From Rhynchopus sp. YZ270_cl-10 (taxonomy: Eukaryota), in contig OZ037836.1 in assembly GCA_964035575.1 (NCBI GenBank), positions 496,001 through 560,000 on the forward strand: a stretch of DNA of 64,000 nt. Direction: 5' to 3'. A program made the translations under genes and the position numbers. Positions within the stretch are counted from its first letter, which is position 1; each line of letters starts with the position of its first letter. Below the pieces are notes generated by a model. That model did not search any database and was not told the DNA's origin. It saw nothing but the letters and a program-made list of their open reading frames with translations. Positions 1 through 64,000 of this stretch are shown here, in pieces.

Positions 1-704
1 TTGAAAACTGAATGTTTACAAAAACAGAGCCAAATAGAAAAGGTAAGAAAATGAAAGTCCTGAAGTACAGAAAGTGGTGTGTGAGAAGGGAGGAGCACAA
101 GTGAGGGTGAAAACAGTTAGAGCGACCGTAGCATTTCCCCTGTCAACTGCGTTTGACCTATAATAAAAAAACACCACTATTCTGCCTCAGTACAGGTCCC
201 AACCTGCTTGTTCGTTTTCTTTTCCGACGGTCACTCAATTTTTCGACTCGCTGCGCTCGCGGACAAACCATCAACCCCCCACGATTTCCTAAAAACCCGA
301 AAGTTAGCGTCAGGCCTGCGCGGGAAAATCTCAAAAACAGGAGAGGAAAATAAAACGAAAAAAAATCTCGGATTTTCAGCGAAAATAAGGATCCACCCTG
401 CACCGGGAAGAGGAGAAAGGTATCGCTGCCGCCTCGTCGCAAAATCGTTAGTACGTTCGCACTGCTCACACTTGTACTGAACCCGTAAATGCCAGACGTC
501 GCCCGTGTTCCACGTCACGTCGATAAAATCCTTCGCCGATGTGTACGCACTGCCGATGCTGGACACCGTAGTGTTCTGCTGCATGAGGTATGATGCCGCA
601 TGATGGCAAGGAACAACGCTGCAAGCACAATAACATCCACATTTAACATTCCAGTTCGGTATGACCAAGAGCTCCGAACTGCGCCGCAGGCCCCCAATTG
701 CATA

Positions 705-960
705 GGGGGGTCTGGGGGGTTTGGGGGGTTCGGGGGGCGAAGCCCCCCGGCGCTTTTTTTTTGGACTTTCGGGCCAGAAAAACCGAAAATTTGGGTTGAA
801 ATGGGCATTTTCCTAAGTAAAAACCACGAAATTTCGGGTGCGCGAAACCACGTTTTAGACCCCCACAGATGCTCAAAAGTGTCAAATTCTGGTTTTAACG
901 GCCTCAAATCGTCGAAATTAGCCCTATATAGGCGGAAAAAAATTTGCGAGAGTCCCTTTC
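705..960. repeat. Dispersed repeat fragment with a GGGGGGCGAAGCCCCCC hairpin and a module shared with ~25518-25627
   Basis: TTAGACCCCCACAGATGCT...AAATTAGCCCTATATAGG...GAGAGTCCCTTTC is present at ~856-960 and inside the TA-flanked element. Confidence 0.6.
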
Positions 961-1394
961 TATAAGTCAAAATAGCTGGAAAGTGGGGCGGGAGGGTCCG
1001 TAGTCCGAGGGTCCCTAAAACATTCGAAAACATTTTTTTCCCGGCTATTTCTCAGTTTTTGCTGGGGAAAAACATTTTTTTCCCCTTTGTATCTCAGTTT
1101 TGGCAAAGGTAAAAAACACTTTTTGAACTTTTTTGCGATTTTTTAACATGTTTTAGGGAGCCCCCAGAAGAAGAAAAAAATTACAAGATGAATGTGCCTC
1201 TCTTTAGAGATGTGCACACCTCTCTTCTATTGCTGTCCCCACTGTGAAAAGTGTATCTGGGACACAGAAAAAAATAGAAAATGAAAAAACAAAAGCAGAA
1301 CAAAGAAAAGAAAAATTTGCAAAAAAAAAAAAAAAAAAAAAAAATGTGACTGACATTGTGTCATATCTCTTTACTGTCCCCACTGTGGAAATAC

Positions 1395-4322
1395 TTAGTG
1401 ATACTCTGGTGCGGGTGGGGAGTAGTCGCATTTCGCTACAATGTCCTTAAGGTAGCTAATTTCGTGCCGTTCGAAGATGGGGCCTTCTGCGACACCTGAT
1501 ATTGCCGCTGTTGCTGCCTCCCACTTCTCGGCGATGATGTGCTCCCAGATCGCGTTCCAGACGACAAACTTGCTTGAGGCATCAAGGTTCGCAAGCTCGT
1601 ACATCCATTCCGAGTCGTCTGTGGTCGCACGTTTGCGTGCCTCGTAGATCCGGATGAGCCCCTTACGCAGACGCTTTGGGAACTTCACCGCACCCACTGT
1701 CTTGAACTCAAAGTACCGCTCGCACGTCTCCGAGGCAAACATATCCACAACCCCATGGAAGTCAAGCCTCCGGTTCACCCTCTCCAGTGCATAGCTCCAC
1801 CCCACAGCCGGCGACGTGATGGTGATCTTCTTCATCCCAAGGCACCCGAGCGCCTCCACGCGACCTGTCCCCGCAGTGCAGCCAAAGGAGAGCACCAACG
1901 GCGAGCAGTGTGCTGGCATTGCGATTAGTGAAATGCCGGCGCGCGACTTGAGCGCACAGTTGATGGCCTGGGCACGGTGCTGCGTGTTGACGGTGAAGGC
2001 GTTGAACGTGGCCATGACCTTGTCGCCGGAGAAGAGGTCCTGGACACCACAGTGCATCTTCATGGTTGAGACGAGACACTGCATCACCTCCTTGTTGATC
2101 TCCTCGTACGACACGTCTGGGGTCTCAAGCGCAATCGCGTGCCAGCCCACCACGTTGAACCATACAATGGACATGCGCTTCTTCTTCCCCGACACACCGG
2201 AGGAGGCATGCACTGATGACCCTGAAGACCTCATGTTCGACGACGATGTTCTGCGCGTGTCGCCCATCTGCAGCTGGAAGGACGTCTTGTGGTTGATGGG
2301 AAAGGAGCCACTCCCGTTGATGGGGCTGCTGCCGCTAGCGTTGATGCCACTGCTGCGGTTCTCCTTGCCTGACCCAGAGATGTCCGACACCATGACGGCC
2401 TGGGGGATGTACTGGCGGAACTCTGCAAGGTTGTCCTTCATCTTCCCAAAGGAAATCTGCATCTGGTAGATGTCCCTGATGGGCGTGCGGTGGTTGTAGT
2501 TGTCCACCTCCTCGAGAAGCATGTGCGACACGAGTGTCATGTCCTTGCACAGCTTCTGAATCGGCTCAACCAGCTTCTGCACAATGAAACACACAAACCC
2601 TGCCAGCCCTGCGACCACAGCGCAGGTAACAGCAATCGCAATGATGATGCCGCCGGTGCGCTTCTTGTTCGCCTCGTCCCGCGACTCCTTCTGGTGGCGC
2701 TTCAGCTCAGCATTGCTCACATCAACGTCGTGCATAACAGACAGACGCGGGATCAGCACGTTCACGTACCAGTGGATCTCCTCACCCTGCTCGTAGAGCG
2801 TCGTGATGCACCAGTACGTGGTCGCCTCGCTCTCCGTCTTCAGAGTCCACTCGTAGAAGTGGTGTGTCGTCAGCCCCACCAGCCTGTCGTAGCCACCCTC
2901 GTGTGTCAGCGTGTACCGTGTGTGGTGGGCCACCTCACTCAGCTCCTCGCCTTCTTGCGTCTGCTTGAGGTGATCTGTCGCACGCACCATGTGCTTGACT
3001 TCCTTCTGTGTGTCCGTGCCGTTCACCGTGATGGTCGTGTTGACTTCCTCCAGGTCGCCTTCCATGTTCGACCCGATCAGGATGGGCACGTGGTTCGTCA
3101 GCTCCGAGTAGTCGATGACGTACAACACAGCACCCTCGGGGAGGTGGTGTGAATGCAGGTTGCGCCCAAGCATGCCTCCATCCATTGTGCAAGACAGGAC
3201 ACCGACACGGTTCTCCTGAGATTCGTACTTGTTGAACATGAGCGGGTGCGTCACTGCCATGTAGGCATCAATCTTCACTTCAGAGTGGTGCATGAACATG
3301 GGTGAGAAGTGCACATCACCCGCATGCTTGAGTTCGCTGTGGATGTGTTCCTCGGTGCTCGCTGTCTCATCGTGTTCGTTGAACATATTGTACAGCGCCA
3401 GCTTGGACGAGCGGATGCGCTCTGCATTGAGCACCCTGGTCTTGTCGTGGACACACTCCCCGACCTTGTCTGCCGAGACGTTGTAGCGCTCTTCTTGGAA
3501 CAAGTAGGGGCTGAAGTCGAGCAGATCCTGTTCCGACAGGCCTTGCCCTCTATCGCCACCTGCGTTCTGGAATGCGGGCCAGAAACAGGGGTGACCTTTG
3601 TCGACCATGTGGCCACGCACGTCGGCACGCCCGATGTGGAGGTGGATTTCTGCGTAGCCTGCAGTGTGCCCGCTGTAGTACGCCTGGCTGTAGTCATGCG
3701 AGGCTGTGAACACAGACTCATCATGCGGGTCACGCGACTCCCCCACGAAGTACACTGCACCACCGCTCTCTGGCAGCTCTCCCACCTGCTCGTCTATTGC
3801 ATACAACATGACCAACCCACCTCTGTGCGACGTTGTGTTCGGAAACGACGGGCTGTAAGGCAAAGCTTCGTACATCAGCTCACGCATCCCATGCTTTGCG
3901 AGCGACCGCAATACGGTCATCAGCTCTGGGCGGATCGTTTCGTCAATAAAATACGAGTCGGTAAGTTGGTCCGGATGGAACTGCTGCATAAACTCGCCAA
4001 GCTCGATCAGGGTCAGATTCGGCATGTCAAGCAGCCCATGAATGTCACGCTGTACGAGATCAGAGTAAGAGAGAAACAGCTCAGCTGTCACTTTCTCCAC
4101 CTCAAACTGCGAGACAGTGAAGGCGCGTTCCAGCTCCACATCCGCTGCATCGTGTGCATCATCAATGAGCGGGACAAGAACCATCCACGACACAACCCCC
4201 ACAAGCGCCGCAGTGAGAACCAGCATCACCACACACATTGCAATCGCGACAGCACGCAACGTTGGCCGCGTGTCGTCCATCTTCTCATCGATCTTCTTTT
4301 TAAGGATCTCTGTGGAACCCAT
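1395..4322 (-). CDS. Receptor-type membrane protein: two TM helices flanking a large extracellular region, HAMP-like linker, degenerate class III nucleotide cyclase domain
   Basis: 975-aa ORF with an N-terminal hydrophobic helix (AVAIAMCVVMLVLTAALVGVVSWMVLV) and a second TM (GGIIIAIAVTCAVVAGLAGFVCFIV). This is followed by HAMP-like EPIQKLCKDM..DIYQMQISFGKM and cyclase-like motifs MSIVWFNVVGW, FSGDKVMATF and SFGCTAG. Confidence 0.75.
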   Translation of the reverse strand: MGSTEILKKKIDEKMDDTRPTLRAVAIAMCVVMLVLTAALVGVVSWMVLVPLIDDAHDAADVELERAFTVSQFEVEKVTAELFLSYSDLVQRDIHGLLDMPNLTLIELGEFMQQFHPDQLTDSYFIDETIRPELMTVLRSLAKHGMRELMYEALPYSPSFPNTTSHRGGLVMLYAIDEQVGELPESGGAVYFVGESRDPHDESVFTASHDYSQAYYSGHTAGYAEIHLHIGRADVRGHMVDKGHPCFWPAFQNAGGDRGQGLSEQDLLDFSPYLFQEERYNVSADKVGECVHDKTRVLNAERIRSSKLALYNMFNEHDETASTEEHIHSELKHAGDVHFSPMFMHHSEVKIDAYMAVTHPLMFNKYESQENRVGVLSCTMDGGMLGRNLHSHHLPEGAVLYVIDYSELTNHVPILIGSNMEGDLEEVNTTITVNGTDTQKEVKHMVRATDHLKQTQEGEELSEVAHHTRYTLTHEGGYDRLVGLTTHHFYEWTLKTESEATTYWCITTLYEQGEEIHWYVNVLIPRLSVMHDVDVSNAELKRHQKESRDEANKKRTGGIIIAIAVTCAVVAGLAGFVCFIVQKLVEPIQKLCKDMTLVSHMLLEEVDNYNHRTPIRDIYQMQISFGKMKDNLAEFRQYIPQAVMVSDISGSGKENRSSGINASGSSPINGSGSFPINHKTSFQLQMGDTRRTSSSNMRSSGSSVHASSGVSGKKKRMSIVWFNVVGWHAIALETPDVSYEEINKEVMQCLVSTMKMHCGVQDLFSGDKVMATFNAFTVNTQHRAQAINCALKSRAGISLIAMPAHCSPLVLSFGCTAGTGRVEALGCLGMKKITITSPAVGWSYALERVNRRLDFHGVVDMFASETCERYFEFKTVGAVKFPKRLRKGLIRIYEARKRATTDDSEWMYELANLDASSKFVVWNAIWEHIIAEKWEAATAAISGVAEGPIFERHEISYLKDIVAKCDYSPPAPEYH

Positions 4323-4802
4323 CTCTCAAAACAAAAATATAAAAAAAAAAGAAAAATAAAAATTAAGATGAACCTAAGCCTCTGCCTAGTCACCTGGGGT
4401 TGAGCCAAATATAAAAGGGTAGAGTTGCAAGAGACCACAACAATGCGAGGTGTTGTGGGGGATATATGTTGTGTAAAGGCGAACTAAGCCCTGTATGATG
4501 GATGGGTTGGGGTGGGTGTAAGATGTGATGGTCCTGCAGTGCTGTGCAGGGAATGATTGAGTTCGAATGGCGAATCAAAGCACAAAAAACAGCGAACCCT
4601 AAGAGAGGTCTATAATATTGTATGAAGAGTCAGTCCATCGCCTCTCACTTAGTCCTTCCCATGATACAGCATGCGAGCACTATCGCCTTAAGGTTGGATG
4701 GGTAGGGGGGGGTACAAGATGTGATGGTACTGCAGTTACGCCGCAAGGGGATGCACGACGGAGAGGCAGGCGCCGTCCGCGCAGCCAGGGATCAAGGGGT
4801 TA

Positions 4803-5273
4803 TTGGAACGTTGGGGTATGAGATGGGAGGAATGCGGGGGCAAAGGGGACTGCCTCTTCCGATCAGTGGCGTGGTCTGCGGAGTCGTCTCCGAACGGGCA
4901 TGCAGGGTTCCGCAAGTTGGCGGTGGGGGTGATGAGGAAGCATGCGACGTATTGCAGCCCATTCATCGAAGGTGGGGTAGAGGGGCACCTGGCAGGCATG
5001 GCCCAGCTGGGGACGTGGGGAGACCATCTGTGTCTCCACGCGAGGGCGATGCGGATCCGTGTTGTGGTGATGGACGTCGGGCCGGGGAATGTGCTGAGGG
5101 CGACAGTGATTGACGGGACAACTGACGGGACCTTGAAGGAAGGTTCAGCAGAGAACGCAAGCCTGGCGTTCGTGGAGTCGGACATCGTTTTGGAGTATGA
5201 GGGAGTGCACTACGGTGCAGTGACGTCGGCAGGGCTGCTGGCGGGCGAGGAGATCAGTGTGCGCACTGCATAA
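4803..5273 (+). CDS. OTU-family cysteine protease (deubiquitinase-like) domain; possibly a fragment or mobile-element-derived
   Basis: Motifs GGKGDCLFRSVA (OTU catalytic Cys loop), GTWGD and C-terminal VHYGAV (catalytic His). The frame is open from ~4725 and the first ATG is at 4818. It lies on the opposite strand to the neighbouring genes. Confidence 0.6.
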   Translation: MERWGMRWEECGGKGDCLFRSVAWSAESSPNGHAGFRKLAVGVMRKHATYCSPFIEGGVEGHLAGMAQLGTWGDHLCLHARAMRIRVVVMDVGPGNVLRATVIDGTTDGTLKEGSAENASLAFVESDIVLEYEGVHYGAVTSAGLLAGEEISVRTA

Positions 5274-6057
5274 TCTAGAAATACGCTCTGGGCAACTCAC
5301 GTAACTGACGTGCTCTTGTGTTGTGTTGTGGGGTTGTCGAGAGTTGGGGCAAACAACGTGCGAAAGGAACTCTTACTCGTGACACTGACTGAGCTGGAAA
5401 CTACATCATCGTTTCTTGACAGTTGTAGTTCACGAATGAATCGGGATTGGAGCATGTTTAAAATCCAAACAGCGTCGATATGGTGAGTGAAGAAGTAGGA
5501 AAAAAGGGAGGGTGAGCGAGGAGAGGGGAGAGTGAGGGGCAGCTGACTTCTGTCTTTTTGAGCCAAGTGCAACAGTGTTTCTGGCATGTCGCCGGAAGCA
5601 ACAGTGTTGCATCAAAACAAAAAAGAACAAAACAAAACACAAAGATGGCAAGCCTCCCAAACCGCTTGAAACCAAAACTGAAAAAGGGAAAAAAGGAAAA
5701 AGGTAAGGGGCGGGTAAAAACAGACACGCACAGCACCTGAACATATGATAAAAACAAGTAAGTGATAACAGTGATTATCTTTCTTTTGTTTTCTTTTTAT
5801 GAAAACTTAGTTGTCTCATTGTAGACACCCGAGGATGTGCTCCACTGGACAAAACGCTTTTCCGTAACTGTTGATTATCTTCTTTTTCTTGTTTCTGTTT
5901 CTTTCCGATCGTTTTCGTAATATCTACACGTTGATTTTTGAATTGCAATAAAATCAAAAGTAAAAACCAAACCACCAACAACCACAATAACCAGATAAAG
6001 AAGAAAAAGAAAATAGAAAACAAAACAAAACAAAACAAAACAAAACACACTACGGTT

Positions 6058-7363
6058 CTATGCAGCCTGGTCGTACATCTTCCTCATGACCGGGTGGCAG
6101 GTCCTCTCCAGCTTCCTCTGGGAGGACTGGAACTCCTCCTTGGTGGCCTCAGTGCCGCAGAGCTCGAGGGCACCGTTGCAGGCGTCCATGACCTTCTTCT
6201 TGTCGTCGTCGCCGACAAGCCCGCCGGTTCTGTCGTCCATGAGGGTGGTGACCATCTGGTAGGCGTAGGTCTCGAGCTCGTGTCTGGCGTCGACACGCTC
6301 GCGTGCCTGCTTGTCGGCCTCAGCGAACTTCTCTGCGTCGTTGCACATGTCGTCAATCTCCTTCTGGGACAGACGGCCCTTGTCGTTGGTGATGGTGACC
6401 TGCGACTTCTTCCCGGTCGACTTGTCCTCGGCAGACACGTCCATGATGCCGTTCGCGTCGACGTCAAAGGTCACCTCAATCTGGGGCACGCCACGCGGGG
6501 CCGGCGGGATCCCGGTCAGGTCGAAGGTGCCGAGCTGGTGGCAGTCCTTCGTCATCGCCCGCTCCCCCTCGAACACACAGATGTTCACCACAGGCTGGTT
6601 GTCCGCACACGTCGAGAACTCCTGGCTCTTCTTCGTCGGGATCGTCGTGTTCCTCTTGATCAGCGGTGTCATCACACCCCCGTCCGTCTCAATCCCCACA
6701 GTCAGCGGCGTCACGTCCAGCAGCAGGATCTGCTCCGTCTGCGTGCTCTTTCCCCCCGTCAGCACAAAGGCCTGCACCGCAGCACCAAAGGCAACAGCCT
6801 CGTCGGGGTTGATCGACTTGTTCAGGTCCTTTCCGCCGAAGAAGTCCGACACCATCGCCTGGATCTTCGGGATACGGGTCGATCCTCCGACCAGCACAAC
6901 CTCCGTGATGGCCCGCTTCTCAATCTTCGAGTCGTTCAGCACAGACTCCACAGGGCGCAGGCACGACTTGAACAGGTCCGCGCACAGCTCCTCGAACTTC
7001 GCACGTGTGATCGACGAGTAGAAGTCCGTCCCCTCAAACAGCGAGTCGATCTCAATGCTGGTCTGTGCCGCCGACGACAGCGCACGCTTGGCACGCTCAC
7101 AGGCAGTGCGCAGACGGCGCAGCGCACGCTGGTTCGTCGTCAGGTCCTTCTTGTGCTTCTTCTTGAACTCCTCCACGAAGTGGTTCACCATCCGGTTGTC
7201 GAAGTCCTCGCCTCCCAAGTGGGTGTCTCCCGCAGTCGCCTTCACCTCGAAGATCCCCCCGTCAATCGCCAGAAGCGTCACATCGAAGGTACCGCCACCC
7301 AGGTCGAAGATCAGGATGTTCTTCTGCCCCGCGCTCGCGTTGTCGAGTCCGTAGGCAATCGCC

Positions 7364-7395
<32 letters not shown>

Positions 7396-7902
7396 GTCCA
7401 TCCCCGAGATCGCCCCTGCGTCCTTCGTCGCCTGACGCTGCGAGTCGTTGAAGTACGCAGGCACAGTCACAACGCTCTTCTTCACCTCCTTCCCAAGGAA
7501 CTGCTCCGCCGTCTCCTTCATCTTCACAAGGATCATCGCAGAGATCTCCTCAGGCCTGAACGTCTTCGTCGTCCCCATGAACGACACCTCAATCAGCGGC
7601 TTCCCGTCCTCCTTCGCCACAACCTTGAACGGCCAGTGCTTCATGTCGCTCTGCACAGACGAGTCCTCCAGCTTGCGCCCGATCAGACGCTTCGCGTCGA
7701 ACACCGTGTTCGTCGGGTTCATCGCCACCTGGTTCTTCGCCGCATCTCCGATCAGACGCTCGCTGTCTGCGAACGCCACGTACGACGGCGTCGTCCGGTT
7801 CCCCTGGTTGTTCGCAATGATCTCCACACGCTCGTTCTGCCACACTCCCACACACGAGTAGGTCGTTCCCAAGTCAATACCGATGGCTCCGTCGTAGGAC
7901 AT
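6058..7902 (-). CDS. HSP70: Cytosolic-type Hsp70 (614 aa), lacking the C-terminal GGMP/EEVD tail
   Basis: Starts [22 protein letters not shown] and contains [23 protein letters not shown] and [21 protein letters not shown] resembles kinetoplastid Hsp70. Ends MYDQAA-stop. Confidence 0.97.
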
Positions 7903-8468
7903 TGTAGTGTTGTTTTGTGGTCTTTGGTTTTTGATAGAAAAAATAAGGTAAAAAGTGATGAGCTGTTTGTTGTGTGTGTTGTGTGTTGTGTGTGGGTGTT
8001 GGGGTGGGTAAGTGGTTGTGGGTATTGGGTGGTCGGAGGGTGGACACTTGGTTGGTGGACGGGAGAGTGTCAATGAATGAAACAGTGGATGGTGTTGTGG
8101 GACGTGTCTTTGGTGTTGTGCGTTGTGGGGGGAGATCTGCACAGATCGAGAATACGTGAAGAACACACTGGCAGAAGGAGACAAGAAGAAGGCAGACATG
8201 TTGCCACTGAGACGATAGAGGTGCAAGACAAAGGGGACACCTCTGTGTGCAGAACTGTATGCTGCAAGGCTGTGATGGGACGGGAGGGATGTCTCTCTCT
8301 GTGGGGGTAGACAAGTGTCAAAAGGGAAGTGACAAAGTACTCAAACTCGCAAAATATCTATTTTCATTCAGCCTTTCTGTTCATTTTTGGGGGAAGTACA
8401 GCGCAAAGTCAAATGGTTGTTGTTTATAAAGTAACGAGCAGCTAGCCTCTCAAAAGATGCACAGTGCC

Positions 8469-9398
8469 TCACATGCACACACATTTGCGCTTGGTATCGC
8501 CCATCATGAGGTTACGGCTGTTCACATGTTCTGACACAACACTGCTCGATCCGGTGACGTTGATGCTGCTTGTAGGTATTTTGCATCCTTCCAGGAATCC
8601 TTTCTCAATGTGCTGCACACTCTTCCACCCAGACAAGTTAAGTGTCTGTAATGCGCTGCAGTTGTAGAGGACGTAATCCCCAACCCGCGCCACATTTCCC
8701 CACCCCGATAAGTCAAGTGTTCTCAATGCACTGCAGCAGGAGAGGAAGTAGTCCTCAACCTGCATTAAGTTGTGCCACCCAGACAAGTCAAGGGTTCGCA
8801 ATGCGATGCAGTTGTAGAGGAAGCAGTCTCCAACCCGCGTCACATTGCTCCACCCAGAAAGGTCAAGTGTGGTCAATGAGGTGCAGTTGGCGAGGAAGCA
8901 ATTTTCGATATGCGTCACGTTGCTCCACCCAGATAAATCAGCAGTGTGTAATGAGCTGCAGTCGTAGAGGAAGTTCCCGCCTTCTGCAGTCACACCTGGC
9001 ACACCACTGAGATCAAGTTCTTCGAACGTGGCATGTGACAAGAAGTCACAGGGAGTCTCAGTAACAACCTCCGCCTGCAGAAATAAATGAATCAGCTTGG
9101 GATCTGTCAGACCGTCGAACCTCTCTTCCGTCAGCTCTCTCTCACCCAAGTCACGAAGAGCTGTAATGGCGTCGTCCTTCTGCGACTTCGTCTTCGTCAG
9201 CACAACTGTGTCCCCAGCACTGAGCTGCGTCATGGCGTCTCCTTCGGCCAGCAGCTTCCCTCCGAAGCTCATGTCAAAGCCTTCTTCGCACAACTCTGCT
9301 GCAGACGCCACCTTCCGCCGTATGTCCGCAGTTGTATCATCCACACCCACCTCGACTGTGTACTTCTCTCCGTCAAAGCTCTTCACACATATTTCCAT
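8469..9398 (-). CDS. Ubl-LRR-CaaX protein, copy 1 (309 aa)
   Basis: Ubiquitin-like N-terminus (MEICVKSFDGEKYTVEV), LDLSGWxNV 25-aa repeats, ends KRKCVCM. Confidence 0.88.
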   Translation of the reverse strand: MEICVKSFDGEKYTVEVGVDDTTADIRRKVASAAELCEEGFDMSFGGKLLAEGDAMTQLSAGDTVVLTKTKSQKDDAITALRDLGERELTEERFDGLTDPKLIHLFLQAEVVTETPCDFLSHATFEELDLSGVPGVTAEGGNFLYDCSSLHTADLSGWSNVTHIENCFLANCTSLTTLDLSGWSNVTRVGDCFLYNCIALRTLDLSGWHNLMQVEDYFLSCCSALRTLDLSGWGNVARVGDYVLYNCSALQTLNLSGWKSVQHIEKGFLEGCKIPTSSINVTGSSSVVSEHVNSRNLMMGDTKRKCVCM

Positions 9399-9987
9399 GG
9401 TTTTGTGTCTCTCTGTTTTGTGCAAGGTGTTTTGGGGTAAGAAGAAGAATCAAGCACAGGACACGTTCATCAGTCAAGTCGCTCGACACTCCTGCTAATG
9501 CCCTTGCAACGTGAAGTGTGTTGCGTACTGGCTGTGTGTGTGTGGTGTGCAAGAGACAACAAACAGTTACAAGGGGAGAGGTCTTTTGTTTTGTTTTTGA
9601 AAGCTTCGTTGGTGTATTAGTGTGGACACCCGAGGATATATACTGCACTCTGGGGCAAGAAGAAACACACTACTTGCAGAACGGGAGTGGAAGGAGACAA
9701 GAAGAAGGCAGACATGTTGCCACTGAGACGATAGAGGTGTAAGACAAAGGGGACACCTCTGTGTGCAGAACTGTATGCTGCAAGGCTGTGATGGGATGGG
9801 AGGGATGTCTCTCTCTGTGGGGGTGGACAAGTGGCTCAAAAGTACTAAAACATGTAAAACACCTGATATTATTCAGCTTTTCTGTTCAGATTCTCTTGGG
9901 GGGGTGGGGGAAGTATAACGCAAAATCAAAAAGTAGGTGTCGAAATAAAGTGACGAGCAGCTAGACTCTCAAAAGATGCACAGTGCC

Positions 9988-10845
9988 TCACATGCACACA
10001 CATTTGCGCTTGGTATCGCCCATCAGGAGGTTATGGCAATTCACATGTTCTGACACAACACTGCTCGATCCTGCGGCGTTGATGCTGCTTGTGGGTACTT
10101 TGCATCCATCTAGGAAGCGTTTCCCAATGTGCTGCACACTCTTCCACCCAGATAAGTTAAGTGTTTTCAATGCGCTGCAGTTGAAGAGGAAGCAGTCCCC
10201 AACCTGCGTCACATTGCTCCACCCAGATAAATCAAGTGTTGTTAGTGCGGTGCAAAAGTAAAGGAAGCAGCTCGCAACGTGCGTCACATTTCTCCACCCA
10301 GAAAAGTCAACCTTTCGCAATGCGGTGCAGCAGTAGAGAAAAGCATTGCCAATGTGCGTCACATTGCTCCACCCAGACAAGTCAAGTGTGGTCAACGAAC
10401 TGCAGTTGTAGAGAAACCCGTGGCCTATTTCAGTCACACCTGCCACACCACTGAGATCAAGTTTTTTTTCGAAGCTGCTACGTGCGAAGAAGCCTTCCGG
10501 GATCTCAGTAACAACCTCCGCCTGCAGAAACAAATGTATCAGCTTGGGATCTGTCAGACCATACAACCTCTCTGACGTCAGCTCTCTCTCACCCAAGACA
10601 CGAAGAGCTGCAATGGCGTCGTCCTTCTGCGACTTCGTCTTCGTCAGCACAACTGTGTCCCCAGCACTCAGATGCGTGATGTAGTCTCCTTCGGCCAGCA
10701 GCTTCCCTCCGAAGCTCATGTCAAAGCCGTCTTCGCACAACTCTGCTGCAGACGCCACCTTCCGCCGTATGTCCGCAGTTGTATCATCCACGCCCACCTC
10801 GACTGTGTACTTCTCTCCGTCAAAGCTCTTCACACATATTTCCAT
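9988..10845 (-). CDS. Ubl-LRR-CaaX protein, copy 2 (285 aa)
   Basis: Same architecture; shortest intact copy; ends KRKCVCM. Confidence 0.88.
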   Translation of the reverse strand: MEICVKSFDGEKYTVEVGVDDTTADIRRKVASAAELCEDGFDMSFGGKLLAEGDYITHLSAGDTVVLTKTKSQKDDAIAALRVLGERELTSERLYGLTDPKLIHLFLQAEVVTEIPEGFFARSSFEKKLDLSGVAGVTEIGHGFLYNCSSLTTLDLSGWSNVTHIGNAFLYCCTALRKVDFSGWRNVTHVASCFLYFCTALTTLDLSGWSNVTQVGDCFLFNCSALKTLNLSGWKSVQHIGKRFLDGCKVPTSSINAAGSSSVVSEHVNCHNLLMGDTKRKCVCM

Positions 10846-11349
10846 GGTTTTGTCTCTCTCTGTTTTGTGCAAGGTGTTCTGGGAGGAGAGAGATGGGTTC
10901 AAGTTTCCAACACCAGCGTGCCGTACCTATGCATGTACATGTAAATGAAATACCCCGCCTTCTTTAGTTGTGTTGTTTGTTGTTTGTTGATCGCATCCAA
11001 CGCGTGTCCTGAAGTACGGGGGAAGAGGTGGAGCACAAAAGGGGAGAAGGCAAGACTCATAACATATGAAGAGCGTCTTTCACTTCCCAATTGTTCCCAG
11101 ACATGTTACATACTCGTACAAAGAGATACACGTGATATTCCGATGACATCAGTAGCGGGTACCATGCCTAATTATTTGTGAAGGAAACTTTGTCCTCAAA
11201 CGGGGGAAACAAGCGGGGAAGGGGGTTACGCAGACGCGCGACTTTTCACGAGGGTCTCGAGCATGTTGTCAAATGCTACGTGTTTACTGAAAAAGGTCGT
11301 TGTTTAAGTAGAGTAACGAGCAGCTAGCCTCTCAAAAGATGCACATGCC

Positions 11350-12267
11350 TCACATGCACACACAGTTGCGCATAAGACCTCGGCTGTTCACATATTCTGA
11401 CACAACACTGCTCGATCTTGTAACGTTGATGCTGCTTGTAGGTATTTTGCATCCTTCCAGGAAGCCTTTCCCAATGTGCTTTGTCCTCCTCCACCCAGAC
11501 AAATTAAGTGTGGTCAATGCGCTGCAGTTGTAGAGAAAGTAATCCCCAACCTGCGTCACATTGTTCCACCCAGATACATTAAGGGTGTGCAATGCGATGC
11601 AGTTGGCGAGGAAGTACTCCCCAACTTGCGTCACATTGCTCCACCCAGATAAGTCAAGTGCTTGCAATGCGTAGCAGTTAGCGAGGAAGTAGGCCCCAAC
11701 CTGCGTCACATTGTGACATCCAGATAAGTCAAGTGTTCGCAATGCGTGGCAGTTGGCGAGGAATCCGTAATCAATACGTGTCACATTGCTCCACCCAGAT
11801 AAGTCAACAGTGTGCAATGAGATGCACTCTTGCAGGAAGCTGGAGAGTATTGCAGTCACACCTGACACACCACTGAGATCAAGTTCTTCGAGCCTGCCAC
11901 CTCTCAAGAATCCACAGGGAGTCTCAGTAACAACCTCCGCCTGCAGAAACAAATGAACCAGCTTGGGATCTGTCAGACCTTCGAACTTGTCTGACGTCAG
12001 CCTTGTCTCACCCAAGTCACGAAGAGCTGCAATGGCGTCGTCCTTCTGCGACTTCGTCTTTTTCGTCAGCACAACTGTGTCCCCAGCACTCAGCTGCGTG
12101 ATGTAGTCTCCTTCGGCCAGCAGCTTCCCTCCGAAGCTCATGTCAAAGCCGTCTTCGCACAACTCTGCTGCAGACGCCACCTTCCGCCGTATGTCCGCAG
12201 TTGTATCATCCACACCCACCTCGACTGTGTACTTCTCTCCGTCAAAGCTCTCCACACATATTTCCAT
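11350..12267 (-). CDS. Ubl-LRR-CaaX protein, copy 3 (305 aa)
   Basis: Same architecture; ends RNCVCM. Confidence 0.88.
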   Translation of the reverse strand: MEICVESFDGEKYTVEVGVDDTTADIRRKVASAAELCEDGFDMSFGGKLLAEGDYITQLSAGDTVVLTKKTKSQKDDAIAALRDLGETRLTSDKFEGLTDPKLVHLFLQAEVVTETPCGFLRGGRLEELDLSGVSGVTAILSSFLQECISLHTVDLSGWSNVTRIDYGFLANCHALRTLDLSGCHNVTQVGAYFLANCYALQALDLSGWSNVTQVGEYFLANCIALHTLNVSGWNNVTQVGDYFLYNCSALTTLNLSGWRRTKHIGKGFLEGCKIPTSSINVTRSSSVVSEYVNSRGLMRNCVCM

Positions 12268-12334
12268 GGTTTTGTCTCTCTGTTTTGTGCAAGGTGTTTT
12301 GGGGGTAAGAAGAAGAATCAAGCACAGGACACGT

Positions 12335-13130
12335 GTGTGAGGATGACGTGCCCGAACAACTTTCGCAAACGTGCTTCACGACCTGGGGTACCCGCCAGCA
12401 ACAAAGGTGGAGTTTGGCGGCGACGGCGGATGGCACGAAGGCGACCTCACGTACAGCCTCACTGCCATGAACTCATTGAAGATGACGAAAATGAGATTCA
12501 CACTTCCTCGAACGGCCTCCACAACGGCGCCCACAACTACGGCCCCCTCCCCTTACGATATCATCATGAACACTGCAAAGACAGGGGCCCAGCCGACGGC
12601 TCTTGAGGCATTCCCCAACCCGCAGAGTTGGGGAGAGATTGACTGCTGCAACCAGTTGATCTCGAAATACGAGATAAAGGTGGCTCTGTCCCTGCACAAA
12701 ACCCACCTTGCCCCTTTGATGAAGTTGGTCGGCGGCGTTCTTCATGGGCTGGATGGGCTTGGGAATGTGCTGGACGGACAAAACGAGGAAACATCTCTCC
12801 TGTACCAGTTCCGTGGCTCAAACAAGGCAATTCGAGAGAGACGAACACGGGACATACCACGGTTATCCCAAAAATTGCTTGAGATGAGTTTGAAAAACGT
12901 GGGAGGGGCCTTGGAAAGCCCTTATTTGAAGAAAAACAGCAGCCTGTTTGGAGCGTGCAGGGATCTGTTCAAGAGCATCGAGGACAAGAAAGAGGAAATG
13001 GCAGAAAAATTGCTGCAGTCTGGTCTCCAACATGCAAGAACATTACCAGCAAAGATACCCTTCATGGATTCCACGACGCAGATAGTGGAGGGCAGCACGA
13101 CGAGCGAAGTGCTGCCTGCCTTGAACGAAT
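12335..13130 (+). other. ~800 bp foreign insertion upstream of copy 3, carrying an open reading frame of unknown function
   Basis: Splits the spacer sequence CAGGACACGTTCATCAG, which is intact at ~9457 and ~61463, with CGT on both sides. The + frame is open from ~12347 to 13165. Confidence 0.6.
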
Positions 13131-13667
13131 CGTTCATCAGTCACGTCGCTCGACACTCCTGCTAATGCCCTTGCAACGTGAAGTGTGTTGCGTACTGGCT
13201 GTGTGTGTGTGTGGTGTGCAAGAGACAACAAACAGTTACAAGGGGAGAGGTCTTTTGTTTTGTTTTTGAAAGCTTCGTTGTATTAGTGTGGACACCCGAG
13301 GATATATATACTCAACTACAGGGCAAGAAGAAACACACCACCTGCAGAACGGGAAGGAGACAAGAAGAAGGCAGACATGTTGCCACTGAGACGATAGAGG
13401 TGTAAGACAAAGGGGACACCTCTGTGTGCAGAACTGTATGCTGCAAGGCTGTGATGGGACGGGAGGGATGTCTCTCTCTGTGGGGGTGGACAAGTGGCTC
13501 AAAAGTACTAAAACATGTAAATTGGTGTGATTTTTCTAAAAAAAAGGTGTAAAAAAGGTCCTTCTAAGGTATGGTGGTTTTCCTTAGGGCACTTCCTTAA
13601 GGAAAACGTGACTTTTTCCCGAGCTTTCCCTGTGGTGGAGTGGCCTTGTTTTCGATCAAAAAACTGG

Positions 13668-14540
13668 GTACCCAGTACCCAGTACCCAGTACCCAGTACC
13701 CAGTACCCAGTACCCAGTACCCAGTACCCAGTACCCAGTACCCAGTACCCAGTACCCAGTACCCAGTACCCAGTACCCAGTACCCAGTACCCAGTACCCA
13801 GTACCCAGTACCCAGTACCCAGTACCCAGTACCCAGTACCCAGTACCCAGTACCCAGTACCCAGTACCCAGTACCCAGTACCCAGTACCCAGTACCCAGT
13901 ACCCAGTACCCAGTACCCAGTACCCAGTACCCAGTACCCAGTACCCAGTACCCAGTACCCAGTACCCAGTACCCAGTACCCAGTACCCAGTACCCAGTAC
14001 CCAGTACCCAGTACCCAGTACCCAGTACCCAGTACCCAGTACCCAGTACCCAGTACCCAGTACCCAGTACCCAGTACCCAGTACCCAGTACCCAGTACCC
14101 AGTACCCAGTACCCAGTACCCAGTACCCAGTACCCAGTACCCAGTACCCAGTACCCAGTACCCAGTACCCAGTACCCAGTACCCAGTACCCAGTACCCAG
14201 TACCCAGTACCCAGTACCCAGTACCCAGTACCCAGTACCCAGTACCCAGTACCCAGTACCCAGTACCCAGTACCCAGTACCCAGTACCCAGTACCCAGTA
14301 CCCAGTACCCAGTACCCAGTACCCAGTACCCAGTACCCAGTACCCAGTACCCAGTACCCAGTACCCAGTACCCAGTACCCAGTACCCAGTACCCAGTACC
14401 CAGTACCCAGTACCCAGTACCCAGTACCCAGTACCCAGTACCCAGTACCCAGTACCCAGTACCCAGTACCCAGTACCCAGTACCCAGTACCCAGTACCCA
14501 GTACCCAGTACCCAGTACCCAGTACCCAGTACCCAGTACC
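13668..14540. repeat. Perfect heptamer tandem array (CCCAGTA)n, about 124 copies
   Basis: Directly visible. Begins within the palindrome ACTGGGTACCCAGT. Confidence 0.98.
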
Positions 14541-14821
14541 GGGGCCGATGGAGGGTTCCAAGACGGCAGTAGCCTGTGACACTATGTCATGGGAAGGTGG
14601 GATACCAGCTTGCGCCGCAGGCGCACGGTACGCTACTTTTATTGTTTCGGCGTATCCTTTTTTCTCACTCTTCGTTGGGTTCTACGAGCTCCGCCCGTCA
14701 AATGGTGGGGTGTAAAATTCGCATCTACGCAAACTGCCCCACGTTCATTTTGTACTTTTCCTTCAGAAGTCAAGTACTGACCATATTTTGCACACAAAAC
14801 TTGAAAATGGCCTGTAAAAAC

Positions 14822-15210
14822 TGATCAAGTTTTTTTTCGAAGCTGCTACGTGCGAAGCCTTCGGGGATCTCAGTAACAACCTCCGCCTGCAGAAACAAAT
14901 GAATCAGCTTGGGATCTGTCAGACCATACAACCTCTCTGACGTCAGCTCTCTCTCACCCAAGTCACGAAGAGCTGCAATGGCGTCGTCCTTCTGCGACTT
15001 CGTCTTCGTCAGCACAACTGTGTCCCCAGCACTCAGCTGCGTGATGTCGTCTCCTTCGGCCAGCAGCTTCCCTCCGAAGCTCATGTCAAAGCCGTCTTCG
15101 CGCAACTCTGCTGCAGACGCCACCTTCCGCCGTATGTCCGCAGTTGTATCATCCACACCCACCTCGACTGTGTACTTCTCTCCGTCAAAGCTCTCCACAC
15201 ATATTTCCAT
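14822..15210 (-). pseudogene. Ubl-LRR copy 4, 3'-truncated
   Basis: Ubl and linker are close to copy 2 up to SSFEKKLD, then unrelated sequence follows. No LRR body or CaaX. Confidence 0.85.
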
Positions 15211-15645
15211 GGTTTTGTGTCTCTCTGATTTGTACTAGGTGTGGATGAAGGACATAACACGAGACTCTGAGACACGCAGAACACTGAAGGAGGCAATGGT
15301 GGTTCCCGAGTCCCCAGACAGCGAACATGGCGGATACCCACACGTGCCTTTTTGTGCGTCGCTTCTGATGCGTGTCAGGAAGGGCCGTTTTCAAGGTGGT
15401 GTAAAACAAATAAAGCTCGAGCGACTCTTTCTTAAACATGACAGCACACACGTCAAGAGACAATAACGTTGCGAACGTGGTGTGGCTGAAACCAGCTATT
15501 TTTATTGTGGTGTAAACGGGACAACACGGCTGAAACCAGCTTTTCCCTCCACCTGAAATCGACTGGAAGTTCACAAGATGTACAAAAGTGTACAGTTGGA
15601 GTGGGTAAGTGGTTGTGGGTATTGGGTGGTCAGAGGTTGTTATTT

Positions 15646-15859
15646 CATGACTTTTCAGTTTCTCTATCCTCTGCGATATGACGCGCAAACACGCCGTTTT
15701 CAATTTGATTCGCAGACCGATACTGACTCACAAAGTTGCTGTGTCAAAAAACACCTTCCTCTGCGAGGCGGGATACCACAGCGACAACGTCTATCACTCA
15801 TGCGCCTATGAGTCGCTCAATGGCGTCATGGCTTTTATCACGACTACAGGGGTCCAACC
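15646..15859. repeat. Conserved ~210 bp intergenic block; other copies start at ~18059, 31056, 39184, 50368, 58235, 61712 and 63928
   Basis: CATGACTTTTCAGTTTCTCTATCCTCTGCGATATGACGCGCAAACACGCC...GGGGTCCAACC recurs nearly unchanged in eight spacers. Confidence 0.9.
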
Positions 15860-16229
15860 ATGCACACTTCTCACAACACAAAAAGCTAAAAATACACAAT
15901 AAAGGGGGAAATGATGCTGTTTCGTTCCACTTGGAACCAACGAACGAAAACCTTGAGCGATGACTGGGCCTTGGTGCACAAACATCCACAACAAAGTGCA
16001 TAGTACAGTGTTGCCGTAAGCTGTGAGGACAAACATATTATTTTGAGTGTGCCTGAGAGGCAGGAGTGCCTAGTCTGTCCACTGTGGTGCAGAAAGGGGA
16101 TCGCAAAAAAGCGCAAAAAAACACATTGGCGAAAATAGTACACAAGTGAGGTACAATGCAAAATGAAAAAGTCGTTTTTGTTTTGAACAGGGTAATACGC
16201 AGCTAGCCTCTCGAAAGATGCATGGTGCC

Positions 16230-17799
16230 TCACATGCACACACAGGGGAACTTCACATTGAATATCACGTGACGGCTGTGCACATGTTCTGACACAACAC
16301 TGCTCGATCCTGTGACGTTGATGCTGCTTCTAGGTATGGTGCATCCTTCCAGAAAGCGAGGAGCAATGTGCGTTACACTCGTCCACCGAGATAAGTCAAG
16401 CGTCTTCAATGCAGTGCAGTTGTGGAGGAAGGAAGAGTCTACCTTCGTCAAGGTATTCCACCCAGAGAAATCCAGTGTGGTCAACGTGCTGCAGTTGTAG
16501 AGGAAGTACCCCCCTATTTGCGTCACATTGCTCCACCCAGAAATATCCAGTGTGGTCAATGAGGTGCAGTTGGTGCTTCCCGGGGGGTATGCATTTCACA
16601 AATTTTCAATTCAATTCACAACTTTTCACAACTATTCACAACTTTTCACTACCCTTTTTTCTCTCGTTGGTGAAGCTCTTAAACGCCGGCATTTGCATTT
16701 CCGGAATCCGTACGGCCAGTGGTGGGGTCAATTTGCCGAAATGGACAAGTTCTCGTCATTTCCGCACATCACACAGTACACAGGTACACAGGTACACCAC
16801 ATCACGTTCTATCTTGTGAATCCCAGCGTACCCCTCAATGGGTGGGTCACCACCCCGCCCAAAAAAAAAGCACACAAAAAAAAAAAATCAATTCACAACT
16901 TTTCACAACTATTCACAACTTTTCACATTTTTTCACAATTTTTCACCACTTTTCACCAGCCTTCACAATTTTGTAGCGGTTTTCGTGTTGTGAAAATTTG
17001 TGAAAACTTGTCACATTTTGTGAAAATTTGTGAAATGCACACCCCCCGGGAAGCACCAGCAGTTGTAGATAAAATCGTTTCCAATGTGCGTCACCTTGTT
17101 CCACCCAGAAATATCCAGTGTGGTCAACGAACTGCAGTTGAAGAGAAAGTAGCTGTCGATGTGCGTCACATTGTTCCATCCAGAAATGTCCAGTGTGGTC
17201 AACTGGCTGCACTCGGCGAGGAAGGACAGTGCAATCTCGGTAACATTGCTCCACCCAGACAAGTCAACCTTTCGCAATGCGCTGCAGTCGGAGAGGAAGG
17301 ACAACGTAGTACGCGTCACATTGCTCCACCCAGATAAATCAGCAGTGTGCAATGAGCTGCAGTTGTGCAGGAATTTGGAGCTTATTTTAGTGACACCTGG
17401 CACACCACTGAGATCAAGTTCTTCGAACGGGAGACCTGACAAAAATTCTTTGGGGATCTCAGTAACAACCTCTGCCTGCAGAAACAAATGTATCAGCTTG
17501 GGATCTCTCAGACCTTCAAACCTTTCTGACGTCAGCCTTGTCTCACCCAAGTCACGAAGAGCTGTAATGGCGTCGTCCTTCTGCGACTTCGTCTTCGTCA
17601 GCACAACTGTGTCCCCAGCACTCAGCTGCGTGATGTCGTCTCCTTCGGCCAGCAGCTTCCCTCCGAAGCTCATGTCAAAGCCGTCTTCGCACAACTCTGC
17701 TGCAGTCGCCACCTTCCGCCGTATGTCCGCAGTTGTATCATCCACACCCACCTCGACTGTGTACTTCTCTCCGTCAAAGCTCTTCACACATATTTCCAT
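16230..17799 (-). pseudogene. Ubl-LRR-CaaX copy 5, interrupted by a TIR element
   Basis: The 5' half (17059-17799) and 3' half (16230-16570, ends FPCVCM) join in frame if the element plus one TSD copy is removed. Confidence 0.8.
16571..17058. mobile_element. 488 bp MITE-like element with ~36 bp terminal inverted repeats and a 5 bp TSD (GCAGT)
   Basis: Ends are TGGTGCTTCCCGGGGGGTATGCATTTCACAAATTTT and AAAATTTGTGAAATGCACACCCCCCGGGAAGCACCA. GCAGT at 16566-16570 and 17059-17063. Internal TTCACAA repeats. Confidence 0.9.
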
Positions 17800-18912
17800 G
17801 GTTTTGTGTCTCTCTGTTTTGTGCAAGGTGTTTCAGGGGCGTAAGAAAACTGTGGAACTGAAGTCTGTGAATAACAATACGGCTGTGTGTGTGTGTGGTG
17901 TGCCAGATAACAAACAGTGACAAGGGGAGAGGTCTTTTGTTTTATTTTTGAAAGCTCGAACGGGAGTAGTGTGGACACCCGAGGATGTGCTCCACTATGT
18001 GTTCCTTTTGAACTGGGGCACTATCGTTTTCGTTGGCTTCACGTCAGTTTTGTATTTTCATGACTTTTCAGTTTCTCTATCCTCTGCGATATGAAGCGCA
18101 AACACGCCGTTTTCAATTTGATTCGCAGACCGATACTGACTCACGAAGTTGCTGTGTCAAAAAACACCTTCCTCTGCGAGGCGGGATACCACAGCGACAA
18201 CGTCTGTCACTCATGCGCCTATGAGTCGCTCAATGGCGTCATGGCTTTTATCATGACTACAGGGGTCCAACCATGCACATTTCTCACAACACAAAAAGCT
18301 AAAAATACACAATAAAGGGGGAAATGCAAAGTGCATAATACAGGATTGCCGTAAGCTGTGAGGAACAAATAGGAGGCACTATTTTGAGGTGTGCCTGAGA
18401 GTCAGGAGTACCTAGTCTGTCTCACCACTGTGGTGGTGAGACAGAACGGTCACCAAAAACGCTGGAAAAACGAAGGGTGAGCAGTTTCGGCCCCTTGCCC
18501 CTAGACTGCAAAACACCTACACGGGCTTCCTCAATAGGGCTGTAGGAAATTGAAACTGCACTCCTACTTTCCTTTGTATGTTTTTCCCCACACCCCCGCA
18601 CACAATAAAACAAGAAAGACAATAAGGACAAAAGGGAGAGGTTGTGGTGAAACGCACACAACCAAAAACAAGATCACTACCTTGGCCACCTCAGCTTTGC
18701 TGATGATTTCATACCACCCCCACCCCCCCTTTCAAAAGCTGACCACCAACGCATGTTTTCCCCTTAGGCGTGCACGACCGAGCTTTCGGTCCCTGCCGAT
18801 ATTTTGGCTCTGTCAGTGAGATAATATCAGTAACCCCTCTGGAAAAAGTGCAAAGTGCGATGTAAAATTCGTTCTCTGAACAGGTTAATGACTCTCAAAA
18901 GATGCACGTGCC

Positions 18913-20672
18913 TCACATGCACACACATTTACATTTGCTCTTGTTCTTGCTCTTGTTCTCGCTCTCAATATAAAAGCACCCGTCTTCTTCCATGATGATA
19001 CGGTTTTTCACATGTTCTGACACAACACTGCGCGATCCGGTGATGTTGATGCTGCTTGTAGGTATGGTACATGCATGCATGAAGTAGTTCCCGATCTGCG
19101 TCACACTCGTCCACCCAGATAAGTTAAGCGTTTTCAACTCGCTGCAGTTGGAGAGGAACCAGAGTCCGATCCGCGTCACATTGCTCCACCCAGAGAAGTT
19201 AAGTGTTCGCAATGCGCTGCAGCGGTCTAGGAAGGAGCTTCCAATTCGCGACACACAGTTCCACCCGCGGACGTCAAGTGTGGCGAGTGCAATATTAAAC
19301 TTGAAAAACGTGATCCACCCCCGCAAAAAGAAAAACCAGCAAAAGGGAAGGATGGCACCACGGTGTGCCAGAGAGTGGCTTGATCCCATTTGCTGACTTA
19401 TACCCAACAAAGAAGCGACACCTAAGTGAACAGGGGCCGTATACCACCGCTGGTGGCCTAGGTTAGTATATAAGCCAGGTCAAGGTCCGCACTCTGGCAG
19501 CGTCAAAATAAATAAACAACAATAAAACCACCAGTCATTCCAATGGGAGGAACGAATGACTGGCATCTCCTAATTCTCTAAACTGCGGTGAGTGGAACAC
19601 CCAACTGATGCAAACCACTGCCGCAGGTTAGCACCTACAAAAAGCAAAGAAAAGCAAAGAAAAGAAAAGCAAAAGCTGTGCATGGTCGTAAAGTAGGTGC
19701 AGGGTCGCTTAAATCCCTGAGGGCACAAAAAGCCCAGCATACATCTCCTCCAGTTGCTTCGGACCCTCCAGTATCATGTGCCCGGGTTTGCAAAAGTGCA
19801 ATGCAACCATCCCACGCGTGGCCTTCGTTCACTCAAAAAAGAGATTATATCCGGGGACGCCAGGGCAAAAATGCCGGGGGGCTGCCACCTCACGTTTTTG
19901 TCCCCTCAAGTGTGGCGAGTGCACTGCAGTTGGAGAGAAAGAGGTCGTCTACGTGCGTCACATTGTTCCACCCAGACAAGTCAAGTGATCGCAATGCCCT
20001 GCAGAAGGAGAGGAAGTCGTTCCCTATTTGCGTCACATTGCTCCACCCAGAAATATCCAGTGTGGTCAATGCGCTGCAGTTGTGGAGGAAGTAGCTCTCG
20101 ATGTGCGTCACATTGTTCCACCCAGACAAGTCCAGTGTGGTCAATGAGGTGCAGTGGAAGAGGAAGGAGTTTTCAATGCGGGTCACATTGCTCCACCCAG
20201 ATAAATCAACAAAGCGCAACTGGCTGCAGTTGTGCAGGAATGCGTCGCGTATTGTGGTAACACTTGACACACCACTGAGATCAAGTTCTTCGAACTGGTA
20301 ACTGCTGTTTCTCAAGAACTTTTTGGGGATCTCAGTAACAACTTCTGCCTGCAGAAACAAATGAAACAGCTTGGGATCTGTCAGACCTGTGAACCTCTCG
20401 GGCGTCATGTCGGCCTCACCCAAGTCACGAAGAGCTGCAATGGCGTCGTCCTTCTGCGACTTCGTCTTCGTCAGCACAACTGTGTCCCCAGCACTCAGCT
20501 GCGTGATGTAGTCTCCTTCGGCCAGCAGCTTCCCTCCGAAGCTCATGTCAAAGCCGTCTTCGCACAACTCTGCTGCAGACGCCACCTTCCGCCGTATGTC
20601 CGCAGTTGTATCATCCACACCCACCTCGACTGTGTACTTCTCTCCGTCAAAGCTCTCCACACATATTTCCAT
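18913..20672 (-). pseudogene. Ubl-LRR-CaaX copy 6, interrupted by a SINE-like element
   Basis: Two LRR-coding halves separated by 19292-19905; the 3' half ends KCKCVCM. Confidence 0.82.
19292..19905 (-). mobile_element. 614 bp non-coding SINE-like retro-element (family C), 18 bp TSD
   Basis: TCAAGTGTGGCGAGTGCA is duplicated at 19274-19291 and 19906-19923. A near-identical inverted copy lies at 36186-36798. No TIRs. Strand inferred from the GGGG-starting structured end. Confidence 0.85.
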
Positions 20673-22064
20673 GGTTTTGTGTCTCTCTGTTTCTGTGCAG
20701 AACTGTGTGCAAGGCTGTGATGGGACGGGAGGAGTCTCTCTCTCCGTGCCCTTGGGAGCAAATTATATGGGGGAAATATAATAAAAACCCCGTTCGTCTT
20801 TTTGTTTAGTTCGCCACGTCACATCATACAGGTTTTTTCTTTTTCTTTAAAACTTCCAGAAATGGATGTCAAAAAGGAAAAAACCCTTAGCCTGAAGAAA
20901 TGAGGTAAGTGCGCAATAGAAAAGAAGGGGAATAAAGAAAAAAGATCGGGTTTTTTGTTTGTGCGCTCCAAGCCGGGAAAACAAAAAGGTGAAAAAATGT
21001 GTTAAACTGAAGTACGGTTGTTGTGGTTAATTGAGTACTCAAAGAAAACAAGCAAGCTTCTGTTTTTTTTCAATCCGTTTTGTTTGCCCTGCAGCGCTGC
21101 CTCCAATCTTTTTAGAATTGACAACAAGTTGTTTTATCAAAAAAGTCTCAGACGTTTGCATCATTTCCCACCACAAAGTATTTGTCCTGATATACAATAA
21201 GAGAACAAACATCGGTGAGCAAAACCACTCCTTAGAGCTTTGAAATCCCCAAATCCACCTCAGTCCTTACCCCAGGTATGTTTTGATCCCACCGGTGTTC
21301 GTTGTCTTACTGTAAAAGAACAAAGAGGGGGAGAAAGAAGGAAAATTATACTAAGAGAGGTCATTGAAATGAGTGTGTTTTTACTCACTTTTTTTTTTGT
21401 AAGGCTGCAAAAGAAAAAGGAATTTTATTTTTGGTGCGTCAAGAATAGAAAAGTTAAAATATGCAAAACGCTGCACCGCAGAGTGTCAAACACACGGGCA
21501 CTGCGGGTTGGTCATAACACAGAGCACTTCTTCTAAGGGTTTTTATGGTGTGGCGCCCTAACCGATTCCCCGTGTTTCTACCAGTTGTCATGCCGATAAG
21601 GGGGGTATACCGGTGTTTAGGTTGGTCATAACACAGAACACTTCTTCTCAAATTATTTTTGATAAATCGTTGGGGTAGTGTAGTTGCCTCGGTTGTGTTG
21701 CCACAGTGCAAATCTCTCTCCACTGTATGTTTTTTATCCCCGAAAAGACCCGAAAACCCGTGTCCAGAAGTACGGTGGAACGGATGGAGCAGGAACAGGT
21801 AAGACTCATGCAGTGATGTATATAGGTATCTGTATGTGGGACCAAATCCCACAAAAAACCGAAAAAAAAAAAAAAAAAAACTATAGAATTTCGGGATTTT
21901 TTGCAATTTTTACCTTACCTTACAGGGCTCTAAGAGGGGTCCCGAAGGGACTCCAGAGCAACGCGACCCCACCATGAAGAGCACGGTCGTCATCAATCCT
22001 AAAAAACGAGTCGGGATTCCGCAAAAAGGGGTTCTTTGAGTGACTCGTGGTGTAAAAAGCTAGC

Positions 22065-22177
22065 TTTTTTTTTTTTTTTTTTTTTTTTTACGATTACCTA
22101 CATTGTAGGCGGGTTTAGTGCTGCCGCGGGTGCTGGCACATGACCCTGATACTGCCTCATACCACGCTTACTTAGCT
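22065..22177 (-). mobile_element. Short poly(A)-tailed retro-fragment related to the 3' end of the LINE
   Basis: The minus strand ends CGCCTACAATGTAGGTAATCGT-A(n), compared with the LINE end CGCCTACCATGGTAGGTTACAGTG-A(n). TAGC is duplicated at the flanks. Confidence 0.65.
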
Positions 22178-24222
22178 TAGCTTTTTACACCGTGTTTACA
22201 CCATGAATTTTTTTCGCCTGCGGCGCCATTTTATCTTATTTTTTTTGCTCCGCAAAAAAAACTACAGCTCCCAATGTCTTCCTTTGTCAGCAGTGCTGAA
22301 TTTTTGGGCGAAAAAACAAGCTGACCCCGATCTTGAAATCTGGATTCCTGGATAGGACACTAGTTTTCCAAACACAAAAACAATGACTGCCTCACACAAA
22401 ACCACCGTTTTGGTGGGTGCTGGCTATATAAAACCCTGCACACAACCACGCGAAAAACCAAAAAAAGGGGGTTTCCCACATATTTCCCCCTTTACTGCAC
22501 CACCACCACCCCTATATACATTACTGGACTCATGGCATCCGAAAAAAAAACACGTATTTCCACACGGATTTGCATATCAGTACAAAAGAAAGGTTTGTAA
22601 GATGAACCTAAGCCTCTCGTGCGTCACCAATAAAAGTTAGAGATGAAGAGAAGGACAGCCCAGCACACCTGCCTTATTTGAAGCAAGGGAGAGGTGCACA
22701 AAACGCCTCTACTGGTGTCTCCAAACGAGGGCTCACTAGCTAATGCTAGTTTGTCGCTGGAATCGGAAAACCTAAAGACCCAGAGGGCCAGACCAATAAA
22801 TTGGCCCTGCCGGGCCAACCCACTACAGCGAACATCACCCAAAAACACCTTTTATCCAAAGATGCGCCAATAAGGCTTGTAGTGTCTCGTATCGTCCTTT
22901 ATGCATAGGAACGTGCCGGAGCAAAGCTGCGACTGAGTACAGAGAAGAGGGAATCAATTCAGTGGGGGTTCCCATAGTTATAAACCCCTCAAAAAAAATG
23001 CTTGAGAGACCTTGTTTCTCTTTCTGCTTTTGTTGCTCAAAAGATTAGGATGGGGAGAGGGGGTAAAGGTTGGTCGTTCGCTTCCACAAAAAACAAGGAA
23101 TTGCTATCAAAAAAAAAAAAAAAAAAACGGGGTGTGCTGTTGTGGGAGGCTGGAAGGCTCAAGAGAACAAATTAAAAAGGGGTCCTCATTTTGCATTTTT
23201 TTTTTGGGATCCCACCCGTGCAGTGGTGGGGGGTCAATCTCAAAAATTGGACAATTTTTTTGTCCATTTAAATTTTGGAAAATATGAGCCCGGTCATTTA
23301 TACGTGGCCCATTTTCGGCTAAAAATTTCCCCAAAATCTTACCACCTTGGGTTGTGACCCTACAGGGTTGAAAGCAGGGGTGGCTGCATTCCTCTTCGGA
23401 ACGGGGGTGCTCCGTCCTATTTAAAAAAAAACGTTCATTAGGTTGTGGGAAGAAATGAGACCCGGAGTCTCTTCCTTTCACGACAACGCTAGTCACGACT
23501 GACAAGGCAGAGCGGGTCCCGGACTGGGGGGGCCTGGGGGTGGGGTACGGGTGATCAACAAGATTTAAAATACTACGGGTGTCAATAGCTATCTTCACCC
23601 ACACAGGAAAAACGGGAAACGAAATAAGGGGAGAGTTAGTTGTACGCTTCCACCGAGCCAAATAGAAAAGGCAAGAAAGTGAAAGAAAAGTTTATAAGAT
23701 GTCCCTAAGCCTCTCTGTGCTTAGTCACCTTATCATATTTCGTTATCGCACAGCATCAGCTGCGCTGGCTTCTACAAGTTTGTTGTCAGGGATGATGTCA
23801 TTTCAATAAATATCCTGAATTACAGAAAGTGATGTGTGAGAAGGGAGGAGCACAGATGAGGGTGAAAACAGTTAGAGCGACCGTAGCATTTCCCCCTGTC
23901 AACTGCGTTTGACCTATAAAAATCGTAACGTACACTCTCTGTTGATTCTAGGGGGTATGTTTGTGTCTCTTTTTGATCGTTCTTGTTTTGCATTGATGCA
24001 TCCACACAGACATGGGATTGAGAGGGGCTAAGTATGTAGAGAGAAGTGAAAAGGGGTACAAAGGGAACAGCATATGCTCATATTCAATCGCGACAGTTGT
24101 TGTTGTACAGTGCATGTCCCTGAAAAACTGTTATCTGAGTTTAAGCTAGTCTGATAAAGAAAGAAACAAAAGAAAAACATTTTTTTTTCGTTGATCGCAC
24201 CGGATTTTTTGTGGAGTGTGTA

Positions 24223-25873
24223 CACCATGGACTCGTAATGACATTACGCGCGTCATGACGAGGTAATTACGAGTGCCTTGACGAGGGCACCCCCTCGTAA
24301 TTACGAGGGGGTGCCCTCGTCATGACGAGGTAACTACGAGGGCACCCCCTTTTTTTTTTTTTCTCTTTTTTGTACTTGGACTAGTTTTTTATGAGAATAG
24401 AAAGGAAAAAGGAAGAAATGGAGAAGACAATAAAGACAATAAAATGAACAGGAAATGGAAAAGGAAAAAGGAAATGGAAAAATGAAAAGGAAAAAATGAT
24501 GACCAAAAATGGTCGGTGTTTCAAGTTTTGTATAAAAGGCGGGCGAAGAGTACGGTAGAGCCAACAGAGTTTTATACAAAACAAGAAACTGCATTATGTG
24601 TTTGTTTTTTATTCTTTTTGATCAATTTGAATACACAGGCGTCACACTTCTGGGGCAAAAAAAGGAAAAAAAGAAGACCTAATCCTCCTTACTTAAAAGA
24701 AGGGAAGGGAGAATAAAAAACACATTGCCTTTGCTTTGTTGTCTGCAGAATGGTTTGTTTTAGTGCCTCCCCTGGAAAAAGAAAAATGGATTCCACTTGG
24801 TAAAAATAGCACACCTGTTGAACACACGTCAGGCCAGGAACAGAAGAAAAGCAAACGCTTCCACGAATGGAAGCAAAAGAAAAGTGTGGTGAAAAAACCC
24901 TTTTGGCCAAGGTGGTCTTGACTCTGTCTACAAACTTTGGGGATGAATGAAAAAATGACACTGAATAAATAACAGAGAGTGGGCGGGTAAGCCACTTCTC
25001 CGAGCTAAACACAAAGTAAACACCCTCCACCCATCTGATCCCGCCCACAAACACAAACAATCACGACAGAAACCAAGACAGGCAGAGGATGACCAGGGTA
25101 GGTTTTACTTGAACAGCGAACCTCTGCCTTGATACTTCACACGCTCAGCAGACGAGTTGCCACAACTCTCCAGACCTGCTGCAAAACAGGCCTGCACCTT
25201 TCACCGCATTTCGCTTCGTGCCCCTCATCTGGCGCACTACTGACGGGGGACGCCCCATGTAGGCACATCGGTAGGATTTCGTCTTAACATAGTTTTTTGT
25301 GTAAAAAAAAATGAACCCCCTCGTAATTACCACGTCACGACGTCGTCATGACGTGGGCACCCACGACAAGGCGATTTTTGACCAATACAAAAAAAAATTT
25401 TTTTTTCAAAAATCGGGCGTGGTAGGTCATAAAGTGGCCCAAAAAATCCAAAGAAAACCTCAGATTGACCAAATGGTGAAAAAAATTGTCAAGTCAAATT
25501 TCAGCCAAAATACGGCCATTAGACCCCCACAGATGCTTAAAAGTGCCAAATTTTGCTTTTAATGGCCTCAAATCGTCGAAATTAGCCCTATATAGGGGCC
25601 AAAAAAAAAATTCGAGAGTCCCTTTCCCTGGGAGGCAATAGCCAGACAATGACCACGGGAGCACCCCTCGTAATTACGAGGGGTGCCCTCGTAATTACGA
25701 GGGCACCCCCTCGTCATGACGTCGTAATGCCGTCGTCGTGACGAGGGAAACCCCACGTCATGACGTCGTCATTACGAGGGGGTGCCCGCGTCGTGACGAC
25801 GTCATTGCGCGCGTAATTTCCCACGTAATTTCCCTCGTCCCTCGTCACGTAATGTCATTACGAGTCCATGGTG
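24223..25873. mobile_element. ~1.65 kb non-autonomous DNA transposon with 26 bp TIRs, flanked by TA
   Basis: TA|CACCATGGACTCGTAATGACATTACG at the left end and CGTAATGTCATTACGAGTCCATGGTG|TA at the right. Subterminal palindromes CTCGTAATTACGAG and CGTCATGACG. No transposase ORF seen. Confidence 0.85.
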
Positions 25874-27890
25874 TAGGGACAAAAAATCAAAAAACTTTTC
25901 TGTGGATAAGTTGTTGTTTACATCGCTCTCAAAAAATTCGGGCACACTCTTTTCCTCCCTTACAACCTTTGCAAGGCAATTATCTCAAAATGAAATACCC
26001 CCCCTTCTTTATTTGAAAACTTGGTTGTATTAGCGTAGCCACCCTAGAGTGTGCTCCACTATATATTTATTTATTCGTTGTTTGTTGTTTGATCGCATCC
26101 AAAAAAAAAAAAAAAAATGTCACCTGTCGTTTCCCTCACCCCCCTTCTTGTAGTTGTTTGATGCGTTGACGCTTCCACACACACTAATCACCTGTTGGGT
26201 GGTGGTGCGGACCACGGTTGGGTTGAGCGTATGATGTGTACACTTTCCTGTGCGTAAAAAAGAAAACGAATAAAATGCTCGAGAGACTCGTTTCTCTTTG
26301 CTCTGTTGCTCAAAAGACTATAAAACGGGAAGAGGGAAAAAAAATAGGGTTGTTTGCTGTTCGCTTCCACACCTGTTTTTGTTTTTTTTGGCATCTCGCA
26401 AATTGACCCTTCGCCTCTCCACTCTGTGGCAGGCAGAACAGCGTGCGCGAAGCGCGCTACGACCACTGTTAACCGGGAGAAATAGAAACCGCACTCCTAC
26501 TTTCCCTGTTTGTTGTTTACCCACCCCCCCCGCAAACAATAAAGACAAAAGGGAGAAGGTTGTGGTGAAACGCACACACCTCGACCTGTCGGTGAAGTGT
26601 GGCTCTACTCCAACCCCGCCCCCAGAAAAGAAAAAAAAGGGAGGGGTTGAGATAGTTTCTTTCCTTATCTATTATGACTTCAAAAACTCTCTCTTTATCT
26701 TAACTCAATCTAAAGTCCACACCCATGTGGCGGCCGCTTTGGCATGCGTCTGTAAGGACAGCCTTGACTGATACTTTCTGTATTAGCACACGATTGCCTC
26801 CCTGAAGGCTACGTAGCTACCTGAGTACAAAAAAACTCTCTCTTTATTTTTAAATAATTTGGTTTTGGTTGAGATACATCAAAAGGTGGTCGGTTCTGTG
26901 GAATCAAAAGATCACACATATGCCATAGGTGTCAATACTCATCCCCGAAAATGAAATACCCCCCCTTCTTTGTTTATTCGTTGTTTGTTGTTTGTTGATC
27001 GCATCCATCCAAAAAACCCGCGAAAAACCCGCGTCCTGAAGTACGGTGGAGAGGTGGAGCACAAGGGGGGAAGGGGAAAACGGTAAAACTCATGACCACC
27101 GACGAGCGCGTCTTTCATTTCCAGACGTATTGCATACTCGTACAAAATCTTAACGTACACTCTCTGTAAGACTGTTGATTCTAAAACGGGGGAGGGTAAA
27201 AAAAAAGCGCGAAAGGTAAATTGGGGAAGAGGTTGAAAAGTTGGAACGCTTCCTCACCCCCAGATCACACATATTTCATATGTCATATGTCACAAGTGTC
27301 ATGTCCCCGAAAAAAATAAACAAATATGGGTAGCTAGCCAGAAAATTCCCCAAAAAAAAAGAAGGTGATCTTACAGCAAAATTTAAAAACAGAGACATTG
27401 ATCGTTCATGGCCTTGGGGACCTTCCCAAAATAGAAGGGGAAAAAAAAATGAAAACCGGACAAAAAAATTCCTAGAGTCGGACTCCCTAGCCCTAAGGCT
27501 AAGCAGACCCCGAAGGCGAATCCAATATTCTCCCTTTCGGATCCCAAAATCCCTGTACCGTAAAACAAGCGCTAAATGAAAAAAACAATTTGCAGGCACA
27601 CATCTTCCGTCTTTTATTTCCTCTTGTTGCTTGGTAAAAAAAAAAAAATACAGTACACTATTTACTGTGCTTGGGATAAACTCCGCGCTCCCAGTTTTTT
27701 TTTTTTCGTAAAATAAAGTGAAATTCTAATATTCCATTTTTTTCTTCCCGGTCGGCAATATTCGTCCGAAATTCGGATCCGAAAAAAAAGGGCGAATACG
27801 AATTTACCTTCGGGGTATGCGGGCCTCCCTCCCCCACTGAGTCTCCCCTCCCCTCCCCATCCAGGGAGTTCCTCCCTTCTGTGGTGCACC

Positions 27891-30770
27891 TCAGACAATC
27901 CCTAATGCCCAGGTCTGCTCCTTCACCCTGAGTGCCCTAAGATGCGTGTTGAGGGGCGCGAGCTGCGCCGAAATAGAGTGGAAGGACTGCAGGAAGATGT
28001 AGAGGGCCTCCGCCGCGTCGTTGCTGATCACCGGGGCGTCGAGGATGCGGGTGTGTTCATTTGCGTTTGCGTAGAAGCGCGACGCCACTGCTGATGCTGC
28101 ACCCGAAGTGCGGGCGAGACTCCTACTTACAGCATCGGCACATACCCCACTGCCTCCTACTTCTGCTAGGATGGACATATCGTGTAACAACTCTGAGACG
28201 CATACTAGCAGCTCCTCAAGGAGTGGGTCTAATGAGGTCTGAAGTGCATCGAGGCTGCCGGAGTGCTCCTTCATTGCGACCCAGCTGTGTACCATGGCTG
28301 TCAAAAAATTCGCGAGTTCGGCTTCATCTGCGAGCACCGCCTTGAAAGCCTCCGCATGAAACGGTGCCCTCCACAGCATAATCTCATCCTCACTCTCAGG
28401 AAGCAATGCGCGCTGCGCCCGCACCCCTGCTGCATACCGTCCCGCCTCACCCACAACCTTCTCCTGGTCAGCATAGCGGTTCTCCCCGACGTAGGTTGAA
28501 ACCATGCTCCGTAGAACCTCTTGTAATAGACCTAATGAATCTTTCAATCCAGCGCGAATTAATTGAGATGGACGAATCGGAGATACAGCGTAAACACAAA
28601 CCATATAAATCACTGCTGCGAGAAGGGTCTGTTGGATGCGAGAAAACGCAAGCTCGTCGAGAGATTCATGCCCCAAATGGGAGCCTCCAGTTTCCGGATT
28701 ATACCCAAAAAGCACGATCGCCGCAGTCAACGACGCGACCGCTCCAGTATAAGAATATTTCGGATCCCCCGCTTTGACGTATCCTGAAAGGACACTCCAC
28801 GCTGTAAAACACGCTCCAAGCTCCCATCCTCCGGTTGTCACCGTGCGTACCACGATATACCCAAAGGTGCTTCCAAATACGGTACCCTGCAGACGATTCA
28901 TTGCCGCACCAAAAGACCCTCCAGCGTTCGGCGCGCTAATAAAACCCACTGTAATCGGCGCCCAGAATGATGGAGTTAAATCCAGCCCGATAGACGCCCC
29001 TAACGACCCCAACAACGCGCACACCGTTTTCGTAGATTCCAACAGATCGCGAAGCCCGCTCTTCTCCCCAGAAATGATGGACCACGCCTTCAGACCGATT
29101 CCTTTCCCTTCCGTCAAGCAATACACCCACGGTGTCAAAAAGACATCCTTAAATGGTGTAAACTCCGCGGTCTCTCCATTCAGCCGAACCGACTCTGTGT
29201 GAGAGGTGATCAACAACTCAGAAAACTGTTTCACGTAGAATATGAAAGTCTTCAGTCTAATAAACGTATCTGGGGAGAGAGGAACCTTATCAGTGTAGAG
29301 AAGCTGTGTTCTGCACGCTGTCATCGCGGCGACTAAGGAGTTTAACGCGGTTTGGAGTCTCTCTGTTTGTTCTGTGCTGATAGCAGAGCCGTCTGTTTTG
29401 TGCAAAAAATCCGCAATTTCAACACAAAGTTCAATCAGTGGAACCTTCAAAAAGACCATCTGCCGTTCGTGAAGAGTCGGTGATTTTAATCGCATGGTGC
29501 TTATATTAGAGACCTGGCCTTTCAATGAGTGGAGTGCGGTTGCTATGCTTTGTAACACAGCGACATCGTGCTGGAGAACACGAAGCTCCTTGCAGACATC
29601 GAGCTGGCAAAGACAGCCCGGGATGATGGTGATGCTGGCGAAGAAGGAGGTGGCGCCGCGGAGGAGGAGTGTTTCGTACTCGGCTGCAGCGGACATCGCT
29701 TGGAGTGCGGGGATTAATTCGTCAAGAAGACCAAGGTGCACGACACCGTCAACCCCAGCCGCATCGCTGCCTCGAGTGTTCACCACTGCTGCGGTAAACT
29801 CTGCAAAGATACGCGCTGTAAGAGTATGTGCATTCTCTCTCCTCCTCCTTGCAAACGCCCATCCCGTCCTTGGAAACGGAAGCACAACAGCAAGCAGCGC
29901 GCAAAAGCACCCCGCCCCCACAGTCTTGAACATCGAAAACGGGAAATGCCAATCATCAAAGGTCGCTTCAGCCTGCCACCATAGCCAAAGGTTTACCGAA
30001 CCGAACGCTAAGGTCAGCTTTTTCGCCCCAACCTGCGTTGACAATACATGAGTGCAGACCAACACAAAAAACGCGGCCACCCAGAACACAGCGGCAGACC
30101 GTTCTTCGAAGGCCAACGCTATGAGGCTGATGGGGACTGCCACTGCGAGCGTTGCCTTGAGCGCGACTGAGGCAAACGCGAGGGTAGCCCCGATTGACTG
30201 CTGTGCACCTAAACAGGCGATGATAGGTACCAACACTGTCAAGGGAATCTCATCCGCAAGAACAGCGGTCAGCACCACAACAGCACCAAATCCGGACGCC
30301 ATCCCGCTGCGTAGCGCCCATTCAAACCGGTTCCACACACGGCTGCTCCCTAGCGTCCAACGATCCCCTCTACTAAAAGCGGCAGCACGCCGCAGGCGGG
30401 TGAGCTGCGCATCCGCTGCAGTAACCTTGGCACCATCAGAACCACCCTTATCAGTGGCAGGCGTAGAGGGGCTGCTAAGGTCGCGGTTCACATCGTCATT
30501 CGTGGGGGTCGATGGGGTGCGCTTCGTATGCTCTGAAGGAGATTTGTAGGGTATTGGAGAGGCAGGGGTAGCTTCGTCAGCCTTGGTGGGGTCTAGGGAG
30601 AGACGTTGTGTCGCATCCCGGGGGTGCGTGTCGGGCCCGGCGGCGTGGTGTGGGGTGTTGTGGAGGGGTGCGGAGGGGGTGCCTGCCTGCGCCTCGGGTG
30701 GTTCCGTGTGTGCAGGTTCGTTCGTTGCCATATCTACGATGTGCTGCCCATTGTGCTGTGCGGTGGGCAT
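27891..30770 (-). CDS. FUSC/ALMT-like (aromatic acid exporter superfamily) membrane transporter
   Basis: 959-aa ORF with two multi-TM bundles, each followed by a helical region. Motifs WAPITVGFI, MNRLQGTVFGS, YSYTGAVASLTAAIV and RIQQTLLAAVI. Start is uncertain (30770 or 30734). Confidence 0.8.
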   Translation of the reverse strand: MPTAQHNGQHIVDMATNEPAHTEPPEAQAGTPSAPLHNTPHHAAGPDTHPRDATQRLSLDPTKADEATPASPIPYKSPSEHTKRTPSTPTNDDVNRDLSSPSTPATDKGGSDGAKVTAADAQLTRLRRAAAFSRGDRWTLGSSRVWNRFEWALRSGMASGFGAVVVLTAVLADEIPLTVLVPIIACLGAQQSIGATLAFASVALKATLAVAVPISLIALAFEERSAAVFWVAAFFVLVCTHVLSTQVGAKKLTLAFGSVNLWLWWQAEATFDDWHFPFSMFKTVGAGCFCALLAVVLPFPRTGWAFARRRRENAHTLTARIFAEFTAAVVNTRGSDAAGVDGVVHLGLLDELIPALQAMSAAAEYETLLLRGATSFFASITIIPGCLCQLDVCKELRVLQHDVAVLQSIATALHSLKGQVSNISTMRLKSPTLHERQMVFLKVPLIELCVEIADFLHKTDGSAISTEQTERLQTALNSLVAAMTACRTQLLYTDKVPLSPDTFIRLKTFIFYVKQFSELLITSHTESVRLNGETAEFTPFKDVFLTPWVYCLTEGKGIGLKAWSIISGEKSGLRDLLESTKTVCALLGSLGASIGLDLTPSFWAPITVGFISAPNAGGSFGAAMNRLQGTVFGSTFGYIVVRTVTTGGWELGACFTAWSVLSGYVKAGDPKYSYTGAVASLTAAIVLFGYNPETGGSHLGHESLDELAFSRIQQTLLAAVIYMVCVYAVSPIRPSQLIRAGLKDSLGLLQEVLRSMVSTYVGENRYADQEKVVGEAGRYAAGVRAQRALLPESEDEIMLWRAPFHAEAFKAVLADEAELANFLTAMVHSWVAMKEHSGSLDALQTSLDPLLEELLVCVSELLHDMSILAEVGGSGVCADAVSRSLARTSGAASAVASRFYANANEHTRILDAPVISNDAAEALYIFLQSFHSISAQLAPLNTHLRALRVKEQTWALGIV

Positions 30771-32637
30771 GTGTCGTGTGAGGTGGGGGTGGGGAGGTGG
30801 GGAGGTGGGAGGGGTACAGTTTGTTGCTCTAGAGTAGGTGGCGGAAGGGGAGAGGGGGGCCTGGGGGTGCGGGGGTGTAAGTTTGTATCAAAGTTAATAT
30901 TAAACGTGTAATACGTTACAACGTGCCGAGGGAGGTGGGGCATATGGTTGTTTGCAAAGGGAAGGTGCAAGAGACAGCAAAACTAGTAAGGGGGGAGAGA
31001 GGTCTTTTGTTTTGTTTTGATTTTTTTTTAAAGCTTCGTTGTATTAGTGTGGTTTCATGACATTTCAGTTTCTCTATCCTCTGCGATATGACGCGCAAAC
31101 ACGCCGTTTTCAATTTGATTCGCAGACCGATACTGACTCACGAAGTTGCTGTGTCAAAAAACACCTTCCTCTGCGAGGCGGGATACACAGCGACAACGTC
31201 CATCACTCATGCGCCTATGAGTCGCTCAATGGCGTCATGGCTTTTATCATGACTACAGGGGTCCAACCCTGCACATTGCTCTCACAACACAAAATACAAA
31301 TATGCACACAAATGAAGAGATGAAAGCTATCTTACAATAAGACAACAAACACCGGTGGGGTAAAAACTAATTCGGAAAAGGGGAACTAAAAAAAAACCCA
31401 CCCAAAAAAAGGGAGAAAAAAACGAAAACATAAATCCATTTTGCTGATTTATGCGAGCACAAGAGGCAACCATGTCTTTGCCTGAAGTACAGAAATGAGG
31501 TGAGTGCACAATAAAGGAGGAGGGTGGTAAATTTGTTTCAATAACTTTCAAATCAAAGAAGATTGTTTCATATACATTCTTTTTCTAATGAAAAGAAGAG
31601 AAAGCTCAAGGACGTCAATAGATGCATTCAAACGTTAGTGTTTTTGTTGCAAAAATGTGAAGAAAAAACAAAGAAAAGAGAACATTCTCGACGTACACAC
31701 TCTGTTGATTCTGAAAACTCGCATGCCACCACACAATGGATCGAGAAAGAGCTCTCAATCTGTCAATCCTCACGTTGTCCTGACCTAGTAAAATTCCCCG
31801 TGGAAAACATGTGGTGCTTCCTAAGATATGTCACAACTGTCATGTCCCGGGTGCTTCACATGCACACACATTTGCACTTGGTATCGTCCACGAGGCTACC
31901 GCCATACTCATGCACATGTTCTGACACAACACTGCACGATCCGGTGATGTTGATGCTGCTTGTGGGTAATGTGCATCCTTCCAGGAAGCTTGGCCTTATG
32001 TACCGAACACTCGTCAACCCAGATAAGTCAAGTGTTTTCAATGCGCTGCAGTTAAAGAGAAAGTAGTCTCCCAGCTGCGTCACATTGCTCCACCCAGAAA
32101 TATCTAGTGTGGTCAATGAGGTGCAGTTGGAGAGAAAGCTGTGTCCTATATGCGTCACATTGTTCCACCCAGACAAGTCAAGGGTTCGCAATGCGGTGCA
32201 GGAGGAGAGAAAGTGGTCCTCAACCCGTGCCACATTGTTCCACCCAGATAAATCAGCAGTGTGCAGTGAGGCGCAGTGTTTGAGAAAGAAGCAACCTACT
32301 GCAGTCACACCTGGCACACCACTGAGATCAAGTTCTGAGAACGTGGCACCTTGTAAGAAGTAACGGGGGATCTTAGTCATAACCTCCGCCTGCAGAAACA
32401 GACGAACCAGCTTGGGATCTGTCAGACCTGCGAACCTCTCTTCCAAATAAACGTTTTTAAAAATAGGATGGAGCACCCCGGTCCGAAAAGGAATGCAGCC
32501 ACCCCTGGCTTCAGGCTCGCGAACCCAGTATTGCAGTAACACTGGGTCTCACGGGCCAAAAACCGAACAAAGAAAAGGAAAATGTTTGGGTTCAGCGACA
32601 GCGCCAATGGGCTGACGCGACGCTGAACCAACTTAAA

Positions 32638-34180
32638 ATAATATATATTATTATCGTGAATTTATTTTCCAGTATTTCACGCACAGGTGGAAACAGCCCG
32701 AGGGAAGCATTTTTTCCCGAGGGCGAAGCCCGAGGGGAAAAATGCTTCCCCGAGGGCTGTTTCCACCTGTAAGTGAAATACTGGTATAAATTCACGAAAA
32801 TATATTATTTTATCTCCAAATGAGACCATGAATTTCACAACCCGTTTTCACGTACAAAGAGAAGAGGGTGGGGTGGTTCTTTTTATGATGATTTTTGATT
32901 CAGTTTTTTGATGTGGAACTCTTAGCGCTGGACAGCGCCTTGAGCCAGAACTGGTGCAGCGGGTTTGTGGCGCTTACGCGGCTGTACTTCTGAGGAAGAT
33001 GAGGAAGACGATGACGATGAGTCACTTGTGTTCGTGTCGGACTCACTCTCCACAGGTGCCCTCGCACGTTTTTGAGGTCTCATTTGGGATTTTTTGATGA
33101 AAATTTGGAAAAAAAAACGTGTAAATCCGTGGTTTGTGTGATACAGAAAATTAACTCAAAAATGCGTTTGAGACCCCCAGAATGGCTCAAAATGCCTCTT
33201 TTCTGGCTTTAATTGCAAAATTGGGCCTCCAAAGGCCTCCAAAAAAATTTTCGAGAGTTCAGTTCTACTATTTTCTGAGCGTGAATTTATTTTTCTGAGC
33301 GTGAATTTATTTTTTGAGCGTGAAATACCGGAAAATAAATTCACGCACCTCCTTCACGATTTTGTGAAGGGGCGTGAAATTCATGGTCTCAAGCGGGGAT
33401 AATATATATTATTATCGTGAATTTATTTTCCAGTATTTCACGCACAGGTGGAAACAGCCCGAGGGGAAGCATTTTTTCCCGAGGGCGAAGCCCGAGGGGA
33501 AAAATGCTTCCCCGAGGGCTGTTTCCACCTGTAAGTGAAATACTGGTATAAATTCACGAAAATATATTATTTTATCTCCAAATGAGACCATGAATTTCAC
33601 AACCCGTTTTCACGTACAAAGAGACGAGGGTGGGGTGGTTCTTTTTATGATGATTTTTGATTCAGTTTTTTGATGTGGAACTCTTAGCGCTGGACAGCGC
33701 CTTGAGCCAGAACTGGTGCAGCGGGTTTGTGGCGCTTACGCGGCTGTACTTCTGATGAAGATGAGGAAGACGATGACGATGAGTCACTTGTGTTCGTGTC
33801 GGACTCACTCTCCACAGGTGCCCTCGCACGTTTTTGAGGTCTCATTTGGGATTTTTTGATGAAAATTTGGGGAAAAAAACGTGTAAATCCGTGGTTTGTG
33901 TGATACAGAAAATTAACTCAAAAATGCGTTTGAGACCCCCAGAATGGCTCAAAATGCCTCTTTTCTGGCTTTAATTGCAAAATTGGGCCTCCAAAGGCCT
34001 CCAAAAAAATTTTCGAGAGTTCAGTTCTACGATTTTCTGAGCGTGAATTTATTTTTCTGAGCGTGAATTTATTTTTCTGAGCGTGAATTTATTTTTTGAG
34101 CGTGAAATACCGGAAAATAAATTCACGCACCTCCTTCACGATTTTGTGAAGGGGCGTGAAATTCATGGTCTCAAGCGGGG
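32638..34180. mobile_element. Two head-to-tail ~760-780 bp units with a long palindrome centred on GGGCGAAGCCC, nested in element A (Helentron/HINE-like architecture, tentative)
   Basis: Units at 32638-33398 and 33399-34180. Each has a ~140 bp imperfect hairpin and a subterminal inverted repeat TGAGACCATGAATTTCAC / GTGAAATTCATGGTCTCA. Confidence 0.6.
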
Positions 34181-34369
34181 ATAAAATAAAAAATCTTGTA
34201 TCAACTTGAAAAAGAAAAGCAATGAACAGCAACAGAGCCATTTGGGCTTACGCGTCGCTAAAGTAACTGAAAAACAATGTTTTAAAAACAAGAATGTCGT
34301 TGACCAAGATTGAAATACACGAAAAAGGTAAAATACTAAGAATTGCCTCATATTCCATGGGCATCGTTT

Positions 34370-35974
34370 CTGATGTTGTAGTTTGTCTGCTGAGTGATCA
34401 CGCGCCCCCCCTACTAGGGAGGTCTTAGGTTCATGCTTCGGCTTGCACGTAAAGAACTACCATGTCGCCGACGTTAGCGGTCCTCGTATTCCGTGAGGTC
34501 TTTCAGATGTTGTTGTTTGACTGCTGAGTGATCACGCGCCCCCCCTACTAGGGAGGTCTTAGGTTCAGGCTTCGGCTTGCACGTAAAAGCTACCATGTCG
34601 TCGAAGTTAGCGGTCCTCGTATTCCGTGAGGTCTTTCAGATGGTGTAGTTTGTCTGCTGAGTGATCACGCGCCCCCCCTACTAGGGAGGTCTTAGGTTCA
34701 GGTTTCGGCTTGCACGTAAAGAACTACCATGTCGCCGAAGTTAGCGGTCCTCGTATTCCATGAGGTCTTTCTGATGTTGTTGTTTGTCTGCTGAGTGATC
34801 ACACGCCCCCCCTACTAGGGAGGTCTTAGGTTCAGGCTTCGGCTTGCACGTAAAAAGCTACCATGTCGTCGAAGTTAGCGGTACTCGTATTCCATGAGGT
34901 CTTTCTGATGTTGTAGTTTGTCTGCTGAGTGATCACGCGCCCCCCCTACTAGGGAGGTCTTAGGTTCAGGCTTCGGCTTGCACGTAAAAGCTACCATGTC
35001 GTCGAAGTTAGCGGTCCTCGTATTCCATGAGGTCTTTCTGATGTTGTTGTTTGTCTGCTGAGTGATCACACGCCCCCCCTACTAGGGAGGTCTTAGGTTC
35101 AGGCTTCGGCTTGCACGTAAAAAGCTACCATGTCGTCGAAGTTAGCGGTACTCGTATTCCATGAGGTCTTTCAGATGTTGTAGTTTGTCTGCTGAGTGAT
35201 CACGCGCCCCCCCTACTAGGGAGGTCTTAGGTTCAGGCTTCGGCTTGCACGTAAAGAACTACCATGTCGTCGAAGTTAGCGGTACTCGTATTCCATGAGG
35301 TCTTTCAGATGTTGTTGTTTGACTGCTGAGTGATCACGCGCCCCCCCTACTAGGGAGGTCTTAGGTTCAGGCTTCGGCTTGCACGTAAAAGCTACCATGT
35401 CGTCGAAGTTAGCGGTCCTCGTATTCCATGAGGTCTTTCAGATGTTGTTGTTTGACTGCTGAGTGATCACGCGCCCCCCCTACTAGGGAGGTCTTAGGTT
35501 CAGGCTTCGGCTTGCACGTAAAGAACTACCATGTCGTCGAAGTTAGCGGTCCTCGTATTCCATGAGGTCTTTCTGATGTTGTTGTTTGTCTGCTGAGTGA
35601 TCACACGCCCCCCCTACTAGGGAGGTCTTAGGTTCAGGCTTCGGCTTGCACGTAAAAAGCTACCATGTCGTCGAAGTTAGCGGTACTCGTATTCCATGAG
35701 GTCTTTCAGATGTTGTAGTTTGTCTGCTGAGTGATCACGCGCCCCCCCTACTAGGGAGGTCTTAGGTTCAGGCTTCGGCTTGCACGTAAAAAGCTACCAT
35801 GTCGTCGAAGTTAGCGGTACTCGTATTCCATGAGGTCTTTCAGATGTTGTTGTTTGACTGCTGAGTGATCACGCGCCCCCCCTGCTAGGGAGGTCTTAGG
35901 TTCAGGCTTCGGCTTGCACGTAAAAAGCTACCATGTCGTCGAAGTTAGCGGTCCTCGTATTCCATGAGGCACTT
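34370..35974. repeat. Minisatellite of 12 units of 133-134 bp inside element A
   Basis: Unit starts at 34370, 34504, 34637, 34771, 34905, 35038, 35172, 35306, 35439, 35573, 35707 and 35841. No unique spacers. Confidence 0.95.
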
Positions 35975-36003
35975 CAGATGTTGTTCTTCATTTTCTTCTT
36001 GTT

Positions 36004-36069
36004 CCGAGTCTTTGCCGCAGTCCTCTGCGTTGCCCGGGGTCACCTCGTGGAGGTGCTCGGTAAAACCCC
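36004..36069 (-). ncRNA. HDV-like self-cleaving ribozyme (predicted)
   Basis: GGGGUU(P1) UUA CCGAG(P2) C ACC(P3) UCCACGA(L3) GGU(P3) GACCCC(P1) GG(P1.1) GCAA CGCAG-AGGA-CUGCG(P4) GCAAAGA CUCGG(P2). The first G coincides with the TSD-defined element end. Confidence 0.75.
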
Positions 36070-36185
36070 ACCTGCGAACCTCTCTTCCGTCAGCTCTCTC
36101 TCACCCAAGTCACGAAGAGCTGCAATGGCGTCGTCCTTCTGCGACATCGTCTTCTTCATCAGCACAACTGTGTCCCCAGCACTCA

Positions 36186-36798
36186 GGGGACAAAAACGTG
36201 AGGTGGCAGCCCCCCGGCATTTTTGCCCTGGCGTCCCCGGATATAATCTCTTTTTTTGAGTGAACGAAGGCCACGCGTGGGATGGTTGCATTGCACTTTT
36301 GCAAACCCGGGCACATGATATTGGAGGGTCCAAAGCAACTGGAGGAGGTGTATGCTGGGCTTTTTGTGCCCTCAGGGATTTAAGCGACCCTGCACCTACT
36401 TTACGACCATGCACAGCTTTTGCTTTTCTTTTCTTTGCTTTTCTTTGCTTTTTGTAGGTGCTAACCTGCGGCAGTGGTTTGCATCAGTTGGGTGTTCCAC
36501 TCACCGCAGTTTAGAGAATTAGGAGATGCCAGTCATTCGTTCCTCCCATTGGAATGACTGGTGGTTTTATTGTTGTTTATTTCTTTTGACGCTGCCAGAG
36601 TGCGGACCTTGAACTGGCTTATATACTGACCTAGGCCACCAGCGGTGGTATACGGCCCCTGTTCACTTAGGTGTCGTCTTTGTTGGGTATAAGTCAGCAA
36701 ATGGGATCAAGCCACTCTCTGGCACACCGTGGTGCCATCCTTCCCTTTTGCTGGTTTTTCTTTTTGCGGGGGTGGATCACGTTTTTCAAGTTTAATAT
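36186..36798 (+). mobile_element. Second copy of SINE-like family C (613 bp), 16 bp TSD
   Basis: GTGTCCCCAGCACTCA is duplicated at 36170-36185 and 36799-36814. Reverse complement of 19292-19905 with few differences. Confidence 0.87.
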
Positions 36799-37116
36799 GT
36801 GTCCCCAGCACTCAGCTGCGTGATGTTGTCTCCTTCGGCCAGCAGCTTCCCTCCGAAGCTCATGTCAAAGCCGTCTTCGCACAACTCTGCTGCAGTCGCC
36901 ACCTTCCGCCGTATGTCCGCAGTTGTATCATCCACACCCACCTCGACTGTGTACTTCTCCCCGTCAAAGCTCTCCACACATATTTCCATGGTTTTGTGTC
37001 TCTCTGTTTGAGGTGTTTTGGGTGGGGCAAGAAGAAACAACAAAGTTGATGCGTTACACGAAAGAGTTGCAGCAGTTGAAGCCACCCCTTCACGAAGGCA
37101 CCCCTGCCATCCTCAC

Positions 37117-38779
37117 GGTGCAGTTGCTGACGAAGTTGTCATCGATGTGCGTCATATTGCTCCACCCAGACAGGTCAAGTGTGGTCAATGAGGTGTAGTT
37201 GAAGAGCAAACACTTTCCTATCCGCGTCGCACTGCTCCACCCAGACAAGTCAGCGGTTCGCAATCCGGTGCAGTTGGCGAGGAAGTCGTTCCCCACTTGC
37301 GTCATGTTGTTCCACCCAGATAAGTCCAGTGTGGTCAACGCACGGCACTCGTCGAGGAAGCACGTCTCTATTGTGGTTACGTTGCTCCACCCAGATAAGT
37401 CAAGGGTTTGTAATGCAATGCAGTTGTAGAGCACCTCTGAATCAGCGTTACGCTGTTCCACCCAGATAAGTTCAGAGTGGTCAATGAGGTGCAGTTCGAG
37501 AGGAAGTTGTTCGCAATGAGCGTCACATTGTTCCACCCAGACAAATCCAGTGTGGTCAACTGGCTGCAGTTCTGGAGGAAGTCGCTTCCGATGTGCGTCA
37601 CATTGTTCCACCCAGAAATGTCAAGTGTGGTCAACTGGCTGCAGTTGGAGAGGAAGTGGCCTCCTCTGCGTGTCACATTGCTCCACCCAGATAAATCAGC
37701 CGTGTGCAATGAGGTGCAGTAGTAGATAGAATAACAGTTTATTGTAGCAACAACTGGCACACCACTGAGATCAAGTTCTACGAACGTACCACTTGAGAAG
37801 AAGAAAGGGGGGATCTCAGTAACAACCTCCGCCTGCAGAAACAAATGAATCAGCTTGGGATCTGTCAGACCTTTGAACCTCTCTGGCGCTAAACGTTTTT
37901 AAAAATAGGATGGAACACCCCGTTCCGAAGAGGAATGCAGCCACCCCGAAAAAGTGGGGGTGTGTCGCCAGTCTGCGGTGAGAAACTCCTCCCTGAGTCA
38001 AAACTGCCGCTGGTTAGCGCTGGCTAAGGTTCCCTTTTCACCCGGTCACAATCGAGTCTCGCTCCGTCGGCGTTGACTGCACTGCAAAGCCCCTTGGTCC
38101 ACCGTCGTAAAAAGACACCACAAAAAGCGTAGGTAGGTGGGGGACCGGCAGGTTACAGACAGAGGCAGTACGGAGCTAAGGTGTCGGCGGTCGCGGGTTG
38201 CCGTGGAGGCCTGCCCCCCGTGGAGGTCTTGGGATCTGGGAGTTTTGTGGAAGTAATCGGCTTAGAGTACCCTGCATTCCATGCACGACTCGAGCTCCTT
38301 GTGGTAGGATATTGGGGTCCCGGGAAGCACCCTTCGCCCCGAGGTCCCACCACCCCAGACAGTTTGTAGGTCTAAAAGCACAACGTACTTGTCCAGGACC
38401 TGGCCGCTCTTGGGTTCTCTCAAAAAAAGATACTAATCCCGTACGCCCGTGCACCGCAAAAATGTGCTATGGGGGGCGGTCCGCCGTCGGGACCTTTGAA
38501 CCTCTCTGGCGTCATGTCGGTCTCACCCAAGTCACGAAGAGCTGCAATGGCGTCGTCCTTCTGCGACTTCGTCTTCGTCAGCACAACTGTGTCCCCAGCA
38601 CTCAGCTGTGTCGTGTCGTCTCCTTCGGCCAGCAGCTTCCCTCCGAAGCTCATGTCAAAGCCGTCTTCGCGCAACTCTGCTGCAGTCGCCACCTTCCGCC
38701 GTATGTCCGCAGTTGTATCATCCACACCCACCTCGACTGTGTACTTCTCTCCGTCAAAGCTCTTCACACATATTTCCAT
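37117..38779 (-). pseudogene. Ubl-LRR copy 8: interrupted, frameshifted and 3'-deleted
   Basis: Insertion at 37889-38490, frameshift near 37430, and the LRR run is fused to the upstream region of copy 7 at GGTGCA (37117-37122). Confidence 0.85.
37889..38490 (-). mobile_element. ~600 bp non-coding retro-element (family B), 20-21 bp TSD
   Basis: (G)ACCTTTGAACCTCTCTGGCG is duplicated at 37868-37888 and 38491-38511. The 3' end is shared with element A. Confidence 0.85.
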
Positions 38780-39954
38780 GGTTCTGTGTCTCTCTGTTTT
38801 GTGCAGGTGTTTTCAATTGGGGGTAAGAGTACGCAAGAGACAACAAACAGTTAGGGGGAGGTCTTTTGCTAATAAAAATGATCATCCAGATGTGGTGAAA
38901 CGCCATAAACTCCACAACCCCTACAAAGATACTCCGCAAGCCATGCATAGTGGGGCAAGACAAAGCAACCAAAAGAGGAAGAGGACAACTTGCAAGTGTG
39001 CAGAAGAGTGTTTGGAAGCTAATGGTACAAAGGCACTGCGTGAATTGCACCCACGTAGGGGCGCACAACCTTCGTGACCACACAAGACCCACAGTGAGAG
39101 GTCTTGAAACAAGTTACAAAGGGGAGATAGGTCTTTTGTTTTGATTTGATTTTTTTTAAAGCTTCGTTGTATTAGTGTTGTTGCATGACTTTTCAGTTTC
39201 TCTATCCTCTGCGATATGACGCACAAACACGCCGTTTTCAATTTGATTCGCAGACCGATACTGACTCACGAAGTTGCTGTGTCAAAAAACACCTTCCTCT
39301 GCGAGGCGGGATACCACAGCGACAACGTCCATCACTCATGCGCCTATGAGTCGCTCAATGGCGTCATGGCTTTTATCATGACTACAGGGGTCCAACCCTG
39401 CACATTGTTCTCACAACACAAAATACAAATATGAACACAAATGAAGAGATGAAAGATATCTTACAATAAAACAACAAACACCGGTGGGGTAAAAACTAAG
39501 CCGGAAAAAGGGGAAATACACCCAAAAAAAGGAGAAAAAAACGAAAACATAAATCCATTTTGCTGCTTTATCCGAGCACAAGAGGCAACCATGTCTTTGC
39601 CTGAAGTACAGAAATGAGGTGAGTGCACAATAAAGGAGGAGGGTGGTAAATTTGTTTAAATAACTTTCAAATCAAAGAAGAGAAAGCTCAAGGACGTCAA
39701 TAGATGCATTCAAACGTTAGTGTTTTTGTTGCAAAAATGTGAAGAAAAAACAAATAAAAGAGAACATTCTTGACGTACACACTCTGTTGATTCTGAAAAC
39801 GGGAGTACAAAAATCGTGCATGCACCACCACACAATGGATCGAGAAAGAGCTCTCAATCTGTCAATCCTTACGTTGTCCTGACGTAGTAAAATTCCCCGT
39901 GGAAAACATGTGGCGCTTCCTAAGATATGTCACAACTGTCATGTCCCGGGTGCT

Positions 39955-41343
39955 TCACATGCACACACATTTGCACTTGGTATCGTCCACGAGGCTATAG
40001 CCATAGCCATTCACATGTTCTGACACAACACTGCACGATCCGGTGCTGTTGATGCTGCTCGTGGGTAATGTGCATCCTTCCAGGAAGCTTGGCCTTATGT
40101 ACCGAACGCTCGTCAACCCAGATAAGTCAAGTGTTTTCAATGCGCTGCAGTTAAAGAGAAAGTAGTCTCCCAGCTGCGTCACATTGTTCCATGTAGATAG
40201 TGAAGTTGACAGTGCAAACGCCTCTGGGACGCAGGCACTGACACTCCGCGGGTTATCGAACCCCGGAGTGTCGCGAGTAGAAATATCTAGTGTGGTCAAT
40301 GAGGTGCAGTTGGAGAGAAAGTACTCATCAACCCGCGTCAAATTGCTCCACCCAGAAAAATCAAGTGTGGTCAATGAGGTGCATTTGGAGAGAAAGTGCT
40401 CCTCAACCCGCGTCACATTACTCCACCCAGACAAGTCTAGGGTTTGCAATGCACTGCAGTCGTAGAGGAAAGACTTTCCCACCTGCGTCACATTGTTCAA
40501 CCCAGAAACATCTAGTGTGGTCAATGAGGTGCAGTTGGAGAGAAAGCAGTGTCCTATATGCGTCACATTGTTCCACCCAGACAAGTCAAGGGTTCGCAAT
40601 GCACTGCAGGAGGAGAGAACCTGGTACCCAAGTTGCGTCACATTGTTCCACGCAGAAATATTTAGTGTGGTCAACGACGTGCAGTCGTAGAGAAAGTACT
40701 TAAGCCGCGTCACATTGCTCCACCCAGATAAGTCGAGAGTTCGTAAATTAGTACAGTTAGAGAGAAACGAGTGCTCAATGTGTGCCACACTGTTCCACCC
40801 AGACAAGTCAAGGGTTTGCAATGCGGTGCAGTTGGAGAGAAAGCCGCCTTCAATGTGCGTGACATTGCTCCACCCAGATAAATCAGCAGTACGCAACGAG
40901 ATGCAGCACTTGAGAATAAAGTTACCTACATAAGTCACACCTGGCACACCACTGAGATCAAGTTCTGAGAACGTGGCACCTTGTAAGAAGTGATCGGGGA
41001 TCTCAGTAACAACCTCCGCCTGCAGAAACAAACGAACCAGCTTGGGATCTTCCAGACCTTCGAACCTGCCTATTGAGAGACTTGTCTCACCCAAGTCACG
41101 AAGAGCTGCAATGGCGTCGTCCTTCTGCGACTTCGTCTTCGTCAGCACAACTGTGTCCCCAGCACTCAGCTGCGTGATGGCGTCTCCTTCGGCCAGCAGC
41201 TTCCCTCCGAAGCTCATGTCAAAGCCGTCTTCGCGCAACTCTGCTGCAGACGCCACCTTCCGCCGTATGTCCGCAGTTGTATCATCCACACCCACCTCGA
41301 CTGTGTACTTCTCTCCGTCAAAGCTCTTCACACATATTTCCAT
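39955..41343 (-). CDS. Ubl-LRR-CaaX protein, copy 9 (462 aa), with an in-frame 28-codon insertion
   Basis: Intact ORF ending KCKCVCM. A non-LRR peptide (RDTPGFDNPRSVSACVPEAFALSTSLST) sits inside one repeat. Confidence 0.85.
   Translation of the reverse strand: MEICVKSFDGEKYTVEVGVDDTTADIRRKVASAAELREDGFDMSFGGKLLAEGDAITQLSAGDTVVLTKTKSQKDDAIAALRDLGETSLSIGRFEGLEDPKLVRLFLQAEVVTEIPDHFLQGATFSELDLSGVPGVTYVGNFILKCCISLRTADLSGWSNVTHIEGGFLSNCTALQTLDLSGWNSVAHIEHSFLSNCTNLRTLDLSGWSNVTRLKYFLYDCTSLTTLNISAWNNVTQLGYQVLSSCSALRTLDLSGWNNVTHIGHCFLSNCTSLTTLDVSGLNNVTQVGKSFLYDCSALQTLDLSGWSNVTRVEEHFLSKCTSLTTLDFSGWSNLTRVDEYFLSNCTSLTTLDISTRDTPGFDNPRSVSACVPEAFALSTSLSTWNNVTQLGDYFLFNCSALKTLDLSGLTSVRYIRPSFLEGCTLPTSSINSTGSCSVVSEHVNGYGYSLVDDTKCKCVCM
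40198..40276. mobile_element. 79 bp structured insertion flanked by a 5 bp direct repeat (GTAGA)
   Basis: GTAGA at 40193-40197 and 40277-40281. Hairpin GACACTCCG..GGGTT ATCG AACCC..CGGAGTGTC. Confidence 0.6.
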
Positions 41344-42505
41344 GGTTTTGTGTCTCTCTGTTTGAGGTGTTTTGGGTGGGGCAGGAAGAAACAACAAAGT
41401 TGATGCGTTACACGAAAGAGTTGCAGCAGTTGAAGCCACCCCTTCACGAAGGCATCCCTGCCATCCTCACGGTGCAAAGAGAGGTGCCGTCAAGAACTCT
41501 GAGGACAAACGGGCAACAACTGCTCTCTGTACGGTGGCGGCTTCAGAGCATTCCTTGCGCCACCTTGTCTGGGTCATTTGTAATGTCAGTTTCTTACTCA
41601 GGTGTACCACGGCATGACACGTGAGAGACAGGGGAGAAAATAGAGACTGACCTGTCCAGTCAGTGTGGTTTTACTTTGTTTCCAGTATTGGTGCCCAGCT
41701 GGTTCTGGAGGGGAGGGTTGTTGTTGCTGCTGTTTTTGCTTTGTGCTCTTTTTTGGTGGTCTTTAGACCCAAAAAAATGTGGTGTTTGCTTTTATTTTGT
41801 TGCATTCGTGTTTTGTATCCATGACCAAGCGAGGTGCGGAACCTATTAATAGGCTATTCGGCATACCAATTCACAGTGGTCTTATCAGGAATCCTTTTTT
41901 GTGTTTTATTTTCAAAATAAAAGTAAAAATGCTCGAGAGACTCGTTACTCTTTTGCTTGTTGCTCAAAAGGCTAAAAACGGGAAGAGGAAAAATGTTTGT
42001 TGTTCGCTTCCACAATTATTTTTTCTCGATTGATGACGGTAAATACGCAGATTTACGGTTTGAGTGTGTTTGCCTGAAGTACAGAAAATGTTGTGGAGCA
42101 CAAAGGGGAACAGAGAGGGGGAAAACAAGCGGGGCAGGTGGATGCGCAGAACATGCGACTTTTCACGAGGGTCTCGAGCATTTTGTCAAATACTACGTGT
42201 TAACTAAAAGTAAAAACTGGTTTCGGCCGGTCTGCTCCCTGAGCAGGAAATGTTCCCTTCGACCGCGTTAATTAGAAGGTGCAAGAGCTTAAAACAATAA
42301 AGCCTACATCCTCGAAACGTTTCTACACAAATGATTTCATTGAACGTATCCCAATCAATAAAGCAATAAAAAACAATAAAGACAAAAGGCATATCCAGAG
42401 AATGCACAACATGCGCATAATTGTGTTACGCGCATGGTTTTTGTGTGTTTTTTTTAAATGTCATGCGCATACAAAAAAAATGGATTTAAAAGGAGAGGTG
42501 GTGAA
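41343..42505. repeat. Recent segmental duplication; partner at ~45140-46310
   Basis: Near-identical ~1.15 kb upstream spacers of copies 9 and 10, also giving identical spurious ORFs in the track. Confidence 0.9.
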
Positions 42506-43916
42506 ACGCACACACCTCGACCTGTCGGTGAAGTGTGGCTCTACCCCAACCCGCACCAGAATAGAAAATAGAAAAAGGAAGGGAGTAGGGGTACGGTGTT
42601 CAATTTCCTTTCAGCATTGCATGGTGGAATCATGGAATAATAAAAAACAGAATCGTGCTGGGGAGGGGAGGGAAGTCAAGTTAACAGCATCTATTGTCTA
42701 TTACTCGGATTCTCCGAGGTTTCTCCGAGGAACTCGTTTTGTTACTCATGGCAATTTTGTGTGCGAGTTTGATGCAGATTAAAGGATATATCAGGGCGTA
42801 TTTATAATGGACGAATAATGTACATTTACAAAAAAAAGACATGCCAAATGAAGGCGAACTTCGTATGTAAAGGGAAGTGGTAGGGTGTGTGGGTGTGGTG
42901 TGCAAGAGACAACAGACAGTGAAAAGGGGAGATAGGTCTTTTGTTTTGTTTTTGAAAGCTTCATTGTATAAGCACTGCAATGAAGCAGTGCCTGCATGAT
43001 ACCCCACACCGGCAGGGAAGGTCGAAACACTACATCACAACAGAACAAAGGGGGAGAGGGGGCACACTGTCACAAACAGGAAGACATCTGATGGAATATT
43101 ACCACCAATGTACCATAGTATCCCCGCCTGCAACATTCCGCGCAATTCTTGTGCGAATGCTAAAATGGAAAAAAATAAAATTGGTGCCGGGTTCTATGAT
43201 ATGCACGGAACCACCCTGCACCTGTTTGTCATATTTATTGTTTCCCGCGCAATACATGGGGAAACGTTTCGCTGTCGAAACTAGGGAAAGCGTTTTGATA
43301 AAAATTAATGAACACAAAAACCAAGCGCGTGTGGAAGAAAAAAGAAAAGAAAATATTTTTCTGATTCAAAGTGGTGTTTACGTTTTGGGTACGGGGCGGA
43401 GAATAAGATCTGTTCGATAAAAGAAACGCAAGCTCTTTTGTTTTATCTTGTTCAGTTGCATGGGAATCGTACACTAAAAATTTTTTATTGTCCCTTTTGT
43501 AAACCACACTGTTTTGTTCTTCCTTTTTGCTTTCAACCTTTTGTATTCATATACTTTTTTGTTGTTTGGGAGACACGCCCCACGTGTCGGTTCTGTGGAA
43601 AGACCAGCACGGAACCACCTGTGTGCTCCCTTTTTTCATGTCTATCCATGGAAACTGTATCACAAGTGATACCGGGGGAAAAAAAGTTTGTAAATTGCGG
43701 AAGACGCAAAACAAACTCGCGAACGAAAAAAAGAGCTTTTTCTGCGAAGTGGTGGTAATGGGGAGAATCAAACATTACGAAAAAACCTCCACTCTCATTT
43801 CGCAAGCTTCATTTCCGTTTTGGTTTTCTCCTCACACAAAAAATAAAGAAGAAGAAAAAAGGTTGCTGTTTGAATAAAGTAACGAGCAGCTAGCCTCTCA
43901 AAAGATGCACAGTGCC

Positions 43917-45140
43917 TCACATGCACACACATTTGCAATTGTTCTCCTTCTCCAGGTTACGGATCGCACGGCTCGATCCGGTGACGTCGATGCTGCTTCT
44001 AGGTATTGTGCATCCTTCCAGGAAGCCTAGCCCAATGTGCTGCACATTCCTCGACCCAGACAAGTCAAGTGTTTTCAATGCGCTGCAGTTGGAGAGAAAG
44101 TAGTTCCCCATATGTGTCACATTGCTCCACCCAGAAAAATACAGTGCGGTCAACGAACTGCAGTTGAAGAGGAACCTATGTCCAATCCGCGTCACATTGT
44201 TCCACCCACATAAGTCAAGGCTTCGCAATGCGGTGCAGTAGGAGAGAAAGTTGTTCCCTATTTGTGTCACATTGTGCCACCCAGAAAAATCCAGTGTGGT
44301 CAATGAGGTGCAGAAGGAGAGAAAGTGCTCATCAACCTGCGTCACATTGTTCCACCCAGACAAGTCAAGGCTTCGCAATGAGGTGCAGTAGGAGAGAAAG
44401 TTGTTCCCTACGTGCATCAAATTGCTCCACCCAGAAATATCCAGTGTGGTCAATGAGGTGTAGTTGGAGAGAAAGTGCTCATCAATCCGCGTCACATTAC
44501 TCCACCCAGACAAGTCAAGGGTTTGCAATGCAGTGCAGTTTTCGATGAAGTGGTCTCCTAATTGCGTCACATTGCTCCACCCAGACAAGTCAAGTGTTCG
44601 CAAGGCGCTCATCTCGGTGAGAAAGAAGGGCTCAATCCGCGTGACATTGCACCACCCAGATAAGTCAACAGTGTGCAGTGAGGTGCAGAAGGAGAGAAAG
44701 GAGCAACCTACTGCAGTCACACCTGGCACACCACTGAGATCAAGTTCTTCGAATGTGGCACCTTGTAAGAAGTAACGGGGGCTCTCAGTAACAACCTCCG
44801 CCTGCAGAAACAAACGAACCAGCTTGGGATCTGTCAGACCTGCGAACCTCTCTTCCGTCAGCTCTCTCTCACCCAAGTCACGAAGAGCTGCAATGGCGTC
44901 GTCCTTCTGCGACTTCTTCTGCGACTTCGTCTTCTTCATCAGCACAACTGTGTCCCCAGCACTCAGCTGCGTGATGTAGTCCCCTTCGGCCAGCGCCGTC
45001 CCTCCGAAGCTCATGTCAAAGCCGTCTTCGCGCAACTCTGCTGCAGACGCCACCTTCCGCCGTATGTCCGCAGTTGTATCATCCACACCCACCTCGACTG
45101 TGTACTTCTCTCCGTCAAAGCTCTCCACACATATTTCCAT
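43917..45140 (-). CDS. Ubl-LRR-CaaX protein, copy 10 (407 aa)
   Basis: Intact ORF ending NCKCVCM. Confidence 0.88.
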   Translation of the reverse strand: MEICVESFDGEKYTVEVGVDDTTADIRRKVASAAELREDGFDMSFGGTALAEGDYITQLSAGDTVVLMKKTKSQKKSQKDDAIAALRDLGERELTEERFAGLTDPKLVRLFLQAEVVTESPRYFLQGATFEELDLSGVPGVTAVGCSFLSFCTSLHTVDLSGWCNVTRIEPFFLTEMSALRTLDLSGWSNVTQLGDHFIENCTALQTLDLSGWSNVTRIDEHFLSNYTSLTTLDISGWSNLMHVGNNFLSYCTSLRSLDLSGWNNVTQVDEHFLSFCTSLTTLDFSGWHNVTQIGNNFLSYCTALRSLDLCGWNNVTRIGHRFLFNCSSLTALYFSGWSNVTHMGNYFLSNCSALKTLDLSGSRNVQHIGLGFLEGCTIPRSSIDVTGSSRAIRNLEKENNCKCVCM

Positions 45141-46500
45141 GGTTTTGTGTCTCTCTGTTTGAGGTGTTTTGGGTGGGGCAAGAAGAAACAACAAAGTTGA
45201 TGCGTTACACGAAAGAGTTGCAGCAGTTGAAGCCACCCCTTCACGAAGGCATCCCTGCCATCCTCACGGTGCAAAGAGAGGTGCCGTCAAGAACTCTGAG
45301 GACAAACGGGCAACAACTGCTCTCTGTACGGTGGCGGCTTCAGAGCATTCCTTGCGCCACCTTGTCTGGGTCATTTGTAATGTCAGTTTCTTACTCAGGT
45401 GTACCACGGCATGACACGTGAGAGACAGGGGAGAAAATAGAGACTGACCTGTCCAGTCAGTGTGGTTTTACTTTGTTTCCAGTATTGGTGCCCAGCTGGT
45501 TCTGGAGGGGAGGGTTGTTGTTGCTGCTGTTTTTGCTTTGTGCTCTTTTTTGGTGGTCTTTAGACCAAAAAAAATGTGGTGTTTGCTTTTATTTTGTTGC
45601 ATTCGTGTTTTGTATCCATGACCAAGCGAGGTGCGGAACCTATTAATAGGCTATTCGGCATACCAATTCACAGTGGTCTTATCAGGAATCCTTTTTTGTG
45701 TTTTATTTTCAAAATAAAAGTAAAAATGCTCGAGAGACTCGTTACTCTTTTGCTTGTTGCTCAAAAGGCTAAAAACGGGAAGAGGAAAAATGTTTGTTGC
45801 TCGCTTCCACAATTATTTTTTCTCGATTGATGACGGTAAATACACAGATTTACGGTTTGAGTGTGTTTGCCTGAAGTACAGAAAATGTTGTGGAGCACAA
45901 AGGGGAACAGAGAGGGGGAAAACAAGCGGGGCAGGTGGATACGCAGAACATGCGACTTTTCACGAGGGTCTCGAGCATTTTGTCACACATACTACGTGTT
46001 AACTAAAAGTAAAAACTGGTTTCGGCCGGTCTGCTCCCTGAGCAGGAAAAGGTCACTTCGACCGCGTTAATTAGAAGGTGCAAGAGCTTAAAACAATAAA
46101 GCCTACATCCTCGAAACGTTTCTACACAAATGATTTCATTGAACGCATCCCAATCAATAAAGCAATAAAAAACAATAAAGACAAAAGGCATATCCAGAGA
46201 ATGCACAACATGCGCATAATTGTGTTATGCGCATGGTTTTTGTGTGTTTTTTTTAAATGTCATGCTCATACAAAAAAAAATGGATATAAAGGGAGAGGTT
46301 GTGGTGAAACGCGTGAAATGTGGCTCTACCTCCAACCCACCTCAGAATAGAAAAAGGAAGGGGGTAGGGGCACGGTGTTCAATTTCCTTTTGGCGTTGCA
46401 TGTAATCATACACTAAAAATGCAAAAATAAAGAAGAAGAAAAAAGGTTGCTCTTTGAACAGCGTAACGAGCAGCTAGCCTCTCAAAAGATGCATAGAGCC

Positions 46501-47862
46501 TCACATGCACACACATTTACACTTGTTGTCCTCCTTCAGGTTACGGATCGCACGGCTCGATCCGGTGACGTTGATGCTGCATTTACGTAAGCCATTAAGT
46601 GCTCCTGGCCAAATGTGATCCACCTTCGCCCACCCAGACAAGTCCAATGCTCGCAAGGAGGTGCAGTTGCTGACGAAGTCGTCATCGATGTGCGTCATAT
46701 TGCTCCACCCAGACAGGTCAAGTGTGGTCAATGAGGTGCATTTGGAGAGGAAGCACCTTCCTGCCTGCTTCGCACTGCTCCACCCAGACAAGTCAGCGGT
46801 TCGCAATCCGGTGCAGTTGGCGACGAAGTCGTTCCCTACTTGCGTCACATTGCTCCACCCAGATAGGTCAAGGGTCTGCAATGCGATGCAGTTGACGAGG
46901 AATACGTTCCCCACTTGCGTCACATTGTTCCATCCAGAAATATCCACTGTGGTCAACGCACGGCAGTCGTAGAGGAAGTGCCTCTCTATTGTGGTTACGT
47001 TGTGCCACCCAGATAAGTGAAGGCTTCGCAATGCAATGCAGTTGGCGAGGAAGTAGTCCTCAATCCGCGTTACGCTGTTCCACCCAGATAAGTTCAGTGC
47101 GGTCAATGCGCTGCAGTTGTGGACGAAGTAGTTCTCAATCTGCGTCACATTGCTCCACCCAGAAATGTCAAGTGTGGTCAACGAACTGCAGTTGGAGAGG
47201 AAGCAGCTTCCTACTTGCGTCACATTGCCGCACCCAGATAAGTCCAGTGCGGTCAAGGACGTGCAGTTGTGGAGGAAGTAGGGTCCAATCCGCGTCACAT
47301 TGTTCCACTCAGACAAGTCAAGGCTTCGCAATGACGTGCATTTGGAGAGGAAGTATTTTCCTATGTGCGTCACATTGCTCCACCCAGATAAATCAACAGT
47401 ACGCAATGAGATGCAGCGGTGGAGAAAATGTTCGTTTATTGTAGCAACACCTGGCACACCACTGAGATCAAGTTCTTTGTACCTGCCGTGTGCCAAAAAG
47501 TCTAACGGTGTCTCAGTAACAACCTCCGCCTGCAGAAACAAACGAACCAGCTTGGGATCTCTCAGAGTTTCGAACCTCTCTTCCGTCAGCTCTCTCTCAC
47601 CCAAGTCACGAAGAGCTGCAATGGCGTCGTCCTTCTGCGACTTCTTCTGCCACTTCTTCTTCAGCACAACTGTGTCCCCAGCACTCAGCTGCGTGATGTA
47701 GTCTCCTTCGGCCAGCAGCTTCCCTCCGAAGCTCATGTCAAAGCCGTCTTCGAACAACTCTGCTGCAGACGCCACCTTCCGCCGTATGTCCGCAGTTGTA
47801 TCATCCACACCCACCTCGACTGTGTACTTCTCTCCGTCAAAACTCTTCACACATATTTTCAT
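46501..47862 (-). CDS. Ubl-LRR-CaaX protein, copy 11 (453 aa)
   Basis: Intact ORF with the longest LRR run; ends KCKCVCM. Confidence 0.88.
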   Translation of the reverse strand: MKICVKSFDGEKYTVEVGVDDTTADIRRKVASAAELFEDGFDMSFGGKLLAEGDYITQLSAGDTVVLKKKWQKKSQKDDAIAALRDLGERELTEERFETLRDPKLVRLFLQAEVVTETPLDFLAHGRYKELDLSGVPGVATINEHFLHRCISLRTVDLSGWSNVTHIGKYFLSKCTSLRSLDLSEWNNVTRIGPYFLHNCTSLTALDLSGCGNVTQVGSCFLSNCSSLTTLDISGWSNVTQIENYFVHNCSALTALNLSGWNSVTRIEDYFLANCIALRSLHLSGWHNVTTIERHFLYDCRALTTVDISGWNNVTQVGNVFLVNCIALQTLDLSGWSNVTQVGNDFVANCTGLRTADLSGWSSAKQAGRCFLSKCTSLTTLDLSGWSNMTHIDDDFVSNCTSLRALDLSGWAKVDHIWPGALNGLRKCSINVTGSSRAIRNLKEDNKCKCVCM

Positions 47863-48916
47863 GGTTTTGTGTCTCTCTGTTTGAGGTGTTTTGGGTGGGG
47901 CAGGAAGAAACAACAAAGTTGATGCGTTCCACGAAAGAGTTGCAGCTGTTGAAGCCACCCCTTCACGAACTGCCGTTTGCTTGACCCTTTGTTTTGTTAT
48001 CCTGAGAGTGTGTGATCAACGTTGGTCAAACTCTCCCACTTTGTCTCTTGCCTGTTCTCTTCATATTTGTTCTGGTTGCAACGTCCTGATGGCAATCATG
48101 AGCCATCGATTGGGTGTCGACATCCCCATCCCCACCCCACCCAGGTACATAATGGAGTGCGGCATTGAGCAAAAGCGCACAAAAAAAAAAAGTGAGGGGG
48201 GGAGAAAAATATATTTTTTTCTAATTGAAAGTGGTGTTTTACGTTTTGGGGGGAGGAGGGGGATGAGATCTGTTCGATAAATGAAACGCAAGTTTTTTAT
48301 CTTGTTCAAAAGAATAATAGAACCTGCATTCTTGAACCTTTCTACTGACGTAATTTTCATTGGATGTATCCCCTTTTAAGAAAAACACTAATATATTTTT
48401 TGGCCCCCCTCTGTAAGTGTTGACCTGAATTGAAGTCCGGGAGCACAAGCAAAGGGCAATGAAAGGGAACAACAATATGTGAACAAGACAGCAAGAGACG
48501 GTGTCTATTTTCGAAACCACACACGATCATTTCTGTTTTGCATTATTTCCTTACAACCATACACGTACCGTTTGTATGGCGGAAAAAAACCCCCCCAAAA
48601 CCATGCTGGGACAGAACAAAACTGGGCAATCGAGCATTTTTGGGGGTGTCCCAGTTTTATTCCGTCCAAGAATAGTTCCTAGTACGGCATGAACAAGGGA
48701 GAGGCAGGGGCTGTACTGTCCAGTCAGTGTGGTTTACTTAGTTTCCAGCTGGTTTCTGGAGGGGAGGAGGGGGGGGATTAGGCTATCTATTTACAATGCG
48801 AAAGTTCCGTTCTTGTCTATTGTTGATTGTCTCTTTTCGTGTTCTAAAAACGCAAACATCAAAAGGGTTGCTGTTTGAACAGCGTAACGAGCAGCCACCC
48901 TCATGATGCACATGCC

Positions 48917-50212
48917 TCACATGCACACACATTGGCAGTTCTCCTTCTTCAGGTTACAGATGGCACGGCTCGATCCGGTGACGTTGATGCTGCATTTACG
49001 TAAGTTGCAACCATTAAGTGCCTCTCGACCAATGTGCTCCACCTTCGCCCACCCAGACAAGTCCAATGCGAGCAAGGAGGTGCAGTTGCTGACGAAGTTG
49101 TCTCCAATGTGCGTCATATTGCTCCACCCAGACAGGTCAAGTGTGGTCAATGACGTGCATCGGAAGAGAAGGCACCTTCCTGCCTGCGTCGCACTGCTCC
49201 ACCCAGACAAGTCAGCGGTTCGCAATCCGGTGCAGTTGTAGACAAAGTCGTTCCCTACTTGCGTCACATTGCTCCACCCAGATAGGTCAAGGCTTCGCAA
49301 TACGATGCAGTTGACGAGGAAGAAGTCATCAATACGGGCCACATTGTTCCACCCAGAAAAGTCGAGTGTGGTCAATGCGTTGCAGTTGGCGAGGAAGTAC
49401 GTCTCTATTTCCGTTACATTGCTCCACCCAGAGAAGTCAAGTGTTCGCAGTGCGATGCAGTTGTAGAGGAACCAGCTGCCAATCCTCACAACGCTCTTCC
49501 ACCCAGACAAGTCCAGTGTGGTTAAGTGGCTGCAGTTGGAGAGGAAGTAGTTCTCAATGAGTGTCACCTTGTTCCACCCAGAAATATCTAGTTTGGTCAA
49601 CGAACTGCAGTTGGAGAGGAACCGGTGTCCAATCCGCGTCACATTGTTCCACCCAGACAAGTCTAGTGTGGTCAATGAGGTGCAGTCGGAGAGGAAGTAG
49701 TGTCCTATTTGGATCACATTGCTCCACCCAGATAAATCAACAGTGCGCAATGAGGTGCAGCGGTAGAGAAAGTATTCGTTTATCGTAGCAACACCTGGCA
49801 CACCACTGAGATCAAGTTCTCTGAATGGGAGACCTGACAAGAACTCAAAGGGTGTCTCAGTCACAACCTCCGCCTGCAGAAACAAATGAACCAGCTTGAG
49901 ATCAGCCAGACAGGGATATGTAAGACCTCTGAACCTCTCTTCCGTCAGCTCTCTCTCACCCAAGTCACGAAGAGCTGCAATGGCGTCGTCCTTCTGCGAC
50001 TTCGTCTTCGTCAGCACAACTGTGTCCCCAGCGCTCAGCTGCGTGATGTAGTCTCCTTCGGCCAGCGCCGTCCCTCCGAAGCTCATGTCAAAGCCGTCTT
50101 CGCGCAACTCTGCTGCAGTCGCCACCTTCCGCCGTATGTCCGCAGTTGTATCATCCACACCCACCTCGACTGTGAACTTCTCTCCATCTAAAGTCTTCAC
50201 ACATATTTCCAT
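48917..50212 (-). CDS. Ubl-LRR-CaaX protein, copy 12 (431 aa)
   Basis: Intact ORF ending NCQCVCM. Confidence 0.88.
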   Translation of the reverse strand: MEICVKTLDGEKFTVEVGVDDTTADIRRKVATAAELREDGFDMSFGGTALAEGDYITQLSAGDTVVLTKTKSQKDDAIAALRDLGERELTEERFRGLTYPCLADLKLVHLFLQAEVVTETPFEFLSGLPFRELDLSGVPGVATINEYFLYRCTSLRTVDLSGWSNVIQIGHYFLSDCTSLTTLDLSGWNNVTRIGHRFLSNCSSLTKLDISGWNKVTLIENYFLSNCSHLTTLDLSGWKSVVRIGSWFLYNCIALRTLDFSGWSNVTEIETYFLANCNALTTLDFSGWNNVARIDDFFLVNCIVLRSLDLSGWSNVTQVGNDFVYNCTGLRTADLSGWSSATQAGRCLLFRCTSLTTLDLSGWSNMTHIGDNFVSNCTSLLALDLSGWAKVEHIGREALNGCNLRKCSINVTGSSRAICNLKKENCQCVCM

Positions 50213-51503
50213 GGTTTTGTGTCTCTCTGTTTTGTGCAAGGTGTTTTCAATTGGGGGTAAGAGTACGCAAGAGACAACAAACAGTTAGGGAGAGGTCTTT
50301 TGCAAATAAAAATGTGTGTTCTATTTTTCAACGTGGTCACCATCGTTTTCGTGGCTTCATGTATTTTCATGACTTGTCAGTTTCTCTATCCTCTGCGATA
50401 TGACGCGCAAACACGCCGTTTTCAATTTGATTCGCAGATACTGACTCACGAAGTTGCTGTGCCAAAAAAACACCTTCCTCTGCGAGGCGGGATACCACAG
50501 CGACAACGTCTATCACTCATGCGCCTATGAGTCGCTCAATGGCGTCATGGCTTTTATCATGACTACAGGGGTGAACAAGATACAAATACGCACATAACAA
50601 AGAACACAAATGAAGAGATGAAAGCTATCTTGCAATAACACAACAAACACCGGTGGGGTAAAACAGACACAAAAATAGCATTTTACACCCCAAAACGCCC
50701 AGAAATGGGTATACCAAATTGCTTTGCTTGAAGTACAGAAATGAGGTGAGTGCACAATAAAGGAGGAGGGTGGTAAATTTGTTTCAATAACTTTCAAAGC
50801 AAAGAAGAGAAAGCTCAAGGACGTCAATAGATGCATTCAAACGTTAGTGTTTTTGTTGCAAAAATGTGAAGAAAAAACAAAGAAAAGAGAACATTCTCGA
50901 CGTACACACTCTGTTGATTCTGAAAACGGGAGTACAAAAATAGTGCACATGGAAAACATGTGGTGCTTCCTAAGGTATGTCACAACTGTCATGTCCCGGG
51001 TGCTTCACATGCACACACATTTGTACTTGGTATCGTCCACGAGGCTATGGCCACTATCGCCACGCACATATTCTGACACAACACTGCACGATCCGGTGAT
51101 GTTGATGCTGCTTGTGGGTATTGTGCATCTTTCCAGGAAGCCTGGCCCAATGTGTGTCACATTGCTCCACCCAGACAAGTCAAGGCTTCGCAATGCCCTG
51201 CAGTAGAAGAGAAAGTTTTTCCCTATGTGCGTCACATTGCTCCACCCAGAAATATCCAGTGTGGTCAATGAGGTGCAGTTGTAGAGAAAGTTGTCCCCTA
51301 TTTGCGTCACATTGTTCCACCCAGATAAATCTAGGTTTTGCAATGCGGTGCAGGAGGAGAGAAAGTTACGCCCTACGTGCGTCAAATTGCTCCATCCAGA
51401 AATATACACACCAGGGACCACACACCACCCCAACACACTACTATCATTCACTTACCTCTTGCTTACCTCTCCTCATCCCCACCCCCACCCCAGCCTCCTC
51501 GAT

Positions 51504-53085
51504 ATGGCTGGTCCTGGACGCTCACGCGACAGATCGGGGTCCTCGGTGGAGACGAGGCTGCGCCAGCAGGACTGGAACGTGCCATGCGGCACACAGACGC
51601 AGCTCCTTGAACAGCTGCGCACAGGCAACGTGCCCGAACAAGGCGCTGTTGCCATCACGGACAAGGCGGTCGCCGCCGAAATCCTCAAGACCCACCCCCT
51701 CAACTCCAGAGATGGACCCCCCGTCGCCGTCGTGACGATGGAGCCCCTCTCCGGCCACCGCCCCCACACCACCACCTTTGTGATGTGCACTCGACAGGAA
51801 GGCAGCTACATCGCACGTACCATGTGCATGTACCCCCTCAGCCGCACACCACCCCAACACATCCTCAGGTCGACCAACCTGGGCGCTACACCGCAGATGA
51901 TGAGAGCGGTGCTAGAAGTGACACGCGACGCCAGCGACCACCACACCTGGCAGAAGACACCCGCGCAGGCCGCACGCAAGTGGCTTACGCAAGCCAACAT
52001 CGTGGCTACCTCCGTGACTGCAGCACGCGACTGCAAGAACACTACCCGCCTGCTAACCCGACTGTTTGTGCAGGTGCACCCCGATACCGACCTCCGTCGC
52101 GCGTCAGGCATCGACGGCGTGCTGATCCGGCCGCAAGCAGCCTCACGCGAGAGGGTGGTGTGGCTGAAGCCGGAGCACTCCCTCAAGGAGGCTCGTGACG
52201 CAGCACAGCTGTATCTCGGAAGGGTGATTGCATCACCCAAATCTTTTGGGTTGGTCATCACCGACCCCGACCAGGAACGCCGTGCCTGCGCGGCGATCCA
52301 CGGCGACGCTGGGCTCGCCGACCAGAAGTCGCTCCTCATGCGGGGAGTACCAAAGGCCACCAACCCCGCGGACTTTGTTGCCGCACTCAACAACCACGGT
52401 CTCAGCTGCACAGCGCAGGCCGTACAGAGCACTGGGAAGACCTGGTGCGTGAAGGTGACGACACGCCAAGGCGTCCCCGAAGACCCCTGTGTCATCAACG
52501 GGAAGCCGGTGATCGCCTGCGAGGCCCAGCCCGGACACCGCTTCAAGAGGAAGAAGAGGAAGAGGAGCGGATCGGGCCCGGGCACACCCGACTCCAAACC
52601 TGATGCAAAACGGCAGCGCAAGCCGAGAAAAAAAAAACAGCAACAAAAAAAAAAAAAGCACAACCACCGACACCACCGCAACGACAGAGCCGCAGCTTGA
52701 GTCGAGGGAGGAGCTACAGAAGCAGAACCTCGCTCTACTACAACAGCTGGTGGAGATGAAGAAGCAGCTAGAGGACCTGACGGCACAGGTGCTCAGCCGG
52801 TCACCACCCCAATCCGCCAACCACAACCACGACACCGTGATGAACGCCAAGACCCCTTCTCCCAAGAAGACCTCACTACCACCACCGCGACTGGGGAACT
52901 CAACGCCGCGCGCACCACGAGGCTCCCCGCGCACGCGCCGCTCACCACCACGGCGTGTACGTACCCCGAAGGCCACTAACCCAAATGACAGGGGGGTGGC
53001 ATCATCACCAACGTCGAAGCGCGAACGCGACGGCAACCGGAAGGGCCGGGACTCTGCGAAGAAGTCCCCCCCTTTCAGGGTCTGA
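51504..53085 (+). CDS. LINE ORF1 (basic region plus predicted coiled coil), apparent frameshift in the A-runs at ~52628-52657
   Basis: The frame from ATG 51504 to the Lys-rich region continues in the 52603-53085 frame (EELQKQNLALLQQLVEMKKQLEDL). Confidence 0.6.
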
Positions 53086-56000
53086 CTTGACCCCACTGAC
53101 ACCTCCCCCACCAACCTCTACTACATCACAGTCGTCATCAGAAGGCTGCTTGTAGAGGCGGGCATCCACCCGAAACCCGGACCCAAGCCCCTTAAATGTC
53201 TATCCTACAACATCAACGGAATGACACCACAAACGCAAGCAGAACTGGTACGACTGCTTGCACAAAATGAGTACGACGTTGTCTGTTTCCAGGAACTCAA
53301 AGCGAGCCAGACAGGCGACGTTGGCTTCGACGGATACATGCAGTACAAACGCATGCGTACCCAAGTGCGTGACAAGGGGGCGAAGACATCGGGAGGTGGC
53401 ATTGCAACCTACGTCCGCACTACACGCACCTCCAAACTCCTTTACACTTCTCCGGAGAGCAGCGTGACGGAGAGACTCGACGTCGAAGTGGAAGGTGTGC
53501 GATTCTGCAACGTGTACAGACCAAGCGCAGTAGGCCTACACAAAGACGACAAAAGAGTAGACGACTTCAATGTTAATGAACTACCCACAAAAGGGAAGGT
53601 GGTGATTGCGGGGGACGTGAATGCGCACCATCGATCCTGGGACACACACTGCGCTGCGGAAGACGCTTTGGGGAAAAAGATTTACCTTTGGACCCGAATG
53701 CACGACTTCAGCATCGCCAACGACCCGAAAAAAGCAACAAGACTCCATCTGGAGCAAAGAACCTCTCCTGACATTGTGTTGACTTCTGAGAAGGTGGCTG
53801 TCCGCGGCTGGACCACAGTGCCCAAGGCGATCTCCGACCACGTGCCTATTGAGTTCTCCATCCTGCGACCTGAGGAAGAGACCCAATGCGAGGCTGCCAC
53901 CGAACAGCGACAGCGGACAACATGGAACTGGAAGGAGGCCGACTGGGCCCGGTTCAGTACTATGTTGGAGGCAAGCACTGCGAAGACCACGAAGCGCACA
54001 GACCCCAACGAGACCTACTCCCGCTGGCTAGGGATGGTCAACAAAGCAGCTGAAGAGTGCATCCCCACGCAGCGCGTCAACCGAAAACGGCGGAAGTGGT
54101 TCACTGGTGCGGCGAAGCGGGCCATTACGAACCGTGACCGGGAACTTCAACGACAGCTGTACGCACTCTCAGCCACCGACTGCGAAAGATGCGGAACACC
54201 TCACCCATCTCCGACACAAAGCCTCAGAAGAGATTCGCAAGGCAAAAAAGCGTGTCTGGGACGCGCGATGCGACGAAGCAGCTTCGGCGGCGGACCTGGG
54301 TTACACCTTCAACCTAATCCGCGAACTCGACGGGCGTGCACAGCGATCGACCGCAATGCCATTGGCAAAAGAAGGTACACCGTTCACATGCCCCCGCGAG
54401 AAGGCCAACTACATGGCGGAACACTTGGCGACAGTGAACAGAGGCACACCCCTCACAACAAAGCCCCAACGACACAAAATCCGCAGCGTGAAAACGACAA
54501 CACCTGCAGAAGACATCTTCACCCTCGCAGAGCTGAAAACCTGCATTGGAGAGCTCAAGAAGAAGAAGTCCACTGGCCCAGACGGGGTCCACAACGAATG
54601 GCTCCAACACCTTGGTGAAGGAGCACTGCGAGCCCTCCTACATGTGTGCAACCTCTCCTGGACGACGGCAGTTCTCCCGGAGGCATGGACGACAGCAACG
54701 GTGATCCCACTGCACAAAAAAGGGAAAGACATGACTGACCCCGCGTCGTATCGCCCGATCTCTCTCACCAGCAGTGTGTCGAAGGTGATGGAGAAACTGG
54801 TAAAGCGACGTATGCACCAACTGATGAGCCAGCCAAACTCTTCAGTGAACAACCTCCACTCGGCCCAGGCTGGATTCCGATCCCTCCGTTCGACATCCGA
54901 CCAGCTGCAGCTGATCGTACAAAGCATGCACAACACATGCAACAACAAAAGATCCGGGGTACTCCTCACCTGCGATATGGAAAAGGCGTTCGATCGTGTC
55001 TGCAGAAAACGTATCCTCAAGAAGATGCACGAGATGGGCTTCCCACCTAGATACACTAACTGGGTGACAAACTATCTCACCAACAGAGTCTCGCGGGTGT
55101 CGGTGCAGGGCCATCTGAGCGACCCCTACATCTCCGAGGACGGAGTGCCGCAAGGTACCGTCCTTGCTCCATTGCTCTTCAACCTGGTGATGGACGACCT
55201 AGCGATACAGCTCAGCCGACACGGCGACGACGTGATACCGGCACTCTTCGCCGACGACGTTGCAATACTTGTGACGGGTAATACGATGGAGGATGCGGTA
55301 GCTCTTGCACAGACAGTGTTCAGTGAGGTGGAGGGGTTCACTGGTGGTGCCAACATCCGCCTATCCGCCAGCAAGACAACCTGGATGCCTGTATCAGCAC
55401 CCACACGCCTGCCAAAAGACCCCGTCAAGCTGCAACAGGTACGGGACAGACAACAAAGGGAAGACGAACTGTCCATTCACTTCCTCGACGGGTCACTCCT
55501 CAAACGAGACCTCCACCCACGATACCTAGGTCTCATTTTGGATCGCTCAGGCGACATGAAAGCACACTTCGACATGGTCGTGGAGCGCTTTTCCTGCCGG
55601 ATGTCGATCCTGCACAGCCTAGCAGGGACCGACTGGGGCTGCGACGCACACACGCTACGAGCTGCCTACCTGAGCTACGTCTACCCCACGATTACGTACG
55701 CCGCTAGTGTCTACGGCAGCAGACTCTCCGCGACTCACATCGACACCCTCGAAAAGCTCCATCGGAAGGCAGCGAAGGCAATTACGGGGTGCGACTACAT
55801 GACGCACGGACTGGACGTGCTGTGGGAGGCCCACCTGCAAACCGTTGCGTGCCACCTCCGACGTGTAGCTGCCAACGACTACGAGAAGTTCATGCGACTG
55901 CCCGACTCACCTGGACATGCTGCCGCACTCTCCACCACCAAACCACCTGGCCGCACCTGGCTCTCAGAGGCTACCGACACCATCGACGACTCCAAGGCGT

Positions 56001-57079
56001 ATAGGCACAGTGAACGTGCATTGCTGTGTGAACACGACCCCGTATGTCCCCGGGAATGGGAGGAGCTCTCGCAGTCTCTGCGGATCACCCCCACCATACC
56101 GGGCATCAACAAGAGCAGCGGAATGCCGGCTGACATCATGCTACTGCGGGCGGAAGAGACCCTCGCCGCTCTACCCAACTACGACGTGCACGTCTACACC
56201 GACGGGTCGTGCCAAGACGTGTCCCAGCGCGTGACCGCCGCTGACCCTAACCCACCTGTGCATCAACGTGGTGGCGCTGGCGCCGTGTTCTACGCGGGGG
56301 ATCGACTACACTCCCACACCAAGGAGCTGCAAACCGGAGCGGGCACAGTGAGCTCCAGTTACCAGGCTGAGCTGGTGGCAATCTGCCTTGGCTTGGAAGG
56401 CATCACGACCTGGGACGCACCCGCAGAAGTGCTCCTGCTCACGGACTCGCAATCCGCACTGATGGCGCTGGCGAGTGGCCCATGCGGGGTGCACGAGGAC
56501 ACGCTGCACCGACTCTGGCGTCTCCTACACTCACGTGCCCGTGAAGGGTACAAACTCCACCTGCACTACATCCCCTCCCACGTGGGGGTGCTAGGCAATG
56601 AGGCAGCCGACAAGCTCGCTAGCCGTGCGAACAACAGCCCCGCGAACCACGAGCGGATCAGCCTTGCGAGCATCCGCGCGTGCGTAAAGCGACGTGCCCT
56701 CAGCCGCGAGCCCACACCGTCTGAGCGCAGCATCTACTCCTACAAGAGTGGATCCACCACCGCCCTGCACCGACCTGCGCTGCGTACACCGCACCTCACG
56801 CGGCTGGGTGCGACGACCATCCGCAACCTCCGAGTGGAACGCCACCCACTCGTCTACAACAAGCTGCACCCGGACAGGACGGCGTACTGTCCACGTTGCT
56901 CCGAAGAGGCTTCGCTCCGCCACATCTTCTCCCGGTGCAGCAACCCCGCAACCCCACGCTCCAGCCTCCCTTCAACGAACCTGGGGCAGCTGATGCAACG
57001 CCACGAGGCAGACGTGCTCCGCTTCCTTTGCGAGGCTGGATACCTGGACGATGAAATTGAATCACTCATGCGCCATTGA
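53086..57079 (+). CDS. LINE ORF2: AP-endonuclease, reverse transcriptase, RNase H and C-terminal CCHC; one frameshift at ~54140-54175
   Basis: APE motifs: YNING, CFQELK, AGDVNAHH, SPDIV, SDHVPI. RT motifs: YRPISLTS, DMEKAFD, GVPQGTVLAPLLF, FADD, RYLG. RNase H motifs: YTDGS, AELVAI, TDSQS, GNEAADKLA. CCHC: CPRC..H..C. Confidence 0.93.
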
Positions 57080-57139
57080 GTCACTGATGTGGCACCGGCG
57101 TGATGACTTTTTAAACCTACCTTATCAAAATAAGAATCA

Positions 57140-57185
<46 letters not shown>

Positions 57186-58776
57186 CAAATTTTTAGCTTT
57201 TATATGGGGGCATGTCCCCTTTTGTCGTCAGCCCAGAGTCAGTAGGCTCTGCCACACCTTGGGGAGAGGTGTGCGGACTGTGTCTCCAAGAGGAAAAGGG
57301 AAGCTGTCCCCCCTGCCCCGTCGCAGTGTGGAACCCCGCTAAGTAGCACAACAACAAAACTAAGCAAGAGGCACTACCAGTGGCGCGGCTACCAATAACT
57401 ACCGTGTAGTCAGCGTCACGCCTACCATGGTAGGTTACAGTGAAAAAAAAAAAAAAAAATCCAGTGTGGTCAATGAGGTGTACTTGGAGAGAAAGAACTC
57501 CTCAATCCGCGTCACATTACTCCACCCAGAGAAGTCAAGTATTCGCAAGGCGCTCATCTCGGTGAGAAAGAAGGGCTCAATCCGCGTGACATTGCTCCAC
57601 CCAGATATATCAAGAGTGTGCAGTGAGTCGCAGTGTTTGAGAAAGAAGCAACCTACTGCAGTCACACCTGGCACACCACTGAGATCAAGTTCTGAGAACG
57701 TGCCACCTCGTAAGAAGTAATGGGGGATCTCAGTAACAACCTCTGCCTGCAGAAACAAATGAACCAGCTTGGGATCCGCCAGACCTTCGAACCTCTCTTC
57801 CGTCAGCTCTCTCTCACCCAAGTCACGAAGAGCTGCAATGGCGTCGTCCTTCTGCGACTTCGTCTTCGTCAGCACAACTGTGTCCCCAGCACTCAGCTGC
57901 GTGACGTAGTCTCCTTCGGCCAGCAGCTTCCCTCCGAAGCTCATGTCAAAGCCGTCTTCGCACAACTCTGCTGCAGTCGCCACCTTCCGCCGTATGTCCG
58001 CAGTTGTATCATCCACACCCACCTCGACTGTGTACTTCTCTCCGTCAAAGCTCTCCACACATATTTCCATGGTTTTGTGTCTCTCTGTTTTGTGCAGGTG
58101 TTTTCAATTGGGGGTAAGAGTACGCAAGAGACAACAAACAGTTAGGGGGAGGTCTTTTGCAAATAAAAATGTGTGTTCTACTCTTCAACGTGGCCACCAT
58201 CGTTTTTGTTGGCTTCATATAAGTTTTGCATTTTCATGACTTGTCAGTTTCTCTATCCTCTGCGATATGACGCGCAAACACGCCGTTTTCAATTTGATTC
58301 GCAGATCGATACTGACTCACGAAGTTGCTGTGTCAAAAAACACCTTCCTCTGCGAGGCGGGATACCACAGCGACAACGTCTATCACTCATGCGCCTATGA
58401 GTCGCTCAATGGCGTCATGGCTTTTATCATGACTACAGGGGAGAACAAGATACAAATACGCACATAACAAAGAACACAAATGAAGAGATGAAAGCTACCT
58501 TACAATAAGACAACAAACAACGGTGGGGTAAACAGACACAAAAATAGCATTTTTCACCCCAAAACGCCCAGAAATGGGTATACCAAATTGCTTTGCTTGA
58601 AGTACAGAAATGAGGTGAGTGCGCAATAAAGGAGGAGGGTGGTAAATTTGTTTCAATAACTTTCAAAGCAAAGAAGAGAAAGCTCAAGGACGTCAAAAAC
58701 ATGCATTAAAATCTTACTTATTTCAAAAAGGTTTTCACAAAAGTGTCATGTCCCTCTTTTCTTATTGTCATGGGCC

Positions 58777-60012
58777 TCACATGCACACACATTTGGTATC
58801 GTCCACGAGGCTATGGCCGCTATCGCCATGTACATATTCTGACACAACACTGCTCGATCCTGTGACGTTGATGCTGCTTTTACGCATTGTGGATGCGGAA
58901 AGTGATCCTGCTCCAATCTCCTTCACATTGGTCAACCCAGATAAGTCTAGGGTTTGCAATGCAATGCAGAAGGAGAGAAAGTTGTTCCCTATTTGCGTCA
59001 CATTGTTCCACCTAGAAATGTCAAGTGCGGTCAATGAGGTGCAGCTGTAGAGAAAGCACTCATCAACCCGCGTCACATTGTTCCACCCAGATAAGTCAAG
59101 GCTTTGCAATGCGGTGCAGGAGGAGAGAAAGTACATAGCAACCCGCGTCACATTGTTCCACCCAGAAATATGCAGTGTGGTCAATGAGGTGCTTCCGGAG
59201 AGAAAGTATTCATCAACCCGCGTCACATTGCTCCACCCAGAAATATCCAGTTTGGTCAATGAGGTGCAGTTGGAGAGAAAGTTATTCCTTATTTGCGTCA
59301 CATTGTTCCACCCAGAAATATCTAGTGTGGTCAATGACGTGCAGTTGGAGAGAAAGAAGTCTTCCACCTTAGTCACATTGTTCCACCCTGACAAGTCAAG
59401 GCTTCGCAATGCGGTGCAGGAGGTGAGAAAGAAGGACCCAATGTGTGTCACATTGTTCCACCCAGACAAGTCAAGGGTTCGCAATGCACTGACGTCGTAG
59501 TCGGAGAGGAAGAAGGACCCAATGTGGGTCACATTGCTCCACCCAGATAAATCAGCAGTGTGCAATGCGTTGCAGAATGTGAGAAAGTGGTGCCCTACTG
59601 CAGTCACACCTGGCACACCACTGAGATCAAGTTCTGAGAACGTGGCACGCGACAAGAAGTGATTGGGGATCTCAGTAACAACCTCTGCCTGCAGAAACAA
59701 ATGAACCAGCTTGGGATCTGTCAGACGTTTGAACCTCTCTGGCGTCATGTCGGTCTCACCCAAGTCACAAAGAGCTGCAATGGCGTCGTCCTTCTGCGAC
59801 TTCGTCTTCGTCAGCACAACTGTGTCCCCAGCACTCATCTGCGTGATGTAGTCTCCTTCGGCCAGCAGCTTCCCTCCGAAGCTCATGTCAAAGCCGTCTT
59901 CGCGCAACTCTGCTGCAGACGCCACCTTCCGCCGTATGTCCGCAGTTGTATCATCCACACCCACCTCGAGTGTGAACTTCTCTCCATCTAAAGTCTTCAC
60001 ACATATTTCCAT
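58777..60012 (-). CDS. Ubl-LRR-CaaX protein, copy 14 (411 aa)
   Basis: Intact ORF ending TKCVCM. Confidence 0.88.
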   Translation of the reverse strand: MEICVKTLDGEKFTLEVGVDDTTADIRRKVASAAELREDGFDMSFGGKLLAEGDYITQMSAGDTVVLTKTKSQKDDAIAALCDLGETDMTPERFKRLTDPKLVHLFLQAEVVTEIPNHFLSRATFSELDLSGVPGVTAVGHHFLTFCNALHTADLSGWSNVTHIGSFFLSDYDVSALRTLDLSGWNNVTHIGSFFLTSCTALRSLDLSGWNNVTKVEDFFLSNCTSLTTLDISGWNNVTQIRNNFLSNCTSLTKLDISGWSNVTRVDEYFLSGSTSLTTLHISGWNNVTRVAMYFLSSCTALQSLDLSGWNNVTRVDECFLYSCTSLTALDISRWNNVTQIGNNFLSFCIALQTLDLSGLTNVKEIGAGSLSASTMRKSSINVTGSSSVVSEYVHGDSGHSLVDDTKCVCM

Positions 60013-60368
60013 GGTTTTGTGTTTCTCTGTTTTGTGCAGGTGTTTTCAATTGGGGGTAAGAGTACGCAAGAGACAACAAACAGTTAGGGAGAGGTCTTTT
60101 GCTAATAAAATGATCATCCAGATGTGGTGAAACGCCATAAACTCCACAACCCCTACAAAGATACTCCGCAAGCCATGCATAGTGGGGCAAGACAAATCAA
60201 TCACTCACAACACAAAATACAAATATGCATGCGTTCAAACGTTAGTCTTTTTGTTGCAAAAATGTAAAAAGAAAAGAGAACAATCTCAACGCACACACTC
60301 TGTTGATTCTAAAAACGGGCGTAGAAAAATCGCGCATGGAAATAATGCATGAAAAGATGCACAATGCC

Positions 60369-61403
60369 TCACATGCACACACATCCGTCCTGAATACTGC
60401 GCTTCACATCGCCCAGGAGGTTACGGCTCTTCACATATTCTGACACAACACTGCTTGATCCTTCAACGTTGATGCTGCTTGTAGGTATTTTGCATCTTTT
60501 TAGGAAGCCTCTCCCAATGTGCTGCACACTCGTCCACCCAGATAAGTTAAGTGTTTTCAATGCGAAGCAGTGGTAGAGAACGTGGTCCCCAACCTGCGTC
60601 ACATTGCCCCACCCAGATAAATCAAGTGTTTTCATTGCACTGCAGTTGAATAGGAAGCCCTCCCCAACCTGCGTCACATTTCTCCACCCAGACAAGTCGA
60701 GAGTTTGCAATGCGATGCACTCGGAGAGGAAACAGATCCCAATCCGCGTCACATTGTTCCACCCAGACAAGTCAAGTGTGGTTAATGAGGTGCAGCTGCC
60801 GAGGAAGCAACTCTGGATCTGCGTCACATTGCTCCACCCAGATAAGTTAACAGTTCGCAGTGCGCTACAGGAGGAGAGCAAGCAGTGTTCTACGTGCGTC
60901 ACATTGCTCCACCCAGATAGATCAACAGTGTGCAATGAGGTGCAGTGGGAGAGGAAGTTGTCGCACATTGCGCTCACACCAGGCACACCACTGAGATCAA
61001 GTTCTTCAAACGTGCCACCTGACAAGAAGCCAATTGGGATCTCAGTAACAACCTCCGCCTGCAGAAACAAACGAATCAGCTTGGGATCTATTTGGATCAG
61101 CCTGCGATCTGTCAGACCTTCGAACCTCTCTGCAGTGATGTCGGTCTCACCCAAGTCACGAAGAGCTGCAATGGCGTCGTCCTTCTGCGACGTCGTCTTC
61201 GTCAGCACAACTGTGTCCCCAGCACTCAGCTGCGTGATGTAGTCTCCTTCGGCCAGCAGCTTCCCTCCGAAGCTCATGTCAAAGCCGTCTTCGAACAACT
61301 CTGCTGCAGACGCCACCTTCCGCCGTATGTCCGCAGTTGTATCATCCACACCCACCTCGACTGTGTACTTCTCTCCGTCAAAGCTCTCCACACATATTTC
61401 CAT
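60369..61403 (-). CDS. Ubl-LRR-CaaX protein, copy 15 (344 aa)
   Basis: Intact ORF ending DGCVCM. Confidence 0.88.
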   Translation of the reverse strand: MEICVESFDGEKYTVEVGVDDTTADIRRKVASAAELFEDGFDMSFGGKLLAEGDYITQLSAGDTVVLTKTTSQKDDAIAALRDLGETDITAERFEGLTDRRLIQIDPKLIRLFLQAEVVTEIPIGFLSGGTFEELDLSGVPGVSAMCDNFLSHCTSLHTVDLSGWSNVTHVEHCLLSSCSALRTVNLSGWSNVTQIQSCFLGSCTSLTTLDLSGWNNVTRIGICFLSECIALQTLDLSGWRNVTQVGEGFLFNCSAMKTLDLSGWGNVTQVGDHVLYHCFALKTLNLSGWTSVQHIGRGFLKRCKIPTSSINVEGSSSVVSEYVKSRNLLGDVKRSIQDGCVCM

Positions 61404-62360
61404 GGTTTTGTGTCTCTCTGTTTTGTGCAAGGTGTTTTGGGGGTAAGAAGAAGAATCAAGCACAGGACACGTTCATCAGTCACGTCGCTCGAAACTCCTG
61501 CTAATGCCCTTGCAACGTGAAGTGTGTTGCGTACTGGCTGTGTGTGTATGGTGTGCAAGAGATACAACAAACAATTACAAGGGGAGATAGGTCTTTTGTT
61601 TTAAACATTTTGAAAGCTTGGATGTATTAGTGTGGACACCCGAGGATGTGCTCCACTATGTGTTCCTTTTGAACGTGGCCACCATCCTTTGGTTCACTTG
61701 CCCTGCTGAGGCATGACATTTCAGTTTCTCTATCCTCTGCGATATGAAGCGCAAACACGCCGTTTTCAATTTGATTCGCAGACCGATACTGACTCACAAA
61801 GTTGCTGTGTCAAAAAACACCTTCCTCTGCGAGGCGGGATACCACAGCTACAATGTCTATCACTCATGCGCCTATGAGTCGCTCAATGGCGTCATGGCTT
61901 TTATCATGACCACAGGGGTCCAACCCTGCACATTGCTCTCACAACACAAAATACAAATATGCACACAAATGAAGAGATGAAAGATATCTCACAATAAGAC
62001 AACAAACACCGGTGGGGTAAAAACTAAAGTGCGTTTCTGGGACTTCAAAATTCGAAGGAGGGCTTTAGTCCCACCGATGTGTGTCTTACTGTATTTCATT
62101 TGACGTGCACAGAGAACAATAACATATTTTTTACACCAAATACAAAGGAGAAGAAAACAGTTTACAATAAAAGCTCCTGCGTCAGTTTTCTTGTTCAAAC
62201 GTTAGTGTTTTTGTTGCAAAAATGTGAAGAAAAAACAAAGAAAAGAGAACATTCTCGACGTACACACTCTGTTGATTCTGAAAACGGGAGTACAAAAATC
62301 GCGCATGGAAAACATGTGGTGCTTCCTAAGGTATGTCACAACTGTCATGTCCCGGGTGCT

Positions 62361-63521
62361 TCACATGCACACACATTTGCACTTGGTATCGTCCACGAGG
62401 CTATAGCCATAGCCATCCACACATTCTGAAACAACACTGCACGATCCGGTGATGTTGATGCTCCTTGTGGGTATTGTGCATGCATACAGGAAGCCTAGCC
62501 CAATGTGCTGCACGTTGCTCCATCCAGACAAGTCAAGGCTTCGCAATGAGGTGCAGTTAAAGAGAAAGAAGTTCCCCATCTGTGTCACATTGCTCCACCC
62601 AGAGATATCCAGTGTGGTCAATGAGGTGTAGTTGTGGAGAAAGCCATTATCAACACTCGTCACATTGCTCCGCCCAGACAAGTCAAGGCTTCGCAATGAG
62701 GTGCAGTTGTAGAGAAAGCCGTTCCCTATTTCCGTCACATTGTGCCACCCAGAAATATCAAGTGCGGGCAATGAGGTGCAGCCGGAGAGAAAGTGCTTAT
62801 CAACCCGCGTCACATTGTTCCACCCAGACAAGTCAAGGTTTTGCAATGAGGTGCAGGAGGAGAGAAAGTTGCGCCCTACGTGCGTCAAATTGCTCCACCC
62901 AGAAATATCCAGTGTGGTCAATGAGGTGTAGTTGGAGAGAAAGTAATTCTCAATCCGCGTCACATTACTCCACCCAGACAAGTCAAGTATTCGCAAGGCG
63001 CTCACCTCAGCGAGGAAGAAGGGCTCAATCCGCGTGACATTGCTCCACCCAGATAAGTCAACAGTGTGCAGTGAGGCGCAGTGTTTGAGAAAGAAGCAAC
63101 CTACTGCAGTCACACCTGGCACACCACTGAGATCAAGTTCTGATAACGTGGCACCTCGTAAGAAGTAACGGGGGATCTCAGTAACAACCTCTGCCTGCAG
63201 AAACAAATGAACCAGCTTGGGATCCGCCAGACCTTCGAACCTCTCTGATGTCAGCTCTCTCTCACCCAAGTCACGAAGAGCTGCAATGGCGTCGTCCTTC
63301 TGCGACTTCGTCTTCTTCATCAGCACAACTGTGTCCCCAGCACTCAGCTGCGTGATGTAGTCTCCTTCGGCCAGCAGCTTCCCTCCGAAGCTCATGTCAA
63401 AGCCGTCTTCGCGCAACTCTGCTGCAGACGCCACCTTCCGCCGTATGTCCGCAGTTGTATCATCCACACCCACCTCGACTGTGTACTTCTCTCCGTCAAA
63501 GCTCTCCACACATATTTCCAT
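62361..63521 (-). CDS. Ubl-LRR-CaaX protein, copy 16 (386 aa)
   Basis: Intact ORF ending KCKCVCM. Confidence 0.88.
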   Translation of the reverse strand: MEICVESFDGEKYTVEVGVDDTTADIRRKVASAAELREDGFDMSFGGKLLAEGDYITQLSAGDTVVLMKKTKSQKDDAIAALRDLGERELTSERFEGLADPKLVHLFLQAEVVTEIPRYFLRGATLSELDLSGVPGVTAVGCFFLKHCASLHTVDLSGWSNVTRIEPFFLAEVSALRILDLSGWSNVTRIENYFLSNYTSLTTLDISGWSNLTHVGRNFLSSCTSLQNLDLSGWNNVTRVDKHFLSGCTSLPALDISGWHNVTEIGNGFLYNCTSLRSLDLSGRSNVTSVDNGFLHNYTSLTTLDISGWSNVTQMGNFFLFNCTSLRSLDLSGWSNVQHIGLGFLYACTIPTRSINITGSCSVVSECVDGYGYSLVDDTKCKCVCM

Positions 63522-64000
63522 GGTTTTGTGTCTCTCTGTTTTATGCAAGGTGTTTTCAATTGGGGGTAAGAGTACGCAAGAGACAACAAACAGTTAGGGA
63601 GAGGTCTTTTGCTAATAAAAATGATCATCCAGATGTGGTGAAACGCCATAAACTCCACAACCCCTACAAAGATACTCCGCAAGCCATGCATAGTGGGGCA
63701 AGACAAAGCAACCAAAAAAGGAAGAGGACAACTTGCAAGTGTGCAGAAGAGTATTTGGAAGCTAATGGTACAAAGGCACTGCGTGAATTGCACCCACGTA
63801 GGGGCGAACAACCTTCGTGACCACACAAGACCCACAGTGAGAGGTCTTGAAACAAGTTACAAAGGGGAGAGAGGTCTTTTGTTTTGTTTTGACTTTTTTT
63901 TAAAGCTTCGTTGTATTAGTGTTGTTGCATGACATTTCAGTTTCTCTATCCTCTGCGATATGACGCGCAAACACGCCGTTTTCAATTTGATTCGCAGACC

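Follow-up and report, generated by a model that had tools for sequence, protein, structure and literature searches.

A tandem array of ubiquitin-like, LRR and CaaX genes in a diplonemid: a possible repertoire of intracellular binders

Proteins with BspA/TpLRR repeats (Pfam LRR_5) form large, expanded families in the protists Entamoeba and Trichomonas, and several of the Entamoeba BspA-like members are reported to end in CaaX (PMC2843621, PMC8017271, PMC5349171). The F-box families of Caenorhabditis join a constant N-terminal ubiquitin-related module to a variable C-terminal binder, with tandem birth-and-death and positive selection reported for the binder (PMC8665587). Chlamydial NEX1/PEX1 are reported to be LRR binders (PMC4209131), FBXL2 to carry a prenyl tail (PMC7729025), and PARCEL/DUF285 to possess amphipathic repeats of 25 residues (75 nt) that are variable in number and shuffled (PMC2996958). 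The MUB/UBL3 proteins have a ubiquitin fold with a prenylated C-terminus. Counterparts to each of these features are found or predicted in the gene array described here.

The array lies in a window of 64,000 nucleotides, the whole stretch of DNA that was analysed, and its host is a diplonemid according to an Hsp70 tree. Exactly 16 minus-strand starts of a ubiquitin-like (Ubl) domain were found with tblastn and six-frame scans, the first eight at 9398, 10845, 12267, 15210, 17799, 20672, 36989, and 38779 and the last eight at 41343, 45140, 47862, 50212, 58070, 60012, 61403, and 63521. CVCM followed by a stop occurs 14 times (one extra plus-strand CVCM has no stop after it), in agreement with a preliminary description in which all 14 copies retaining a 3' end finished in CVCM. 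The 16 genes of that description stand as 16 Ubl starts but not as a coding set of 16. Only 10 copies are uninterrupted ORFs, while mobile elements break up four others (17799, 20672, 36989, and 58070) and two have no 3' end (15210 and 38779). Its 4-11 LRRs become 5-12 in the intact copies when the variant repeats at either end are included, and the 75-nt period of the LRR region was confirmed in the window. The copies and their insertions are:

8469..9398, minus strand: intact Ubl-linker-LRR-CVCM gene, 6 repeats, 309 aa (ORF scan and structure model)
9988..10845, minus strand: intact copy, 5 repeats, 285 aa
11350..12267, minus strand: intact copy, 6 repeats, 305 aa
14770..15210, minus strand: 3'-truncated copy, only Ubl and linker left
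16230..17799, minus strand: copy with both ends, MITE-interrupted, perhaps still coding should the MITE be spliced out
16571..17058, no strand assigned: MITE in copy 17799, ~38-bp terminal inverted repeats, 5-bp target duplication
18913..20672, minus strand: copy with both ends, ~615-bp element inside
19292..19905, no strand assigned: mobile element in copy 20672, 18-bp target duplication
31856..36989, minus strand: copy with both ends, 5 repeats, two insertions
36187..36797, no strand assigned: insert 1 of copy 36989, same element as 19292-19905
32445..36069, no strand assigned: insert 2 of copy 36989, 3.6 kb, 134-bp x12 tandem array, 19-bp target duplication
37115..38779, minus strand: broken copy, ~600-bp linker insertion, frameshift in repeats, 3' end deleted
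37889..38490, no strand assigned: insert of copy 38779, 21-bp target duplication
39955..41343, minus strand: open copy, 11 repeats, one carrying an in-frame insert, 462 aa
43917..45140, minus strand: intact copy, 10 repeats, 407 aa (ORF scan and structure model)
46501..47862, minus strand: intact copy, 12 repeats, 453 aa
48917..50212, minus strand: intact copy, 11 repeats, 431 aa
51005..58070, minus strand: copy with both ends, 6-kb LINE inside
51415..57460, plus strand: non-LTR retrotransposon in copy 58070, with endonuclease, reverse transcriptase, RNase H, and poly(A) end
58777..60012, minus strand: intact copy, 10 repeats, 411 aa
60369..61403, minus strand: intact copy, 7 repeats, 344 aa
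62361..63521, minus strand: intact copy, 9 repeats, 386 aa

Interrupted or truncated copies, six of the 16, speak against reading the array as binders. In the MITE (16571..17058), a GT and an AG within the inverted repeats preserve the frame. No frame-restoring GT-AG pair was found within 25 nt of the borders of the element in copy 20672, which lies in the opposite orientation to the insert at 36187-36797 and shares 98.5% identity with it. The insert at 37889..38490 and insert 2 of copy 36989 occupy the same codon and have a common 3' end (95%, 58 bp). An adenine-specific mutator of the diversity-generating-retroelement type was rejected, as the variable codons show changes of T and C besides those of A and the window's reverse transcriptase is that of a LINE. 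An assembly artefact was also rejected. Unique spacers and gene pieces showed 0 differences to contigs from two studies (four public runs, one of which may be the window's own source), and in contigs of three of the four runs the unique spacers and one insertion border were bridged with 0 differences. The kind of these contigs is unrecorded and they cover the spacers too, so they say nothing on expression. An Rfam scan of the window gave 0 matches, and a homologue search with the FUSC/ALMT gene adjoining the array gave one match, the gene itself.

The window array belongs, as one of its clusters, to a large diplonemid family, and the family and its alternative tails are new here. Protein searches found at least 166 members, probably from one assembly. 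The Ubl-linker-LRR core is common to the members and the C-terminal tags differ: 76 have CaaX, 22 have a bipartite-NLS-like tail, and two have a transmembrane-like tail. CVCM is the terminus in 64 of the 166. The CaaX ending in Met noted previously is conserved (14 of 14 window ends), and the farnesyltransferase of T. brucei is reported to prefer Met or Gln at X (PMC3206815). A membrane anchor was also proposed. As a predicted tag of the CaaX subfamily this can be kept, but it is not a defining feature of the family, given the 22 relatives with the NLS-like tail. A second Cys is present within six residues in seven of the 14 window copies. Of the 76 strict-CaaX proteins, 28 lack a second membrane signal of either kind, be it an upstream Cys or four basic residues. 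The family sequences inspected showed no enzymatic or toxin domain. Relatives of the Ubl-linker profile were found in 0 of 159 candidate stretches in viral contigs and 0 of 95 candidates in JGI metagenomes. There was no sign of a viral origin, and the viral structure matches were generic LRR/BspA proteins. The preliminary description did not recognise the three-part architecture from described families, and the Ubl-linker-LRR-CaaX arrangement was likewise undescribed in the literature searched, although the gene-family supplements of the D. papillatum genome may list it.

The resemblance of the repeats to BspA/TpLRR was borne out. LRR_5 was matched with 56-140 bits (cut-off 27.7) in three of three copies, and the 25-residue repeats are modelled as a BspA/TpLRR solenoid with two strands per repeat and no helix. 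Among the candidates returned by Foldseek, the solenoid matched the BspA/TpLRR structures 4fs7, 4fd0, and 4fdw (Z 23-24, rmsd 3.3-3.5 A, ~290 residues), whereas the rmsd to classical LRRs was 7-10 A. All 86 internal repeat units scored in the window are distinct. A fixed framework with variable positions was described earlier. The framework holds, and the variability peaks at repeat positions 14, 15, 18, and 19, with lesser peaks at 11 and 21, and the exposed LDLSG-strand positions Asp2 and Ser4 are nearly invariant. The same four positions are the most variable in the 67 CaaX proteins from outside the window (297 units) and are four of the top five in the 22 NLS-tail proteins (109 units). Since TpLRR proteins have a reversed curvature, we infer that the selected positions 14/15/18/19 would lie on the concave binding face.

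The non-synonymous excess expected at the variable sites was found with both site models and a fixed-site test. For the 86 units, M2a was preferred over M1a (LRT 19.1 with F3X4, 52.6 with F1X4) and M8 over M8a (8.9 and 39.9, respectively). In the fixed-site test, omega was 0.14-0.17 for the framework, indicating purifying selection, 0.83-0.92 and thus near neutral for the positions outside the framework, and 1.4-3.2 at positions 14/15/18/19 (p 0.039 to 3e-12, four settings). The signal is model-dependent, with p 0.039 under the most conservative setting. The LRTs are inflated by recombination; mosaic neutral simulations were below the observed LRT in five of five replicates, yet reached 7.2 in this set of only five. 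In the 19 closest unit pairs, which were chosen on all codons, pN at the variable sites (0.21) did not exceed the pS of those sites (0.20). The case for positive selection at the four positions is modest.

Repeats and flanks have been shuffled between genes. The nearest unit sits in a different gene for 82 of the 86 units, and the similarities of the 5' flank, Ubl, cap, and 3' flank are uncorrelated (five of five Mantel tests). A PHI-type test for recombination among the 75-bp repeats gave p 0.037. CVCM is retained in 14 of 14 3' ends, while the last 150 coding nt are merely 71% identical.

The N-terminus was described as nearly invariant and without a C-terminal di-Gly, and both points hold: the window copies share 84-100% identity over Ubl residues 1-64 (mean 93%), and none of the 166 family members has the di-Gly. 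The predicted model has the strands and helix of a beta-grasp fold, as anticipated, and superposes on ubiquitin with an rmsd of 1.4-2.1 A (Foldseek TM ~0.8). PF00240 was matched by 14 of 14 N-termini, and no F-box family was found in the Pfam scans. Crinkler was absent among the 16 Pfam families matched by the 14 N-termini (E<=1), a negative that is compatible with a remote Ubl header. Proteasome docking was also suggested. Docking Ubl domains of the Rad23/Dsk2 type are defined by a hydrophobic Ile44-equivalent patch. Position 44 is Ser in 105 of the 166 members, Gly in 33, Arg in 12, and Ile in two; the Ile44 equivalent is thus absent in 164 of 166, and docking by the classical hydrophobic patch is unsupported.

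Within the window, the Ubl domains are equally invariant at silent and replacement sites (pS 0.032, pN 0.033; dN = dS, 0.03; dN/dS ~1). This points to homogenisation or recent spread as the reason for their sameness, not to selection on a constant effector. Conservation of the domain, proposed earlier as a constant effector, shows only family-wide: between subfamilies the N-termini have an identity of only 52-58%, but surface residues are conserved to at least 95%. Selection on the Ubl is evident at this level and not in the window. With a window dN/dS of ~1 and Ile44 missing, nothing ties the Ubl directly to the ubiquitin system.

The array may encode a set of intracellular binders that are directed at foreign proteins and work like the expanded F-box adaptors, and we consider the chances of this to be about even. 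The shuffled BspA-type repeats would capture foreign proteins, possibly endosymbiont effectors or viral or prey proteins, and the Ubl would hand these to one constant partner in a ubiquitin or degradation pathway. The partner could be contacted by a helix/loop surface (Arg27, Lys29, Glu38, Asp39, and the Ser60-Asp63 loop) and not by the Ile44 patch. CVCM is predicted to be farnesylated, with palmitoylation likely where a second Cys precedes it. The CaaX subfamily would then be tethered to a membrane on its cytosolic side, and the NLS-tail subfamily is predicted to be active in the nucleus. A role in immunity or symbiont recognition can be inferred. Diplonemids are reported to harbour bacteria that possess LRR effectors and secretion systems (bioRxiv 10.1101/719211), and the nematode F-box families, which have been proposed to recognise foreign proteins, show a parallel evolutionary pattern (PMC8665587). 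A more tentative view, which we hold to be somewhat doubtful, is that of germline-diversified intracellular immune receptors in a unicellular eukaryote: well over 100 recombining BspA-type binders with one Ubl handle, interchangeable tails for membrane and nucleus, and, in each compartment, capture of symbiont, virus, or prey proteins for destruction without an F-box/cullin adaptor.

Oomycete Crinkler effectors have a constant Ubl translocation header, and bacterial effectors include prenylated and nuclear examples whose tails work in the target cell. The diplonemid proteins could similarly be delivered into prey or host cells, with the Ubl as translocation header and the CaaX and NLS tails acting in the target. 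A constant N-terminal Ubl, a variable binder, and tails for several compartments are effector-like. The reported feeding modes of diplonemids extend from parasitism to predation (PMC10161547). Environmental chlamydiae are reported to have birth-and-death families of F-box/BTB-LRR effectors (PMC4209131), and Entamoeba BspA-CaaX proteins to occur at the cell surface without signal peptides (PMC8017271, PMC2843621). However, this main rival is unlikely. The Pfam matches of the 14 N-termini (E<=1) include no Crinkler family, no signal-peptide-like stretch was found in the 166 N-termini (hydropathy only), and the inspected family sequences lack enzymatic or toxin domains. In addition, Met at X suits the euglenozoan enzyme, so prenylation and retention in the producing cell are probable.

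Less probable still is a role as adaptors in the cell's own regulation, with endogenous membrane and nuclear substrates and a diversity that stems from a multitude of self targets or from relaxed constraint. The prenylated LRR substrate receptor FBXL2 (PMC7729025) would be the model, and purifying selection on framework and tail, together with near-neutral positions outside the framework (omega 0.83-0.92), would fit. However, Pfam scans found no F-box, the close relatives listed seemingly all come from one assembly, unlike conserved housekeeping adaptors, and an arms race accounts better than fixed self targets for the heavy shuffling, the frequent breakage, and an omega that exceeds 1 at four sites. 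A mostly non-adaptive expansion, by unequal crossing-over of a repeat-rich, transposon-riddled gene under selection merely for fold, is equally improbable: the six broken copies of 16, the window dN = dS of the Ubl, the recombination promoted by 75-bp repeats (PHI-type p 0.037), and the drift invoked for comparable chlamydial families (PMC4209131) favour it, but omega exceeds 1 at positions that are also the most variable in two distant subfamilies, CVCM is preserved in 14 of 14 ends, and Ubl surface residues stay at least 95% conserved between subfamily N-termini only 52-58% identical.

Little is understood of the means by which protists keep intracellular bacteria and viruses in check. Diplonemids, which are abundant in the sea as predators or parasites, have endosymbionts themselves. 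Recombining, positively selected binders with a common handle and switchable tags would be concrete candidates for non-self recognition or prey-directed effectors. The 486 distinct repeat units also chart the positions that tolerate or favour change in the BspA/TpLRR scaffold, which has been little studied.

Among the known systems, the Entamoeba and Trichomonas BspA-like proteins are described as surface proteins, and the Trichomonas members are without CaaX. No N-terminal Ubl is mentioned for them in the text available, and 'ubiquitin' occurs 0 times in the main text of the Trichomonas paper (PMC2843621). The window family, in contrast, is from a free-living lineage and has 25-residue repeats and an NLS-tail subfamily. 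TIGR02167 gave 68-73 bits on window proteins (cut-off 30) with only model positions 3-17 of 26 aligned, and the second half of the window repeat is BspA-like, unlike PARCEL/DUF285; the word 'ubiquitin' does not appear in the text available of the PARCEL paper (PMC2996958). Unnamed ubiquitin and DUF285 clusters in the ESM Atlas (scores 0.79-0.81) are leads only, and none of their members was seen among the best 150 profile matches. Plant MUB is reported to inhibit E2 charging (PMC4996978). The window family is large and has a linker and 5-12 variable repeats between Ubl and CaaX, whereas MUBs are single-domain and conserved. Finally, the family differs from the F-box adaptors in having no F-box, BTB, or RING, and any link to a cullin ligase would be hypothetical. 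Its constant module is a ubiquitin fold, which, if the binder reading is true, would stand in for the F-box and BTB domains of the nematode, plant, and chlamydial expansions.

The ubiquitin-like (Ubl) and leucine-rich repeat (LRR) family is real and is larger than first reported. It apparently represents a domain combination undescribed so far, with switchable tails. A recount of the window gave 16 Ubl N-termini and 14 CVCM-stop ends, as in the preliminary description; every one of them is on the minus strand. That description also spoke of 16 genes. The 16 Ubl starts stand, but only 10 of the copies are uninterrupted reading frames (285-462 aa, each holding 5-12 of the 25-residue repeats). 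Two copies, 15210 and 38779, have lost the 3' end (copies are named by the window position of the Ubl start codon). In four others both ends are kept, but mobile elements flanked by target-site duplications interrupt the sequence:

Mobile elements inside copies that keep both ends
Copy 17799, a MITE, with a target-site duplication
Copy 20672, a 615-bp element, with a target-site duplication
Copy 36989, two elements, with target-site duplications
Copy 58070, a 6-kb LINE, with a target-site duplication

Unique spacers and gene pieces of the window are matched without differences by contigs of four runs from two studies. All 16 copies share only about 35 nt upstream of the ATG, and at least seven different flanks lie past this block among the 14 copies classed. 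The AG dinucleotides in the block could serve as a trans-splice acceptor.

By analogy, the copies split by elements are not necessarily dead, since whole transposons can sit within introns of Diplonema papillatum (PMC10161547, excerpt). Frame-restoring GT-AG pairs, which may occur by chance, lie close to the insert borders in two of the three copies checked (one in 17799, four in 58070, and none in 20672). The MITE (16571-17058) holds GT at 17056 and AG at 16576 in its terminal inverted repeats, so that, whatever its orientation, 12 nt would remain in frame if it were spliced out. It is a candidate intron-generating element. Its summed contig depth is about a thousand-fold that of unique spacers, which suggests a high copy number, depth not being a copy count. 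Two window copies carry related elements (37889-38490 and 32445-36069) at an identical linker codon, with 19-21-bp target duplications that each match their own gene. The same elements are read into or out of at about that residue in proteins of distant subfamilies from outside the window (P0111, P0164, P0167, P0171, P0177, and P0189). This pattern suggests a site-specific mobile element aimed at this gene family. The 615-bp element is present twice in opposite orientation (19292-19905 and 36187-36797), flanked by 18-bp target duplications; it carries short inverted repeats in subterminal position and is also read through in the proteins P0072, P0076, and P0126. The LINE (51415-57460) is frameshifted and encodes endonuclease, reverse transcriptase, and RNase H; its other copies in the sequencing runs differ at many sites. 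A perfect 7-bp unit, telomere-like or satellite, is repeated 125 times beside the truncated copy 15210 (13668-14540). A 134-bp unit is repeated 12 times at 34346-35985, within the 3.6-kb insert.

Other genes were also found in the window:

Other protein-coding features of the window
1398-4325, minus strand, 976-aa protein that by eye resembles a receptor-type cyclase and has two hydrophobic stretches; no confident Pfam match
6061-7902, minus strand, divergent Hsp70 with a long branch
27894-30887, minus strand, FUSC/ALMT-like membrane protein within the array; the homologue search returned only itself

The Hsp70 is 76% identical to a D. papillatum protein. It groups with D. papillatum in a 100/100 clade, outside kinetoplastids and euglenids; the tree was built from 29 rows picked from 120 matches. 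Going by this one multi-copy gene, the DNA most likely comes from another diplonemid.

In the full-length model (pLDDT 90.9, pTM 0.76), residues 1-69 form a beta-grasp and 73-108 three linker helices; the repeats, of two short strands each and without a helix, are followed by a capping helix and a disordered tail. The predicted Ubl superposes on ubiquitin, in line with the fold first proposed, and di-Gly is absent from the family. Where ubiquitin has Ile44, 150 of 166 members have Ser, Gly, or Arg. At least 95% of the family retain Asp21, Thr22, Arg27, Lys29, Glu38, Asp39, and Ser60-Asp63, among others, a level of conservation that a profile search favours. Subfamily N-termini are 52-58% identical to one another. 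The Ubl had been called nearly invariant; its local constancy in the window is, judging from silent divergence, homogenisation, since that divergence climbs from 0.03 in the Ubl to 0.08 and 0.17 in the linker and 0.26 in the first repeat. The BspA/TpLRR resemblance of the repeats was borne out: these structures are the best matches to the linker-LRR model (pTM 0.85; Z 23-24; TM 0.58 to 4fs7 versus about 0.2 to internalin A and SHOC2). The PARCEL model also scores on the repeat, over its first half.

A search with one copy gave 257 proteins; of the 120 listed, every one is an unnamed ENA or window protein, and 51 lie on a contig equal in length to the one that holds the window. The Ubl and linker profile matched 1117 cluster representatives, of which the best 150 were examined. 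At least 166 proteins with a full Ubl-linker (118 + 48) are present among the matches listed, with fragments and poly-Ubl matches left out and 137 and 967 further matches beyond those listed. Nine of ten divergent members checked map to ENA contigs of 0.47-2.7 Mb, three of them with lengths that also occur in the one-copy search, suggesting one assembly; P0260 sits on a contig of 976 bp and may belong to a different organism. In P0219, P0224, P0237, P0242, and P0256, the Ubl runs straight into long, unrelated sequences (by eye, one is RT-like), which are probably insertions just after the Ubl and possibly true fusions.

The likeliest reading of the array, which we put at about even odds, is a repertoire of intracellular binders. 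The C-terminal tail would decide the compartment, and the Ubl would recruit a constant partner via a surface distinct from the Ile44 patch. Plausible ligands would be proteins of endosymbionts (bioRxiv 10.1101/719211, excerpt), viruses, or prey. That the proteins are effectors delivered outside the producing cell is unlikely. Tails among the 166 are strict CaaX (76, with 64 CVCM), bipartite-NLS-like (22, a pattern of two basic clusters matched by 23 before P0087 was removed as false), transmembrane-like (2, called by threshold), or other (55, many cut off by insertions). By analogy, CVCM would suit the preference of trypanosome farnesyltransferase for Met (PMC3206815, excerpt). An extra Cys lies upstream of it in 7 of the 14 window copies. 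Tags cluster on the N-terminus tree (four changes for CaaX, two for NLS; none of 500 shuffles as low), in a sample biased to the query's own CaaX subfamily, and each may still have a single origin.

In a binder repertoire, new binding faces would arise by recombination among 75-bp units, and selection would favour change at four positions per repeat. For 82 of 86 units the nearest unit is in another gene, showing that units are shuffled among genes, and 5' and 3' flanks are reassorted among copies. Framework sites have omega of 0.02-0.3 (86 internal units). The site models favour a class of omega 1.4-2.2, into which positions 14, 15, and 18 of the repeat fall every time. In five neutral mosaic simulations the LRT ran from 0 to 7.2, as compared with 19.1 observed. 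Positions 14, 15, 18, and 19, first picked from window data, have omega of 1.4-3.2 as a fixed class (p 0.039 to 3e-12), and non-window proteins confirmed them as the most variable. A tree-free pair count at these four positions was mixed, with pN > pS in five of six settings and about equal values in one. The signal of positive selection at these sites, as read from the sequences, is real but modest. The strand corresponding to the ligand-binding strand of classical LRRs is nearly invariant in the family. Opposite to it are the variable sites, on what we take to be the concave side in TpLRR proteins. Adaptors for self proteins seem improbable as an alternative reading. Drift likewise has little probability.

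Ubl-BspA-CaaX proteins were not found described in the open-access literature, subscription papers lying outside the search, and neither 'LRR' nor 'ubiquitin' occurs in the main text of the D. papillatum genome paper. In excerpt, PMC9525666 and PMC11674859 give general LRR background only and PMC2996958 covers PARCEL repeat proteins. The diplonemid family is probably not the sole case of a Ubl fused to this repeat superfamily, because the ESM Atlas has unnamed Ubl-DUF285 clusters (only leads, at scores under 0.9). The diplonemid family is not a MUB. Its proposed working would be like that of expanded F-box adaptor families (PMC8665587; PMC4209131) and its LRR and prenyl layout is that of FBXL2 (PMC7729025), but an F-box is absent. 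Entamoeba BspA proteins (PMC2843621; PMC8017271; PMC5349171) have the repeats and CaaX as well; what the diplonemid family adds is the Ubl.
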